From assembly GCF_030684315.1 (NCBI RefSeq), contig NC_081369.1:9896035-9960034 (forward strand): DNA of 64,000 nt. Reading direction: 5' to 3'. The DNA is from Stegostoma tigrinum (taxonomy: Eukaryota). The notes under the pieces are model-generated. The model was given only the letters and a program-made list of their open reading frames with translations. It searched no databases and was not told the origin of the DNA. Of the stretch, positions 1 to 64,000 are shown piece after piece. How positions within the stretch are numbered: position 1 is the stretch's first letter; each line of letters opens with the position of its first letter. The position numbers were made by a program, and so were the translations under genes.

Positions 1-654
1 TGCAGGCCTTACTGCCTCCAGGTGACTGAACACGTTGGTTGCCAAAAATACCTTGGCAGATTCTTAGATGTACTAATTAAAACTTCTGATTCTGGATCAG
101 CGACCAGTTTCCAAGCTGTTATCCTATACCTGCACAACTGACAGCAATCTGGTAATGTGTAAAATCATCTGTGTAACCCTGGATAACAAAATTAGGAGAA
201 CACATGAAAAGAAGATGCCAGATCTGCCCACCAAGCCATTCAACGCAATGACTGCTGATTATACAGTGATCCCTTTCTTACTTTATCTAGCGGCTCCCCC
301 CTGTTTTTACCCCTTTGTTCTGAGGAGCTATATCTAACTCTGTTGAAAGGGGGCAGGGCGGTTAGGGTACTCAATGGGTACGATTGTACAGAACCAAGTG
401 AATAGGATGTCAGGTTGGCCAGTAATTTGGTTCCCTTCTCATAAGAATAAATGAGGTGCCAGGGGTAATCATACAAGATTATTGATTGCCAACTGGATAT
501 GGTGCCACGTGAGTAGGATGACAGCATGCCAGGTACATAAGGGTATCAAATTAATAAGGATTATGTTACCATGTGGACAGCTCCAGAGGAACGAGAATGG
601 GAGGCAACTTCCAGGCTGCAACTTGGAAACTGGGACAGTTAAATTTACCTTTTT

Positions 655-780
655 TTTCATTCACAGGATATCAGTATCTCTGGCATTGCAAACATTTAAT
701 GCCCACCACTAATTGCTAAAAGGGCAGTTGGAACGTCAACCACATTGCTGTGGCTCTGTAGTCACATGATGGCCAGATGC
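655..780 (-). mobile_element. SINE fragment (same family as 26280-26635)
   Basis: Shares 'gccc..cctaattgc...gtcaaccacattgctgtgg.tctg.agtcacatg.aggccaga' with the full copy at 26280-26635. Confidence 0.6.
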
Positions 781-1189
781 TACTAGCGTTAATTGGAAAG
801 GTTTAACGTGCATTCCCAGCAGGGGATTTTAACCTTTGTTTCTAAGGATGTCTTGAGACCATTCCATTTATCCAAGTTAACTACGCCATCAGGGATAGAT
901 CTGCGAGCTGTTTGCAAGTTCTGTGTTACAATTTAAACACAAACCCAATATTACTTTGCTCATTTGAAACTTTAGCAGGAGACAGCCCAGTGCATTTAAG
1001 TCAAGACACTTTACTTCGAAAAAACAGGACGAAATAATTCATGGGCATTCTAAAGCCCTTGCTTTCTGATTCAGTTTAGGCTTCAGTGATGACATATAAT
1101 TTCAGATCTCCCTTGCATGCATGATCTTCTATATTCAACTGAACAGCAGGATAATTTCAATCGTTGCGCATCTTTGTCACTGAAAACAA

Positions 1190-1325
1190 CTAAAACCCAA
1201 AAGAACTGTGGATGCAGTAAATCAAGAACAAAAACAAAGTTGCTGGAAAAGTTCGCAAGTCTGGCAGCATCTGTGGAGGAGAAAACAGAATTAACGTTTC
1301 GGGTCTGGTGACCCTTCCGCAGACC
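1190..1325 (-). mobile_element. Penelope-like 3'-end fragment with degenerate hammerhead core
   Basis: Minus strand ctgcggaagggtcaccagacccgaaacgttaa...cagatgctgccagac, matching the other Penelope termini in the window. Confidence 0.65.
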
Positions 1326-1919
1326 CGTCCACTGAAAACAACTGCTTATTAACTCTGTCCAAGTCACAACCACAACCAGATAAATATCATAACGTACTGA
1401 ATGATCTCGGTTGTGCAGACTTTGTTTTGGTAATTTGTTTAAGAAACATACATTCAATGACTAATTGGCTCTTAAGGATGCTATCACTGGCCTCATGTCA
1501 CTGCCAGCCATCTCCTGATTGGTTCCTTGAGATGCTACTTATACACTACCCAACTTTTTCATTAAGCTTTGTTACTACCATTTTTAGTAAGAAGAGGATA
1601 ATTTATGATACTTTCTTTGTGCATCTATTTAAGGGAAGGAGATGCATCCCATTGAGACTGAATAGTCAAAAGCTGCTCACGACCTCAAAACTATATAACA
1701 TTCATATCGTGTCGATCACAGTGTGCTAATCTAATCAAATTATTACAGACAGTGCAAAAAATGCGAAGTGGTGAAATGTTATTGCACGTTTTATGCCTTG
1801 CGCAATCGTCCATAATTTAAGTTTAAATGATTGCATACGTTCAAACTTCAACGCACATGGTTACATAATTATCTCATACAAAAGTTTTGTTTAGTCTAAA
1901 TATAAGTTTAGTCACTTAC

Positions 1920-1974
1920 GATAGCTACACACATGAAATAAATTAAAACAAAGCAGGGGCACCCCTGCAACCAT
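1920..1974 (-). CDS. Signal-peptide (leader) exon of a probable IgSF receptor paralog; rest of the gene probably lies left of the window
   Basis: Minus strand reads gaaatc ATG GTT GCA GGG GTG CCC CTG CTT TGT TTT AAT TTA TTT CAT GTG TGT AGC TAT C|gtaagt = MVAGVPLLCFNLFHVCSY, then a phase-1 consensus donor. It is 55 nt, the same length and phase as the leader at 14523-14577. Confidence 0.6.
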
Positions 1975-4900
1975 GATTTCCAGTAACTCTTTGTTGCCTT
2001 CTTAAAACTCAATACGGGCCTAAGAAACTGAAATGAGATTAACACGAACTTTCTCAACCTTGAAAGCAGCACGTTCTTAACAACAGCAAATGCGAATGAA
2101 TCAGTAAACTGGTGACCTTGACTCTAAAACATAACGTATCATCTTCAATCTGTTCAGAATCTTCTGGAGTATTTCTTCAATTCTTGGCTTTGGCTAAGGA
2201 AGTCAGGTGATATTATATTCTAAAATTTGCACTGAATGCAGTTAAACTAAAAATGTATGCATTATTAGATTAATAAATTAAAATTCTTTGGGTGCAAGAT
2301 TGTCAATGACCTAAATCAGTTAAGAAATGCTAGTTTGCCTGTCAATTCTCTAAGAGAGAACGACCCTGTCCTGACCTCATCCCTAATAATCAAAATGTCG
2401 CAGATTCCCTTGCCGTGGCAGGGTTGGATGGAATTATTTACATAGAGCTGTTGTGGAGACCTAAAACTGAAGAGGGTAACGCCCATTGGACTGTGTGGCA
2501 CCAACAGCCTTGCTGAATGGTCAGTATACTGAACACAGCCAGCAGCTCAAATCTTGGTATCCAAAACATGCTTTGGATTTGCAGATGCATTAGTGTTGTA
2601 TTTAACTGCAATCCATAATATTATGGCCCTGCATATCCTTAACAATTATATTGCTATCAATTTAAAAAGAAATGTGTTGCAATGTGCAACACAGTAGTGT
2701 AGGCCAGGAGCATAAACAAGTTACCTAACACAGAGTATCCTCTGGGCAAAACGGCAATGCAGGTTTATGTGTGCATTATACAGTGGGCACGTAAACAGTT
2801 AACTGGTCCCACAATAGATGAATCTGATCGCAGTTCACTAGTCTTTCCAACACTATTTGTAAATGTTCATGGACAAACAACCAAGTAATAGTAAAAGGAG
2901 GCTGCACTAACCTCTTCGTCAATGATCCACCAGCCAACATTCCACAGTAAAGCCTATAGATATTCAAAGTGTAGGGCAATGTGAAGTGGTGCTGATGGAG
3001 AGAGGGGTTTAAGAGTGTGCATGTGGTGGGGCATGGCACTGACTGTGGACGTGAGATGAGGTAGAATCAGCTGAATTTATTGCCGACCACTTCTCCAGCG
3101 CTTCCCCAAGATTTAGGGAGGATTAAAACACTATAGTAGCCTTCACCACCACCCCGCACCGCCTCCCCCGCTTCATGTCCACCCTCCCTTGCATTTGCAG
3201 TCCAAGAAGCAAGCCATCTAAACCAAGCACCCAAACACACTTCGGGCAAACAGCCTTCCCACTGTATCCTGGCCAGACCATTTCACACAATTTATTCATT
3301 CTACCCTCTCTACTTCTGCATATTGTTGGTTCGCAACATCTGCTGAGATTAACATCAGTCAAAATATGCATTAGTTTCTCTAACTTTTCATGTGGTCTCT
3401 CAGTATAATTCGCTGAAATATGCCAACAGCTACCAAGAAATGTTTTGGCATCTTCTCACTAATTAAAGGTTGTAGAAGACATTTCAGTTCTATTTTCTTT
3501 CAACAACGATTCAATAGACTGTCTTTGCCAGTATTATTTTCACCTCCAGCTTCGCTATTATTTTACTATGCTTGGTCTATGGAGATATTTCTGACTATGT
3601 GAATTGTAATACTTGTATATATGTTCTCTTATGTTAATGTGTGCCTGACTGCCGACTTGAGCCGGTGAATCCTGCAAATTCCTATTCAGCCATCGTCTCT
3701 TTGTTGGCTTAACTACATTGGCTTCTGATCTAGCAACGACTTTATTTTAAAATTCTCGTCTCTGATTTTCAAATTCCTTTCATACCGTGTTTTGCTTTAA
3801 TTCTCATCTCTAGTTCAGCTCCAATTTTCAGCATTTGCGGATATACCCTGGGGTGCAAAAGCCCAAAGTTCTGTAATTCAATCCCGAAAAATCTGCCTGT
3901 CTGCTCTTTTAAACCTGCCATTTTATCAAGCACTGGTATTTGATGTTATTGATAACGTTCCCTGTGAAGTGCCTGATGAAACTTAACATACGCGACATAA
4001 TTATTTTACTGTTACATGCGTGAATATGCGACGATTTGTTTTCGCCTCAAATCGTCCTTTTCTTTTTAAGTTCTTATCACTTGTCATTTATTCCATTCTG
4101 ATTAAAAGTTTTGGCCCCAGCGAAATCTATCTTTGGCAGTTTTATATAAGACAATTGTTGGCGTTCAAGTGTGAAATCTTGCAACTTATCTACTAAAATA
4201 GGTTACAAATTCTAGCTCGTTTTTATATTCATTCAGTTATTTATTACAGTCATTTGGAGATCAGAAGTTCGTCATTGCCTAATAGTAAAATGGAAATACT
4301 TGTGGTTTGACGCTGTGTGCATCTCAGCATGTGCTCCTTAACGCCTGGCTCATGTTACCTTGTTTGAAGCTCGGAAGAAGTATAATTTAAGAAATGTAGT
4401 TGTAATTTCACATCTGTCAGCCAAGCATTTCTGCAATCGCTCTTTAAAGTCCACGTTTAGCAATTCTTCAGCGTGCTGATTCGAAAAAGCAATATGCAAA
4501 ACCATTGTCCCGATGTCAACTCAGTCAGTATTGTCATTATGAGTTTGTTGTTCGCTCAATGCCCGCTGCGGCTTCATTCTGGGCCGTTTACCTTACAGGT
4601 GCTGTCAGTGTTGTTTCACATCGCCTTACATTTCCATTTACTCCTCCATTTATAGGGTCAGAAGTCAGGTTCCAAGTTTAATTAAAACAGAATGGAAATC
4701 AGGCCATGTGAATTGCCTACTGACAATCATTTTAGGGAAAAATATTTTATATTCCTGTGAGAACATCCAGCAAAGAATCAGTTCCGTTTTTCTTTCGAGG
4801 CAATCACTGAGCAAATGATTACATCCAGAGAACTAAATTCTTCTTTATTACGTTACATCTTGCCAGAAAACATTTGGAAAAATGACAGTCATATCCAGTT

Positions 4901-5384
4901 TTAATGAGAAATAAAACTAAGACTCAAAAATTTCTCAGTGAAATGAAATGTCGAATATTTTAGATTGCACATTCCAAAGGAATGCTCCATCTGTGGTAGA
5001 AAATAACATAATACAATTCAACAGTTAATTTTCTGCAGCGCGTTTTGCAGCCACTTGAGCTACCAAAGTGCTGTAGAGCTAGCTAGGCACGTTTGATAAG
5101 CCTACATTTGTTATGTTGTCACTGTCATGCTGGAAACATAGTGCTCACGCTGCACATAAAAAAAAGCCACAAGAACGGAACCATTATAGTGAGCAGATAA
5201 CATACTTCAGCGAGGGTAGTTGAAAGATGAGTATTAGCCAGGACACAGGCAATGCGATGAGTGATTAGCTAAACATCTTTCATTCACGTCTTTTTGAATT
5301 TTACAAGAGGACACAGTAATGGTATGTCATAGTAAGTATACCAGTAACTGATTACTATGCAACGCAGAAGATACATAACTCAAC

Positions 5385-6240
5385 GGTAGCAAGAACTGCA
5401 GATGTCAGAATCAGAGATTACGAAGTGTTGAGCTGGAGGAACATAGCAGACAAGGCAGCACCAGCGGGACAGGGAAGCTGACATTTCTGGTCGGGACCGT
5501 TCTTCAGAAATGGAGACGGGTGCTCAGAAATAAAAAGCGAGAGGAACGGTGGGGCCAGGGATGGCAGGTGGGATGGTGATAAATGAATGCATATAGACAG
5601 TAATCGGGATTGGTTAGTGAGCTGCGAGTGCCCGATAGGTGAAAGAGAAAGAGACATGTCAGGAGGTGCGTCTGGTCAAGGATACTGGGAGGGGAGGGAG
5701 GGTTGATCATGGGGTGAGGCGTGGAGGTGGGAGCAGTTTTGAAACTGGTAAAATACACATTCAGGCCATCGGGCTTAGGATCCCAAGGCGGGATATGAGG
5801 CACAGTTCCTTCAGTTTGCTGCTGTCTTCATTGTGACGCTAGAGAAGACATGTTACTCTGGGTGTGGGAGGGGGAATTAAAACGTTTCGCGACCGAAAGG
5901 TAGTATTGTTTGCCGAGTATAGAGTGCAGATACTTAACAAAACAATCTCCGAGTCCGCACTTTGTCTCACCGACGTAGAGAAGGCCACATTGGATGCAGC
6001 GGATGCGGTAGACGAACTTAACAGATGTGCAGGTGAACCCATGTCTGATGTCGAAGGTTTGTTTTCTGCCTCGAACGGAGGTGAAGGGGTATGTGTTAGG
6101 GGCAAGTGTAGCACTTCCCGGTTGCAGGAAAAGGTGCCTGGGATGGTGGAGTTAGTGGAGTCAGTGGGGCGTGTGGAGTGGGCGAGGGAGTTGAGGAGAG
6201 AGCAGTCCCTACGAAAGGCAGACAGCGTTGGGAGATAAAT
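5385..6240 (-). mobile_element. Degenerate Penelope-like element, 3' part (GIY-YIG region plus terminus)
   Basis: Minus-strand translation LSAFRRDCSLLNSLAHST..PGTFSCN matches the 14.7-17.3 kb ORF. Terminus ctgaagaacggtcccgaccagaaatgtcagc. Confidence 0.85.
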
Positions 6241-6289
6241 ATACAATCCGGCCTCACAACGAAACATATGTTTCCGTGGCCGATCCCCC

Positions 6290-6960
6290 GACTTGATGTT
6301 AATAACTGGTTGGGAGAATATGCTGGGCCATAAAGTTGTAGATTGTGTTGCAGTGCAATTCTGCTGCAACTCCTGGAGGCCCAGAATAAGTTGCTGGATC
6401 TGTTTAAAATCTGCATGCTTTGAACAGTGATAGTACCACCCAACAAATGGAGGATATTCTCAATGTGCAGTGGTTACTCATACCAGTACTGTCATGGACA
6501 GATGCATCTGCTGCTAACAGATTAGTAAGGATGAGATCAAGTATTATTGATCCTCCTTTCTTGGTTCCCCCACTATCTGCCACAGCCCGAGGCTAGCAGT
6601 TATGTCTTATTGGACCCAACCAGCTAGATCAGTAGTGCTACTTCAGAGCCACTCTTGGTGGTCAGCGTTGAAATTCACAACCTGGAGTATATTTTGTGCC
6701 CTTCCCACCCTCATTTCTTCTTTCAAGTATTGTTCAATGTGGAGGAGCACTAATTCATTAGTACAGAGAGGATGGCTTGTGATAAACAGCAGGAGGTCCT
6801 TGCCCATGTTTAACCTGAAGTGATTATACTTCATGGGGCCCAGAGTCGAAGTTGAGGGCTCCCAGGTCAATCTCACGCCCCATCCCCGGCTGCATACGAC
6901 AGCGCCACCGACTCTGGTGAGTCTATCCTCCTAAAATATTTTTCAACATAAGCTGTCAAC
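6290..6960 (-). mobile_element. Non-LTR retrotransposon endonuclease-domain fragment (CR1/L2-like), copy 1
   Basis: Minus-strand peptide ...RAQNILQVVNFNADHQEWL resembles the APE-endonuclease GDFN motif region. Confidence 0.6.
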
Positions 6961-7016
6961 ATAAGCTGTTGACAACTTTTGCGTGATAGAGACAGCCAAT
7001 TAATGCCGATAACTTC

Positions 7017-7244
7017 ATAGATAGTAGGAACTGCCGATGCTGGAGAATCTGAGATAACACGGTGTGAAGCTGGATGAACACAGCAGGCCAAGCAGCATCA
7101 GAGGAGGCGGAAAGTTTGATGTTTCAGGTCGAGACCCTTCTTCAGAAAAAGAAGAAGGGTCTCGACCCGAAATGTCAAGCTTTCCTGCTCCTCTGATGCT
7201 GCTTGGCCTGCTGTTCTTATCCAGCTTCACGCAGTGTTATCTCG
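7017..7244. mobile_element. Palindromic mini-element made of two inverted Penelope 3' termini
   Basis: Inverted repeat centred at ~7148 (…gagacccttcttcag aaaaa gaagaagggtctc…). Flanked by gataa[c/t]ttc at 7008-7016 and 7245-7253. Absent from duplication copy 2 (~11450). Confidence 0.85.
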
Positions 7245-7844
7245 GATAATTTCCTGTTCGTTTTTTTAGCGGTATTGGTCAAAGAATAATCATCAGTTCA
7301 GAAAGCGAGAAAAACTTCCTCCTATTCCTTCAAGTGATGAGTGAGATTTTTTTAAAACCATGATGTCCTTGTAGGATCAATATTCTGTACAAAGCAGAAG
7401 TTGTTTTACATTACTCAACATTTAATCTTGAGACCTTTAATAGAGAAAATACTATTCAATTCTAGAAATCAAAACAAAAATCAAATACTTTATTCTGAAC
7501 TCGATAATGCTAGGAAACACAACTAATGTGAATCTGCTAACATTTGTAAGCATGATTCCCTAACTCCCAGCAACTACCATTTCATTTCTGCACGTGACCT
7601 TCGCACTGCCCTCTCGGTTCTTGGTGTGTCGCTGAGTTCCAGTAATGTTCATTGATAGCTACAGGAGCAGTACCTTTTTGTCCCAGTCGGGACTTTAAAT
7701 TCTGACAGACTAACCACTACACGCGGCAGTGAAATGTCACTTGATCAAGTATAGCGTGCGAGATTCAAGATTCCAGATCTGTTATGGGCTCATTGAAACA
7801 AAGAACTCTTACTCCTGCGTGAAGAACAACCAAAGAACAAAGTA

Positions 7845-9040
7845 CCTGGACTTTCAGAAAGCCTTTGGTAAAATCCCATATAGGAGATTGGTAAGCAAAA
7901 TTAGGGCACATGGTATTGGGAGCAAAATACTGACTTGGATTGAAAATTGGTTGGCTGACAGAAAGCAAGGAGTACTGATAAATGGGTCCCTTTCAGAATG
8001 GCAGGCAATGACCAGTGGGGTACCACAAGGTTCAGTGTTGGGACTGCAGCTGTTTACAATATACATTATACAGATGATATAGATGAAGGCATTAAAAGTA
8101 ATATTAGCAAATTTGCTGATGACAAAAAGTTGGGTGGCAGTGTGAAATGTGAGGAGGATGTTATGAGAATACAGGGTGACTTGGACAGGTGAGGTGAGTG
8201 GACGGATGCATGGCAGATGCAGTTTAATGTGGATAAATGTGTGGTTATCCACGTTGGTGGCAACAACAGGAAGGCAGATTACTATCTCAATGGAATCAAG
8301 TTGGGTAAAAGGGAAGTACAACGAGATCTAGGTGTTCTTGTACATCACTCAATGAAAGCAATCATGCAGGTACAGCAGGCAGTGAGGAAAGCTAATGGCA
8401 TGCTGGCCTTCATAACGAGAGGAATTGAGTATAGAATCAAAGAGGTCCTTCTGCAAATGTACAGGGCCCTGGTGTGACAGCACCTGGAGTATTGTGTGCA
8501 GTTTTGGTCTTCCAATTTGAGGAATGACATTGTTGCTATTGAGGGAGTGCAGCGTAGATTCACGGGGTTAATTCCCGGAGTGGCAGGACTATCATATGTT
8601 GAAAGATTGGAGCGACTAGGCTTGAGTTCAGAAGGATGAGAGGGAATCTGATTGAGACTTAAAAGATTATTAAGGGATTGGACACTCTGGAGGCCGGAAG
8701 CATGCTTCCACTGATGAGTGAGTCCAGAACCAGAGGACACAGTTTGAGAATAAGGGGTAGACCATTTAGTACAGAGTTGAGGAAGAATTTCTTCACCCAG
8801 AGAGTGGTGGATATATGGAATGCTCTGCCCCAGAAGACAGTGGAGGCCAAGTCTCTATATACTTTCAAGAAAAAGATGGATAGGGCTCTTACAGATCATG
8901 GAATCAAGGGTTATGGGGATAAGGCAGGAGCAGAATACTGATTGTGGATGTCAGCCCTGATCATAATGAATGGTGGTGCTGGCTCGAAGGGCCAAATGGC
9001 CTACTCCAGCACCTATTGTCTATTGTCTATTGTCTATTGT
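7845..9040 (+). mobile_element. 5'-truncated CR1 LINE (RT C-terminal half, inactivated)
   Basis: YLDFQKAF, GVPQGSVLG, SKFADD, MQFNVDKC, RTRGHSL motifs with frameshifts and stops. (ctattgt)n 3' tail at 9012-9040. Absent from duplication copy 2. Confidence 0.92.
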
Positions 9041-10519
9041 CAAATCTCTAATCGTTAATGCCAATGTGGCTCATTAAAATAAAAAGACAACAGATACTGC
9101 AAGATCATGAATATACTTAAAATATTTAACATTTAATGTAATGTCTCCAAATTCGGGATTTGCATTCCACCAGTTAAAATTTACCTTTGTATGAGATGTT
9201 ATTGACACCTGACCTGATATTAAGCCCCTTGTTAGTCACAACCACGTGTGGGAAATTGTCGTGCGGCTTTGTTCTTCACGTTGGAAATTTCTGCAGTAAT
9301 TGAGGGAAGCACCACAAATAATTGCGAAATACATTTGCGCCTGTGTGTGGCCATTCATTTCTGCTCAAGTGGTATTCACCTTTAACTTCTTTCGAAGTTC
9401 TTTATTGTAAGTCGGCACATGGATAATAGTGTCATAAAAAATGTCAAAACCTCGCCTATTACTGGGATATCATGTGAGGAAACAGTTGAAGTAACCAATC
9501 ATTCTTCAGCACCCAAATTGCCAGCCGAAATTCGTTGCTTTAGAACAAGCCGAAGCCATAAGGAAGTTCACATGTCTAAGTCAATATTAAAGACCTCACA
9601 GTTATGGGTAGTATGTATCATGAACCAATTATTCGTATAACAAAACTCTGTTCTGAATTAGTTAAAATTTGAGGTCACCTTGTGTTTCTGAACATCTGTC
9701 ACCCAAAGGAGTTCTTACGTTACAATGATAATCTCCCCACCTCCGAGCCAACAGAGTCGTCACACACACGGTATTAATGAATCATAACGTCTCTAAACCG
9801 GTTGATTAGAAAATAGCAAGACCTGACACCTTTCCTACCTCACATTAACATGAACAACGAGGATTCGCCCAAGAGTAGTAAGGGATGGCCAACAATCCTG
9901 CCTTGCTTCTAATGTTCACAATACTAGTTTTAGAAAGCAAACGGACAGAATGATCCACGTTTTAACGGTTGGCAAGAGAAAGAGAGATGTACTGAAAGTA
10001 AAGCTTAAGGGTATGTTTACAATATTTTAAAGATGGGAGGCAAGTGGTTCATACAACATAAGGCAATTAAGTTATATTAAACTAGCCTCAGCTTTGAGAC
10101 GTATGTTCAACACTGAGGGATGCCGAGGCCTTCGAGCGGATGTTAGAAGATATTTATTAGAATAATATTCGGGTTGAGAAACTTCAGTGACGTGGAGGAA
10201 GTGGTGTTATTCTTGATCGAGAACTTCAGCGACATTCAAGATTGGAAAACGTTTCGTGGCATAAACTGGGATAAAGGCTTGACTGGCATAAACTAATTAG
10301 GATAAAACATATTCTGTCAGATAATCCAGTAACCCGAGGACAGGTTGTTAACAGACCCAGAGGCTTTTGAATTACACAGTCGCAATGAGCCTGTTCCGCT
10401 CTTCCAATATTAATGTTGTGGGTATTTGTGAAGCCTCCTCCTTGTGGAGTGAATTGCGTAATTGTCCACCACAATTTATGCCTGGATGTGGCAGGATTGC
10501 GGAGCTTCAATCTGATTTG

Positions 10520-11400
10520 GCGGTTTTGGCATTACCTATCTCTGTCTATCATTTGCTGCTCCCACTGTATGACATGCAAGTATTCCTGTTTGATAGCTTC
10601 ACCAGGTTGGTGCCTCAATTTTAGGTATGCCTTTTGTTCCTCCTCGTGCACTCTCCCGCACTGTCCATTCAACAGCGTCAATCCTTAGCTTAATGTTAAT
10701 AACTGAGAAGGAGAATATGGCAGACCATCGAGTTAGATTGCGCACTTGCACATTTCAGTTGTTATTGACGCCCTAGACCGCCTCATGGATACCCAGACTT
10801 ACATTTCTAGATCTGTTCTATTTAGCACTGTGAAAGATCCACATCACAAGTTGGAGGGTATTATCAATGTGTAGGTGGGACGACGTTTCCACAAGGAGTG
10901 CGCAGTGGTCACTCGTACCAATGCATTCGTGGACCGGTGCATCTGCTACTAGCAGATTGGTAAGGGTGGGGTCAAGTATTATTTCCCCATACCCCTCCCC
11001 CGCTTTATGGTTCTTCAACTATCTGCCACAGTTCTAGACTAGAAGTTATGACCTTTCGGATCCGGCCAGCACGAACAGTAATGCTACTGCAGAGCCACTC
11101 TTGGTGGTCAGCATTGAAATCAATCACCTGGTGCACATTTTGAGCCCTTGCCACTCTCAGTTCTTCTTTCAAGCATTGTGAAACATGGAGGAGCACTGAT
11201 TCATTAGTACAGAGAGGATGGCATGTGATAAACAGCAGGAGGTCCTTGCCCACGTTTAACCAGATGTGATGATACTTCATGGGGCGCAGAGTCGAAGCTG
11301 AGATCTCCCAGGTCAAGTCCACCCCGACTGCATACGACAGCACCGCCAACTCTGCTGAGTTTATCCTGCCAAAATATTTTTCAATTGTAGCCGCAATTGT
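10520..11400 (-). mobile_element. Non-LTR retrotransposon endonuclease-domain fragment, copy 2
   Basis: ARAQNVHQVIDFNADHQEWL..TVRAGR and 'IGTSDHCALLVET' (APE SDH motif). Confidence 0.65.
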
Positions 11401-13690
11401 CATCAGCTGTTGACAACCTGCGCACGATAGAGACTTACAATTAACACATAATTTCCCAGTGTTTTTTTTAGCAGTACTGGCTAAGTTCAGAAAGCAAAAA
11501 CAACCTTCCTCTTATTCCTTCAAGTGACGGGTGAGATTTTTAAAACATGATTTTCTTAAATAATCAATATTTTGTACAAAGCAGATGCTGTTTAACATTA
11601 CTCAACATTGAATCTTGAGGCCTTTAATAACGAAAATGCTATTCAACTCCAGAAAACAAAAAAAAGTCGAATACTTTATTCTGAACACAATAATTCTAGG
11701 AAACACAACTGATGCGAATGTACTAATATTTGTAGGCACGATCCCTTAACTCTCAGTAGCTACCATTTCAATTCTCCACTTGACCTTCACACTGACCTCT
11801 CTGTGCTCGGTATATCGCTGTGTTCCAGTAACGTTCGGTGATATCTGGACGAAGAGCGCATTGTTGTCCGATTAAGGACATTACATTCTTACGGACTAAG
11901 CGCTGAGTTTATCCGCTCTTGAAAGCAATCTTGCGTTTTGTTTCTCATATTACAACAGTGTACCTGTTCAAGGGCACGCATTCTGTTTCTTTTTTTATTT
12001 TCTCTTCGCGCATTGCCTTCTATTTGGCTATGTACGAGGAAATCTCCAAATGTCCATCACTTCTGTGTTCCCCCTTTCAAAAGCCTCCTTATGCGCGATT
12101 TTTAACTCTCTGTCTAAACTTGTTACGCTTTTGAACTTTACGAATTTCTAATGAAAGATTGCTGTTCTTGGAAAGTTACTCGGATTCTTCTTCCACCTGT
12201 GCTGTCTGATCTGCTGAGCGTTTGCACTTTCTGGTACATTGCACGCAGCAGGGAAATGGCACTTGATCACATATCAAGTGCAAGATGTCAGATTCCAGAT
12301 CTGTTATGACTTCATTAAATGGAGAAAAACCTGGGAGTGTTACACACAGAAGTCTTATTTCTGTGTGACGATGCATAACGAAATCTCCAGTCATTAACCC
12401 CAATGTGGCTCATAAAAGAGTCAACAGATACTGAAAGATCATGAATGTATTTCAAATATTTAATTTTTAATCTCCATTTTCGGGTTTTCATTCCACCAAT
12501 TTAAATTTACCTTTGTATGAAATCTTACTGACACCTGACCCTGCTATTGCGCTCTTTACTACTTAGTGAGAATTACCCGTTGTAAATCGTCGTGCGGTTG
12601 TGTTCTTCAAACACCACAAATAATTACGACACATATTTGCGCCTGTGTGTGACGATTTATTTCTGCTCCAGTTTTATCTATATTTAATTTCTTTGGAAGT
12701 CTGCCCAAGGAAAACGGTGTCATACTTAGATGTCACATACTCGTAAATTATTAGGATATCATGAGGGGAAGCAATTAAAGTGACCAAACATTCTTCAACA
12801 ACCAAATTGTCAACCGAAATTCACTGCTTTAGATCAAGCCTAGGCGAAGAGGAGTTTCACATGCCTGTGGCAATAGTAAAGATCTCACAGTCATGATTAG
12901 AGAGTATAATGAACGATTTATTAGTATAATTTGCAGAACTCTGACCTGAGTCAGTTAAAATGTGAGGTCACCTTATGTTTCCGTGCCGGACCTGTCACCA
13001 GAGGGGTTCTTGTGCTGCAGTGATAGTTTGCCCACTTCTGAACCAACGGAGCGAGGTGAAACAGGCTGCAGTCATGAATCATAACTTCTCTAAACGGGTT
13101 GATTGGAAAATAACAAAACCTTCCGCCTTTCCTGCTCCACATTAAGATGAACAACGATAATTCGCTCATAGATAATTAGGAATGGACAACAATAACGGCT
13201 TGCTTCTAATGTTCATAGGACCAGTTATTTTTTTTAAAAAAGCAAACAGAATGATTCACGTTTTAATGTTAGACAAGAGAGTAGAGATGTACTTGGAAGT
13301 GAAGGTCTAGGGTGCGTTTGCAATATTTTGAAGGTGGGAGACAAGTGGCTCATAAAACATAAGGCAAGTAAGTTATGTTAAAACTAGTCCCACCTTTGAG
13401 ATGCATGTTCAACTCTGAGGGATGTCAAGGCCTTAAATTGGACGTTAGAAGCCAATTGTGGGAATGTTATTGCGCATGAGAAACTTCAGTGGTGTGGAGG
13501 AAATGGCGTTATTCTCGATCGAGATTGGCGGCATTCAAGATTGCGAAACGTTTTCGTGGCTTAAGCTAGCAGCAAGGTTTAGAAGACATAAAACAATTGG
13601 GATAAAACGTATTCTGTCAGATAACCCAGTAAGTGGAGAACAGATTATTAAAAGGCCCAGAGGTTTTTGAATTTCTCAGTCGCCATGAGT
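10905..13690 (+). repeat. Segmental tandem duplication, copy 2
   Basis: Colinear with 6475-10390 minus the copy-1 insertions. Carries its own extra segment at ~11915-12240. Confidence 0.9.
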
Positions 13691-14522
13691 CCCAGCCTAA
13701 ACGTTCCTGCTGAGGAACAGATGTTCGTGCAGATCCGCTAATGGCGTTACCATTAGTATTCGTCTAGAAATTCAAATAATTGAATTCAACAAGCTGCCAC
13801 TTGCAACAAGCTGAAGGTCTACAAAACTTGGTCTTACTTTCAGTAAAGTTCCCTTGCTCCGTGAACGCTGTACAAGCTTGATTCTTCTCGCCGTTCCATC
13901 TTCAGGTGTCACCAAACGCAATGTTGTGATTATTTGTTGTGTTTTAAGTGGACTAATAGTTCGAAAAGAAAACAATTTGGAAATAGGCATAACTGTCCTC
14001 ATCAGCTCTGAAACAGAAAAAAAAGGAAGATGAATGTAATTATCAATAAAATGATTCCTTCTGGAAAGTTGAGTTATCGGAGGATATTAAAGATAATGGT
14101 GGCATGTATCTCAGAGGTCCCAGGATGAATAGTTTCTTACGTGAAGAGAAGCCTTTTCGATAAATGAGCTGGAGTGCTGCGGTCTGAAACGATAATTTCA
14201 GCATTGAGCTCACAATAAAAGGTAAATTTTGACAGAAGAGGTTTTTCGAACGCCCTGTCCCTGAGGTGATTGAAAGTACATATAAACACTGTCGATCTTC
14301 AAATGGAAACGTTTCAGCAGGAAGTTTGGAGGGTCCCTCCGATCGAACAAACACCCACTAAGAAGTAGAACTATATCCAATACGCCGCAACAGTCATGTG
14401 ATCCCTTATGTCATAGTCTCACGTTTAATTTATTCATCCATGAAACTCATTTGAAGCAAGCCACCCAAGCCACTTAGAATTCTGCCCTCGTTCACAGCAA
14501 GGAACGCACATATTTTTGCAAG

Positions 14523-14577
14523 ATGTCATTGAGAGCAGTGGTTCTGTTCATGGCTCTTCTGGTAATGACATGGCCAG
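14523..14577 (+). CDS. IgSF VJ-C1 receptor gene, exon 1 (signal peptide MSLRAVVLFMALLVMTWP)
   Basis: ATG plus a hydrophobic 18-codon stretch ending CAG|gtact. Phase 1, which splices in frame to the V exon. Confidence 0.75.
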
Positions 14578-14772
14578 GTACTCTTAAATATTACGAAGTG
14601 CCCTCTTGGTGTAATTTAGACTGTGTTTCATATTCACAGCTACTGTGCGTTGCAATGTTAGATCCTGTGCTTCCCTAATCCGATGCGAGTAATTTTTCTC
14701 AAACGTTTCTTCTATTTTACTCCTCCTTTGTTTTATTTACTTTGTAGTCTGCAGCTATTATTACAATTCTTG

Positions 14773-14835
14773 GACGGAACCCCGCCCACGGCCGACGGAA
14801 CCCCGCCCACGGCCGACGGAACCCCGCCCACGGCC
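14773..14835 (+). repeat. Three perfect 21-bp tandem repeats (gacggaaccccgcccacggcc; DGTPPTA) at the 5' end of the Penelope insert
   Basis: Directly visible in the sequence. Confidence 0.95.
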
Positions 14836-17437
14836 GACGACATCATCGCTCCGCCCACAACCTCCACAGCCTGCAACCCCAGAGAAGACAGCCACACTGA
14901 GCCCTGCCGAATCTTCACCATCCCCCCAGACCTCCCACTGACTGAGGACGAACGGTCAGTCCTTAGTAAGGGGCTCACCTTTGTCCCCCTACAACCACAC
15001 ATCAACGAATACCAGTCACGGTCGGACATAGAGCAGTTTTTCCGCCGTCTTCGCCTGCATGCCTACTTCTTCAACCGGGAACCCAACCCTCCTTCCACTG
15101 ACCCCTTCACCCGCTTCCAACACAAGTCCTCCTCCTGGACACCACCTCCAGGCCTCCTACCCTCCCTCGACCTCTTCATCTCCAACTGCCGTCGAGACAT
15201 CAACCGCCTCAACCTCTCCACCCCTCTCACCCACTCCAACCTCTCCCCCGCAGAACGGGCAGCCCTCCGCTCCCTCCGCTCCAACCCCAACCTCACCATC
15301 AAACCCGCAGACAAGGGTGGCGCAGTGGTAGTATGGCGTACTGACCTCTACATCGCCGAGGCCAGACGCCAACTCTCCGACACCACCTCCTACCGCCTCC
15401 TCGATCATGACCCCACACCCGAGCACCAAACCATCATCTCCAACACCATTCATGACCTCATCACCTCAGGGGACCTCCCACCCACAGCCTCCAACCTCAT
15501 TGTTCCCCAACCCCGCACGGCCCGTTTCTATCTCCTTCCCAAAATCCACAAACCTGCCTGCCCCGGTCGACCCATCGTCTCAGCCTGCTCCTGCCCCACC
15601 GAACTCATCTCCACCTATCTGGACTCCATTTTCTCCCCTTTGGTCCAGGAACTCCCCACCTATGTCCGTGACACCACCCACGCCCTCCACCTCCTCCAGG
15701 ACTTCCAATTCCCTGGCCCCCAACACCTCATATTCACCATGGACGTCCAGTCCCTGTACACCTGCATTCCGCATGGAGATGGCCTCAAGGCCCTCCACTT
15801 CTTCCTGTCCCGCAGGCCCGACCAGGCCCCCTCCACCGACACTCTCATCCGCCTAGCGGAACTCGTCCTCACACTCAACAACTTCTCTTTTGACTACTCC
15901 CACTTCCTACAGACTAAGTGGGTGGCCATGGGCACCCGCATGGGCCCCAGCTATGCCTGCCTCTTTGTAGGTTACGTGGAACAGTCCATCTTCCGCACCT
16001 ACACAGGCCCCAAACCCCACCTCTTCCTCCGGTACATTGATGACTGTATCGGCGCCGCCTCTTGCTCCCCAGAGGAGCTCGAACAGTTCATCCACTTCAC
16101 CAACACCTTCCACCCCAACCTTCAGTTCACCTGGGCCATCTCCAGCACATCCCTCACCTTCCTGGACCTCTCAGTCTCCATCTCAGGCAACCAGCTTGTA
16201 ACTGATGTCCATTTCAAGCCCACCGACTCCCACAGCTACCTAGAATACACCTCCTCCCACCCACCCTCCTGCAAAAATTCCATCCCTTATTCCCAATTCC
16301 TCCGCCTCCGCCGCATCTGCTCCCACGATAAGACATTCCACTCCCGCACATCCCAGATGTCCAAGTTCTTTAAGGACCGCAACTTTCCCCCCACGGTGAT
16401 TGAGAACCCCCTTGACCGCGTCTCCCGCATCTCCCGCGACACATCCCTCACACCCCGCCCCCGCCACAACCGCCCCAAGAGGATCCCCCTCGTTCTCACA
16501 CACCACCCTACCAACCTCCGGATACAACGCATTATCCTCCGACACTTCCGCCATTTACAATCCGACCCCACCACCCAAGACATTTTTCCATCCCCTCCCC
16601 TGTCTGCTTTCCGGAGAGACCACTCTCTCCGTGACTCCCTTGTTCGCTCCACACTGCCCTCCAACCCCACCATACCCGGCACCTTCCCCTGCAACCGCAG
16701 GAAATGCTACACTTGTCCCCACACCTCCTCCCTCACCCCCATCCCAGGCCCCAAGATGGCATTCCACATTAAGCAGAGGTTCACCTGCACATCTGCCAAT
16801 GTGGTATACTGCATCCACTGTACCCGGTGCGGCTTCCTCTACATTGGGGAAACCAAGCGGAGGCTTGGGGACCGCTTTGCAGAACACCTCCGCTCAGTTC
16901 GGAACAAACAACTGCACCTCCCAGTCGCAAACCATTTCCACTCCCCCTCCCATTCTCTTGATGACATGTCCATCATGGGCCTCCTGCACTGCCACAATGA
17001 TACCACCCGAAGGTTGCAGGAACAGCAACTCATATTCCGCCTGGGAACCCTGCAGCCATATGGTATCAATGTGGACTTCACCAGTTTCAAAATCTCCCCT
17101 TCCCCCACTGCATCCCTAAACCAGCCCAGTTCATCCCCTCCCCCCACTGCACCACACAACCAGCCCAGCTCTTCCCCCCCCACCCACTGCATCCCAAAAC
17201 CAGTCCAACCTGTCTCTGCCTCCCTAACCGGTTCTTCCTCTCACCCATCCCTTCCTCCCACCCCAAGCCGCACCCCCAGCATCCCACCTCCTTGACCTGT
17301 CCGTCTTCCCTGGACTGACCTATCCCCTCCCTACCTCCCCACCTACACCCTCTCCACCTATCTTCTTTACTCTCCATCTTCGGTCCGCCTCCCCCTCTCT
17401 CCCTATTTATTCCAGTTCCCTCCCCCCATCCCCCTCT

Positions 17438-17465
17438 CTGATGAAAGGTCTAGGCCCGAAACGTC
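17438..17465 (+). ncRNA. Minimal hammerhead-ribozyme motif in the Penelope 3' terminus
   Basis: CTGATGA-aaggtc ta ggccc-GAAAC-GTC: conserved CUGANGA/GAAA core, stem II hairpin, palindromic minimal stem III and GUC cleavage triplet. Confidence 0.75.
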
Positions 17466-17597
17466 AGCTTTTGTGCTCCTGAGATGCTGCTTGGCCTGCT
17501 GTGTTCATCCAGCCTCACATTTTATTATCTTGGAATCTCCAGCATCTGCAGTTCCCATTATCTCTATTACAATTCTTACTTGTTTTATTTTTAATAG

Positions 17598-17903
17598 TCA
17601 CGGAAGTAACTTCGAGCAAAGTAGAACAGTTTCCCAAACTCTTGAAGTCGGACAAAGGTGACAACGTTTCCATGTTCTGCACATTTCCCATATCTGAAAC
17701 GGTTCCTGAAGTATTTTGGTGGAGACGCAATGAGGAATCTTTTCTGGAACCCGACAACAGAAAGCGATTTCATGTCCAGAAAGGAAGTGGAGCACTTCAT
17801 GTCATCAATGTCACTATTGCAGACTCCGGAATGTATTATTGCAAAATAAAACATCAGCAAACTCTCATTGGAGCTGGCAGTGGCACAATGCTGACAGTGT
17901 GCG
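17598..17903 (+). CDS. IgSF VJ-C1 receptor gene, exon 2: germline-joined V-set (VJ-type) domain
   Basis: ttttaatag acceptor and g|gtaagt donor, phase 1/1. VEQFPK..NVSMFCTF..VFWWR..LHVINVTIADSGMYYC..GAGSGTMLTV shows the canonical C, W, DxGxYYC and a J-like GxGT. Confidence 0.93.
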
Positions 17904-18219
17904 GTAAGTGACACTTGCAGGGGCAGACAACTCTTCAGCTGCTTCGTGTAATTTATGTGACCTGAGGTTTTATAATTCGATGAAAATCCAATGATAGCGT
18001 ATTTACTTCACACCGTCAGGGGCAACTCTTTCCCGTTGACTTCGCCTTTGATTCGCTTTCGCCCGTTTTGCGCCTTTTCTTACGATCAATTCCACCGCTC
18101 ATTGCGATCATGACCTTGCACAGCGCCGTTAATGCAATGAGTGCAGAAACGGTTGATATTGAAAGTGAAACAGGACAACAGTTCAAATCTTGGGGTGAAA
18201 TTAATTGATGAAATACCAT

Positions 18220-18375
18220 AAAACAAAGAACTGCGAATGCTGGAAATCTGAAAGAAAAAAAAAGAAATTTCTGGAGAAACTCAGAATGTCTGGCCGCAAC
18301 GTTTCGAGTCCAATGATTCTTCTTCAGAAGGGTTCTGAAGAAAGATCACTGGTGTTCGAAATAATCAGCTGCCTT
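18220..18375. mobile_element. Older palindromic Penelope-terminus element
   Basis: …aacgtttcgagtccaatgattcttcttcagaa ggg ttctgaagaaagatcactggtgttcgaaa… inverted pair of hammerhead-like cores. Confidence 0.6.
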
Positions 18376-18394
18376 TTCGCTTCACGGGCAGCCT

Positions 18395-18660
18395 CAAAAT
18401 AAGGGAGAGCAGATTTCGGAAAGTGTCGAGGAAGGATTTCTTCATTCGAGGAGTTGTGAATCTGTGGAATTCCCTACCCAATGAAGCAGTTAAGGCGTCA
18501 CCGTTAAATGTCATTAAGGCATAGATCGATTTTTGAACAAAGGAATTAAGGATTATGGTGAGTGAGCGGTGTGGAACTCAGTCCGCGAAAAGACCAGCCA
18601 TGATATTATTGAATGGCGGAGGTGCCTCAACGGGCTAAATACTCCTATTTTTTACATTCT
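18395..18660 (+). mobile_element. CR1 3'-end fragment
   Basis: aggatttcttc..gagttgtgaatctgtggaattccctacc..ggaattaagg.ttatgg..ccatgatattattgaatggcggag, typical of a CR1 ORF2 end and 3'UTR. Confidence 0.7.
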
Positions 18661-20481
18661 TACGTTAATACGTTCCAATGCTGCCCAACCTGCAGAGTTT
18701 CTCCAGCAATTTCTGTTTTTTTTGTCATGTAGGAAAATTCTCGGTTTATCTCGAACCGAAGTAATGGTGCTAAAATGCGAGAATGGAAATAATATTGATA
18801 CAAAATCAACGTGCTATGGATAGTGGATGTTTGAAATATGAGTACAAATGACTTGGAACGTGTCTGAACATCGACAGAGGTTGTCCGAGGATAAGAATTC
18901 GAATACGCGTAGGCCTTTCATTCCTCAACTCTACACAGCCACTCAATAAAATTTTGGCTGATCTGATGGTGGTCAAACGGCGTTTGCCTATCAACCGCGA
19001 TACCCTTGGACGTCCTGCTTAATCAAAAACACAATTAACATTTCTGGTCACAATCTTTCTTGAGAACAATTTTAATGTCTCCTGCATAATTTTGAGAACA
19101 TATTATAAGGCATTCCGAATAAGCATCTCCAACATGCATTCACTTTCAATTCAGGCGAATGCTATAAGACCACAGCCATTAATATTCACCCAACACAGGG
19201 TAATTTTTCAACTTGTAAATTTCCGATCGAACCATCCTGGACCAAATTGTTCAAACTTTGAGATGCATATGAAGGGAATTTAGTCCTGGGGATCAAGGGA
19301 AGAGAATAAAACTGGACAAACTGAGTTGCGATACAGTTCAACCATAATCTAACTGAATGGCAGAGTCAGTCGTGGTGGTGTGGATTTGATGGGCCAATTG
19401 TTCTATTTCAATACTCCGGGAATTTAATGTTTCCATTAGTTAGAGAAATTCAAGCGCAGAAACGTCCAGCGTCTTGGCTGCGTATTTTCCAACACTAACA
19501 TGCTCGAAAGGCTTTTTTTTGTTTTAAACAAATGTATATCATGTTCCAGTGAAGGGGTCAGCGTTGATCTTGCTCTAAACGTTGTATTCTGTCCCCAGTG
19601 TTGAAACTTACAGGACAGTGAATTTACCCATTTCCTCCGCCGTTCGCCAACCGGACTTTCTGTGATACACGCACAACAGGGTTAGTTAATGAAGGACAAC
19701 ACGAAACCTATCTAAAAAAAAACCCTCTGTGCTCCTGTGTTCGTCGTGTATTATTTTATTGCAACGGGACTCATGACATGAACAAAGAAAATAGCTTTTC
19801 TTCCTCGCCACTCGCATAAATTTGAAAATAAACATAACATCTTACTCAAAGTCAAACACTACAAACGTGCAGAGAAGACATGTTCAGTATCTTGGTTATA
19901 ATAAACAACAGAACGATACAAACTCCGTATTATATACGTCCAGCCATGCTTTGATTGCAGATCGAGAAGGGTACATGTTCACGTTATGACTCATTAATGT
20001 AGAATCGACATTTCGGGGGGTGGGGTGTGAGGAGTTTAGGTGAAGGCGGAAATACGAATGGGTTGTTGTATCAAACTTAAAATGTCGAACAGCCTTTCTA
20101 TCGGAATTGCGTAGTTCGGCTCCTACTTATCCATGCTTCCCTGGAGGCAGAATCTCCTCCAGGGAAAATAAAAAATTCAATAAACCGAATGCAGTTTCAG
20201 AAGGGAAAATCACTTGCAATAATCTTAGGCTGTGCACCTTATCAAAGATTTTCCACCTGGGATCATCCTCATTGTGCATTGTTTGAAAAGCATCCTGACA
20301 TTTTGTCGTGTATTTTCAAAAATAAATGCAAAGACCAAGGTTAAAATACGATAATAAGAAACACTATGCCACATTAGGAATAACATAGGGTGGGGTGAGG
20401 GTATGGACGGAGTGGAGAGGCGTGCACAAAAGAGAATGTTGGTTAATTTTTAAAAGCAAAAGGTTTTATTTTCTGTTCCAG

Positions 20482-20778
20482 CTCCCCCAACCAAGCTGAA
20501 AATCATTCCCGTTGAAGGAATTTCAGGGAATTACCCGAAATTCGAATGCAAGATGACTGCCTTTTATCCGGAGGATTTAGGAATCTCCTGGCTAAGAGAT
20601 GGTGTCAAAATTCAGGCTGGAATAGAAACTGTGAAAAACAAGACCGTGGATGGGCTTTATGAGGTTACTAGTTCGTTGAAAGAAACACATCCTGTGCAGA
20701 GCGGTGTAGTTTATACCTGCCTGGTACCTCATGAATGTCTTACGGCGCCCGCCGGTGTCAGCTATACCTTTAATCGAG
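20482..20778 (+). CDS. IgSF VJ-C1 receptor gene, exon 3: C1-set domain
   Basis: ttctgttccag acceptor and g|gtaaga donor. APPTKLKII..FECKMTAFYPEDLGISWLRDG..DGLYEVTSSL..YTCLVPHECL shows the C1 hallmarks CxxxxFYP, W and YxCxVxH. Confidence 0.93.
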
Positions 20779-23439
20779 GTAAGATTGAAAATATTCTGAA
20801 TCGGGAGTTGGGGTGTGCATTGGATTAGCTTTAATTCGATGATATCGTATAAGTGTGACCAGTGTTCATTCTCAATGCCACAGAAATGGAAGCAAAGCAA
20901 AGCATTTTCAGATAGTTTGCAGGTGCAGGAGAGTGACTAGATCCCTGAAATGACAGGAAGCGGCGGTTGCCGTGAAAACTGCTCAAAAGTTGAAAACGCG
21001 ACAGTTTTTAATTGCTAAATTAAATGAAAGTTCAGCTAAAATAGATCCGTTCCTCTTGAGTAACTTGTGCAAGCTGTACATGTCTATATGCTTATCCTGT
21101 TCAGCTGATCTCCGCCAACAGCATCTTCAGTTGCCAATACCCCAAATTTGGACAATTACGCCTCTCTGTCTCCCGTTGTGCATTTCCTTTTTTTAAAGAA
21201 GCTTCTTTATCCTTACTTCTCTCTGTCCTAAGGCTACTTTATGTTTGGCTGACAATGCTGTGTGAAGAGTCTTAAAATTATTTTAATATGGTTAAAAGTG
21301 CTGCATGATTGGAAGTTATTGTTACGAATACGTGCTCAAAGTTGCAGTTGGTGTTGCCTTAGAAGGCTCGAGAAGGGTGTCATGAAGCATACAAAAACCT
21401 GTCAGATCTTGGCAGGGTAAATAAGGAAAAGATACTTGGACTGGCTGATGGTCTAGGATCAGAAAAAGGTTTCAAAATAAGAGGCAGGTCTTTTAGAACT
21501 GAGGTGAAGAGGAATTTCTTCAAGCAGAAACTTGAGAATTTTCCACCACTTTGCCGTGACCCGCCCTCCCCACCCAAGACCCCACTCTCGCACAATGCCG
21601 GAAAAGTTGGTGGAGATGGTGAATATTTGAGGTGACGAATTAGGTCCAAAGGAAGTGTGCTTCTTCGGCCCAGGTGAATGAAGCGTTTTGACAGATCTTA
21701 AATATGTATCCTTACGGTAATTAATGAGTATCCCACCAAATTCCTGAATTATGTCTTGTAGATAGTAGATACGTTTTGAGGAATTAGGACCCTGCAGAAT
21801 CCTAACCTCTGACTTGGACAAATATATGGCTGGTCCAGTCAGTTTCTTGGTCAATTTAAACCTCAGCATGTTGAATGTCGGAAGTGCAGCAATGAGATGC
21901 CAATGAATGTTAAAGCAGATAGTTAGATTTCTGTCTTGTTGGAAATGGTCATTTGCTGGCACTTAAGTGATGTAAATGTTATTTGTCACTTACCAGTCGC
22001 AAATGGAGTTATACTTTAATATTCCTGTATTTGGTCAGGAACTATTTCATTTTTCTGAGTAATTGCAAATGGTACTGAAAATTCTACAATCATTAGTGAA
22101 GACGCACACTGCTGACTTTATGTTGGAAGCAAGGCCACAAAGAAACGAGCAAGATGGTCAGTACAGGACTTTGCCCTGTTGTTACGCTGTAACATCCAGT
22201 ACTGAAATAAGTGATATCCAAAAAAACATCCTTTCTTCTAGATTTAACTCCAAACAGTGGTAAATTCTAATCACCTGCTTCGCCAACTCTTCAACAGCAT
22301 ATCCCACACTGCTCCCATTGATTAGATTTTCTCTAGGGCTTCTTGACGCCATGCTCGGTCAAAGGCAACTTCAATGTTAAGTACTGTTAGTTCGATGCTC
22401 GACCAAATGCTATCATGCCGTCAGAAGTTCGCCCACCGTCTGTGGGTCAAAATCCTGGAATTCTGTTCCTAACAGTATTGTCGGGCGACCTACATCACAC
22501 GGACTGCAGCAGTTCAAGAAGACAGCTCGCCACCAACTTCTCAAGGGCAACCGGGGAATGGCAATTAACACTGGACAGTCATCGATACCCACATCCCACA
22601 AGTTAGCAGAAGACCAGCGGAACTCAAATCAACCCTCAGAGAATAGGCACTGTTGTGCAAGTTTCATCTGATAGCACTGTCCATGAAAACTCATCTCTCT
22701 GTAGAAACCAAAGAGTCGCGTCATGGGGCGTTAAGTAGTCATATTTCTCGTGAGTTGTTTTTGTGTAGCCAGGGCTTACCTAGCTCCAGCCCCACACTGT
22801 GTTATCATTTTTCACATAGTTGTGTCCCGCCAGCATGGTAGCCTAACAGAAAAGGCTTGGCCTGCATCGTTCAGGAAAACAAGTCTGCAGCGTTGCAGCA
22901 AGACTATCGTCGGGGTAAAGCCCTATCAATAGCAATCACGGTGCCCACCTGAAACAACTTACATACAGCCTGTTGATATGAAGCGCGCTTTCTGCTCCAG
23001 TGATGAAAATCATAGGCTCGCTAGACTTTTAAAGAAAAAAAATAATTATGACAATAGCAGATTCATATACAATGGAGAAAGCTAGCATGCGACTGGAGTT
23101 CATTGAGAGCGAATATTTGACGTGGACAAGCTTAACTACCAAACTTCTGCTATGAAGTCCCTCCCTCAGATCAAGTTGGAATAGGAGCCAATTGGAATAG
23201 GATCTGATTGATTGCGCTATTGCAAATGTCATTAAAATCGTGAATTCACTTTCGTGACCTTGACAAATGCACAGTCATGAGTGCAGTTTCACTTAATAGC
23301 ATCCAATGCTGTGCTGCAAGCTCATTCACTCCTCATGTTGTTTATACTTCCTTATGCGCTATACTGTTCACTTATTTCCTGAGGATAGAATTGTGAAGGC
23401 TAACTGAAAGTATTACTCAAATTTTAATGGGATGTGGGG

Positions 23440-25610
23440 TTTGTGGCTGCAGAACATGTTGGTTTGTTGAAGTAGCAGACAGTTGGAAGCTCAGGGAACA
23501 TTTTTGCAGCCAAAACATAGGTGTTCTGTAAAACAGCCACCCAGTCTGTGCATCGTTTCCCCAATGTAGACGCAACTACATTATGAGCAGAGAATATAGA
23601 ACATTAGATTGAGTGAATTACAGGTAAATCTCTGGTCCACCAACAAAGTGTATTGGGTACCTTGGATAGTGAGGACAGAGGAAGCAAATGAGCAATGTTG
23701 CACCTTTAGCGATTGCATGGCAGGGGAATGTCAAAATGTGAGGTGGGAGTTTTGAGAATCGAGGAGGGATCAACAAGGGTTTCGAAATATTGACAAACGA
23801 AGGATAGAAGAACATGTGCCTGGTTGTGGCAGCACACTGGAGGTGTCGGAAATGGTGACTCAAAATTCTTTGGCGCAGATGAGATGGAAAATGAGGACAA
23901 GGTGACCCTATCGGTATTGTAGGAGGAAAGAGGGTGAGTAAAGGCAGAAGTGCAGGAGATGGGTCAGACATGGCTGAGGGCCCTCTTTACAATGATAGCA
24001 GGGAATCCTCGGTTGACTGAAAATTATGGACCTTTCTGAGAACTCGGACAGAACATAGCAAAACAGTCGTGATGTAGAATGAGAAACTGAGAGAATGGAA
24101 TGGATTTTTAAAAATATATATATAGGAATTGGGGTGTGAGGATATATAGTGGACATAACTGTGGATGTCAGTGGGCTTGTAGAAAGTATTGGTGGCCAGC
24201 ATATGCTCAGAAATAGAAACAACAATGCCGAGTAAGGGAAAGAAGGAGTCAGAGGTACTTTGGGGAAGATGAAAGAACGTTGAAAATTGTAAGGGAAATT
24301 ACTAATTTTTATTTCAATTTTGGAGGAGAAAGGGAAGCAGCAGAAACGAAATCATTGGAAAATCAGAGACAGAGTTGTTGTGAGGGTGCTGATTGGGATT
24401 GGAACAAGGAATGTTTCATGTACCCTACAAACAGACAGGCATAATGGTGGATTATGCAGGTAGCCACGGCTATCCCTTTGACTGGAAGAAGGTGAAAGGT
24501 GTTAACAGAGAATTTGTTCGAAGTGATGATGAGGTTCACCAAGCAGACGACTTACTGGTACAGGGTAATAGTTCATCCTTTTCTCCAGGAACAAAAAAGT
24601 GTGGAAGCCGAAAACTATCCCTGACGGGGATGAGCATGTAAAGGAATTTCACGTCCAATGTAAAGTGAGAGGTTTGCTGGCCACAAATTGGAAAATCTGA
24701 AACTGATGTGAAGTACCACGTGAATCACAGATGTAAGTAACTCGGGACCTGAGAAGGGTAGAAAACGTTGATTTAAGGTAAGAAGAGATAAGGCCTGTGT
24801 GGTAGGAGCCAGCAGAAACAACAGAGCTGGCAATCCTGTTGGTGGATTGGGGGAAGAAGTAAAAGCAGCCTCTGCAGGATGGAGGACTCTGAGTTTGCAG
24901 GCTATTTAGGAGAGATTACCAGATCCCCAGCTCATTTGTTTCCTCGTTAATCAAGCCTCCAGGCATACATTTCAAGTGAAGCAGCGATTTGCCTACTCTT
25001 CCCTCAATCTAGTCTGTAATATTCACTGCTCAAAATGTGGTCTCCTAGATTCTTCGGTAAACGAATGCAGACTGGGCAACTGCTTTGCAGAAGACCATTA
25101 TTCTGTCCTCAAAAATTACATCATGCATCCAGTTGACTACCGCTTCAACACATCACCAGGTTCCCTGGCCAACAATCCAGAACGCTTCACTGTAAGATTG
25201 AGGAAAAGCAAGTAATTTTCCATTTGGGGAACTTGCAGCTTTCAGGTCTCAATATTAAGCTCAATAACTATAGGTCTTGTGTATCTGCTTGCATGTCCTT
25301 TACCCACCCTCACAGCCCATGATTTGCCAATGACATGAGCTGCTTTCAGCACTGGCAACCCATTTTTGTCTAGTTATTTCTTCGTCTAGTCTTTGTCTGT
25401 TCAAATGTAATTCTCTGTCTTTTGGCTCCATCTGTGACTCACCCCTTTCGGCTTCCCCTCTCTTCAGAACTCCAATTCTCGTCTTCAACAAGTATACATT
25501 TTCACGGCTGCTATCAGTTCTGAAGAAAGGTTACTGGATTCAAAACGTTAACGCAGTTTCTCTTGCATTTCTGCCAGGCTAGCTCTGTTTCTCCAACAAT
25601 TTATGTTTCT
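23440..25610. mobile_element. Old Penelope-like element: - strand body (~23440-24910) abutting an inverted + strand 3' copy (~24930-25610)
   Basis: Minus strand has FYKPTDIHSY and GIY-YIG remnants. Plus strand has KQRF..NLVCNIHCSKCGLL..RLGNCFAE and the terminus ttctgaagaaaggttactggattcaaaacgttaac. Confidence 0.75.
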
Positions 25611-26077
25611 GTAGTATTTGTTCTAGTGTGGATTATGTGGCTGGATTGTGTTTGATAATGGTCCTCGGTACTGCATTGGACACTTTGTCATGTCAATGAT
25701 ATAAATGCAAGGTGCATGTATTAATTGCCAAAAGTTACAGCAATTGTTCTACCTTACGTATGATGAAGGGAAGAATTTGACAGTTTTGCAGCTGGTGCTG
25801 TTGTAACACGACACGATTAATTACGTGTAAGTCTTTTTCCTCTGAACAAACTAACCAAAGTGAAGATTCCGGAGTCTCAGTGGTACTATTCCATCCATAT
25901 ATTGTATTGAAGGCTGGTAGCTGATTAGTCATTTGATGTACATTACAACCCTTGTACACATACCAGCTAATTAAATAAAAGTAATCGGTCCTGAGATACT
26001 CATTTGAAGCTCCACCTCCTATATCTGATCCAAAAATATCTGCCCAGTTTCTTTTTCAAATGTTATTCATCTTGTAG

Positions 26078-26182
26078 GTAGAGACTTCAATTATCTGCTG
26101 ATCTCTAGATGGGCGATTGGCACGCTAGCAATTTTACTATTGATAATAATTTTGACAAAACTCGAGCTCAAGACATCAGCTG
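26078..26182 (+). CDS. IgSF VJ-C1 receptor gene, exon 4: transmembrane exon
   Basis: cttgtag acceptor and g|gtaaga donor, phase 1/1. Reads GRDFNYLLISRWAIGTLAILLLIIILTKLELKTSA. Confidence 0.85.
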
Positions 26183-26279
26183 GTAAGAACTTCAGTTATT
26201 TCATTGAATATTTTTAGCTGCCCAGACCGAATGATCCTTCTTTAAAGACATACAGAGTAGATGAATTATGATTTGTTTT

Positions 26280-26635
26280 ATTATTCATTAAGAAGATAAG
26301 GGTGTCCTATGCTAGGCAGTGTTTATTGCCCATCCCTAATTGCCCAGAGCGCAGCTAAGAGTCAACCACATTGCTGTGGGTCTGGAGTCACATGTAGGCC
26401 AGACCAGGTAAGGATGGCTTTTTCTTTCCTTGAAGTGCATTAGTGAACCAGATAGGTTTTATCGACAATCGGCAATGGATTCATGGTCATCGTTAGACTC
26501 TTAATTCCAGACATTTTTATTAAATTCAAATTCCACCCTATGTCATGGTGGAATTCAAACCTGGGTCCCTGGAATGTTATCCAGGTCTCTGGATTAGCAG
26601 TCCAACGATAATACCACTAGGTCATCACTTCCCCA
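26280..26635 (-). mobile_element. tRNA-derived SINE
   Basis: Minus-strand head ggggaagtgatgacctagtggta… with A-box-like and ggtttgaattcc B-box-like motifs. Body shared with 655-780 and 54105-54210. Confidence 0.75.
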
Positions 26636-27626
26636 GATTTACTGTAGAGGAATAGCGCGCATTTTTCTACATCTTTAAAGCATAAAGTTGATATCACAAG
26701 CAGTTATGCGATTCGCAGTTCAACATGACAATATGAAGTACATTTATTTCATCCATTCGTTCGAATTATTTACCGGATTTTTACACGACCCCCCGGTTCT
26801 AACAGTCACAGTGCGAGTGTATTCACTTTGCAGTGATCTCAGGGTAGCCAACTTGTTTCATTTTACTCCCAGAATTTAACTCCAATGTAATCCTAACAAG
26901 ACTGTCAACTCATAGTCTCACAAGAGGAAACATCTGCTCTGTTGTGAATAGCACAAGGAGGGTTTGCAAAGATATTGTACACCATACTGATCTGTAACTC
27001 TTGGTAATGCAGGTCACTGGTGTTTCTTGTCCACTTCGTAATTAATTCCAACAAGCATATATGAATTAGAAGCAGAAGTAGACAATTCTAGCCCTCCATT
27101 CTCCCCATCAATTAGTAAAGTTATTGTTGATAAGTTAGTGTTTTGAATTCCACATTCCCAACTATCCCGAGCAACCTTACCTTCCCCTTGTCTAAAAGGA
27201 ATCTTGGTATTTCTGCCTTTAAAATGTTCAATCATACCACCGTCACCATCTACTGGAGTAGAGAGTTTCAAACTGGCACAATGCCCTGAGACAAAAAAGA
27301 AGCCTCTTTATCTCTGTCCATAAAGGAAACTCTCTTAATGATAACCTGTGCCTGGATGCACCCACAAGAGAAAACATTCATTCTATTTCCAGCTTGTCAG
27401 AAAGGTTCAACATCTCATACGCTGCAATCAAGTCACCCCTCACTTTTCCAAACTGCAGCAGAAAGAACAATACCCTACCAAACTTAACTTCACAAGACAA
27501 TCCGCTCATTCCAGGTGTCAATCCAATTAACCTCCCCTGAATCAGCTCCAACATGGTCATATATTTATTGTTATATCTGTGTTTTTATAGTTTACGTTCA
27601 ATATAGGTTTTCTTTCTTTACTTTAG

Positions 27627-27670
27627 GTGTTAGGAGACGTTCTGTGAAAGTGGATGAAGCTCAACAGCCG
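27627..27670 (+). CDS. IgSF VJ-C1 receptor gene, exon 5: cytoplasmic (GVRRRSVKVDEAQQP)
   Basis: Strong acceptor ttttctttctttactttag and ccg|gtaagg donor. Open in frame after the TM exon. Confidence 0.7.
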
Positions 27671-28299
27671 GTAAGGTGACAACGTTTCTTCATATAAGAC
27701 CAGTTAGGAGGGAATAGCGTTAAGTATTGCAATAAACTGAGAAAATGAATTGAATCATAGACTGGAGAAAGCTATTACGGCTGTGAAGATGATTGAAAAC
27801 AACTATTTAATCAGCCCAGTTGCTCGATTATTATGTTTAGCCCCGTGTTTCTGTGAGCTTTAATTACATCTCTCCTTCCTTACTTTTAATTTTCAGTGAC
27901 TCTGCTTCTGCCAGATATTGAGGACGAGCACTTTTAAGTACAGCAGATGTTTGCACAAAATAAATTCTCATCTTCCCTTGATTATTCTGTCAGTGATTAT
28001 AAATGTTTCTTCTAAATACTTACAGATGCGCAGTTGAAAACGTAGTTTACTTGCTTATTTTACAGAAACCTCTCATTGTTTTAACATAACTCACGCCTTG
28101 CCCTTCTCTACCCTGTGCAAAACAACCATAAATTGTCAACTCTACCCAGGGTAACTGAAATTCGTTATTCCCGGTGCCAACATATCCAACTGCATCTGCA
28201 CAGTCAGGGCTATTGCTTTCTTCCTGCTTATGGAGTTTGAATGAGGTAAACTCAGCACCTACTTCTTTGAACTGCATATGGTTTAAACAATATATACAT

Positions 28300-31200
28300 A
28301 ATCAAAGCACTTTGTTGTACTTTGGTGATTAACTAGGACCGGCCTTCGGGTAGACAAATTTAAAAGAAGAGACTTCAGATTCCGAACCTTTATGATTCAG
28401 ACTCGGGTAGAAAAACAAGTAGGAGATTCCCTAATTTGAAATACTCAAACAGTACAACCTGGGAAATTATTATCATCTTCGACAGCTGACACTGGGAACT
28501 CGATATGCTGCGATGTATGTCTAGCTTCAAGGTTAAAGACATCTTCTCATGACTGAGAAGGGACCTGGAGTGGGAGGGGAGAAACTAAGTGTCATGGGAG
28601 TCAATGACATAGGTTCAGCAAGGAATGGTCTTCCACTGATAGAGTTTTAGAAGTAAATGCCCAAATTAAAAGTGGCGAAAGTATTTGGTAATAATTGCTT
28701 GCTTGTTACCTGAGCGATGTGGAATAGAATACAGCAGATTAGAGACTTCAACACATGCCTCAAATTATGTTGTTGGAAGAAAAATTATTGATTACTTGGC
28801 AAGCCGGAAACTATTTCATTTACGTGGGCACTATTTAAACTCAACGGGACATTTGTAAAATGGGAGCTGTAGTCAGGTATTAAATGGTGGAGAGGGAATA
28901 TAGTGAAGCAAGAATTAAGATTTCGAAGAGATGGAATAAGACATCAAAACAATAGAACAATATAGTGATGTAGGCTAAAAAAAACAAAATTGGATTGTGG
29001 GTTGAACATTATTTATGCATCTCCGAACAAAGTCAATGGAATAACGCGAAGTAAGGTAATAGTAAAATTAAAAATTCCTTTCTTCTAAATGCCAGAAGCA
29101 TCTACAAGATAATAGCTCCGTTACTTAAACAAACATAGGTATTTTAAATAAGATAACAAAGTGTGAAGCTGGATGAACACAGCAGGCCAAGCAGCATCTC
29201 AGGAGCACAAAAGCTGACGTTTTGGGACTAGACCCTTCATCAGAGAGGGGGATGGGGAGAGGATTCTGAAATAAATAGGGAGAGAGGGGAGGCGGACCAA
29301 AGATAGAGAGAAAAGAAGATAGATGGAGAGGAGAGTATGGGTGGGGAGGTAGGGAGGGGATAGGCCAGTCCAGGGAGGATGGACAGGTCAAGGAGGCGGG
29401 ATGAGGTTAGTAGGTAGGAAATGGAGGTGCGGTTTGAGGTGGGAGGAGGGTATAGGTAGAGGAAGAACAGGTTACGGGGGCGGGGACAAGCTGGGCTGGT
29501 TTTGGGATGCAGTGGGGGGAGGGGAGATTTTGAAGCTGGTGAAGTCCACATTGATACCATTGGGCTGCAGCGTTCCCAAGCGGAATATGAGTTGCTGTTC
29601 CTGCAACCTTCCAGTGGCATCATTGTGGCACTGCAGGAGGCCCATGATGGACATGTCATCTAAGGAGTGGGAGGGGGAGTTAAAATGGTTCGCGACTGGG
29701 AGGTGCAGTTGTTTAAAATAGTTTTGATTTGACCACTACTAGTGAGACATCATTAAAAGCTAACTATGGTTGGGAACAAATGATCCAGTGTTCACACTTT
29801 TGAAACGTAATTAAGAACTGTAAAAGAGTTGGGTGGATCTGATAATAAGGAATGGTACAACAACATAGATGAGAAAATTAGAAAACAGAATCATTCCCCT
29901 TGATAAATGAAAATATAAGGGGTCAGCAGGTGATAGCGGGAACAGTTTGTAGGACCCATGAAAGTAAACTATAAACCAAGCATCGAATTAAACCTTTGGA
30001 GCTTGTCACAAAGGAAATGTATTATTCATAGGTTAGTTTAATCTTCAATAAGCTGTCTCAGTTGAATTGGTCAGGATGATCTGGAAGCGAAGTTTTTATT
30101 TTTACTTGTGACAGTTTCATATAGCAATGCATTTCACAACTATCTCTGAATGAAGTTATCGTGGATTTAAGGATGCAGAAGTATTAATTAGTAACATCAT
30201 AGTATAAGTTCTGTTGAGAAATAGTGTTCACAAAACCATTGAATCCCGTCCTAGGTTTCAAAGTAGCAATCATGAACAAGAATCATGGTCTGAACCAAAT
30301 CAATTAAATCAGGATGTGATGGAAGTAGGTAGATTATATAAATAAACTAAAATTATTCTAAAAAATAAAGGGACAGTGGAAGAGATTTAAAGACACTGTT
30401 CCAAATATCCAAAAGAATTCAATTCGTGGAATAATTAAAAAAAACCTCAGCAAGAAACATCACACATAGGTCACTCAGGAAGTTAAATATGGTTTTAGAC
30501 TTTGAAAACAGCGTTTATTTAGCGAAGAATGGAAATGAGATTGAGAACTGGGTGTAACTCAAGAACTACCAAGGAGGCATTGAAAAGTTGATAAAATTTA
30601 AAAAAAGTAAAAGGCTAAAAATATTACAGCAGCTCGCAACAACCTTATTAAGTAAGCAGAAATAAAGAAACTTGATAAGAAAACATTGGTACTGCAGAAG
30701 CAGAGATGACAGACATTTACTCATGGAATGAAGAAATCTACGAATGAAGAATGCGATCTACGATCTGACAAGGTTTCCTATTTGCTAAAACATTCACATC
30801 AGATTGGGAACGACAAGATATAAGCCCACTTTAAAGGAAAAATAAAAGAAAACAGAGAACTGCAGGGCAGTCAGCTTCACATCATTCCTTATCAAAATTC
30901 TGCAATATTAACAGTATAAACATTGCAGTTAGAAATGTGTAGTGCAATTAGAATAACCAGCATAGCTTGACAAAAAAGAAATCATGTTTGACAAATATGT
31001 TACAGTGTTTGGAGAACTTATCTTGCAAGGTAGATAAAAGGGAACTTACAAGCATAAAGTACAGGGATTTCCAAAAAGGCATTCACAATTCAAGGAACGC
31101 AGAGGACTGATGGAGTTGAGGGTAGTAGATTAACACCGAGAGTGGATTGTTTAACAGACATGAAGCAGAGAGAGTTTGCATAAGTATTTCCAAATTGGAG

Positions 31201-32000
31201 GCTGTCATTACTGTATGCCAGGTTCTGGGATACTAAGAATCTATTTAAATGATTTAGTTATGAGGCAGAGAGTAAGGTATTTACATTTACTGATGATATA
31301 ATACGAAATGAAAAGGTACATTAATAGATGAAAGGCTCTTCGGTTGAATGTAGCTCTCAAAAATAACAATCTTGATGACTTGATTATATGAATGCAAAGA
31401 AACAGCTATGATGTGATAGACATTGTAGAGATGTGGTTGCAAGGTAACCAAGAATGGATATTGAAAGTTACAGGGTGTGTGACATTACAATCGGATCTCA
31501 TCAAATCAAAATGATATGTGCTTTCCCTGTTAATAAATGAGTGATCAGTACGTTAATGAGAAATTCCTTTTTTCATCTGAAAATAAATATGCAAAAATTG
31601 TGTAAGAGGAGTTAAGAAACAGCAAGGAGAAGAAATGATGAGTGGAAGTGTTTATATGGCACACAATGAGCAACTACTTTTAAAGAACTCAAAAAAGAAA
31701 TCAGTGAATAGTCAATAAAATAACGAGTACAAAAGCTGTATGTCATTTTATTCGTAATAGAGAACAGACAGATCAAATTGGCAGTTGTAAATGCTGATGC
31801 TCAGAGTGACGTGAGTGCACCCATCCAAGCAACACAGAAATCCAGCATGCAGATACAGAAAGCTGCTAGAAAGGTTAATAAAGCGTTCAATTGTACTCTG
31901 ATAAGCTTAGAACAAAAGAAATAAAGAAATCTTGCTTCAGCTGTGCCAGGATTTGGTGAGACAATTTCTGAAAATTGAGTGCTCTTAGTTTTCAACTTTA
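28300..32000 (+). mobile_element. Highly decayed CR1-like LINE remnants
   Basis: Scattered ORF2 motifs, e.g. ggcagtcagcttcacatca, ccagcatagcttg..aaatcatgtttgacaaat, gatttccaaaaaggcattc, tttactgatgata. Confidence 0.5.
29151..29712 (-). mobile_element. Penelope-like 3' fragment (young subfamily)
   Basis: MSIMGLLQCHNDATGRLQEQQLIFRLGTLQPNGINVDF; near-identical to 16910-17530. Confidence 0.92.
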
Positions 32001-32170
32001 AGGAAGGATAAAACAAAAGAAAGAAATTGCTGGAGAGACATTTATGAAGAAGGTCCACAGATGCTTCCAGACCTGCTTGAATTCTCCACCAATTTTTTTT
32101 TCTGGTTTCCAGCATCTGTATTTCATTTTTTTAAAGTAGCATGTTTATATATTGGAGACTGAACATAAGA

Positions 32171-32967
32171 ACATCTGCCAATGTGGTATACTGTATCCAT
32201 CATACCCGGTGTGGCTTCCTCTACATTGGGGAGACCAAGCGGAGGCTTGGGGGCTGCTTTGCAGAACACCACCGCTCGGTTCGCAATACACAACTGCACC
32301 TCCCAGTCGCGAACCATTTCAACACCCCCTCCCATTCTTTAGATGACATGTCCATCATGGGCCTCCTGCAAAGCCACAACAATGCTACCCGAAGGTTGCA
32401 GGAACAGCAACTCATATTCCGCTTGGGAACCCTGCAGCCCAATGGGATTAATGTGGACTTCACCAGCTTCAAAATCTCCCCTTCCCCCACCGCATCCCAA
32501 AACCAGCTCAGTTCGTCCCCTCCCCCCACTGCACCACACAACCAGCCCAGCTCTTCCCCTCCCCTCACTGCATCCCAAAACCACCCCAGCCTGTCTCTGC
32601 CTCCCTAACCTGTTCTTCCTCTCACCCATCCCTTCCTCCCATCCCAAGCCGCACCTCCATTTCCTACCTACTAACCTCATCCCACCTCCTTGACCTGTCC
32701 GTCTTCCCTGGACTGACCTATCCCCTCCCTACCTCCCCACGCATACTCTCCTCTCCACCTATCTTCTTTTCTCGCCATCTTTGGTCCACCTCCCCCTCCC
32801 TCCCTATTTATTCCAGAACCCTCACCCCATCCCCCTCTGTGATGAAGGGTCTAAGCCCAAAACGTCAGCTTTTGTGCTCCTGAGATGCTGCTTGGCCTGC
32901 TGTGTTCATCCAGCTTCACACTTTATTATCTTGGATTCTCCAGCATCTGCAGTTCCCATTATCACTG
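32171..32967 (+). mobile_element. Penelope-like 3' fragment (GIY-YIG region) inserted at the tail of a CR1
   Basis: TSANVVYCIHHTRCGFLYIGET…; ataagaac repeated on both sides. Confidence 0.92.
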
Positions 32968-33350
32968 ATAAGAACATAAGAACTAGGAGCAGGAGTAGGC
33001 TAGCTGGCCCCTCCAGCCTGCCCCACCCTTCAATAAGATCATGGCTGATTTTTTTGAGACTCAGCTCCACTTACCCATCCGCTCACCATAACACTTAATT
33101 CCTTTACTGTTCAAAAATGTATCTAGACTTGCCTTAAAAACATTCAGCAAGGTAGCTTCAACTGCTTCACTGGGCAGGGAATTCCACAGATTTACAAGCC
33201 TTTGGGTGAAGAATTTCCTCCTGACCTCAGTCCTACATCTGCTTGCCTTTATTTTGAAGCTATGCCCCCAGCCCCAGTTTCAGCTGCTAGTGGAAACAAC
33301 CTCCCTGCCTTCACCTTATATATTCCCTTCATAACCTTATATGTTTTTTT
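32968..33350 (-). mobile_element. CR1 3'-end fragment
   Basis: (ataagaac)n tail followed by taggagcaggagtaggc..caataagatcatggctgat…gaattccacagattt, the reverse of a CR1 3' end. Confidence 0.8.
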
Positions 33351-35849
33351 CAAAGATATTCCCTCTGCACTGACTGCACTGTGAAACTTCAGTAGATTTG
33401 TCCCTGAGATACGGTGGATGTCCAATGAAGACAGGCTGATAAATTTAGCATTTATTCTCTGATGTTAATAAAGAATGCACACTATCTGACTTGAGAAGCC
33501 GTTCATAGTATGTTTCTCAGTTTTGAAGAACAAGACTTTGCGGAACAGAATAAATTAGTACAAGTTTTTGTTGAATGAGAAAAGTTGTTCGATAATGTTT
33601 CTACAAAAGCAAGGGGGAAGTGATAATAACATAAAGAATATTCACATTCAGATTGTAAATGAAACTCTTGGGTACAAAACTTGTGTTTGAAACTTAAACA
33701 AAAGACAATGGCAAAGATGCAAACGCAGAATTTGCTAAATTGAACTGGGAAGTTACTTCGAAAGGAAAGAGCATGTAAAGCAGTGCTACACGTTTAAACT
33801 TTCAATACAGATATCTTCCATTGAAAATAAAAGTTTCTACAAGCAGTATGGACAAGCTGCAGCTAAGTAAAGACATTAACAGGTCCAGCTGAAATTTTTC
33901 TACCTGCTATGACATTTAACATTATCCTGCTCCTTGAAATAGGTAAAAACAGCAAACAAATGCATTCATGTTAGTATTCAACCAGAACACCAAAACAATA
34001 TAAAGAGGAACATGCTCGATACAGATAGATCAAAACCAATAATGTGCACCTTTAAGTGAAATATATTTTAGATGTTGTACGTGAATGACGGTGGAATTGG
34101 AATGCAGTATCAAATTGACAAATTTGCTGAGGAAGTCAAATTTGGAGTGGCAAAGAGAAGACGATGTTAATGGATTATAGGCTAGTGAGTGGCGGGTCTA
34201 ATTTCATAATGTGGAGATAAATTGTCAAGGACAGGTAAGAAGAAGCAAAACAGTCTTATAGGAACCATACTGAAGAGTGTGAAAGAAGAGTGGGACACGG
34301 AAGGCGCTTGTGAAATAATCATTGAATGTAGGTGGAAATAATAAGAGTTTGGTTGTCAAACCTTGTGTTGTCTTTAAATTCATAAATGCAGACATTGGGT
34401 ACTAAAGTAGGGAATGAATGTTGACCATTTGGAGATCTGGAATACTGGACAACGAGAATACTGAACATCATTGTGGTCATCACCATTTAGGACATGTGGG
34501 TTCTTGAGGGAATGGATATGAACAAATGAATATCCTTTATTTTCACATGCATTCAACATAAAATACAGTGAAGCGTATGTATCGTGGCTCATACATAAGC
34601 CCTATACACAGCATAAAATAGAAGAAGATAACTTAAAGAGAGTCCAACTTTTCGTTCGCCATTGCAACAGCATACCGCTGCCTGAATCCTGCTCCTGTCT
34701 TCCCAGCCGATACCATCCTGCAGCAAGTGTCACGTTCTAGACTTCCAAGCCCATGCCTGGCCATCAATAATGGCTCACTCCACACAGAAGCAAGACTCTC
34801 ACTCTAGGCTTCACAGGCCAACTGATCATGTCTGCAGCCAGGCTGACTCTGAAAATGTTGTGTCTGTTCGAAAGCCCATTGAAGCAGCGTCCTGCCAAAG
34901 AGCTGTCTTTAACAAAAAAAAACTTGAGGAAAAAATAAGGGATAGAAGTAAAAAAAACACGCAAAAAATGCAAATGAGCAGGACAAGCCTTGGCATAGGA
35001 GCACAAATACTGCTTCCTCTGCTGCCGTAGTCATGAATTGAGGCATATAAGGTTGTTTCTCGAGATCAGAGAGATTAGATACATGATTCAGTTGGAAAAT
35101 CTGTCGCTGTTTGCCTTGATGAAAAGACTGAGTATATTGTGTTGATGCTGCCATTTTAAGAAATTATCTTGTTCATTTTTTGAAGGCATGTTGTGAAGGC
35201 AGAAACACAGAACTGACTACTAAAGATAGCTTACGCAAATGGTTGAGAAGACCTTAGGTCTTTTTTGACAGCCTGAATGTATGTGGTTAGCTATCACACA
35301 TGAGGATTTCTGGGTTTTTATTCTTTTCAGCAGTCAGAAGCTGTTTCCAGTCCCAGAAGAACTGGGGGGTTTGTGAATAATTCCCAGCTGTTACTTTCTC
35401 CAGAATTTCTCTTGATGTTTTTCACCACCTGTATTGTAGAACTGAATGTAATAATCTGTACCTGAACTTGCTTTTGCCGAGGGGTGTGTTTGCAGGATGT
35501 CAGTACATTGGAACAGTTAATTAAATTTTGTAACTATTATTCAATTAAGATTTCAATAGTGTTCAAATAAATTGTTTCACAATACTGAGTAGTTTGACAA
35601 CTCGTATCACATCCCGGACGTGCTGTTTTTGTCTACCTCTGAAATAAGAAAAGGTTACGGCCTGGTATACCCTGCTGAAATATTTTGAGGGGTTCTGGTC
35701 TGGTGCATAACAATTCATCCGGAATCAAAATCAAAAATTCCAAGTTGGGTTTAGGATTGTTGTATTCAAAGGCGGCAAGTGGTAGGCATTAGTGTATTTT
35801 GTTTCAAATGTTGAATTCATTTGGTTTAAACAGGTTGTGCTTTGTGTGG

Positions 35850-36520
35850 TAATGGCTTTTTGGACATTAAGTGCTCTCTGTGGGTGAAAGAAATGACTTA
35901 GGGAGTTTTACGAAACGTGAACAAGACAAAGCTTGGCCAACAAACTGGAGTTGGTGCTGCCTTCGTCTGTGAGAAAATGAGAGGTAATTGCAGCAATAGC
36001 TCAAAATTTAGAACTGCTGGAAATGCCATCAGAATCTTTGGAAAAGACTAGAGTTCAATTATGGAAACATGAAAAGGAACCCAATAAGTCTGAGATATGA
36101 TGAAAAGCCGGGGAAAAGAGAAAGAGAGAAATTAAACTTTTGAAGTTGGCAATTAGAAACAAAAATTGACTTAAAAGGCCGGAGTTGGCGGCAGAAGTTA
36201 GGCGTAGTGAGGAGAGTAGTGAAGCTGAGCATAACAAAAGGCCAGGTGGGGATCCATTTAAATATGTCCAAACTTGCCCAAATTCGACGAGAAGAATGTA
36301 GAAGCTTTTCTTAAATTTCATTTTAGAAAGTGGCTAATCAAATGATTTGGCCTGTGACCATGTGAATTGTTATTCCAAGCAAATTTGGTAGGTAAAGTCA
36401 GTGAGGAAATTGCATCACTATCAGAAGAGATATTTGGGGATTATTCTGAGGTGAAGAAAATCATCTTAAGTGCATATGAACTAGTGCCAGAAGCCTACAG
36501 GCAATGGTTCAAGAAAGGAA
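35850..36520 (+). mobile_element. Decayed Gypsy-type LTR retrotransposon gag fragment
   Basis: LPKFDEKNVEAF…, then LFQANLVGKVSEEIASLSEE..DYSEVKKIILSAYELVPEAYRQWF, a motif typical of vertebrate Gypsy gag. Confidence 0.75.
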
Positions 36521-36823
36521 CTATTGGAAAACCTATCCCAACAATACCAGTAATATCTAATCACTTATCCCAAATATACTAATCCACCATTCAATTTTGT
36601 AACATGTCCATGTGGTGTTATATGTTTATTAGGAAAGGGGTTTGATTAATTCGACCAGGAAAAGCAAAGCAATAGTGGTATAATTCTAATTCTGTATGTA
36701 TATGATGATATCCCAAGGCATCTATGCATCTTGTCATTCTGGTGGGACAATTCATAGGTTTAAGGAACACACTTCAATTGGAAATAATGTATTAACGGTT
36801 GATATTAAACATTTCTTTCACAG

Positions 36824-36862
36824 ACAGAACAAAGTGGTGGAGACTACAAGCTGCCTTATTGA
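36824..36862 (+). CDS. Tentative terminal exon of the VJ-C1 receptor (TEQSGGDYKLPY*)
   Basis: atttctttcacag acceptor; phase 0 matches exon 5 and would give a 281-aa protein. No independent support. Confidence 0.35.
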   Translation, partial: TEQSGGDYKLPY

Positions 36863-38389
36863 AGTCTGCTGATTCTGAAAGAACATTAAAACAGACATAG
36901 CATGAAAGATATGAAGTATATTTATATGCTTTGCTGACAAGGAAAGAGAAAAAACTGAGAATCTAGAAAAAATAGTGTAGTATTGTAAATTATTTTTGGA
37001 TGAAAGCTGAGGATATCCAAACATTTACTTAAAATGGACATCCATCATTGTTTCATTTACTGCGCCACCAATGGAATGCTAATCTGATACATAACAAGAA
37101 ATCCATGTGCATGATGGAAAGTGAGAGTGAAATGTTAATTCCCAAGTTGAAAGTTCAGTGTAATATCTGTACACAGTAGATTCGCAAACACAGCTCTCCA
37201 ATTTACTGTGTAAGACTCTCTAAGTTTTTTGTTGCATATTCCAGACTAGTGTCTTCTCTCTTACATGACTTACACGAATATCATTCCAGCATATTTATCA
37301 CCAGTCAATGCGAGAAATATGAACATATCAAAGATAATGTCACATCCTGTAATGCTATAGTTGCACAAACCTCTACCTCTTACGGTGAAACATAGTTGCC
37401 AAGAAGAATTTTACCCTCTGTGAATGACTTTTCGCCTTGTCCATCTTGCGTAATGCTGGTATAAAAACACATGACATCTTACCCTGCTGCATAAGATATC
37501 AATGACGTCACATTGTTTAGTCTTCAGGGTGGGGTTATCACGACGTTTTAGGATGAAGTATTACGTTAATATAATTAATGTGAGCTTGTTTAGGTTTGCT
37601 CTTTGGGTTGTATCTGTGGCTCGATGCTTTTGGTTTAAAGATTAGGTTAATAGAATTAATGCATGTTTTTTTAGCATTGCAGTTAGCATTGCGTTTGGGG
37701 CACTTAGTTGAGCAATGTTATGATAATAGTTGATGACAGTACTGGATATACCAGATACCAGAGTGACACTTGGACTGATGAACCAAAAGTTGTTTTTTTT
37801 ATTTGGAGTTTCATAATTGTGGTGGTCAGCCACTGAACATACGAGATGTCCAAAGATATTATTTCAATTTAAAAAATGCAAGTTTATTACAGAAAACGAT
37901 CAAATCTAATATTTGTAAGGTAACTTAGATTGTTATTTACACAGACAAAAATGCTTAAAACCTGTTTCCAGCAATATTCATTACAGACACTTAATGCCAG
38001 GAAAATATTCTAATTTTAATGTCTATATTTCTTACTTAACTGAGAAAGTCTATTGCATTTCTTTCCGGTGACATTCAGCAGGTATGATTCTTCTCATTAC
38101 TGCCACTGCATTAGATGTTAAGATGCTGGCTGCATCTAACTAAATTTTAAGAAATGCCCTGGCTACTTCAAATCCAAAACAATTTAAGGCTTTATTTGGG
38201 CTGGCACGAACTGAGTTAAATAACTGGTTTTGCAGTTTGGACCGGCTCAAGCTGACTTAAGTGACTGGTTTTGTTCTGCAAGGAGACTGTCCTTCTTTCG
38301 AACTCAACCTGCTAAAAGACCATCAGTAATTGAGTTGTAAAACTCTTAAAGACAAAATACTTTTGATTCATATCAATTATAGTCTCTGC

Positions 38390-39645
38390 AGTATGGTTGG
38401 GTATTGAAGAGGTAACAAACAGGTTAGGCCAGAGAAACCCAGTAGATGTTAACTATCTCGACTTCCAAAAGGCCTTTGAAAAGGTGCCTCACGGGAGGCT
38501 GCTGGGTAAGGTTAGGGCCCATGGTGTTTGAGATGAGCTACTGACTTGCATTGAGAATTGGCTATCTGACAGAAGGCAGAGAGTAGTGATAAAAGGCTCC
38601 TTTTTGGAATGGCAACCAGTGCCAAGTGGTGTCCTGCAGGGTTCAGTGTTGGGGCCACAACTGTTCACCTTGTATATTAATGATCTGGATGAAGGGACTG
38701 GGGGCATTCTGGTGAAGTTTGCCGATGATACGAAGATAGGTGGACAGGCAGGTAGTACTGAGGAGTTGGGGAGGGTGCAGAAAGATTTAGACAGTTTAGG
38801 AGAGTGGTCCAGGAAATGGCTGATGAAATTCAACGTGAGCAAATGTGAGGTTTTGCACTTTGGAAAAAAGAATGCAGGCGTGGACTATTTAATAAATGAA
38901 GAGAAAATTCATAAAGCAGAAGTACAAAGGGATCTGGGAGTGTTGGTCCAGGATTCTCTAAAGGTTAACTTGCAGGTAGAGTCCGTGATTAAGAAAGCGA
39001 ATGTAATGTTGTCACTTATCTCAAGAGAGTGGAATATAAAAGCAGCGATGTGCTTCTGAGACTTTATAAGGATCTAGTTAGGCCCCAGTTAGAATACTGT
39101 GTCCAATTTTGGGCCCCACACCTCAGGAAGGACATACTGGCACTGGAGTGTGTCCAGCAGAGATTCACACGGATGATCCCTGGTATGCTCGGTTTAACAT
39201 ATGATGAATAGCTGAGGGTCCTAGGATTGTATCCATTAGCGTTTAGAAGGTTGAGGGGAGATCTGATAGAAACTCACAAGATAATGTATGGCTTTGAAAG
39301 GGTGGACGCTGGGAAGTTGTTTCCGTTAGACGGGGAGACTTGGACCCATGGGCACAGCCTTAGAATTAGAGGGGTTAAATTTAAAATAGAATTGAGGAGA
39401 CATTTCCTCAGCCAGAGAGTGGTGGACCTGTGCAATTCATTGCCACGGAGTGCAGTGGAGGCCAGGATGTTAAATGTCTTCAAGGCTGAGATCGACAAAT
39501 TCTTGATTTCAGAAGGAATCAAGGGCTACAGAGAGAGTTCAGGGAAGTGGAGTTGAAATGCCCATCAGCCATGATTAAATGGCGGAGTGGGCTCGATGGG
39601 CCAAATGGCCTTACGTCCACTCCTATATCTTAAGGTCTTATGGTA
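38390..39645 (+). mobile_element. 5'-truncated CR1 LINE (RT), inactivated
   Basis: YLDFQKAF, SGVLQGSVLGP, KFADDTK, MKFNVSKC, LEYCVQFWAP, RRLRGDLIE, with stops and frameshifts. Confidence 0.92.
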
Positions 39646-42059
39646 TGTATATTTCAAAATGTGCTGGAGTCAAAAGTAGGTTCAGAGTCTTTTTCCCACC
39701 ATCAAGCATTTCTACTGACACATAGTTAATATAAATGGAAAGTAAAATGTCATTAGCAGTGATACTGCTGGCATGAATAGCCAATCTGTATCGCTTAACA
39801 TGATTTGGAGTAGCCAGAACTAGTGCAGTTATCAATACAGCTTTTATTTTGTGGAATGTACTTAGACAGTGTTGTCAACTTAAATTTATTGCTATTTATT
39901 CAGAACCTTGTTAAAATAGTCAATAAGTCCGAAATTCAGAATAATATTTTCATAACATCTATGCATTCATTCTCTAGTTGTTCCAGCATTTTCATGTTCC
40001 TGTCAATTTCTTTCATCACTCTCATGAAACGTATACTGATAACTATTCCTGTCTCTTGTCATTACTCTTATCTCATGTTAATTGCCCTGGAAACCATGGA
40101 CTCTTAGCTTCTGAATTAGTCTTCTTTATGAGATCTTGTAAACACCTTGCAGAAGTGCATGTAAGCATGTCATTGCACAATCCTTATTTACACACTCCTT
40201 CATACCCTCAAAAAAAATCATTCAAATTTGTCAGACATGGTCTGCACCAAACTGAGCCCGGCTGGCTATAATTAATTATTCCATTCTTCCATAAGTCGTG
40301 AGTAAATATGTCATTCAGCAGTTTTTCCAATACTTAACTGACGATAGATCTTAAACTCACCAATTTTTTTGGATGTTCAAATGCTTTTTTCTCTCTTGAA
40401 TGCAAGTTAAATTTATTTCCTAACCACATAAGTATAATATTCTATGTAGTTTCTCGGTTTATCACGTCCAACCTTCTTGAATAATGGTACCATATTAGCC
40501 ATCCTCCAGTCTACTGACAGATTTGCTCTGGCAGAGAGCTTCCCTTGCCTCGCACAGCAGCTTTAGAGACATTTGACCCTGAGGATTTGTCTGCTTTCAA
40601 GGCCGCGAAAACGACCAATTCCTCCTTCTGCTCGATGTTGATTTCTTCAAGTATATTTTAGTTGTGAAAATGATCTTTCCTATAATTCAAAACATTTACT
40701 TCCGTTCCATCTCAATGTTTATCAATAATTCGCTTAAATTTCACTGAACTATGGTCATTAACATGGAAACCCTGCCCATTGCTACATCTACTACTTGCCC
40801 AAATTCATTGAAGAAAATTAATTCAAACACGCAACCAGTGCATACTCCCCCTCACCTATTGTATAATACACCTCTGCAAAGACATATCCACATTTTTTGT
40901 TTAAGTCCTACTTAAATGGGCGCTTCTTGAGCAACATTCTAAGATATCATCCTTACTGCAGTGACTGACTGATCAAAACTGAAATATCAACTCCTCTCTT
41001 GCAGCCCTTTCCCCTATCTTGCTAATGAATTCTGTAGCATGGAATATTGAGCAACCAGTCCCATTCTTCTCTCCACTATGATGTGGAGGTGCCGATGCTT
41101 GTATTTTCAAATAAACCTGTTGAACTATACCTTGGTGTAATGTAATTTCTAACTCTATCAACTATGTTTTCATAATGGCAATGATATAACATCTTCTTGC
41201 TTTAACCAACACCTTCAACTCAACCGCCTTACTTTTTCTCGTCCTTTATTTGGCTCTGTTACCTTCCTACACGTAAGATAGTCTCAATCTAAACAATGTC
41301 TAAATCTCCAATTTCCTTGTTAGTTTCCATATGAGCAATTGCACACTAGTAACTACATTTATGTGATATCATTGGCGCCCGCAAGAACCAGATATTTGAT
41401 GCCTAATGCTCTTCCAAATCAGTCTTAAGTGTTGGAAAATAGTTTTGGAATTTTTGCATAATTGTGATTTCCCTCATGGACTCAGGATGTTTCTCTAACT
41501 TCAGTGATTGAAACCATTTTATCATTACAGATTCTACATATAACTGATTGGTTGTCTTTATTCCCACAATAAAATCTGCCTTAATGTTTTCAAGAATAAA
41601 TTGCAAATATTTACTCTTGTTTGCCATTTTGAAGTTGCATAATGTGCACATCTCCTTTTTGCAAACTGGCATACATGTTCATTGTTGCACATGTTAAAAC
41701 ATCTTACGAAATTCAACTCAAAATATCATTCAATTTTTTTATTTTCCAGGACATGCCTACATATCATGCTAAATATCTTTTCACTCCAAATTCTACAATA
41801 ATTTTGAATACTTCAACACAAAATAATTTCACTTCTGAAGGAAGGTAACTGGACCTGAAATGTTAACGTCCGTTATCGCTACCGATGCTGCCAGACCTGT
41901 TAGTTTTTTTCAACAACTTTTGTTTTTCCTTTCCGATTTCCAGCATCTGCAGTTCTTTGCTTTTTTTTGCAAAATAATTTCATTATCCTCATATTTTGAC
42001 CTGTTCATCTGGGGATCAAACTTTATTGAGTAAATCTCCTGTCAACTTACTTCGCTATA

Positions 42060-42290
42060 AAAACCGAAAGAACTGCAGATGCTGGAAACCAAGAGCAAAA
42101 AAAAAATGCTGGAAAAGTTCAACAGGTCTGGCAACATCTGTGAAGAAAATATAACGTTAACGTTCCGGTCCAGTGACCCTTCCTCAGAACTTTTCTGAGG
42201 AAGGGTTTCCGGACCCGAAACGTTAACTCTAATCTTTTTCTTCACAGATGTTGCCAGACCTGCTCAGCTTTTCCAGCAACTTTAGTTTTG
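42060..42290. mobile_element. Palindromic double-hammerhead Penelope-terminus element
   Basis: Inverted repeat centred at ~42190: …gacccttcctcagaa ctt ttctgaggaagggtttccggacccgaaacgttaac…. Confidence 0.8.
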
Positions 42291-42291
42291 T

Positions 42292-42510
42292 GCCTTCTTC
42301 GCCAGGTGTCCTGTGCAGAGCATCAAGGTTTTACCCAGAAGATCGCAATGTGCCTCACTAGCGTAAGGACAAGGCTAACACTGGAACTGGGGTTCTATTA
42401 ATCAGCGCACTTTGGAGACAAGTTGAAAGTCAAAACTGTTTTCCAGCGTTAATCATTCCGCAGCGGAGTGACACGCAGCTGCGATTTATCGCATGCTCCT
42501 CTTCAGATTT
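42292..42510 (+). pseudogene. Degenerate C1-set exon relic
   Basis: PSSPGVLCRASRFYPEDRNVPH* then, after a frame change, VTRSCDLSHAPLQ. These match CxASxFYP and xSCxVSHxxL. Confidence 0.55.
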
Positions 42511-43041
42511 CGAGTCAACTTTTTTAAAATTGGCTTTTAAAAATATTTTTAAACATGTTTATCTGTGAAAGGTTAGGCATAGATTATGACCTTCATCATT
42601 CATTGTTTTCCAATAAACCAGCGAAGGCGCCTTAACAGACAAACCACAATGGACAACTTGAAAGCAATGACTTATAAGTAATGAATGAGGCAAGAGAAAC
42701 ATTCATTTCCGCCAGTTACATCTGCAGGTCAACACTTGCTCACAAGGGAATGGCAACCTCTTCTGGTCAGCGTGCTTTAGCATTCAGCGAAGACATTTGA
42801 ATGATGTCCACGATTTGGAGAAATAAAGAGGCCTCACCTTATTTCACTAACAGCCAACGGAAATTTTCGGATTTATTGATACTAACTTGCCAACTGCCTT
42901 GATATCCGACTAATGTTTTTTAACTGAAAAAAAATCATATTATCCCTTTCACATTTTCTGGATTTCCCGAAGCAGTTGCAGTCACCTTCTTATGTGCAGT
43001 CACAGCTGTGATGTAGGAGACGCCACAGCCAATTCGCGCAG

Positions 43042-43045
<4 letters not shown>

Positions 43046-43082
<37 letters not shown>

Positions 43083-43131
43083 AAGTGTGTGTGAGAGAGA
43101 GATAGAGGGAGAGTGACAAAGAGAGAGAGAG
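43046..43131. repeat. (GT)n/(GA)n compound microsatellite
   Basis: Directly visible in the sequence. Confidence 0.95.
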
Positions 43132-43399
43132 ATGCTGAGTGAATAGTCGAGATTGAAGACGCTCAGTTTAAAGCCTTAGCTCTACGTTAAGTTCTTCACG
43201 TTAACGCGGGGGGTTGGATGGGGACTTCGCTTAACATTGCTTCCGAAAAGCACGGCATCCGATAGCAGCAGCTGCTCAGTCCTGCACTGACATATCAACT
43301 TAGATTCTACTGATCTAGTCTTGAAATGGCGCTCTCACCATACTTGTCCTTAGACAAGGGTAAGGTTATCACCATCTGATCAGCGGCAAGGCATTCAAA

Positions 43400-46300
43400 T
43401 CAATTTAAAGAAGAACCAAGCAAGAAGTTGGTTTGAAGTGTGTCTACTTCAACACCAGGAGCATCCGGAATAAGGTGGGTGAACTCGCAGCATGGGTTAG
43501 TACCTGGGACTTCGATGTTGTGGCCATTTCGGAGACATGGATAGAGCAGGGACAGGAATGGTTGTTGCAGGTTCCGGGATTTAGATGTTTCAGTAAGAAC
43601 AGAGAAGATGGTAAAAAAAAAGGGGTTGGTGGGGGGAGGTGTGGTGGTTTTGGTCAAGGACAGTATTACAGTTGTAGAAAGGATGTATGGGGACTCGTCA
43701 AGTGAGGTAGTATGGGCTGAGGTTAGAAACAGGAAAGGAGAGGTCACCCTGTTGGGAGTTTTCTATAGGCCTCCGAATAGTTCCAGATATGTAGAGGAAA
43801 GGATAGCAAAGATGATTCTCAATAGGAGTGAGAGAGACAGGGTAGTTGTCGTGGGGGACTTCAACTTTCCAAGTGTTGACTGGGAACACTATAGTTCGAG
43901 TGCTATAGATGGGTCAGTTTTTGTCCAGTGTGTGCAGGAGGGCTTCATGACACAGTATGTAGATAGGCCAACAAGGGGCAAAGCCACATTAGATTTGGTA
44001 CTGGGTAATGAGCCCGGCCAGGTGTTAGATTTGGAAGGAGGTGAGCACTTTGGTGATAGCCATCACAATTCTGTTATGTTTACTTTAGTGATGGAAAGGG
44101 ACAGGTGTATACCACTAGGCAAGAGTTATAGCTGGGGGAAAGGCAATTATGATGAGATTAGAGATAATGGGAACTGCAGATGCTGGAGAATTCCAAGATA
44201 ATCAAATGTGAGGCTGGATGAACACAGCAGGCCAAGCAGCATCTCAGGAGCACAAAAGCTGACCTTTTGGGCCTAGACCCTTCATCAGAGAGGGGGATGG
44301 GGAGAGGGAGCTGGAATAAATAGGGAGAGAGGGGGAGGCGGACCGAAGATGGAGAGTAAAGAAGATGAGATTAGGCAAGATTTAGGGAGCATAGGATGGG
44401 GAAGGAAACTGCAGGAGATGGGCATATGAGAAATGTGGAGCCTATTCAAGAAAAAGCTTCTATGTGTCCTAGATAAATATATACCTGTCAGGCAGGGAGG
44501 AAGCTGTAGAGTGCGGGAGCCGTGGTTTACGAAGGAAGTGGAATCGCTGGTCAAGAGGAAGAAGACGGCTTATGTCAGGATGAGTTGTGAAGGTTCAGTT
44601 CGGGCGCTTGAGGGCTACGAGGTAGTCAGGAAAGGCCTAAAGAGAGAGCTCAGGAGACCCAGGAGGAGACATGAGAAGTTGTTGGCAGATAGGATCAGGG
44701 TAAACCCTAAGGCTTTCTATAGGTATTTAAGAAATAAAAGGATGACGAAAGTAAGATTAGGGCCAATCAAGGATAGTAGTGGGAAGTTGTGTGTGGAGTC
44801 AGAGGAGATAGGGGAAGCGCTAAATGAATATTTTTCAACAGTATTCACTCTAGAAAACGACAATGTTGTCGAGGAGAATACTGAGATACAGGCTACTAGA
44901 CTAGGTGGGATTGAGGTTCACACAGAAGAGGTATTGGAAATCCTACAGAGTGTGAAGATAGATAAGTCCCCTGGGCCGGACAGGACTTATCCTACGATCC
45001 TCTGGGAAGCCAGGGAGGAGATTGCCGATCTTTGGCATTGATCTTTAACTCATCATTGTCTACAGGAACAGTGCCAGACGACTGGAGGAGAGCAAATGTG
45101 GTTCCCCTGTTCAAGAAGGGGAGTAGAGACAACCCTGGTAATTATAGGCCAGTGAGCCTTACCTCAGTTGTTGGTAAAGTGTTGGAAAAGGTTATAAGAG
45201 TTAGGATTTATAATCATCTAGAAAATAATAAATTGATTAGGGATAGTCAGCACGATTTTGTGAAGGGTAGGTGGTGCCTCACAAACCTTATTGAGTTCTT
45301 TGAGAAGGTGACCAAACAGGTAGATGGGAGTAAACCAGTTGATGTGGTGTATATGGATTTCAGCAAGGCATTCGATAAGGTTCCTCACAGTAGGCTATTG
45401 TACAAAATGCGGAGGAATGGGATTGTGGGAGATACAGCAGTTTGGATCGGAAATTGGCTTGCTGAAAGAAGACAGAGGGTGGTCGTCGATGGGAAATGTT
45501 CATCCTGGAGACCAGTTATTAGTGGTGTAGTGCAAGGGTCGGTGTTGGGTCCACTGCTGTTCGTCATTTTTATAAATGACCTGGATGAGGGCGTAGAAGT
45601 ATGGGTTAGTAAATTTGCAGACGACACTAAGGTCGGTGGAGTTGTGAATAGTGACGAAGGATGCTGTAGGTTGCAGAGAGACATAGATAAGCTGCAGAGC
45701 TGGGCTGAGAGGTGGCAAATGGAGTTTAATGTGGACAAGTATGAGGTGATGCACTTTGGTAGGAGTAACCGGAAGGCAAAGTACTGGGCAAGTGGTAAGA
45801 TTCTTGGTAGTGTAGATGAGCAGAGAGATCTCATTGTCCATGTACACAGATCCTTTGAAGTTGCCACCCAGGTTGACAGGGCTGTTCAGAAGGCATAAAG
45901 TGTTTTAGCTTTTATTAATGGAGGGATCGAGTTCCGGAACCAAGAGGTTATGCTGCAGCTATACAAAACTCTGGTGCAGCCGCACTTGGAGTATTGTGTA
46001 CAGTTCTGGTCACTGCATTATAAGAAGGATGTGGAAGCTTTGGAAAGGATGCAGAGGAGATTTACTAGGATGTTGCCTGGTATGGAGGGAAGGTCTTACG
46101 AGGAAAGGCTGAGGGACTTGAGCCTGTTTTCGTTAGAGAGAAGAAGGTTGAGAGGTGACTTAATTGAGACATATAAAATAATCAGAGGGTTAGATAGGGT
46201 CGATAGGGAGAGCCTTTTTCCTTGGATGGTGACGGCGAGCACGAGGAGATAGCTTTAAATTGACGGGTGAAAGATATAGGACGGATGTCAGAGGTAGTTT

Positions 46301-46503
46301 CTTTACTCAGAGAGTAGTAAGGGAATGGAACGCTTTGCCAGAAATGGTAGTAGATTCTCCAACTTCAGGTACATTTAAATCGTCATTGAATAAGCATATG
46401 GACGTACATGGAATAGTGTAGGTTAGATGGCCTTCAGATCGGTATGACAGGTCGACACAGCATCGAGGGCTGAAGGGCCTGTAATGTTCTATAATTCTAT
46501 AAG
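43400..46503 (+). mobile_element. CR1 LINE, near-complete ORF2 (APE endonuclease + RT), disrupted
   Basis: YFNTRSIRNK, ISETW, YRPPNS, GDFNFP, LDLVL, NYRPVSLTS, DFSKAFD, QGSVLGP, KFADDTK. Frameshifts and stops; (ttctataa)n tail. Confidence 0.95.
44162..44363 (-). mobile_element. Penelope 3'-end insert nested in the CR1
   Basis: 11-bp TSD gatgagattag at 44151-44161 and 44364-44374. Confidence 0.92.
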
Positions 46504-48662
46504 AATCAAAACCTACGGATGACCCGATCAACTAAATTGGTACTAGGAAAAGATCTGACTGGGTGGTTCATTCCAGAAAAAAAAGTTTCCACTGTTATGG
46601 AATGCAAAACTAGACGACATTCTCATAAATAGTTATAGCGAAATCAAAAAGTGAGTTTAACATGCATACAAAATATAAAGAAACGAAAGGACATGCAAAT
46701 TGCATCAGACATGGTTGGTAGGGAGGAGCAAAATTGCCAGAATATATCAGAAAGGCTGAATAATCTATGCTTATGTTGTAGACTGCATGTGATTGCCAGT
46801 TATGAAAAGCAAAACATGCCCAGATCATACAATGGGCTGCCACGAAAGGGCAAATTAACTTTTCAATCATAGCCCTTCATCAGGCCTGGAAAATTACGAA
46901 ACTGATCATAAACTACAACTTACATTTAAATAAGTGGGTTGGAAACACAAAGATGCAACAGTATTTCCTACAGTATTATACAAAATCAAACTCTGTCAAA
47001 AATGTGGATAGAAAAAGAGAGATGAAAGATGCTTACTTTAGGTGGATTTAAAGAAGAATTCTCATTGAAAGAGAAGAATAGAGAATAGAGACGTTTTGGG
47101 GGAGGATATTGGAACATGGAATCGAGGCAGTGGTGGCAAAGGTCTGGGAGCGTACAATGTTCCACAGATAGTAGAACAGGCGTGTGAAATTATTTGCTAA
47201 AGGGATACGGAGGTAGGCAATGATAAGGCCAAGAGGAAATTGACTTGAGTATCAGATTTTTAAGTTTTAGCAAATACTGCAGAGGAAACAGTTGTAGGTC
47301 GACCATGATTGGGGAGACGGGTGAGCACGATGTGGCGTCGAACTGCCTGTGGGCAGCAGAGTTTTAGAAGGAATAAATGTTCTTCGAATAGGTCGTTGCT
47401 GATGGTGTAATGTCTGCATTTGGTGATAACAGTTAAAACCTGGCTTGTTTAGTGGTGTAACTTTGTCAACAGACGGTTTCACATTTATTCCACACCATTT
47501 ACTTCTTTAACTTCGATTCGCTAATATTGGAATTTAGAGGAATGAGGTGTAATGAATGCAGGGAATGTTGCAGATATGTACCGAAACATTATCTCCAAAT
47601 AAGAGAATCCAGGGTCGCCATCACGGAGGAAGTAATTCCTCAATTTAGTTGGGCCACTGTGCTAGGATAGAAACCGGACTTACCACAGTATTATGAAAGG
47701 ACTTGGCACGAAATAAACGGAAAACTGATAGGAAAATAGCCACGGTGTATACGCGATGGGCTAGAATGGCCATTCCCATTTTACATTTCAGCATAACTCC
47801 CTTTGCATGTACATGTATGTGAATGTGTGCATAGCACTAAAGCAACTGCGACATTTGCGAGATGGAGCGACTTTGGCAGAATAAGGAGAAGGAACGCAGT
47901 CCGTGGCTGTGAATTTTATTTCTCTCTCCAAAATCATGCACCCATTGAGGAAAACCTAATCGATCCGGAAATGGGCTTCTAAGTCATCTGAAATCATATC
48001 TGACCTGACCTTTGTCATCCTCGGATCCAAGCGACTGCTCACACCGATGATGCGCGCGTCTACGTATCTGTATGTAATATCTCATGGTGTAAGTGTGCAC
48101 ATGCGTCTGCACGTGTCTGTGAGTTCTTGCAACATAACAGTAGTTCTACCTCCTTTGATTTGAAGTATTTTGAGCATGCAGGCTCCCATTACGATAAATA
48201 CAAGACATTCCATTTGTAAGTACGTGTGAATTTGCGTGCGTGCCGGTTTTGTGGCTGCATTTTTAACTTTATGTGCCTTTTTTGTAGTGCATGATGAAGT
48301 GAATGCATAAATCATCCCAAGACCAATTCATTCATTGCGTCATATGCTTTAATTTCGTTTGTAATCCTCGGTAATACTTTAAACGGCCCCTTCCCCCTCC
48401 CCGGACCACCACCCAACCCCTCCCATAGCCTAGGACATTGTCGCTGTTCTAATTTTGATCTCTTGTACAAGTTCAATTTTCTGTTTTCCAGCTGTCGCAG
48501 TCATAGCTTAAACTACAAGGGTCCTTCATTCTGAAAGCTCATCGTGAAACAAATTTGGTTTAATGGCCTGTTTTAAAACCTTCTGCTTTGATCAAGTTGT
48601 TTTCCTCAATAAGTTTGTTTGCTCAGTCCATAATGTACCCTGCCAATCGTCCTGATATTTAA

Positions 48663-48749
48663 GATAATAGAGTTTGGAGCTGGATGAACACAGCAGGCCA
48701 AGCAGCATCTCGGGAGCACAAAAGCTGACGTTTCGGGCCTAGACCCTTC
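48663..48749 (-). mobile_element. 87-bp Penelope terminus insert
   Basis: 9-bp TSD gatatttaa at 48654-48662 and 48750-48758. Confidence 0.88.
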
Positions 48750-49739
48750 GATATTTAATGAAGTTACAGGCGCGATATACATTTGACTCGCCGTACGTGT
48801 GTGCTTGTGTAGTTCTGCTTATGTGTGGGTGTGCCTGCGATCCTGTTTGCTCCTTTTATAAACGCTGTTTCTGTTTGTAACGCATTCTGCGTTGATGGAG
48901 CGATCTGACCACCCAAGCAACTATTTTCGATTCATGCTTCGGATGCGCGATTATAGCTGCTCAAGCTTGAATGTTTACAACATAATTATTTTTAAATAAA
49001 GGTGTTTTTTTTTACAGTTGAAGAGAATGGAAACACTTTGATGTCGAGCCGTTCTCAAGGTGTGCAAATTTAGCAATATTGCATATTCTCATTTTAGTTG
49101 AATAAGTGTAATTTTAAAAATGACCTTCAAGTCTCGCAATTGCCGAAGAGACCTTGTCAATTACGTTCTGCAAATTTTATATTGATCAATGTCGCAGCGC
49201 GCTAAATCCGAAAAACAAACGAAGCAATAGACTTCAGCAATTTTTGAAAGCTACATATTTAAAACACGTATCCCTCCTTGTCTGAGAGCGTCCTTTTTGG
49301 GCGGGGCTTGGGGGTCGTGAGTGAGGCGGCAATCTCTATAAATTACGGGGATACATCACTCTGCGCACCGATCTCTCCATTATTCTCAGCTGTATTTCCC
49401 GGCAAGTTCTCATTTTGCATAAAGTAATCCAGCATATTAGATTAAATATCCGAAGTGAGAGATGTCCTTCCTGGCGACTGCAAATAACACTGGTGAATCA
49501 GTGAATTCGAGCGAAAAAAATGCATCTGTGTAAGAAAGCGCAGTTACGGTTTCGAGTCCAGTGATCCTTTTTTCAGAACAAAAATAAATAAGTAGCTCGT
49601 TTCACCTCTTGAGATTCCAATAAGTTTTAGAACCAATTAAACGCTTAGCCGTGTTGCCAGCATTCTCATGAAGGAAGCAACACAGTCATGGTATTCACAA
49701 CAAAATACCACAACAGAAACATCACAGTGATCAGATACA

Positions 49740-49950
49740 AGAAAAACGCAAACAACTGCGGATGTTTGAGATCAGACAGAAAAACGAAAAATACCGGAAG
49801 ATAAAAGAACTCAGCAGGTCTGGCAGCATCCGTGGAGAGGATGCAGAACTGACGTTCTGAACAAGGGTCACTGGAACCAAGGTATCAGCTCTGCTTTCTC
49901 TGTACAGATATTTCCAGGCCTGCTAAGGTTTTCCAGCAATTTCTGATTCT
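49740..49950. mobile_element. Degenerate palindromic Penelope-terminus element
   Basis: aactcagcaggtctggcagcatccgtggagag … ctctgtacagatatttccaggcctgctaag inverted arms; central ttctgaacaagggtcactgg. Confidence 0.55.
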
Positions 49951-50589
49951 GGGTTGTAATTTGTAACTTGGTTTATATGAGGTTGATTCATGGATGAACT
50001 CCGCCTGGACGAGACCAGCAACAACAGTATGATTCTGGAAAATGCAACGAGGAACCCGTCCCTCCTGTTTCTGCGCGCACGCATTTCCTGTAAAGTGAAA
50101 GATGCAATTGGAACTATCAATATCACGGTGTATCATGATAGGATTCCACGGCCCTGGAAATCGACGTTATATCGATACAATCTCGAGACCAGAAGTGGAA
50201 CTCCCAGCAACCAATCTAGGTTCATGTCATGTTGGAGCAGGCCACCTTCAAGACTGAGGACTGTCAGGGAAATAGAAGTAACGTTCCCTGCTGAATAGCA
50301 GTTCAAAAGCTCAGTCCATTGTGACCCTCCCGTTGACCCGTCATAGTAATAGGAGCATAATGTACATCTAACAACTGGATATTCAAGAATGCTTCCTAAA
50401 TCGCAAATCCCAAATTGTTTGCAGATTTTCACTTATGCCACTTTGACGAAAGACTGACTGACCTACAATCATCTGTGGCATCTCATAATCTCAGTAATTA
50501 AACGCTCCAAAATCTGTCACACTGATTGGATCAGCAAATTTCGAAGAAATTGTGCGCACAATTTGCTCCATTCACAACAGCAGAAAACT

Positions 50590-53085
50590 CCCTCCCTCCA
50601 CTGACCCCTTCTCCCACCTCCAACAGAACTCCTGCTGGACACCACCCCAAGGCTCCTACCCTCCATCGACCTCTTCATCTTCAACTGCCGTCGTGACATC
50701 AATAACCGCAACCTCTCCAACCCTCACACCCACTCCAACCTCTCTCCCGTAGAACTTGCAGCCCTCCACTCCAAGCCCAACTGACCATAAAACCCTAGGG
50801 AGGCCCAATTGTAGCATCACACACTGACAACTACATCGCAGAGGTCAGGCGCCAAGTCTCCAATATCTCCTCCTACTGACCCCTTGACAATGACCCCACC
50901 CCTGAACACCAAACTATCATCTCCCAAGCCATCCACCACCTCATCACTTCAGATGACCTCCCACCCACAACCTCCAGACTCATCATTCCCCAATCCCACA
51001 CTGCCCGCTTCTATCTCCTTCCCAAAATCCACAAAACTGACAGCCCTGTTTGACCAATTGTCTCTGCCTTCTCCTGCCCCACCGAACACATCCCCATCTA
51101 TCTGGACTCCATTTTCTCCCCTTTGATCCAGGAACTCCCTACCTACATCGGTGACACCAACCACGCCCTCCACCTCCTCCAGAACTTCCAATTGCCTGGA
51201 CCCCAACATCTCATCTTTACCATGGATCTCCAGTCCCTATACACCTGCATTCCCTACACAGAAGGCCTAAAAGGCCCTCCGCTTCTTCCTGTCCCACAGG
51301 CCAGACCAGACCCCATCCCCCGACTGACACCCTCATCTACTTAGCCATATTCGTCCTCACACTCAACAATGTCTCTTTCGATTCCTCCCACTTCCTACAA
51401 ACAAAGTGGGTGGCCATGGGTGTCCGTGTGGGCCCAAGCTATGCCTGCCTCTTTGTAGGTTATGTGGAACAATCCCTCTTCCGTACCTACACCGGCCCTA
51501 AACCTCTCTTATTCCTCTGTAACGTTGATGACTGCATCAGTCCCGCCTCATGCTCCCACAGGAAGCTAAAACGGTTCATCTATTTCACCAACACCATCCA
51601 ACCCAACCTTAAGATCGCCTGGATCATCTCTGCTACCTCTCTCTCCTTCCTGGACCTCTCTGTCTCCATCTCTGGCAACCACCTTGAAACCAATATCCAT
51701 TTCAAGACCACCGACTCCCACAGCTACCTAGAATACACCTCCTCCCACTCACCTTCCTGCAAAAATGCCATTACCGATTCGCAATTCCTTCACCTCTGCT
51801 GCATCTGCTCCCAGGATGAGGCATTCCACTCCTGTACATCTCAGATGTCTTCGTTTTTCAAGGACTGCAACCTCCCCACTTCAGTGGTTGAGAATGCCCT
51901 TAACCGTGTCTTCCACAATTCCTGCAACTCATCCCACACACCCCCTCACCACAATAAAAACCAGAACAGAATCGCCCTCATCCTCATGCACCACCCCACC
52001 AGCCTTCGGATCCAATGCATCATCCTCTGACACTTCCGCCATCTGCAATCTGCCCCACCACCAAAGATACTTTTCCCTCCCCATCCTCATCTGCCTTCTG
52101 GAGGGACCACTCTTCCAATGACTCCCTTGTCCACTCCACACTCCCCTCCATTGCCACCACATCTGGCACTTTTCCCTGCAATCACAGGAAGTGCTCTACC
52201 TGCTCCTTAACATCCCCACTCACTCCTATTCCAGGCCCCCAGAAGGCTTTCCACATCAAGCTGATGCTCACCTGCACATCTGCTAATGTGGTATGATGCA
52301 TCCGCTGTTCCTGTTGTGGTCTCCTCTACATCGGGGAAACCAAGCGGAGGCTTGGGGACCACTTTGCAGAACATCTACGTTTGGTTCGCACTAAACATCT
52401 GCACTTCCCAGTCTCAAACCACTTCAACTCCACCTCCCATTCTGCAAATGACATGTCCATCCTGGGCCTTCTGCAGTGCCACGATGATGCTTCCCGAAGG
52501 TTGCAGAAACAGCAACTTATATTCAGCTTGGGAACCCTGCAGCCCAATGGTATCAATGTGGACTTCACAAGCTTCAAAATCTCCCCTTCCCCCACTGCAT
52601 CCCAAAACCAGCCCAGTTCTTCCCCACCTCCCTAGCCTGTCCTTCCTCCTACCTATTCCCTCCTTCCACCTCAACTGCACAAGCTTCAAAATATACCGTC
52701 CCCCTACCACATCCCAAAACCAGCCCAGCTCATCCCTGCCTCCCTAACGAGTCCTTCCTCCGACTTGTTCCCTCCTCCCACATCATGCCCCACTAACTAC
52801 TAACCTCGTCCCACCTCCCTGGACTGACCTACTTGCCCCTTACCTCTCCAACTACACTCACCTTTACCGGCTCAATGCCCGCCTCTTTGACAGGTCTATC
52901 TCCTGTACCTATCTTCTCCTCTATCCATCTTATATCTGCCTCCCCCTCTTTCCCTATTTATTTCAGAACCCTCTTCCCCTCCCCATTTCTGAAGCAGGGT
53001 CTAGACCCGAAACTTCAGCTTTCCTGCACCTATGATGCTGCTTGGCCTATTGTGTTCATCCAGCACTACTCCTTGTTGTCTCTCA
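50590..53085 (+). mobile_element. Degenerate Penelope-like element (RT + GIY-YIG, frameshifted)
   Basis: Homologous along its length to 15090-17530; terminus ctgaagcagggtctagacccgaaacttcagc. Confidence 0.92.
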
Positions 53086-55949
53086 GCAGAAAGCACACAT
53101 GGCTTTTTACAACTGAGAAATCCTCCAATGGCTCTTTTTGATGTGCTGTCATTGTAATCACACAAGGGCAGACGGCAGGCAATTACAAACTGAAAGAACG
53201 TGCACACAATTTGCAATGACGCCCACAAAATCTAAAGGTCATTATTACTTGAAAAAGCTGGCTAAATACTGAGAGAATTTGAAGTGGAACAGCTGTACCT
53301 GAGAAGGCAGAGATCTTTGGTCTCTCATCTCTTGGCCCTAAGAACAACTCCAGAGATGTGCAGGATAGATAGATTAGTCATGGCAGATGTAGGATTAAAG
53401 TCACAGAATAGGCCAGTGGCTTTCAAGGGATGGTCTTTGGAGAGTTTGTGTGGTCTTGATGAGCCAAATGGCCTGCTTCCACAGTCTATGTATTCTATGA
53501 TGATTTTAGAAATTTCTGTGATCTTTCAAGACTTTGTAGAACACACAACAAGCATTACATTTGCGGAGAAAAAAAAGCTAACTTGGTTCACACAGTCTCA
53601 AATTCCGAAGTACAAACAACAGGAAATAATACTAAAGTTGTCTCTTCTCCAAACTAAAACCTCAGCATAAAGTATTGACTACCACCAAACTGCCTTTCCT
53701 CCAGTTTGCATTGTTCGTTCCTGCCACTCTCCCTTCTTCTGTTGTGGCAAGAATGATACTTAGGGGACGTGGTTGGACCAATTCGTTTACATCCATTTAA
53801 CTGGGATGTGGACAAAGATTAGAATGATAGGCACGAGAAGGCTCAATGCAAACAGACAAAGTGGATTGTTTGTACCAAAGAATCTGTCACTATAACTTCA
53901 GGTTTATACAAGAAAACATTACAATAGGTAGAAAACAAAAGCTATGCAATTTTCATGTTTAATCATTGTCCTTCAACTGGAGGCATGACCTACATTGAAA
54001 ATGTAACCTTAGAGAAATCTCCACGAAAATCTTTCCTAGCATCAACCATGTAAATGCTGTCGATTGTTGTCAAAGCGAACAAACAATACTCTGCATTCCA
54101 AGAGGCAGTTCAGAGTCAACCATATTGTTTTGGTTCTGGAGTCACGTGTAGGCCAGAGCAGACCAGGACAGTGGATTTCCTTCCGTGAAGGACATTGGTG
54201 AACTAGATGACACTTTCGTGATGTGAATGTTACTTGCCAACTATCAGTCCAAAACGGAGTCCTGTTTTAGGTTGTCCTGCACTTGGATATACCCTACTTA
54301 AGTTTTTTTTTAAGATGCAGTAACTAGAAATCAAGATGATGCCGTCATCTGTAAAAACGTCACTTTACCATTATGCTGGAGAGAAGGGCTCGAAGAAGCA
54401 GGTGAGATGTTTTGGGCAAAATGCCATCTTACTAAGATCTTGCAAACATGCCCTCTGTTCTGAAATGATTCACAGCAAAACAAAACACAATGTGGCAAAT
54501 ATAAATTCAATCAGTGGGGAGCTATTTCTAATCTATCCCCACTCCACGGTGCCTGATTCTCAATGACTATATTTTCCAGGTTTACTTCAGACCCTACATG
54601 GTCAATGGCCACCTTTATATCAAGGGTAGTCACTCTCATCTCACCTCTGGATCTTTAATGATACTTGGACCAACCAATTAATTGTACCAACCCCAGTTTC
54701 ATTATACTTTAGCTTTTGTCAATTTCTCACCAGTACCACTTTCATTGTTTTAATGGCAGTTTCTCTATGGATTATGTGCCAATGTCTTATCATTTAAACG
54801 ACATTTTCAGCTCTCCCAGCCGCAAATAACCGTATTGTCAAGTAGATGGACATATCCGAGATATGTTCTTCAGTGCATTTTTGTCATGCATTCCCTTATG
54901 TTAGTTATTTCAGAAGTAACGATCAGGTTTGCAATAGCATCCCAAAATCATAGCACCGATTCTTGAATTTCAGTGGATCTTTTTGAAAGACCAAAAGTTG
55001 GTGGAGGGTGCCTATGTCTCTGTGGTGGCCAAATCATCCATTTCAGTTCTCATGGACAAAAAACTCATTGGCAAGGGCTCACATATCTCTGAGCGAATTT
55101 ATTTAATTCTATCTAAGCGTTAATTTAACTGGATCAATTCCATTGAACTACACCCAAAGTGAGTCATTCCCTTGTGCATGTGATTTTGATCGATTCCTCT
55201 CCCCATTTCAATCTTCTTTTATTCTAAGTATCGCGCCCAATTGTTAGCATTCTATCTGATTCAGGAATTCTTGACAGTGTTTTTCTTTACAACAGACTTT
55301 CATAAAATGTGTTAAAAGAGCTAGCAACGTGTCAATTTCTTTCACAAATCCCAGTTTCAGAAACAATACATCCAGGCTTGGTGGCTTTAAACTGTGCTTT
55401 TACATTGAAGATTGAAGTGATTGTAGTCACATTTCAAAGATTTTGTCTCCACAAGACTTCCAGCTCTATCGTTGTGACCTTGAAACTTGTTGAAAAATAA
55501 AATAATATTAAACTCCACTGGGCTCTGGAACAAATCTTTTAGTTCAACAATGTCTAAAGGTATCTACAACAAGCTCAGAAATCACTCCTGTCCTAAATAA
55601 TGCACCTCACCAAACAGACAAATTGTGAGAAAATTAACGACTGCCAAAAGAGAGATTAAGTCTGCTGGTATGACATGGGACTGGTCCAAGTCACCAGTTG
55701 ACGTCATGTTGCACTTTCACACACACTTCAAAAAGCTGCTTAAATATTCTGATAATCGAAAAGTGGCAGTTTAAATTTTCATTGCCTCAATTCTCTCGTT
55801 CTATCACAAAACCCTTAGAAATCAACAAGCACCTGAATCTAGACTAAAAAAAATCACTTTCAATAATCGGACTTCAAATTGAATGTCTTACAAAAATAGT
55901 TTCAATGTCAACATTCAGTGTCCAGTCACAACGATGGGTCTATCTTCAG

Positions 55950-56130
55950 CGTTATCGTGAATTATGCATAATAGGTAAATTGTTTTCCTGTTGGCAATCA
56001 TTTTCAAATGCAGCTCTATTGCTCGTTGTCATAGCTTTATATTTTGTGTCCAACAGTAAATCACATAAATGAGCAGTGTAGGCTAGTTCATTCTGGACAG
56101 TGTTTAACTCAATTGTTCCTTCCATGATCA
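55950..56130 (-). pseudogene. Probable decayed cytoplasmic exon of the - strand VJ-C1 pseudogene
   Basis: tttggcag acceptor, then ..IMEGTIELNTVQNELAYTAHL, an ITIM-like LAYTAx remnant. Position follows the TM relic. Confidence 0.35.
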
Positions 56131-56689
56131 CTGCCAAATGCTGTCAAGGACTGTCTAATAATTACCGGTGCATACTTCCACAATTTCCAGTACAACTCCT
56201 CCTGACAATGATCATAACATTTTCATTAGCCCATCTGCAAATTGCATTTTAGAATATCCCAGTGACATTGCAAGTTCAGTCAAAGGTTTATGCTTCTCAC
56301 AGCTTCTGAAATTTAAAGTAAATTAATGACTATTGTTATGAACTTATTCTCGTCTCTAATTGCATTAACAATATTAGAATTTCAACTGCTGGCCTTCCTT
56401 ATGCCTGGTCCAAAGCAACAACAGTGACTCTCCCCTCACCCCAGTCCCCAGAGCAGTGCTGGTCCTCTAAGTTAACTCCTCATTCCAGCCTGAAAGCCTC
56501 ATGTTTGGGTCCCTTTAATTTGTTCTTTACAAAATATTTCTTTCACTAGAGCGTCCTTCTTCTGGAATACTTGGCTCTGACGCCGTTCACAATGCCAAAT
56601 GTAATGCAACGCTGAAGTGCCTTAAGCGGCTCTTTAAGATATGATCAAAATGAAGGCACGTGCACTGAAAGGCACAGAGACATACAGGA

Positions 56690-57790
56690 ATGAAATAGAC
56701 TCTTCTGTCCAACCAGTCCACGTTCTCAAACTAATCTATTCTCAATTGCCCGTGTTTGGTCCATGTCTGTCCAAATGTTTCAGATTCACATACCTTCACA
56801 AATGTTTCTTTTTAAACACCGTTTGCTGTACCTGCATTCACGATTTTCTCTAGCATTTCAATCCACACATGGTCCACACTCTGTGTAAAAGGTTGCCACA
56901 TGTCCCTTTACAATCGCTCTCAATCTCTCTACAGTATATGCCTCTTAATTTTGAAGCCTGTCATCCTAACAAGAAGATTTTTGCTATTCACTATGTCTCC
57001 AATCCTCATTTTTAATAAACCATTATGACATCATCCCTTGACCCCCTAGGATTGAGTGAAAAAGGCCTAGCGTATGTCGTTTATTTAGATAACTCAAGCC
57101 CTCCATTCCTGGCAAAATCCTGACAAATTGTTTTGGTCCCTCTCCAGTTTAATGATATCATTCCGATAACAAAATTCCGATGACCAAAATTACAGACAGC
57201 ATTCCAGATAATGCCTCAACAACGTCCATACAACCTCAACATGACATACCAATTGCTATGCTCCAAGGTCCGAGCAACAAAGGCAAGTGTGCTAATGTCT
57301 TCTTAATCGCCCTGTCTAACCATGACGCAAATTTAAAAAAGATTATGTACCTGAACCCCACCCCCCACCACAGTTCACTATCCAGGAGCCTGCATTAATT
57401 GTTCAAGTCATGCCCTTGCTTGTTTTACAAAAATGCAATACTTTACATTTATCAAAATTAAAACCCATGTGCCACTCCTCAGCCTATTGACCCAATTGAT
57501 CAAGGACTCTGTCATCTTAAATAACCGTCTTCCCTGTCCACTGTACCACCAACTTTGATGGCATCAACTACCTTACTAACCGTGCCTTCTATATTCTCAT
57601 TCAAATCATTTATAAACATATTAAAAGTGGACCCAGTGCCATTCTCAGTCGAGCATAGGTAGTCACAGTTCTTCAGTCAAAGAAAAGGCCTCTGCCGTCT
57701 GTCTCCTAAATCAAGCCAATTTCGCATCCAGTTGGCAAGCTCACCCTGAATCCCAAGTGAACCAACGCTACTAATTATTTTACCATACTT
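56690..57790 (-). mobile_element. Decayed CR1 LINE 3' part
   Basis: Reverse-strand CR1 3'UTR and RT remnants (ccaccaactttgatggcatc, tcaaatcatttataaa, ggacccagtgcc). Confidence 0.7.
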
Positions 57791-58459
57791 GATACTAATC
57801 AAATTTATTATGTTCAACGACTTTAGACATATTGCAAACTAACCAATGAATCTATTAGCTTAAACTACCGCAAAAAAAATCAGCAAAACAGTCTCACAGC
57901 TGTTTACGCATTGTGGATCCCGGCGATGACTGGAACTTCGAAATCAATATCTAGTTCCATGGTACTATTCATGAACCTGGATCGGGGGTGATAGCAAACG
58001 ATCTGCAAAAGGGTCTCAATATTAATTACATTGTGCATTTGATGCTACAGCTGAATTGCCCTTTCTGAGTACTTTGGTCTCTGCTCAACCAAAACCAATT
58101 TGAGATGTCCCTGCAGCACAGTCTCCGACCATACCATGGCCATCTTCTTAAAAAGCACATATTTTTCACCATCCATCAGTTGCTCTTTGCCTTGCCAAAG
58201 TAGCCCTTAATGATCTGGTTTGGAGATATCATTTTTTGACGCACTATGTTAACTAGTTACTTCTTTGTAATTTTACTTGCAGTCTCTGAGCATTTCTGCA
58301 TTAGAAAATGCAATTCAAGCAACCCTGACTTTCCTTCAACAGTTAAGATTTAGTTTTCAACTCGAAGCCCTAGCTGAGATCTCCTTTCATGTGTTGCAAA
58401 GGGAGGATGTCACTTACACTGATCGCTTACAATAATGTAAAAGTATTACAGTCGATCTT

Positions 58460-58559
58460 GCATTCATTTTTTTGTCTCCTAAGTTCTGTCCCAATGTGGA
58501 TCATAGGCACCAAAACTGCCGCCAGCAGCTAACCAGAAGTAACGTAAGTAAACAATATT
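58460..58559 (-). pseudogene. Decayed TM exon of the - strand VJ-C1 pseudogene
   Basis: ttttacccag acceptor, then ILFTYVTSG*LLAAVLVPMIHIGTELRRQKNE: hydrophobic stretch, basic stop-transfer residues and an internal stop. Confidence 0.55.
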
Positions 58560-59689
58560 CTGGGTAAAATTGAAACAAATGGTAGATTGGAACAAAAAAG
58601 GGGCCTAATAATAATTATATTAATGTATTGCTTCCTGAGGAAATTTCAGCAACCTGTTATTAATTAAACAATGGGGTCATTCGAATATAAATGTCTTTGA
58701 TGTAATATTTGCAGTTCCTCACCGATTTAACTATTTGGATTCAACAATGAAGTTGATTTTAAGGCTGTCAGAATAGTTTATGAAAATTGAAATTGGAAAA
58801 CGGTCAAATTCCTATAATCGTAAGGGCATGTTCTTTTTCGAACCCTTATTGCCTGTTAACATAATCTTTTTGGAATTTGGTAGTCATCTTTTACTTGAAT
58901 TTCTATATTGCCCATTCATCAGTTATGTTTGTTAGGAAACAAAACCATACCCTTTGAATTATATGTGTGTATGGATATAAAACTGTTTTAAAATGCTAAA
59001 TAATATCAACGGACTAAGATTCAATTAGTTTCCTTTTTATCTGTCCCGTCGAAGAGCCATTAATAATTTAACTTTTTGAACAGGGTTTACTGCAGTAATG
59101 CTGTCTGCGCAGCTTGAGTGAGATATATGAGATAGAGGCTAATTCAAGTCCCAGAAAGGCGTGGTGAACGTCTGCAAGGGAATTTGGTTAGGAATCTTTA
59201 CAGATCGGTAAATTAGGGTCGGCGTGTATGGGCCATTTGACCGTTTTGTTCAACGTTCAGATGTAAGCTGTCAAGATCATAAACGGCAGTTGACGAAATA
59301 AACGTGACAACAAGAGCCGACACACGGAGTGAGCACAACTGCTAAAAAACATAGAAAACAACTAAATTGAACAGTCTTAACTATGAACCTGTGGATCCAA
59401 ATGATGGTTGAGAGACCACCAATTCTCAACAATGATGATTACCTATCAAATACAAGAAATTGTAAACAATGTACGTTAACTGATAGCATTTGGTTCGTTA
59501 CTGATGTAAAATGGATATGAAACGCATTGCGTTCTTCAATTTTATATATTTACATGAAAATATAATGTTTTCTTTGATACTTCACGTAACATGTCCATGC
59601 ACGAATGTCGTGATTGTTGAAATGCACCAACTGTAGTTGCGACAGTTCTTAACTGCATCTGTGAACTTTTCTCCGTTATATTATTGGCT

Positions 59690-59986
59690 TGCTTGAGAAA
59701 TAGTATGTGTGGCAACGGCTGGAGTCCTGACTCTAAGTGCCGAGCAGGTATAATTGGCTTCGTTTGAGCAACTTGTCGCACAGATACAGAGCTGGAATCT
59801 TGGTAGAGTCCCTTGGCGTTCCGCACTTGCAGGTTGTGCATTCCTTCTACGGTTTTGACGCAATTTTAAAGCAAGTTGGCGTAATATTCTCCGGATAAAA
59901 TCCGGCTGCCTCACACGCAAGCGTCAAAGACACGGGCGAATTTCCTTCAGGTGGCCTAGAGAAGGCACTCAGCGGTGTTGGCTTCA
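59690..59986 (-). pseudogene. C1-set exon of the VJ-C1 pseudogene (two frameshifts)
   Basis: ttttgcag|VKPTPLS..SLTLACEAAGFYPENIT / ..RNAKGLYQDSSSV / ..NYTCSAL..TPAVATHT. The conserved W codon reads TGC. Confidence 0.85.
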
Positions 59987-60129
59987 CTGCAAAATTGAAA
60001 CTAAACTGAGTCAGGTCATCACGTGCAGTCATGAGACAATACGAGATTAGACATGATGGTGCAGTTTGTGACCATAGTGTCACTCAAAGCAGTGACCATC
60101 AGTCCTTCTGGTTTCAGGCGAGTGATGGG

Positions 60130-60660
60130 GTCATAGAGTCATACTGTACGGAAACAGACCCTTCGGTCCAACCGGTGCATGCCAAATATAATCCCAAACT
60201 ACACTGGGCACACCTGCCTGCTTTTAGCCGATTTCACTCCGAACTGTTTCTATTCATGCACTTTTCCCTAATGTCTTTTAACTGATGCAATTGTGCCCAC
60301 ATCCACAACTTTGTCAAGAATTTCAATCCACATGCGAACCCCCACCGGTTAATAAAAATAGCCCTCATGTCTTTTTTTATTAAACATCTCACCTCTCAAT
60401 CTTAAAAGCGCCCCCTCCCCAGTCATGAAATCCTCCATCTGGCAGAAAAGACACCTAAAATTAATCCTATCTACATCCGTTGCGTACACTTCTGTGAGGT
60501 CACTTCTCAACCTCCTATGCTCCAACGAAAGAAAGTCCCAGCCTCTCTAGCCTTTCTGTATAACCCATACATTCCATACCCAGCAGCATCCTGGTAAATC
60601 TCTTCTGAACTCTCTGCAGCTCAATAATATTCTTCATATAGCTGGGCGACAACGACTGCA
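60130..60660 (-). mobile_element. CR1 3'-end fragment
   Basis: gtcatagagtcata tail, gaaacagacccttcggtccaac, atcctggtaaatctcttctgaac. Confidence 0.75.
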
Positions 60661-62989
60661 AATATTTCATTCAGGTGTTTCATGGGAACAAACACCTGTT
60701 CAACATTACCTGAGCTATCCAAGGCCTTGGCTACTTGGCAGACAGAGTGAAAGAATTGTTTCAGCGCATAAACAGGCCACTCAGACCACTGTGTTTTAGT
60801 CGGCTCTCCGAATGAATATTTGCGTTGTGTTCTGTTTATGTCTTGCACGATTCGTCTTTGAAGCTCACAAGTCTTTTGAAAATTGAATTTTCCACTACGA
60901 AAAAAAGAGGCTGTTCTGTAGAACAGGATCTCTGCCAGCAATATATGTGAGGATAAGCAGTCATCCCTGAAGAATTCTGCTACCTAAATTCCTCTCACCC
61001 TAAAAACACAGCTGACCACTTTCTATCACCCCCAGCCTTTTACAGCAGTCATGCATTTTTTTCCATTTCACGTGAAATTTAGAAACTTTGTTGAATATTT
61101 CATGGTTTTTATGTCTTCATTGATAGATCAAGGAAAATTGAATCCAGTGCAGCTGCTAAGACAGGAATCTTTGATTTCAGGACCACACGTCCTTGAACCT
61201 CCTAAGGTTCAGTCTATTTATAGTTCTACCCTTTCCCACTGAATATAATTTTTAAAAAAATTTACTCCAGTCGTCTCACCTCCTGAATCTTGCTAACTTC
61301 AGGAATGTTATTTGTGTCCTGTATAGGGGAGGTTCTGAAAAGAAATAAGTTTTGTCAGACTGGAAAATCGAACAAGTGCCTCAATCATTCAACGAAGGAA
61401 GCAAAGAAACAGAAAACACTAAACTCCAGGACAGTCAACTTCTGTAATCGAAAAAAAGCAGGCGGTTTTGTTCAAGAAGCCGTAGGGAATTTGGAAAAAT
61501 CGAAATATTAACAACAAAAGTCAGCATGGTTTTGTGAAAGGAAATAATGTTTAATTGACATTTTTGAAGTGGTATGAGGAAATAAATGACGTTGGAGTTT
61601 TGGAGTGCCTCCATCATAACTAATCTCACCCTTCTCACCTCTGGAGAAAGTAGTCTAACTCATCCAATCTACCTTCACAATTGACGTGAAACTATTTTCA
61701 TGGCTTCCACAGTACTCTTCTCCAATGCCATTACATACCTTCTTAAATACAGGGCTCAGTACCTCATGCAAGGCTCGGCATTTATATGGCTGTCCATGCT
61801 GTTCCTGCCAAAAAGTGCATGGCAAAGTTACTGGATATTGAATTTCATGTCCACTTGTCTGATCAGCCCGTCTTCTTATGTTTATTCTATTTATGGCTTA
61901 CAGTATGCGCTTTAAAGTTCACAATGCTTTCAAACTTCGAACTATCCGCTACCGAAAAGACCTGCCCTGTAGAACAGGATCCATGTCATTAATATATGTT
62001 AGGGTGAGCAGTGATCCCTGAAGAATTCTGCTATGTAAATTTCTCCCAGCTCCCACAACCCATTGATCACTTTTTTCCACTTCCTATCACATCCAAAATT
62101 TGAATCCTCGTTGCTACAGACCATTTTATTCCAATATCTGAAAAGTACTCCACTCTTTCGTTGTGTATGATTATGTCAAATGCCTTTTGGAGGTCCATTA
62201 TTACCACGTCAGCAACAGCTGTTTGTAGATCAAGTAGCTTTTTTCCTCAGCACTTAATGTTAACTGTTGCCAAATGCTCCAAAATACTCGTTTTGCTTAA
62301 CTTTGCTTTAGGAAACCCATGATCACTTTCTTTAATGACACCATTTTTTCCAAATGACCATTCGTTTTATACCCAGTTGTTGCTTCGAGAATTTTCCACA
62401 CGAGGGAAGCTTAACTAACTGTCCAGCAGTCGCTTACATGTTTCAACAATGGTATGACACTTGGTATCTTTTTGGCCTTCGATAATGTCACTTAGTCTAA
62501 GGGAGATTGATGCAATGACACTGCCTCCGCATCGTCATTCTTACTTCCCTCATCAATATTGGATATCTCATCATTAAGGGAGCCGCAGCCTATCCAGTAC
62601 GCCATTGTTTCTCACCTTTATACCATCGTTGTATTGAGATGTCGTCTTCATTCACTATGGCCTTGAATTCATCTTCAAACGTTTAGGTAACAGAGTCTCC
62701 ACTGGAATTTATTCATTGAGCACCATGAGGTAATATCGTTGTTTGGGTCAAATAAGCAGTGAAATCCCAGTCCTGAGTTGATGAAACATAAGAAGAGGAT
62801 GCAGTACGTCACATGCTCGGAATCTAATTCAAACATTTGCCACCAGAGTTCAAATACATGCTTTAGAACGCAGGCCACAATATTCTATACCTATTATTAG
62901 GCACCAAAATACCATTTCTATCATTGCAAGTTACTGTTGATGTTCAATATGTTTATGCCAATTTGGCTTTTTTTTTCTTTCATACTTAC

Positions 62990-63308
62990 CAGAAACAATT
63001 AGCTGTGATCTGCTTCAATCTTCACTAAATATCCCTTGACACTTTAGTGTGCTCTAATAGATTCTAGAATCTTGGAAAGTTGTGTTCAGAAATTTGAATT
63101 TACTCAATCATTCCTATTTCTCCTAAACCATTTTCAAGCCTCACTGCCGTCTGCTAGGCATTCAGAGTCTTCCTGTTTCTACCCGTGCACTCTTATGCAA
63201 GAAGGGTTCTGCAAGCTGGAGAATGTGCAAAACAATCCTCCACTTTTATCACAATGTACAGTCATTTGCTTGGGCGTCTGAATTATTCCGAATGAAATGT
63301 GCCTGCAG
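62990..63308 (-). pseudogene. Germline-joined VJ exon of the - strand pseudogene
   Basis: ttctaacag acceptor and g|gtaagt donor. GIIQTPKQMTV..GLFCTFSS..RVHG*KQ..FKFLNTTFQDSRIY*STL..D*SRSQLIVS is a decayed FCTF / WW / DSGIYYC / GSGSQLIV pattern homologous to exon 17598-17903. Confidence 0.8.
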
Positions 63309-63771
63309 CTGTTAGAAATGTAAAGACATAGAAACTCATTGTATGAGATCAACGTGAGGAAGCAAGAAAATCAAAAAATCTTCCCTATAATGTAATGTAT
63401 GGTATGGTGGGGAGGGAGTGTGCTGGTGGTGATATGGGAGGCTTCTGGCCAAACTTTAGGGCGAAGTTTGTAGATCAAGTAGCTTAAAAGATCCATCATA
63501 GTCTTGGCACGTGGTTAGGCAGGTAGGAAGAATGGGAGTCTCCCATGGTCAGCCATGTTTGTTCTGGAGTGGCACCCTTCAGTTTATTATCCCCAGCAAT
63601 TTGCTACAGTCTACCACAAGAGCCCTAGTTGTGGGCAGACCGGATGAGAAAAATGCATTATTACAAAAGCATTTTACATATTTCCTGCGGCAATAAATAA
63701 AGACGTACCCGTGTAATTGACCCATCATTTAACCAGACAGAGAACCCACAAGCGGGGTAACACTCCGAGGA

Positions 63772-63865
63772 TAACAAAGTGTGGAGCTGGATGAACACAG
63801 CCGGCCAAGCAGCATCTCAGGAGCACAAAAGCTGACGTTTCGGGCCTAGACCCTTCATCAGAGAG
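63772..63865 (-). mobile_element. 94-bp Penelope terminus insert with a consensus hammerhead core
   Basis: Minus strand ctctCTGATGAagggtctaggcccGAAACGTCagc. TSD ca[c/t]tccgagga at 63761-63771 and 63866-63876. Confidence 0.88.
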
Positions 63866-64000
63866 CATTCCGAGGAACTGGGTCAGTTGATCACTCTTTG
63901 CAGTTACTGTGTGTTTGGAACTTCTTAAAACTGCTTAAAAACAGTTGTGCTCAAAGTGGTTGGCAACGACTTTTTGTGTCCTATAACTGTTGATCAATAG

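What the first reader, a model, noticed from the sequence alone, without database searches (positions are those of the whole stretch)
1920..63308. Birth-and-death cluster of VJ-C1 receptor paralogs in mixed orientation
Seen: a divergent 55-nt leader exon (1920-1974, -), the intact + gene, an orphan C1 relic (42292-42510, +) and a convergent pseudogene with V, C1, TM and cytoplasmic relics in the correct order (63308 to 55950, -). Inference: a rapidly evolving multigene receptor cluster like the KIR/LILR/NITR/CHIR complexes, extending beyond both window edges.
Basis: partly seen in the sequence, partly recalled or inferred. Interest (0 to 1): 0.75.

Follow-up and report, generated by a model that had tools for sequence, protein, structure and literature searches.

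The report
Shark paired immune-receptor gene cluster
This shark DNA holds one open antibody-like receptor gene whose inhibitory tail exon is broken and whose membrane segment carries an arginine, so it likely switched from an 'off' to an 'on' receptor, beside dead copies of two older relatives from a family shared by sharks, rays and chimaeras.

Summary
The cluster is real, but smaller and older than claimed. A + strand gene (leader 14523, single-exon VJ 17598, C1 20482, TM 26078, first tail exon 27627) is open over 807 nt. It is not fully intact: its terminal ITIM exon (36824-36966) is frameshifted and stopped, and its TM has an Arg. The V and C1 relics of the convergent pseudogene and the orphan C1 are real, but they group (weak support) with other, old subfamilies rather than being recent copies. 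The pseudogene's TM relic is only suggestive, its tail relic is unsupported, and the 1920-1974 leader is unproven. Close relatives were found only in cartilaginous fishes, up to 10 models per chromosome. They are SIRP-like paired receptors: neutral TM with ITIM tail, or Arg TM with short tail (11 of 14 Arg forms lack a distal ITIM, against 9 of 33 others), and Arg sits at four different columns. The V domain is 12 residues shorter than SIRP-alpha's and its predicted fold best matches shark VNAR. Best reading: an inhibitory receptor converted to an activating one, as known for KIR. Ten literature searches found no description; key papers were unreadable.

The parts
1920..1974 (-). Candidate 55-nt leader exon of a divergent paralog; unproven
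   Evidence: ATG..GTAAGT, open, hydrophobic; rank 2 of 70, 8 of 100 shuffles as good; no tblastn hit from relatives' leaders
6285..13696 (+). Old tandem duplication of non-coding DNA upstream of the leader (unit 1 about 6285-10396, unit 2 about 10682-13696; 74-81% identical); unit 1 has no leader
   Evidence: self-blastn; nhmmer
14523..14577 (+). Leader exon of the + gene (55 nt, phase 1, weak GTACTC donor)
   Evidence: 13 of 18 aa identical to horn shark P0004 leader; E 3e-10
14772..17564 (+). Penelope-like retroelement with a long open frame and 13-nt target duplication, ending 33 nt before the V exon
   Evidence: ORF 14662-17295; GIY-YIG E 0.002-0.004, below Pfam's cut-off; flanks printed; class name from recalled motifs
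17598..17903 (+). Single-exon VJ domain (Cys, Trp, Cys, GxGTxLTV), compact, no RSS
   Evidence: 78 of 100 aa to Chiloscyllium plagiosum XP_043563363; AF2 pLDDT 92.6
20482..20778 (+). C1-set exon
   Evidence: Pfam C1-set 4.6e-11; 74 of 98 aa to P0001
26078..26182 (+). Transmembrane exon with Arg near the outer end, where the closest inhibitory relatives have Gly
   Evidence: 21 of 34 aa to P0004; TM alignment
27627..27670 (+). First cytoplasmic exon (44 nt); read-through gives a stop after 2 codons
   Evidence: top hit for P0182 cyt1 but only level with controls, 35 against 35; placed by phase and splice sites
36824..36966 (+). Dead terminal ITIM exon: acceptor, phase and final stop at homologous places; frameshift inside the first ITIM and a second stop
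   Evidence: DNA runs X4 and X5 each match 36471-37560 with 1 other letter and 0 gaps
42287..42521 (+). Orphan C1 relic, 5' end abutting a SINE-like repeat; closest to horn shark P0145
   Evidence: tree SH-aLRT 93 on a very long branch
58463..58559 (-). Possible TM relic of the convergent pseudogene; suggestive only
   Evidence: 14 of 100 shuffles
59692..59986 (-). C1 relic of the convergent pseudogene, P0192/P0180 subfamily
62990..63308 (-). VJ relic of the convergent pseudogene with AG and GTAAGT at the homologous boundaries
55950..56092 (-).
   Evidence: not in the top 3 places for any of 5 tail queries; weak local alignments

Best explanation
The window is part of a cartilaginous-fish cluster of germline-joined VJ-C1 receptors, and its open gene has an Arg in the membrane segment and a broken ITIM exon, so it likely is a former inhibitory receptor converted into an activating one that would signal through an ITAM adaptor. 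SHOWN: exon structure, open 807-nt frame, TM Arg, lesions in the terminal exon, an intact ITIM tail in the orthologous bamboo-shark model, two relic paralogs, and the family-wide link between TM Arg and short tails. INFERRED: the protein is made; its V domain binds an unknown, probably variable ligand through the BC, C' and FG loops; the outer-leaflet Arg pairs with an FcR-gamma/CD3-zeta-type adaptor; inhibitory siblings recruit SHP-1/2; pathogen pressure on the inhibitory form drives repeated switches and later gene death, as argued for KIR, Ly49 and SIRP. Odds: cluster of one family 0.95; paired-receptor family 0.85; this gene a working activating receptor about 0.65.
For: Orthologue P0001 (V 99/96, C1 99) keeps LTYATL and TLYAGI, while the window's terminal exon is 18 of 43 aa identical to it with two lesions, against V 78 of 100 and C1 74 of 98 with none; at the dead exon's lesion rate about 11 lesions would be expected in the five open exons, so the tail was lost while the ectodomain was kept. 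Of 47 TM-bearing relatives, 14 have an intramembrane Arg; 11 of 14 lack a distal ITIM against 9 of 33 others (Fisher p 0.003, rows not independent); Arg occurs at four columns (10, 2, 1, 1 sequences). Catshark P0003 (Arg, 26-aa tail) and P0006 (Cys, 3 ITIM-like motifs) are 92% (V) and 96% (C1) identical. Several within-species pairs have V 41-51% but C1 85-92% identity, a sign of domain swapping or conversion. Two probably-RNA runs of a related organism match the V exon from its first base (one also to its last) and one matches C1 up to its 3' end. Passages of PMC3533184 define paired receptors by these features, link TM Arg to FcR-gamma (LILRA) and describe KIR2DS2's ITIM relic.
Against: No transcript of this gene itself was seen. 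Its TM and tail exons were not among the listed RNA pieces. A Penelope element sits 33 nt before the V acceptor and the leader donor is weak. No second cytoplasmic exon was found (17-29 of 60 shuffles as good). A second copy in the DNA runs carries the bamboo-shark residue at three C1 sites where the window differs, which could mean relaxed selection. Three of 14 Arg forms keep an ITIM-like motif and 9 of 33 neutral forms lack one; these are automatic gene models and include isoforms. The window's Arg column is shared with 10 sequences of other TM types, so it may be old or converted rather than a new mutation. P0001's model has no TM exon, so its Arg state is unknown. The dead exon lies 9 kb downstream and could belong to another lost paralog.
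Confidence: 0.65

Rival explanations
1. The + gene is itself dying, or is a non-signalling decoy: the tail decayed first, the retroelement disturbs splicing, and the Arg is a neutral change.
For: Two neighbours are dead; Penelope insertion beside the V acceptor; derived C1 residues against a second copy; no own transcript seen.
Against: 807 nt and all ten splice/start signals are unbroken while the terminal exon is heavily decayed; canonical Cys/Trp kept; Arg plus short tail is a recurring family state.
Confidence: 0.22
2. These are B7-family ligands (B7-H6/NCR3LG1-like), as several automatic names say, not receptors.
For: RefSeq names; B7-H6 chains match P0006 at E 3e-10, level with SIRP-alpha 5e-10; B7-like clusters lead the Atlas structure list at TM about 0.5.
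Against: The family profile prefers SIRP-alpha (4e-27) to B7-H6 (1.4e-18); J motif, tandem ITIMs and Arg-TM forms are receptor traits; Atlas features rank SIRP-alpha clusters first, 0.96-0.97.
Confidence: 0.06
3. The genes are germline-joined or orphan antigen-receptor chains (Ig light chain, TCR, IgNAR, UrIg type).
For: VJ-C1 layout; V model's best fold matches are VNARs; UrIg2 is the top summed profile hit.
Against: Single TM receptor with ITIM or Arg, one C1 only; 22-28% identity to VNAR; NCAM2 and titin I-set domains tie within about 1 Z; per domain pair SIRP-alpha scores 54.8 bits against UrIg2 50.6; no RSS near either V.
Confidence: 0.05

Closest known systems
SIRP family (SIRP-alpha/beta/gamma)
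   Same: Non-rearranging VJ-type V followed by C1-set; ITIM inhibitory and charged-TM activating members in a cluster; best continuous V+C1 match among non-antibody structures (2wng, 4e-27).
   Different: One C1 instead of two (the bamboo-shark orthologue model has two); V 12 residues shorter between Trp and Cys (41 against 53); outer-leaflet Arg rather than the DAP12-type Lys (Lys recalled; DAP12 link); orthology untested.
KIR / LILR / CHIR / NITR paired-receptor clusters
   Same: Birth and death, pseudogenes, activating forms derived from inhibitory ones with ITIM relics (KIR2DS2).
   Different: Those use C2-type domains (KIR, LILR, CHIR) or V plus I-type (NITR) (recalled); this family has VJ plus C1. 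An analogy, not membership.
UrIg and UrIg2 (shark non-rearranging VJ-C1 genes)
   Same: Single-exon VJ, split leader, C1 domains, cartilaginous fish.
   Different: Three to eleven C domains, disulfide-linked antibody-like dimers, liver/gill expression (PMC12227049); no ITIM/Arg pairing in the parts read.
NKp30 (NCR3)
   Same: Germline VJ domain; activating through a TM Arg (recalled).
   Different: No C1 domain and no ITIM siblings of this type (recalled); low in the fold list (rank 48).
IgNAR variable domain (VNAR)
   Same: Compact V lacking most of C'/C''; top 11 Foldseek hits, VIA Z 14.8, rmsd 2.1, 96 aligned.
   Different: VNAR rearranges and is secreted antibody; 22-28% identity; I-set domains score as well, so convergence is likely.

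Membership tests
Paired Ig-superfamily receptors (class) | Near-identical ectodomains with ITIM-tail and charged-TM/short-tail members | tested here: met
   P0003 against P0006; 11 of 14 against 9 of 33
Paired Ig-superfamily receptors (class) | Genes clustered | tested here: met
   Three loci in the window; 4-10 models on one contig in five species; tandem position in those species not seen directly
Paired Ig-superfamily receptors (class) | Adaptor binding, SHP recruitment, leukocyte expression | not testable with these tools
   needs experiments
SIRP | Single-exon VJ-type V followed by C1-set | tested here: met
SIRP | V-C1-C1 ectodomain | tested here: not met
   One C1 in the window gene and nearly all relatives; two in P0001 by a recent duplication
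SIRP | Full-length V with C'/C''/DE region | tested here: not met
   Trp-Cys spacing 39-44 in 43 scored V domains (of 47 rows) against 53 in SIRP-alpha
SIRP | Tandem cytoplasmic tyrosine motifs in inhibitory members | tested here: met
   1-4 ITIM-like motifs in 24 of 33 neutral-TM relatives
SIRP | Orthology by tree and synteny with the tetrapod SIRP locus | not testable with these tools
   No genome held, no framework gene recognised in the window, homologue searches at E<=1e-20 and 1e-8 returned only chondrichthyan-named proteins and one unnamed one
SIRP | CD47 binding | not testable with these tools
   none
UrIg/UrIg2 | Three or more C1 domains, antibody-like dimer | tested here: not met
   one C1 then TM; definition
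NKp30 | Single VJ ectodomain without C1 | tested here: not met
   C1 exon present; definition recalled
Rearranging Ig/TCR/IgNAR | Split V and J with RSS | tested here: not met
   J motif inside the V exon; only 2 RSS-like strings in the window (49681+, 35882-), neither near a V
B7-H6 / B7 ligands | Closer to B7 V-C than to SIRP | tested here: inconclusive
   single-sequence search ties; profile and Atlas features favour SIRP; Atlas structure list favours B7-like at low TM
KIR/LILR/CHIR/NITR | C2- or I-type membrane-proximal domains | tested here: not met
   only C1-set matches the second domain; definitions recalled

The most novel reading that the evidence does not exclude
An undescribed paired-receptor complex, older than the shark-chimaera split, built from a non-rearranging VNAR-like compact VJ domain on one C1 domain: either the ancestral form of the SIRPs or a surviving sister of the VJ-C1 gene that RAG split, which has re-invented activating receptors from inhibitory ones several times, one switch being caught here with its ITIM exon still visible.
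Probability: 0.25. Interest if true: 0.8.

Novelty: new variant of a known kind. Interest (0 to 1): 0.5.

Why it matters
Which variable innate receptors sharks use for NK-like and myeloid recognition is poorly charted, and non-rearranging VJ-C1 genes are sought as relatives of the antigen-receptor precursor (PMC10751288, PMC12227049). This family sits in public annotation under scattered automatic names (SIRP-alpha-like, NCR3LG1-like, tapasin-like, Ig-lambda-like). Read as one paired-receptor complex present in chimaeras, sharks and rays, it would extend the 'activating from inhibitory' rule known from KIR and Ly49 to the oldest jawed-vertebrate lineage, and gives a directly testable Arg-and-tail pair. 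The logic itself is familiar, which caps the surprise.

Tried and rejected
Whole genome: none held, so flanks and synteny are open. RNA: no RNA holder listed on record; contigs cannot show level or ends, and splice joints were swamped by repeats. dN/dS: not possible, only proteins of relatives were available; a residue count over 11 close V domains shows peaks in the BC loop, after the C strand and in the FG loop, descriptive only. C1-like hit at 62197-62301(+) (E 0.017-0.3; 47 against control 66): rejected as chance on the opposite strand of a LINE relic. Alternative TM relic at 59357-59322: no better than chance. Second and third tail exons of the + gene: not found. The first V tree had the V relic half out of frame; its placement there was discarded and redone (support only 68). 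The C1 tree is the quick version; the careful run did not finish. Rfam: nothing. Pfam on the retroelement ORF: no RT hit. Most top rows of the 1.8-billion search were long multi-Ig proteins; 16 of 150 rows were picked by eye as relatives. Earlier findings of this scan: 4 look-ups, all empty. Literature: searches gave no paper on this family; word searches in the bamboo-shark and whale-shark genome papers and one elephant-shark supplement file found no SIRP mention; the UrIg paper, Ohta 2019 and one recalled review were not held.
Full report
OBSERVATION. The window is repeat-rich shark DNA; the closest named relative of its gene is from Chiloscyllium plagiosum (78% in V), so the source is probably a carpet shark (inference). 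The + gene has five open exons: leader 14523-14577, VJ 17598-17903, C1 20482-20778, TM 26078-26182 and cyt1 27627-27670, with AG/GT ends and matching phases. V carries Cys, Trp, Cys and GxGTxLTV in one exon, with no RSS nearby. A Penelope-like element with a 13-nt target duplication fills the leader-V intron and ends 33 nt before the exon. The convergent pseudogene's V (63308-62990) and C1 (59986-59692) relics beat reversed and shuffled controls (76 against 55; 173 against 50) and match the gene's own exons at DNA level over the exon span. The orphan C1 at 42287-42521 passes with one subfamily (85 against 66; E 1.5e-4). The pseudogene's TM relic is suggestive (14 of 100 shuffles) and its tail relic unsupported. 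The 1920-1974 exon has the right length, phase and donor and some likeness to elephant-shark-type leaders, but 8 of 100 shuffled windows do as well for the best of three groups tried and two similar exons occur elsewhere in the window. I give it about 0.4.

Relatives end in an exon that begins TKQ, carries LTYAxL and a second Tyr motif, and ends near KSRI. A relic of it lies at 36824-36966: acceptor, phase 0 and final stop are at the homologous places, but a small frameshift falls in the first ITIM, so the spliced frame would stop after 12 residues, and a second stop follows. Regional shuffles reached its score 0 of 60 and 1 of 60 times; in the whole-window scan it was borderline. Two DNA runs match this stretch with 1 other letter and no gap, so the lesions are in the raw data, though these runs may be the assembly's source. 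Read-through of cyt1 stops after two codons. A purine-flanked AG later in the dead exon could in principle add an atypical YLYALL string (seen); I judge it an unlikely acceptor. The TM has Arg where the closest inhibitory relatives have Gly.

THE FAMILY. Three homologue searches and one library-wide search gave close relatives named only from cartilaginous fishes: 10 gene models on one 99.65-Mb horn shark contig, 7 on a sevengill contig, 6 records on an elephant shark scaffold, 4 each in catshark and devil ray. The two profile searches scored only the top 8000 word-sharing candidates, so bony-vertebrate members are not excluded. Trees put the + gene with C. plagiosum P0001 (V 99/96, C1 99) inside a shark-plus-ray clade; the 60-kb relic falls near sevengill P0192 (C1 81, V 68) and the orphan with horn shark P0145 (93), both on long branches. 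So the window holds three old subfamilies, two dead. Recent duplication shows elsewhere: P0001 has a doubled C1, upstream DNA is tandemly duplicated, and the DNA runs hold a second C1 contig at equal depth with its own letters, with intron bins at about twice a single contig's depth (a hint only, allele or paralog).

PAIRED SIGNALLING. Of 51 relatives examined, 47 had a TM segment. Fourteen have an intramembrane Arg, at four columns; 11 of 14 lack a distal ITIM, against 9 of 33 without Arg (p 0.003, but rows include isoforms and kin). Catshark P0003 and P0006 differ by 4-8% in the ectodomain yet are opposite types. Some paralogs share C1 (85-92%) under unrelated V domains (41-51%). These are the defining traits of paired receptors in PMC3533184 (passages), which also gives the KIR2DS2 ITIM relic as precedent.

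MECHANISM. Shown: anatomy, lesions, family pattern. Inferred: the gene lost its inhibitory exon while the ectodomain stayed under selection (18 of 43 identities and two lesions in the dead exon against 74-78% and none in V and C1), and its Arg recruits an FcR-gamma/CD3-zeta-type adaptor. Supporting expression evidence is indirect: two probably-RNA runs of a related organism match V (17 other letters in 308; 6 in 170) with exon-bounded ends, and one matches C1 to its 3' end. Against: no own transcript, the retroelement beside the acceptor, three derived C1 residues against the second copy, and the Arg column being shared with older activating TM types, which leaves the direction and date of the change open.

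COMPARISON. The family profile's best continuous V+C1 match outside antibodies is SIRP-alpha (4e-27; SIRP-gamma 5e-22; B7-H6 1e-18), and Atlas features of P0006 rank SIRP-alpha clusters first. But there is one C1, not two, and V is 12 residues shorter than SIRP-alpha's. The AF2 model of V (pLDDT 92.6) is closest to VNARs, with I-set domains tied within about 1 Z, so compactness may be convergent. UrIg and UrIg2 differ in domain number and role (PMC12227049: abstract and parts 1-3 of 8 read). PMC10751288 (passages) mentions VJ-C1 genes in tetrapods and UrIg only. PMC3716694 (passages) notes the proposed SIRP-antigen receptor link. It works like SIRP/KIR; SIRP membership is unproven.

NOVELTY. 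The proteins are in RefSeq under automatic names. Ten searches found no description of the family, but the library lacks most subscription papers, including Ohta 2019 and the UrIg paper, whose text or supplements may list these genes as VJC1 or SIRP-like. Verdict: a real cluster, a new variant of a known kind, interest 0.5.

Noticed in passing
window 14683-17295 (+): The Penelope-like element keeps one open frame of about 840 codons, and an ATG in the host intron at 14683 is in frame with it; a close, broken relative lies at 50590-53064 (79%).
   Followed up: partly
window 6285-13696: Tandem duplication of about 4 kb of non-coding DNA upstream of the leader, 74-81% identical, perhaps the promoter region of a lost paralog.
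   Followed up: partly
window 2015-2040: An ISRE-like string (GAAACTGAAA, motif recalled) lies about 50 nt upstream of the candidate leader at 1974 on the - strand.
   Followed up: no
window 41833-42291: Two SINE-like copies in inverted orientation sit directly against the 5' end of the orphan C1 relic; a similar fold-back pair is at 7047-7247.
   Followed up: no
P0001 (XP_043563363): The bamboo-shark orthologue model is V-C1-C1, SIRP-like by a recent exon duplication, and lacks an annotated TM exon and true leader.
   Followed up: partly
P0145, P0164, P0004, P0170 (horn shark): RefSeq accessions run XP_067906041-52, placing the orphan C1's closest relative next in number to the + gene's clade, as in the window; accession order is only a hint of gene order.
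   Followed up: no
P0163, P0198: Two relatives have both a TM Arg and an ITIM tail, possible dual-function or intermediate forms like KIR2DL4.
   Followed up: no
window 20675-20743 in runs X4, X5: A second C1 copy at equal depth carries four other letters that are shared with the related organism's run X1; three change the residue to the bamboo-shark state.
   Followed up: partly
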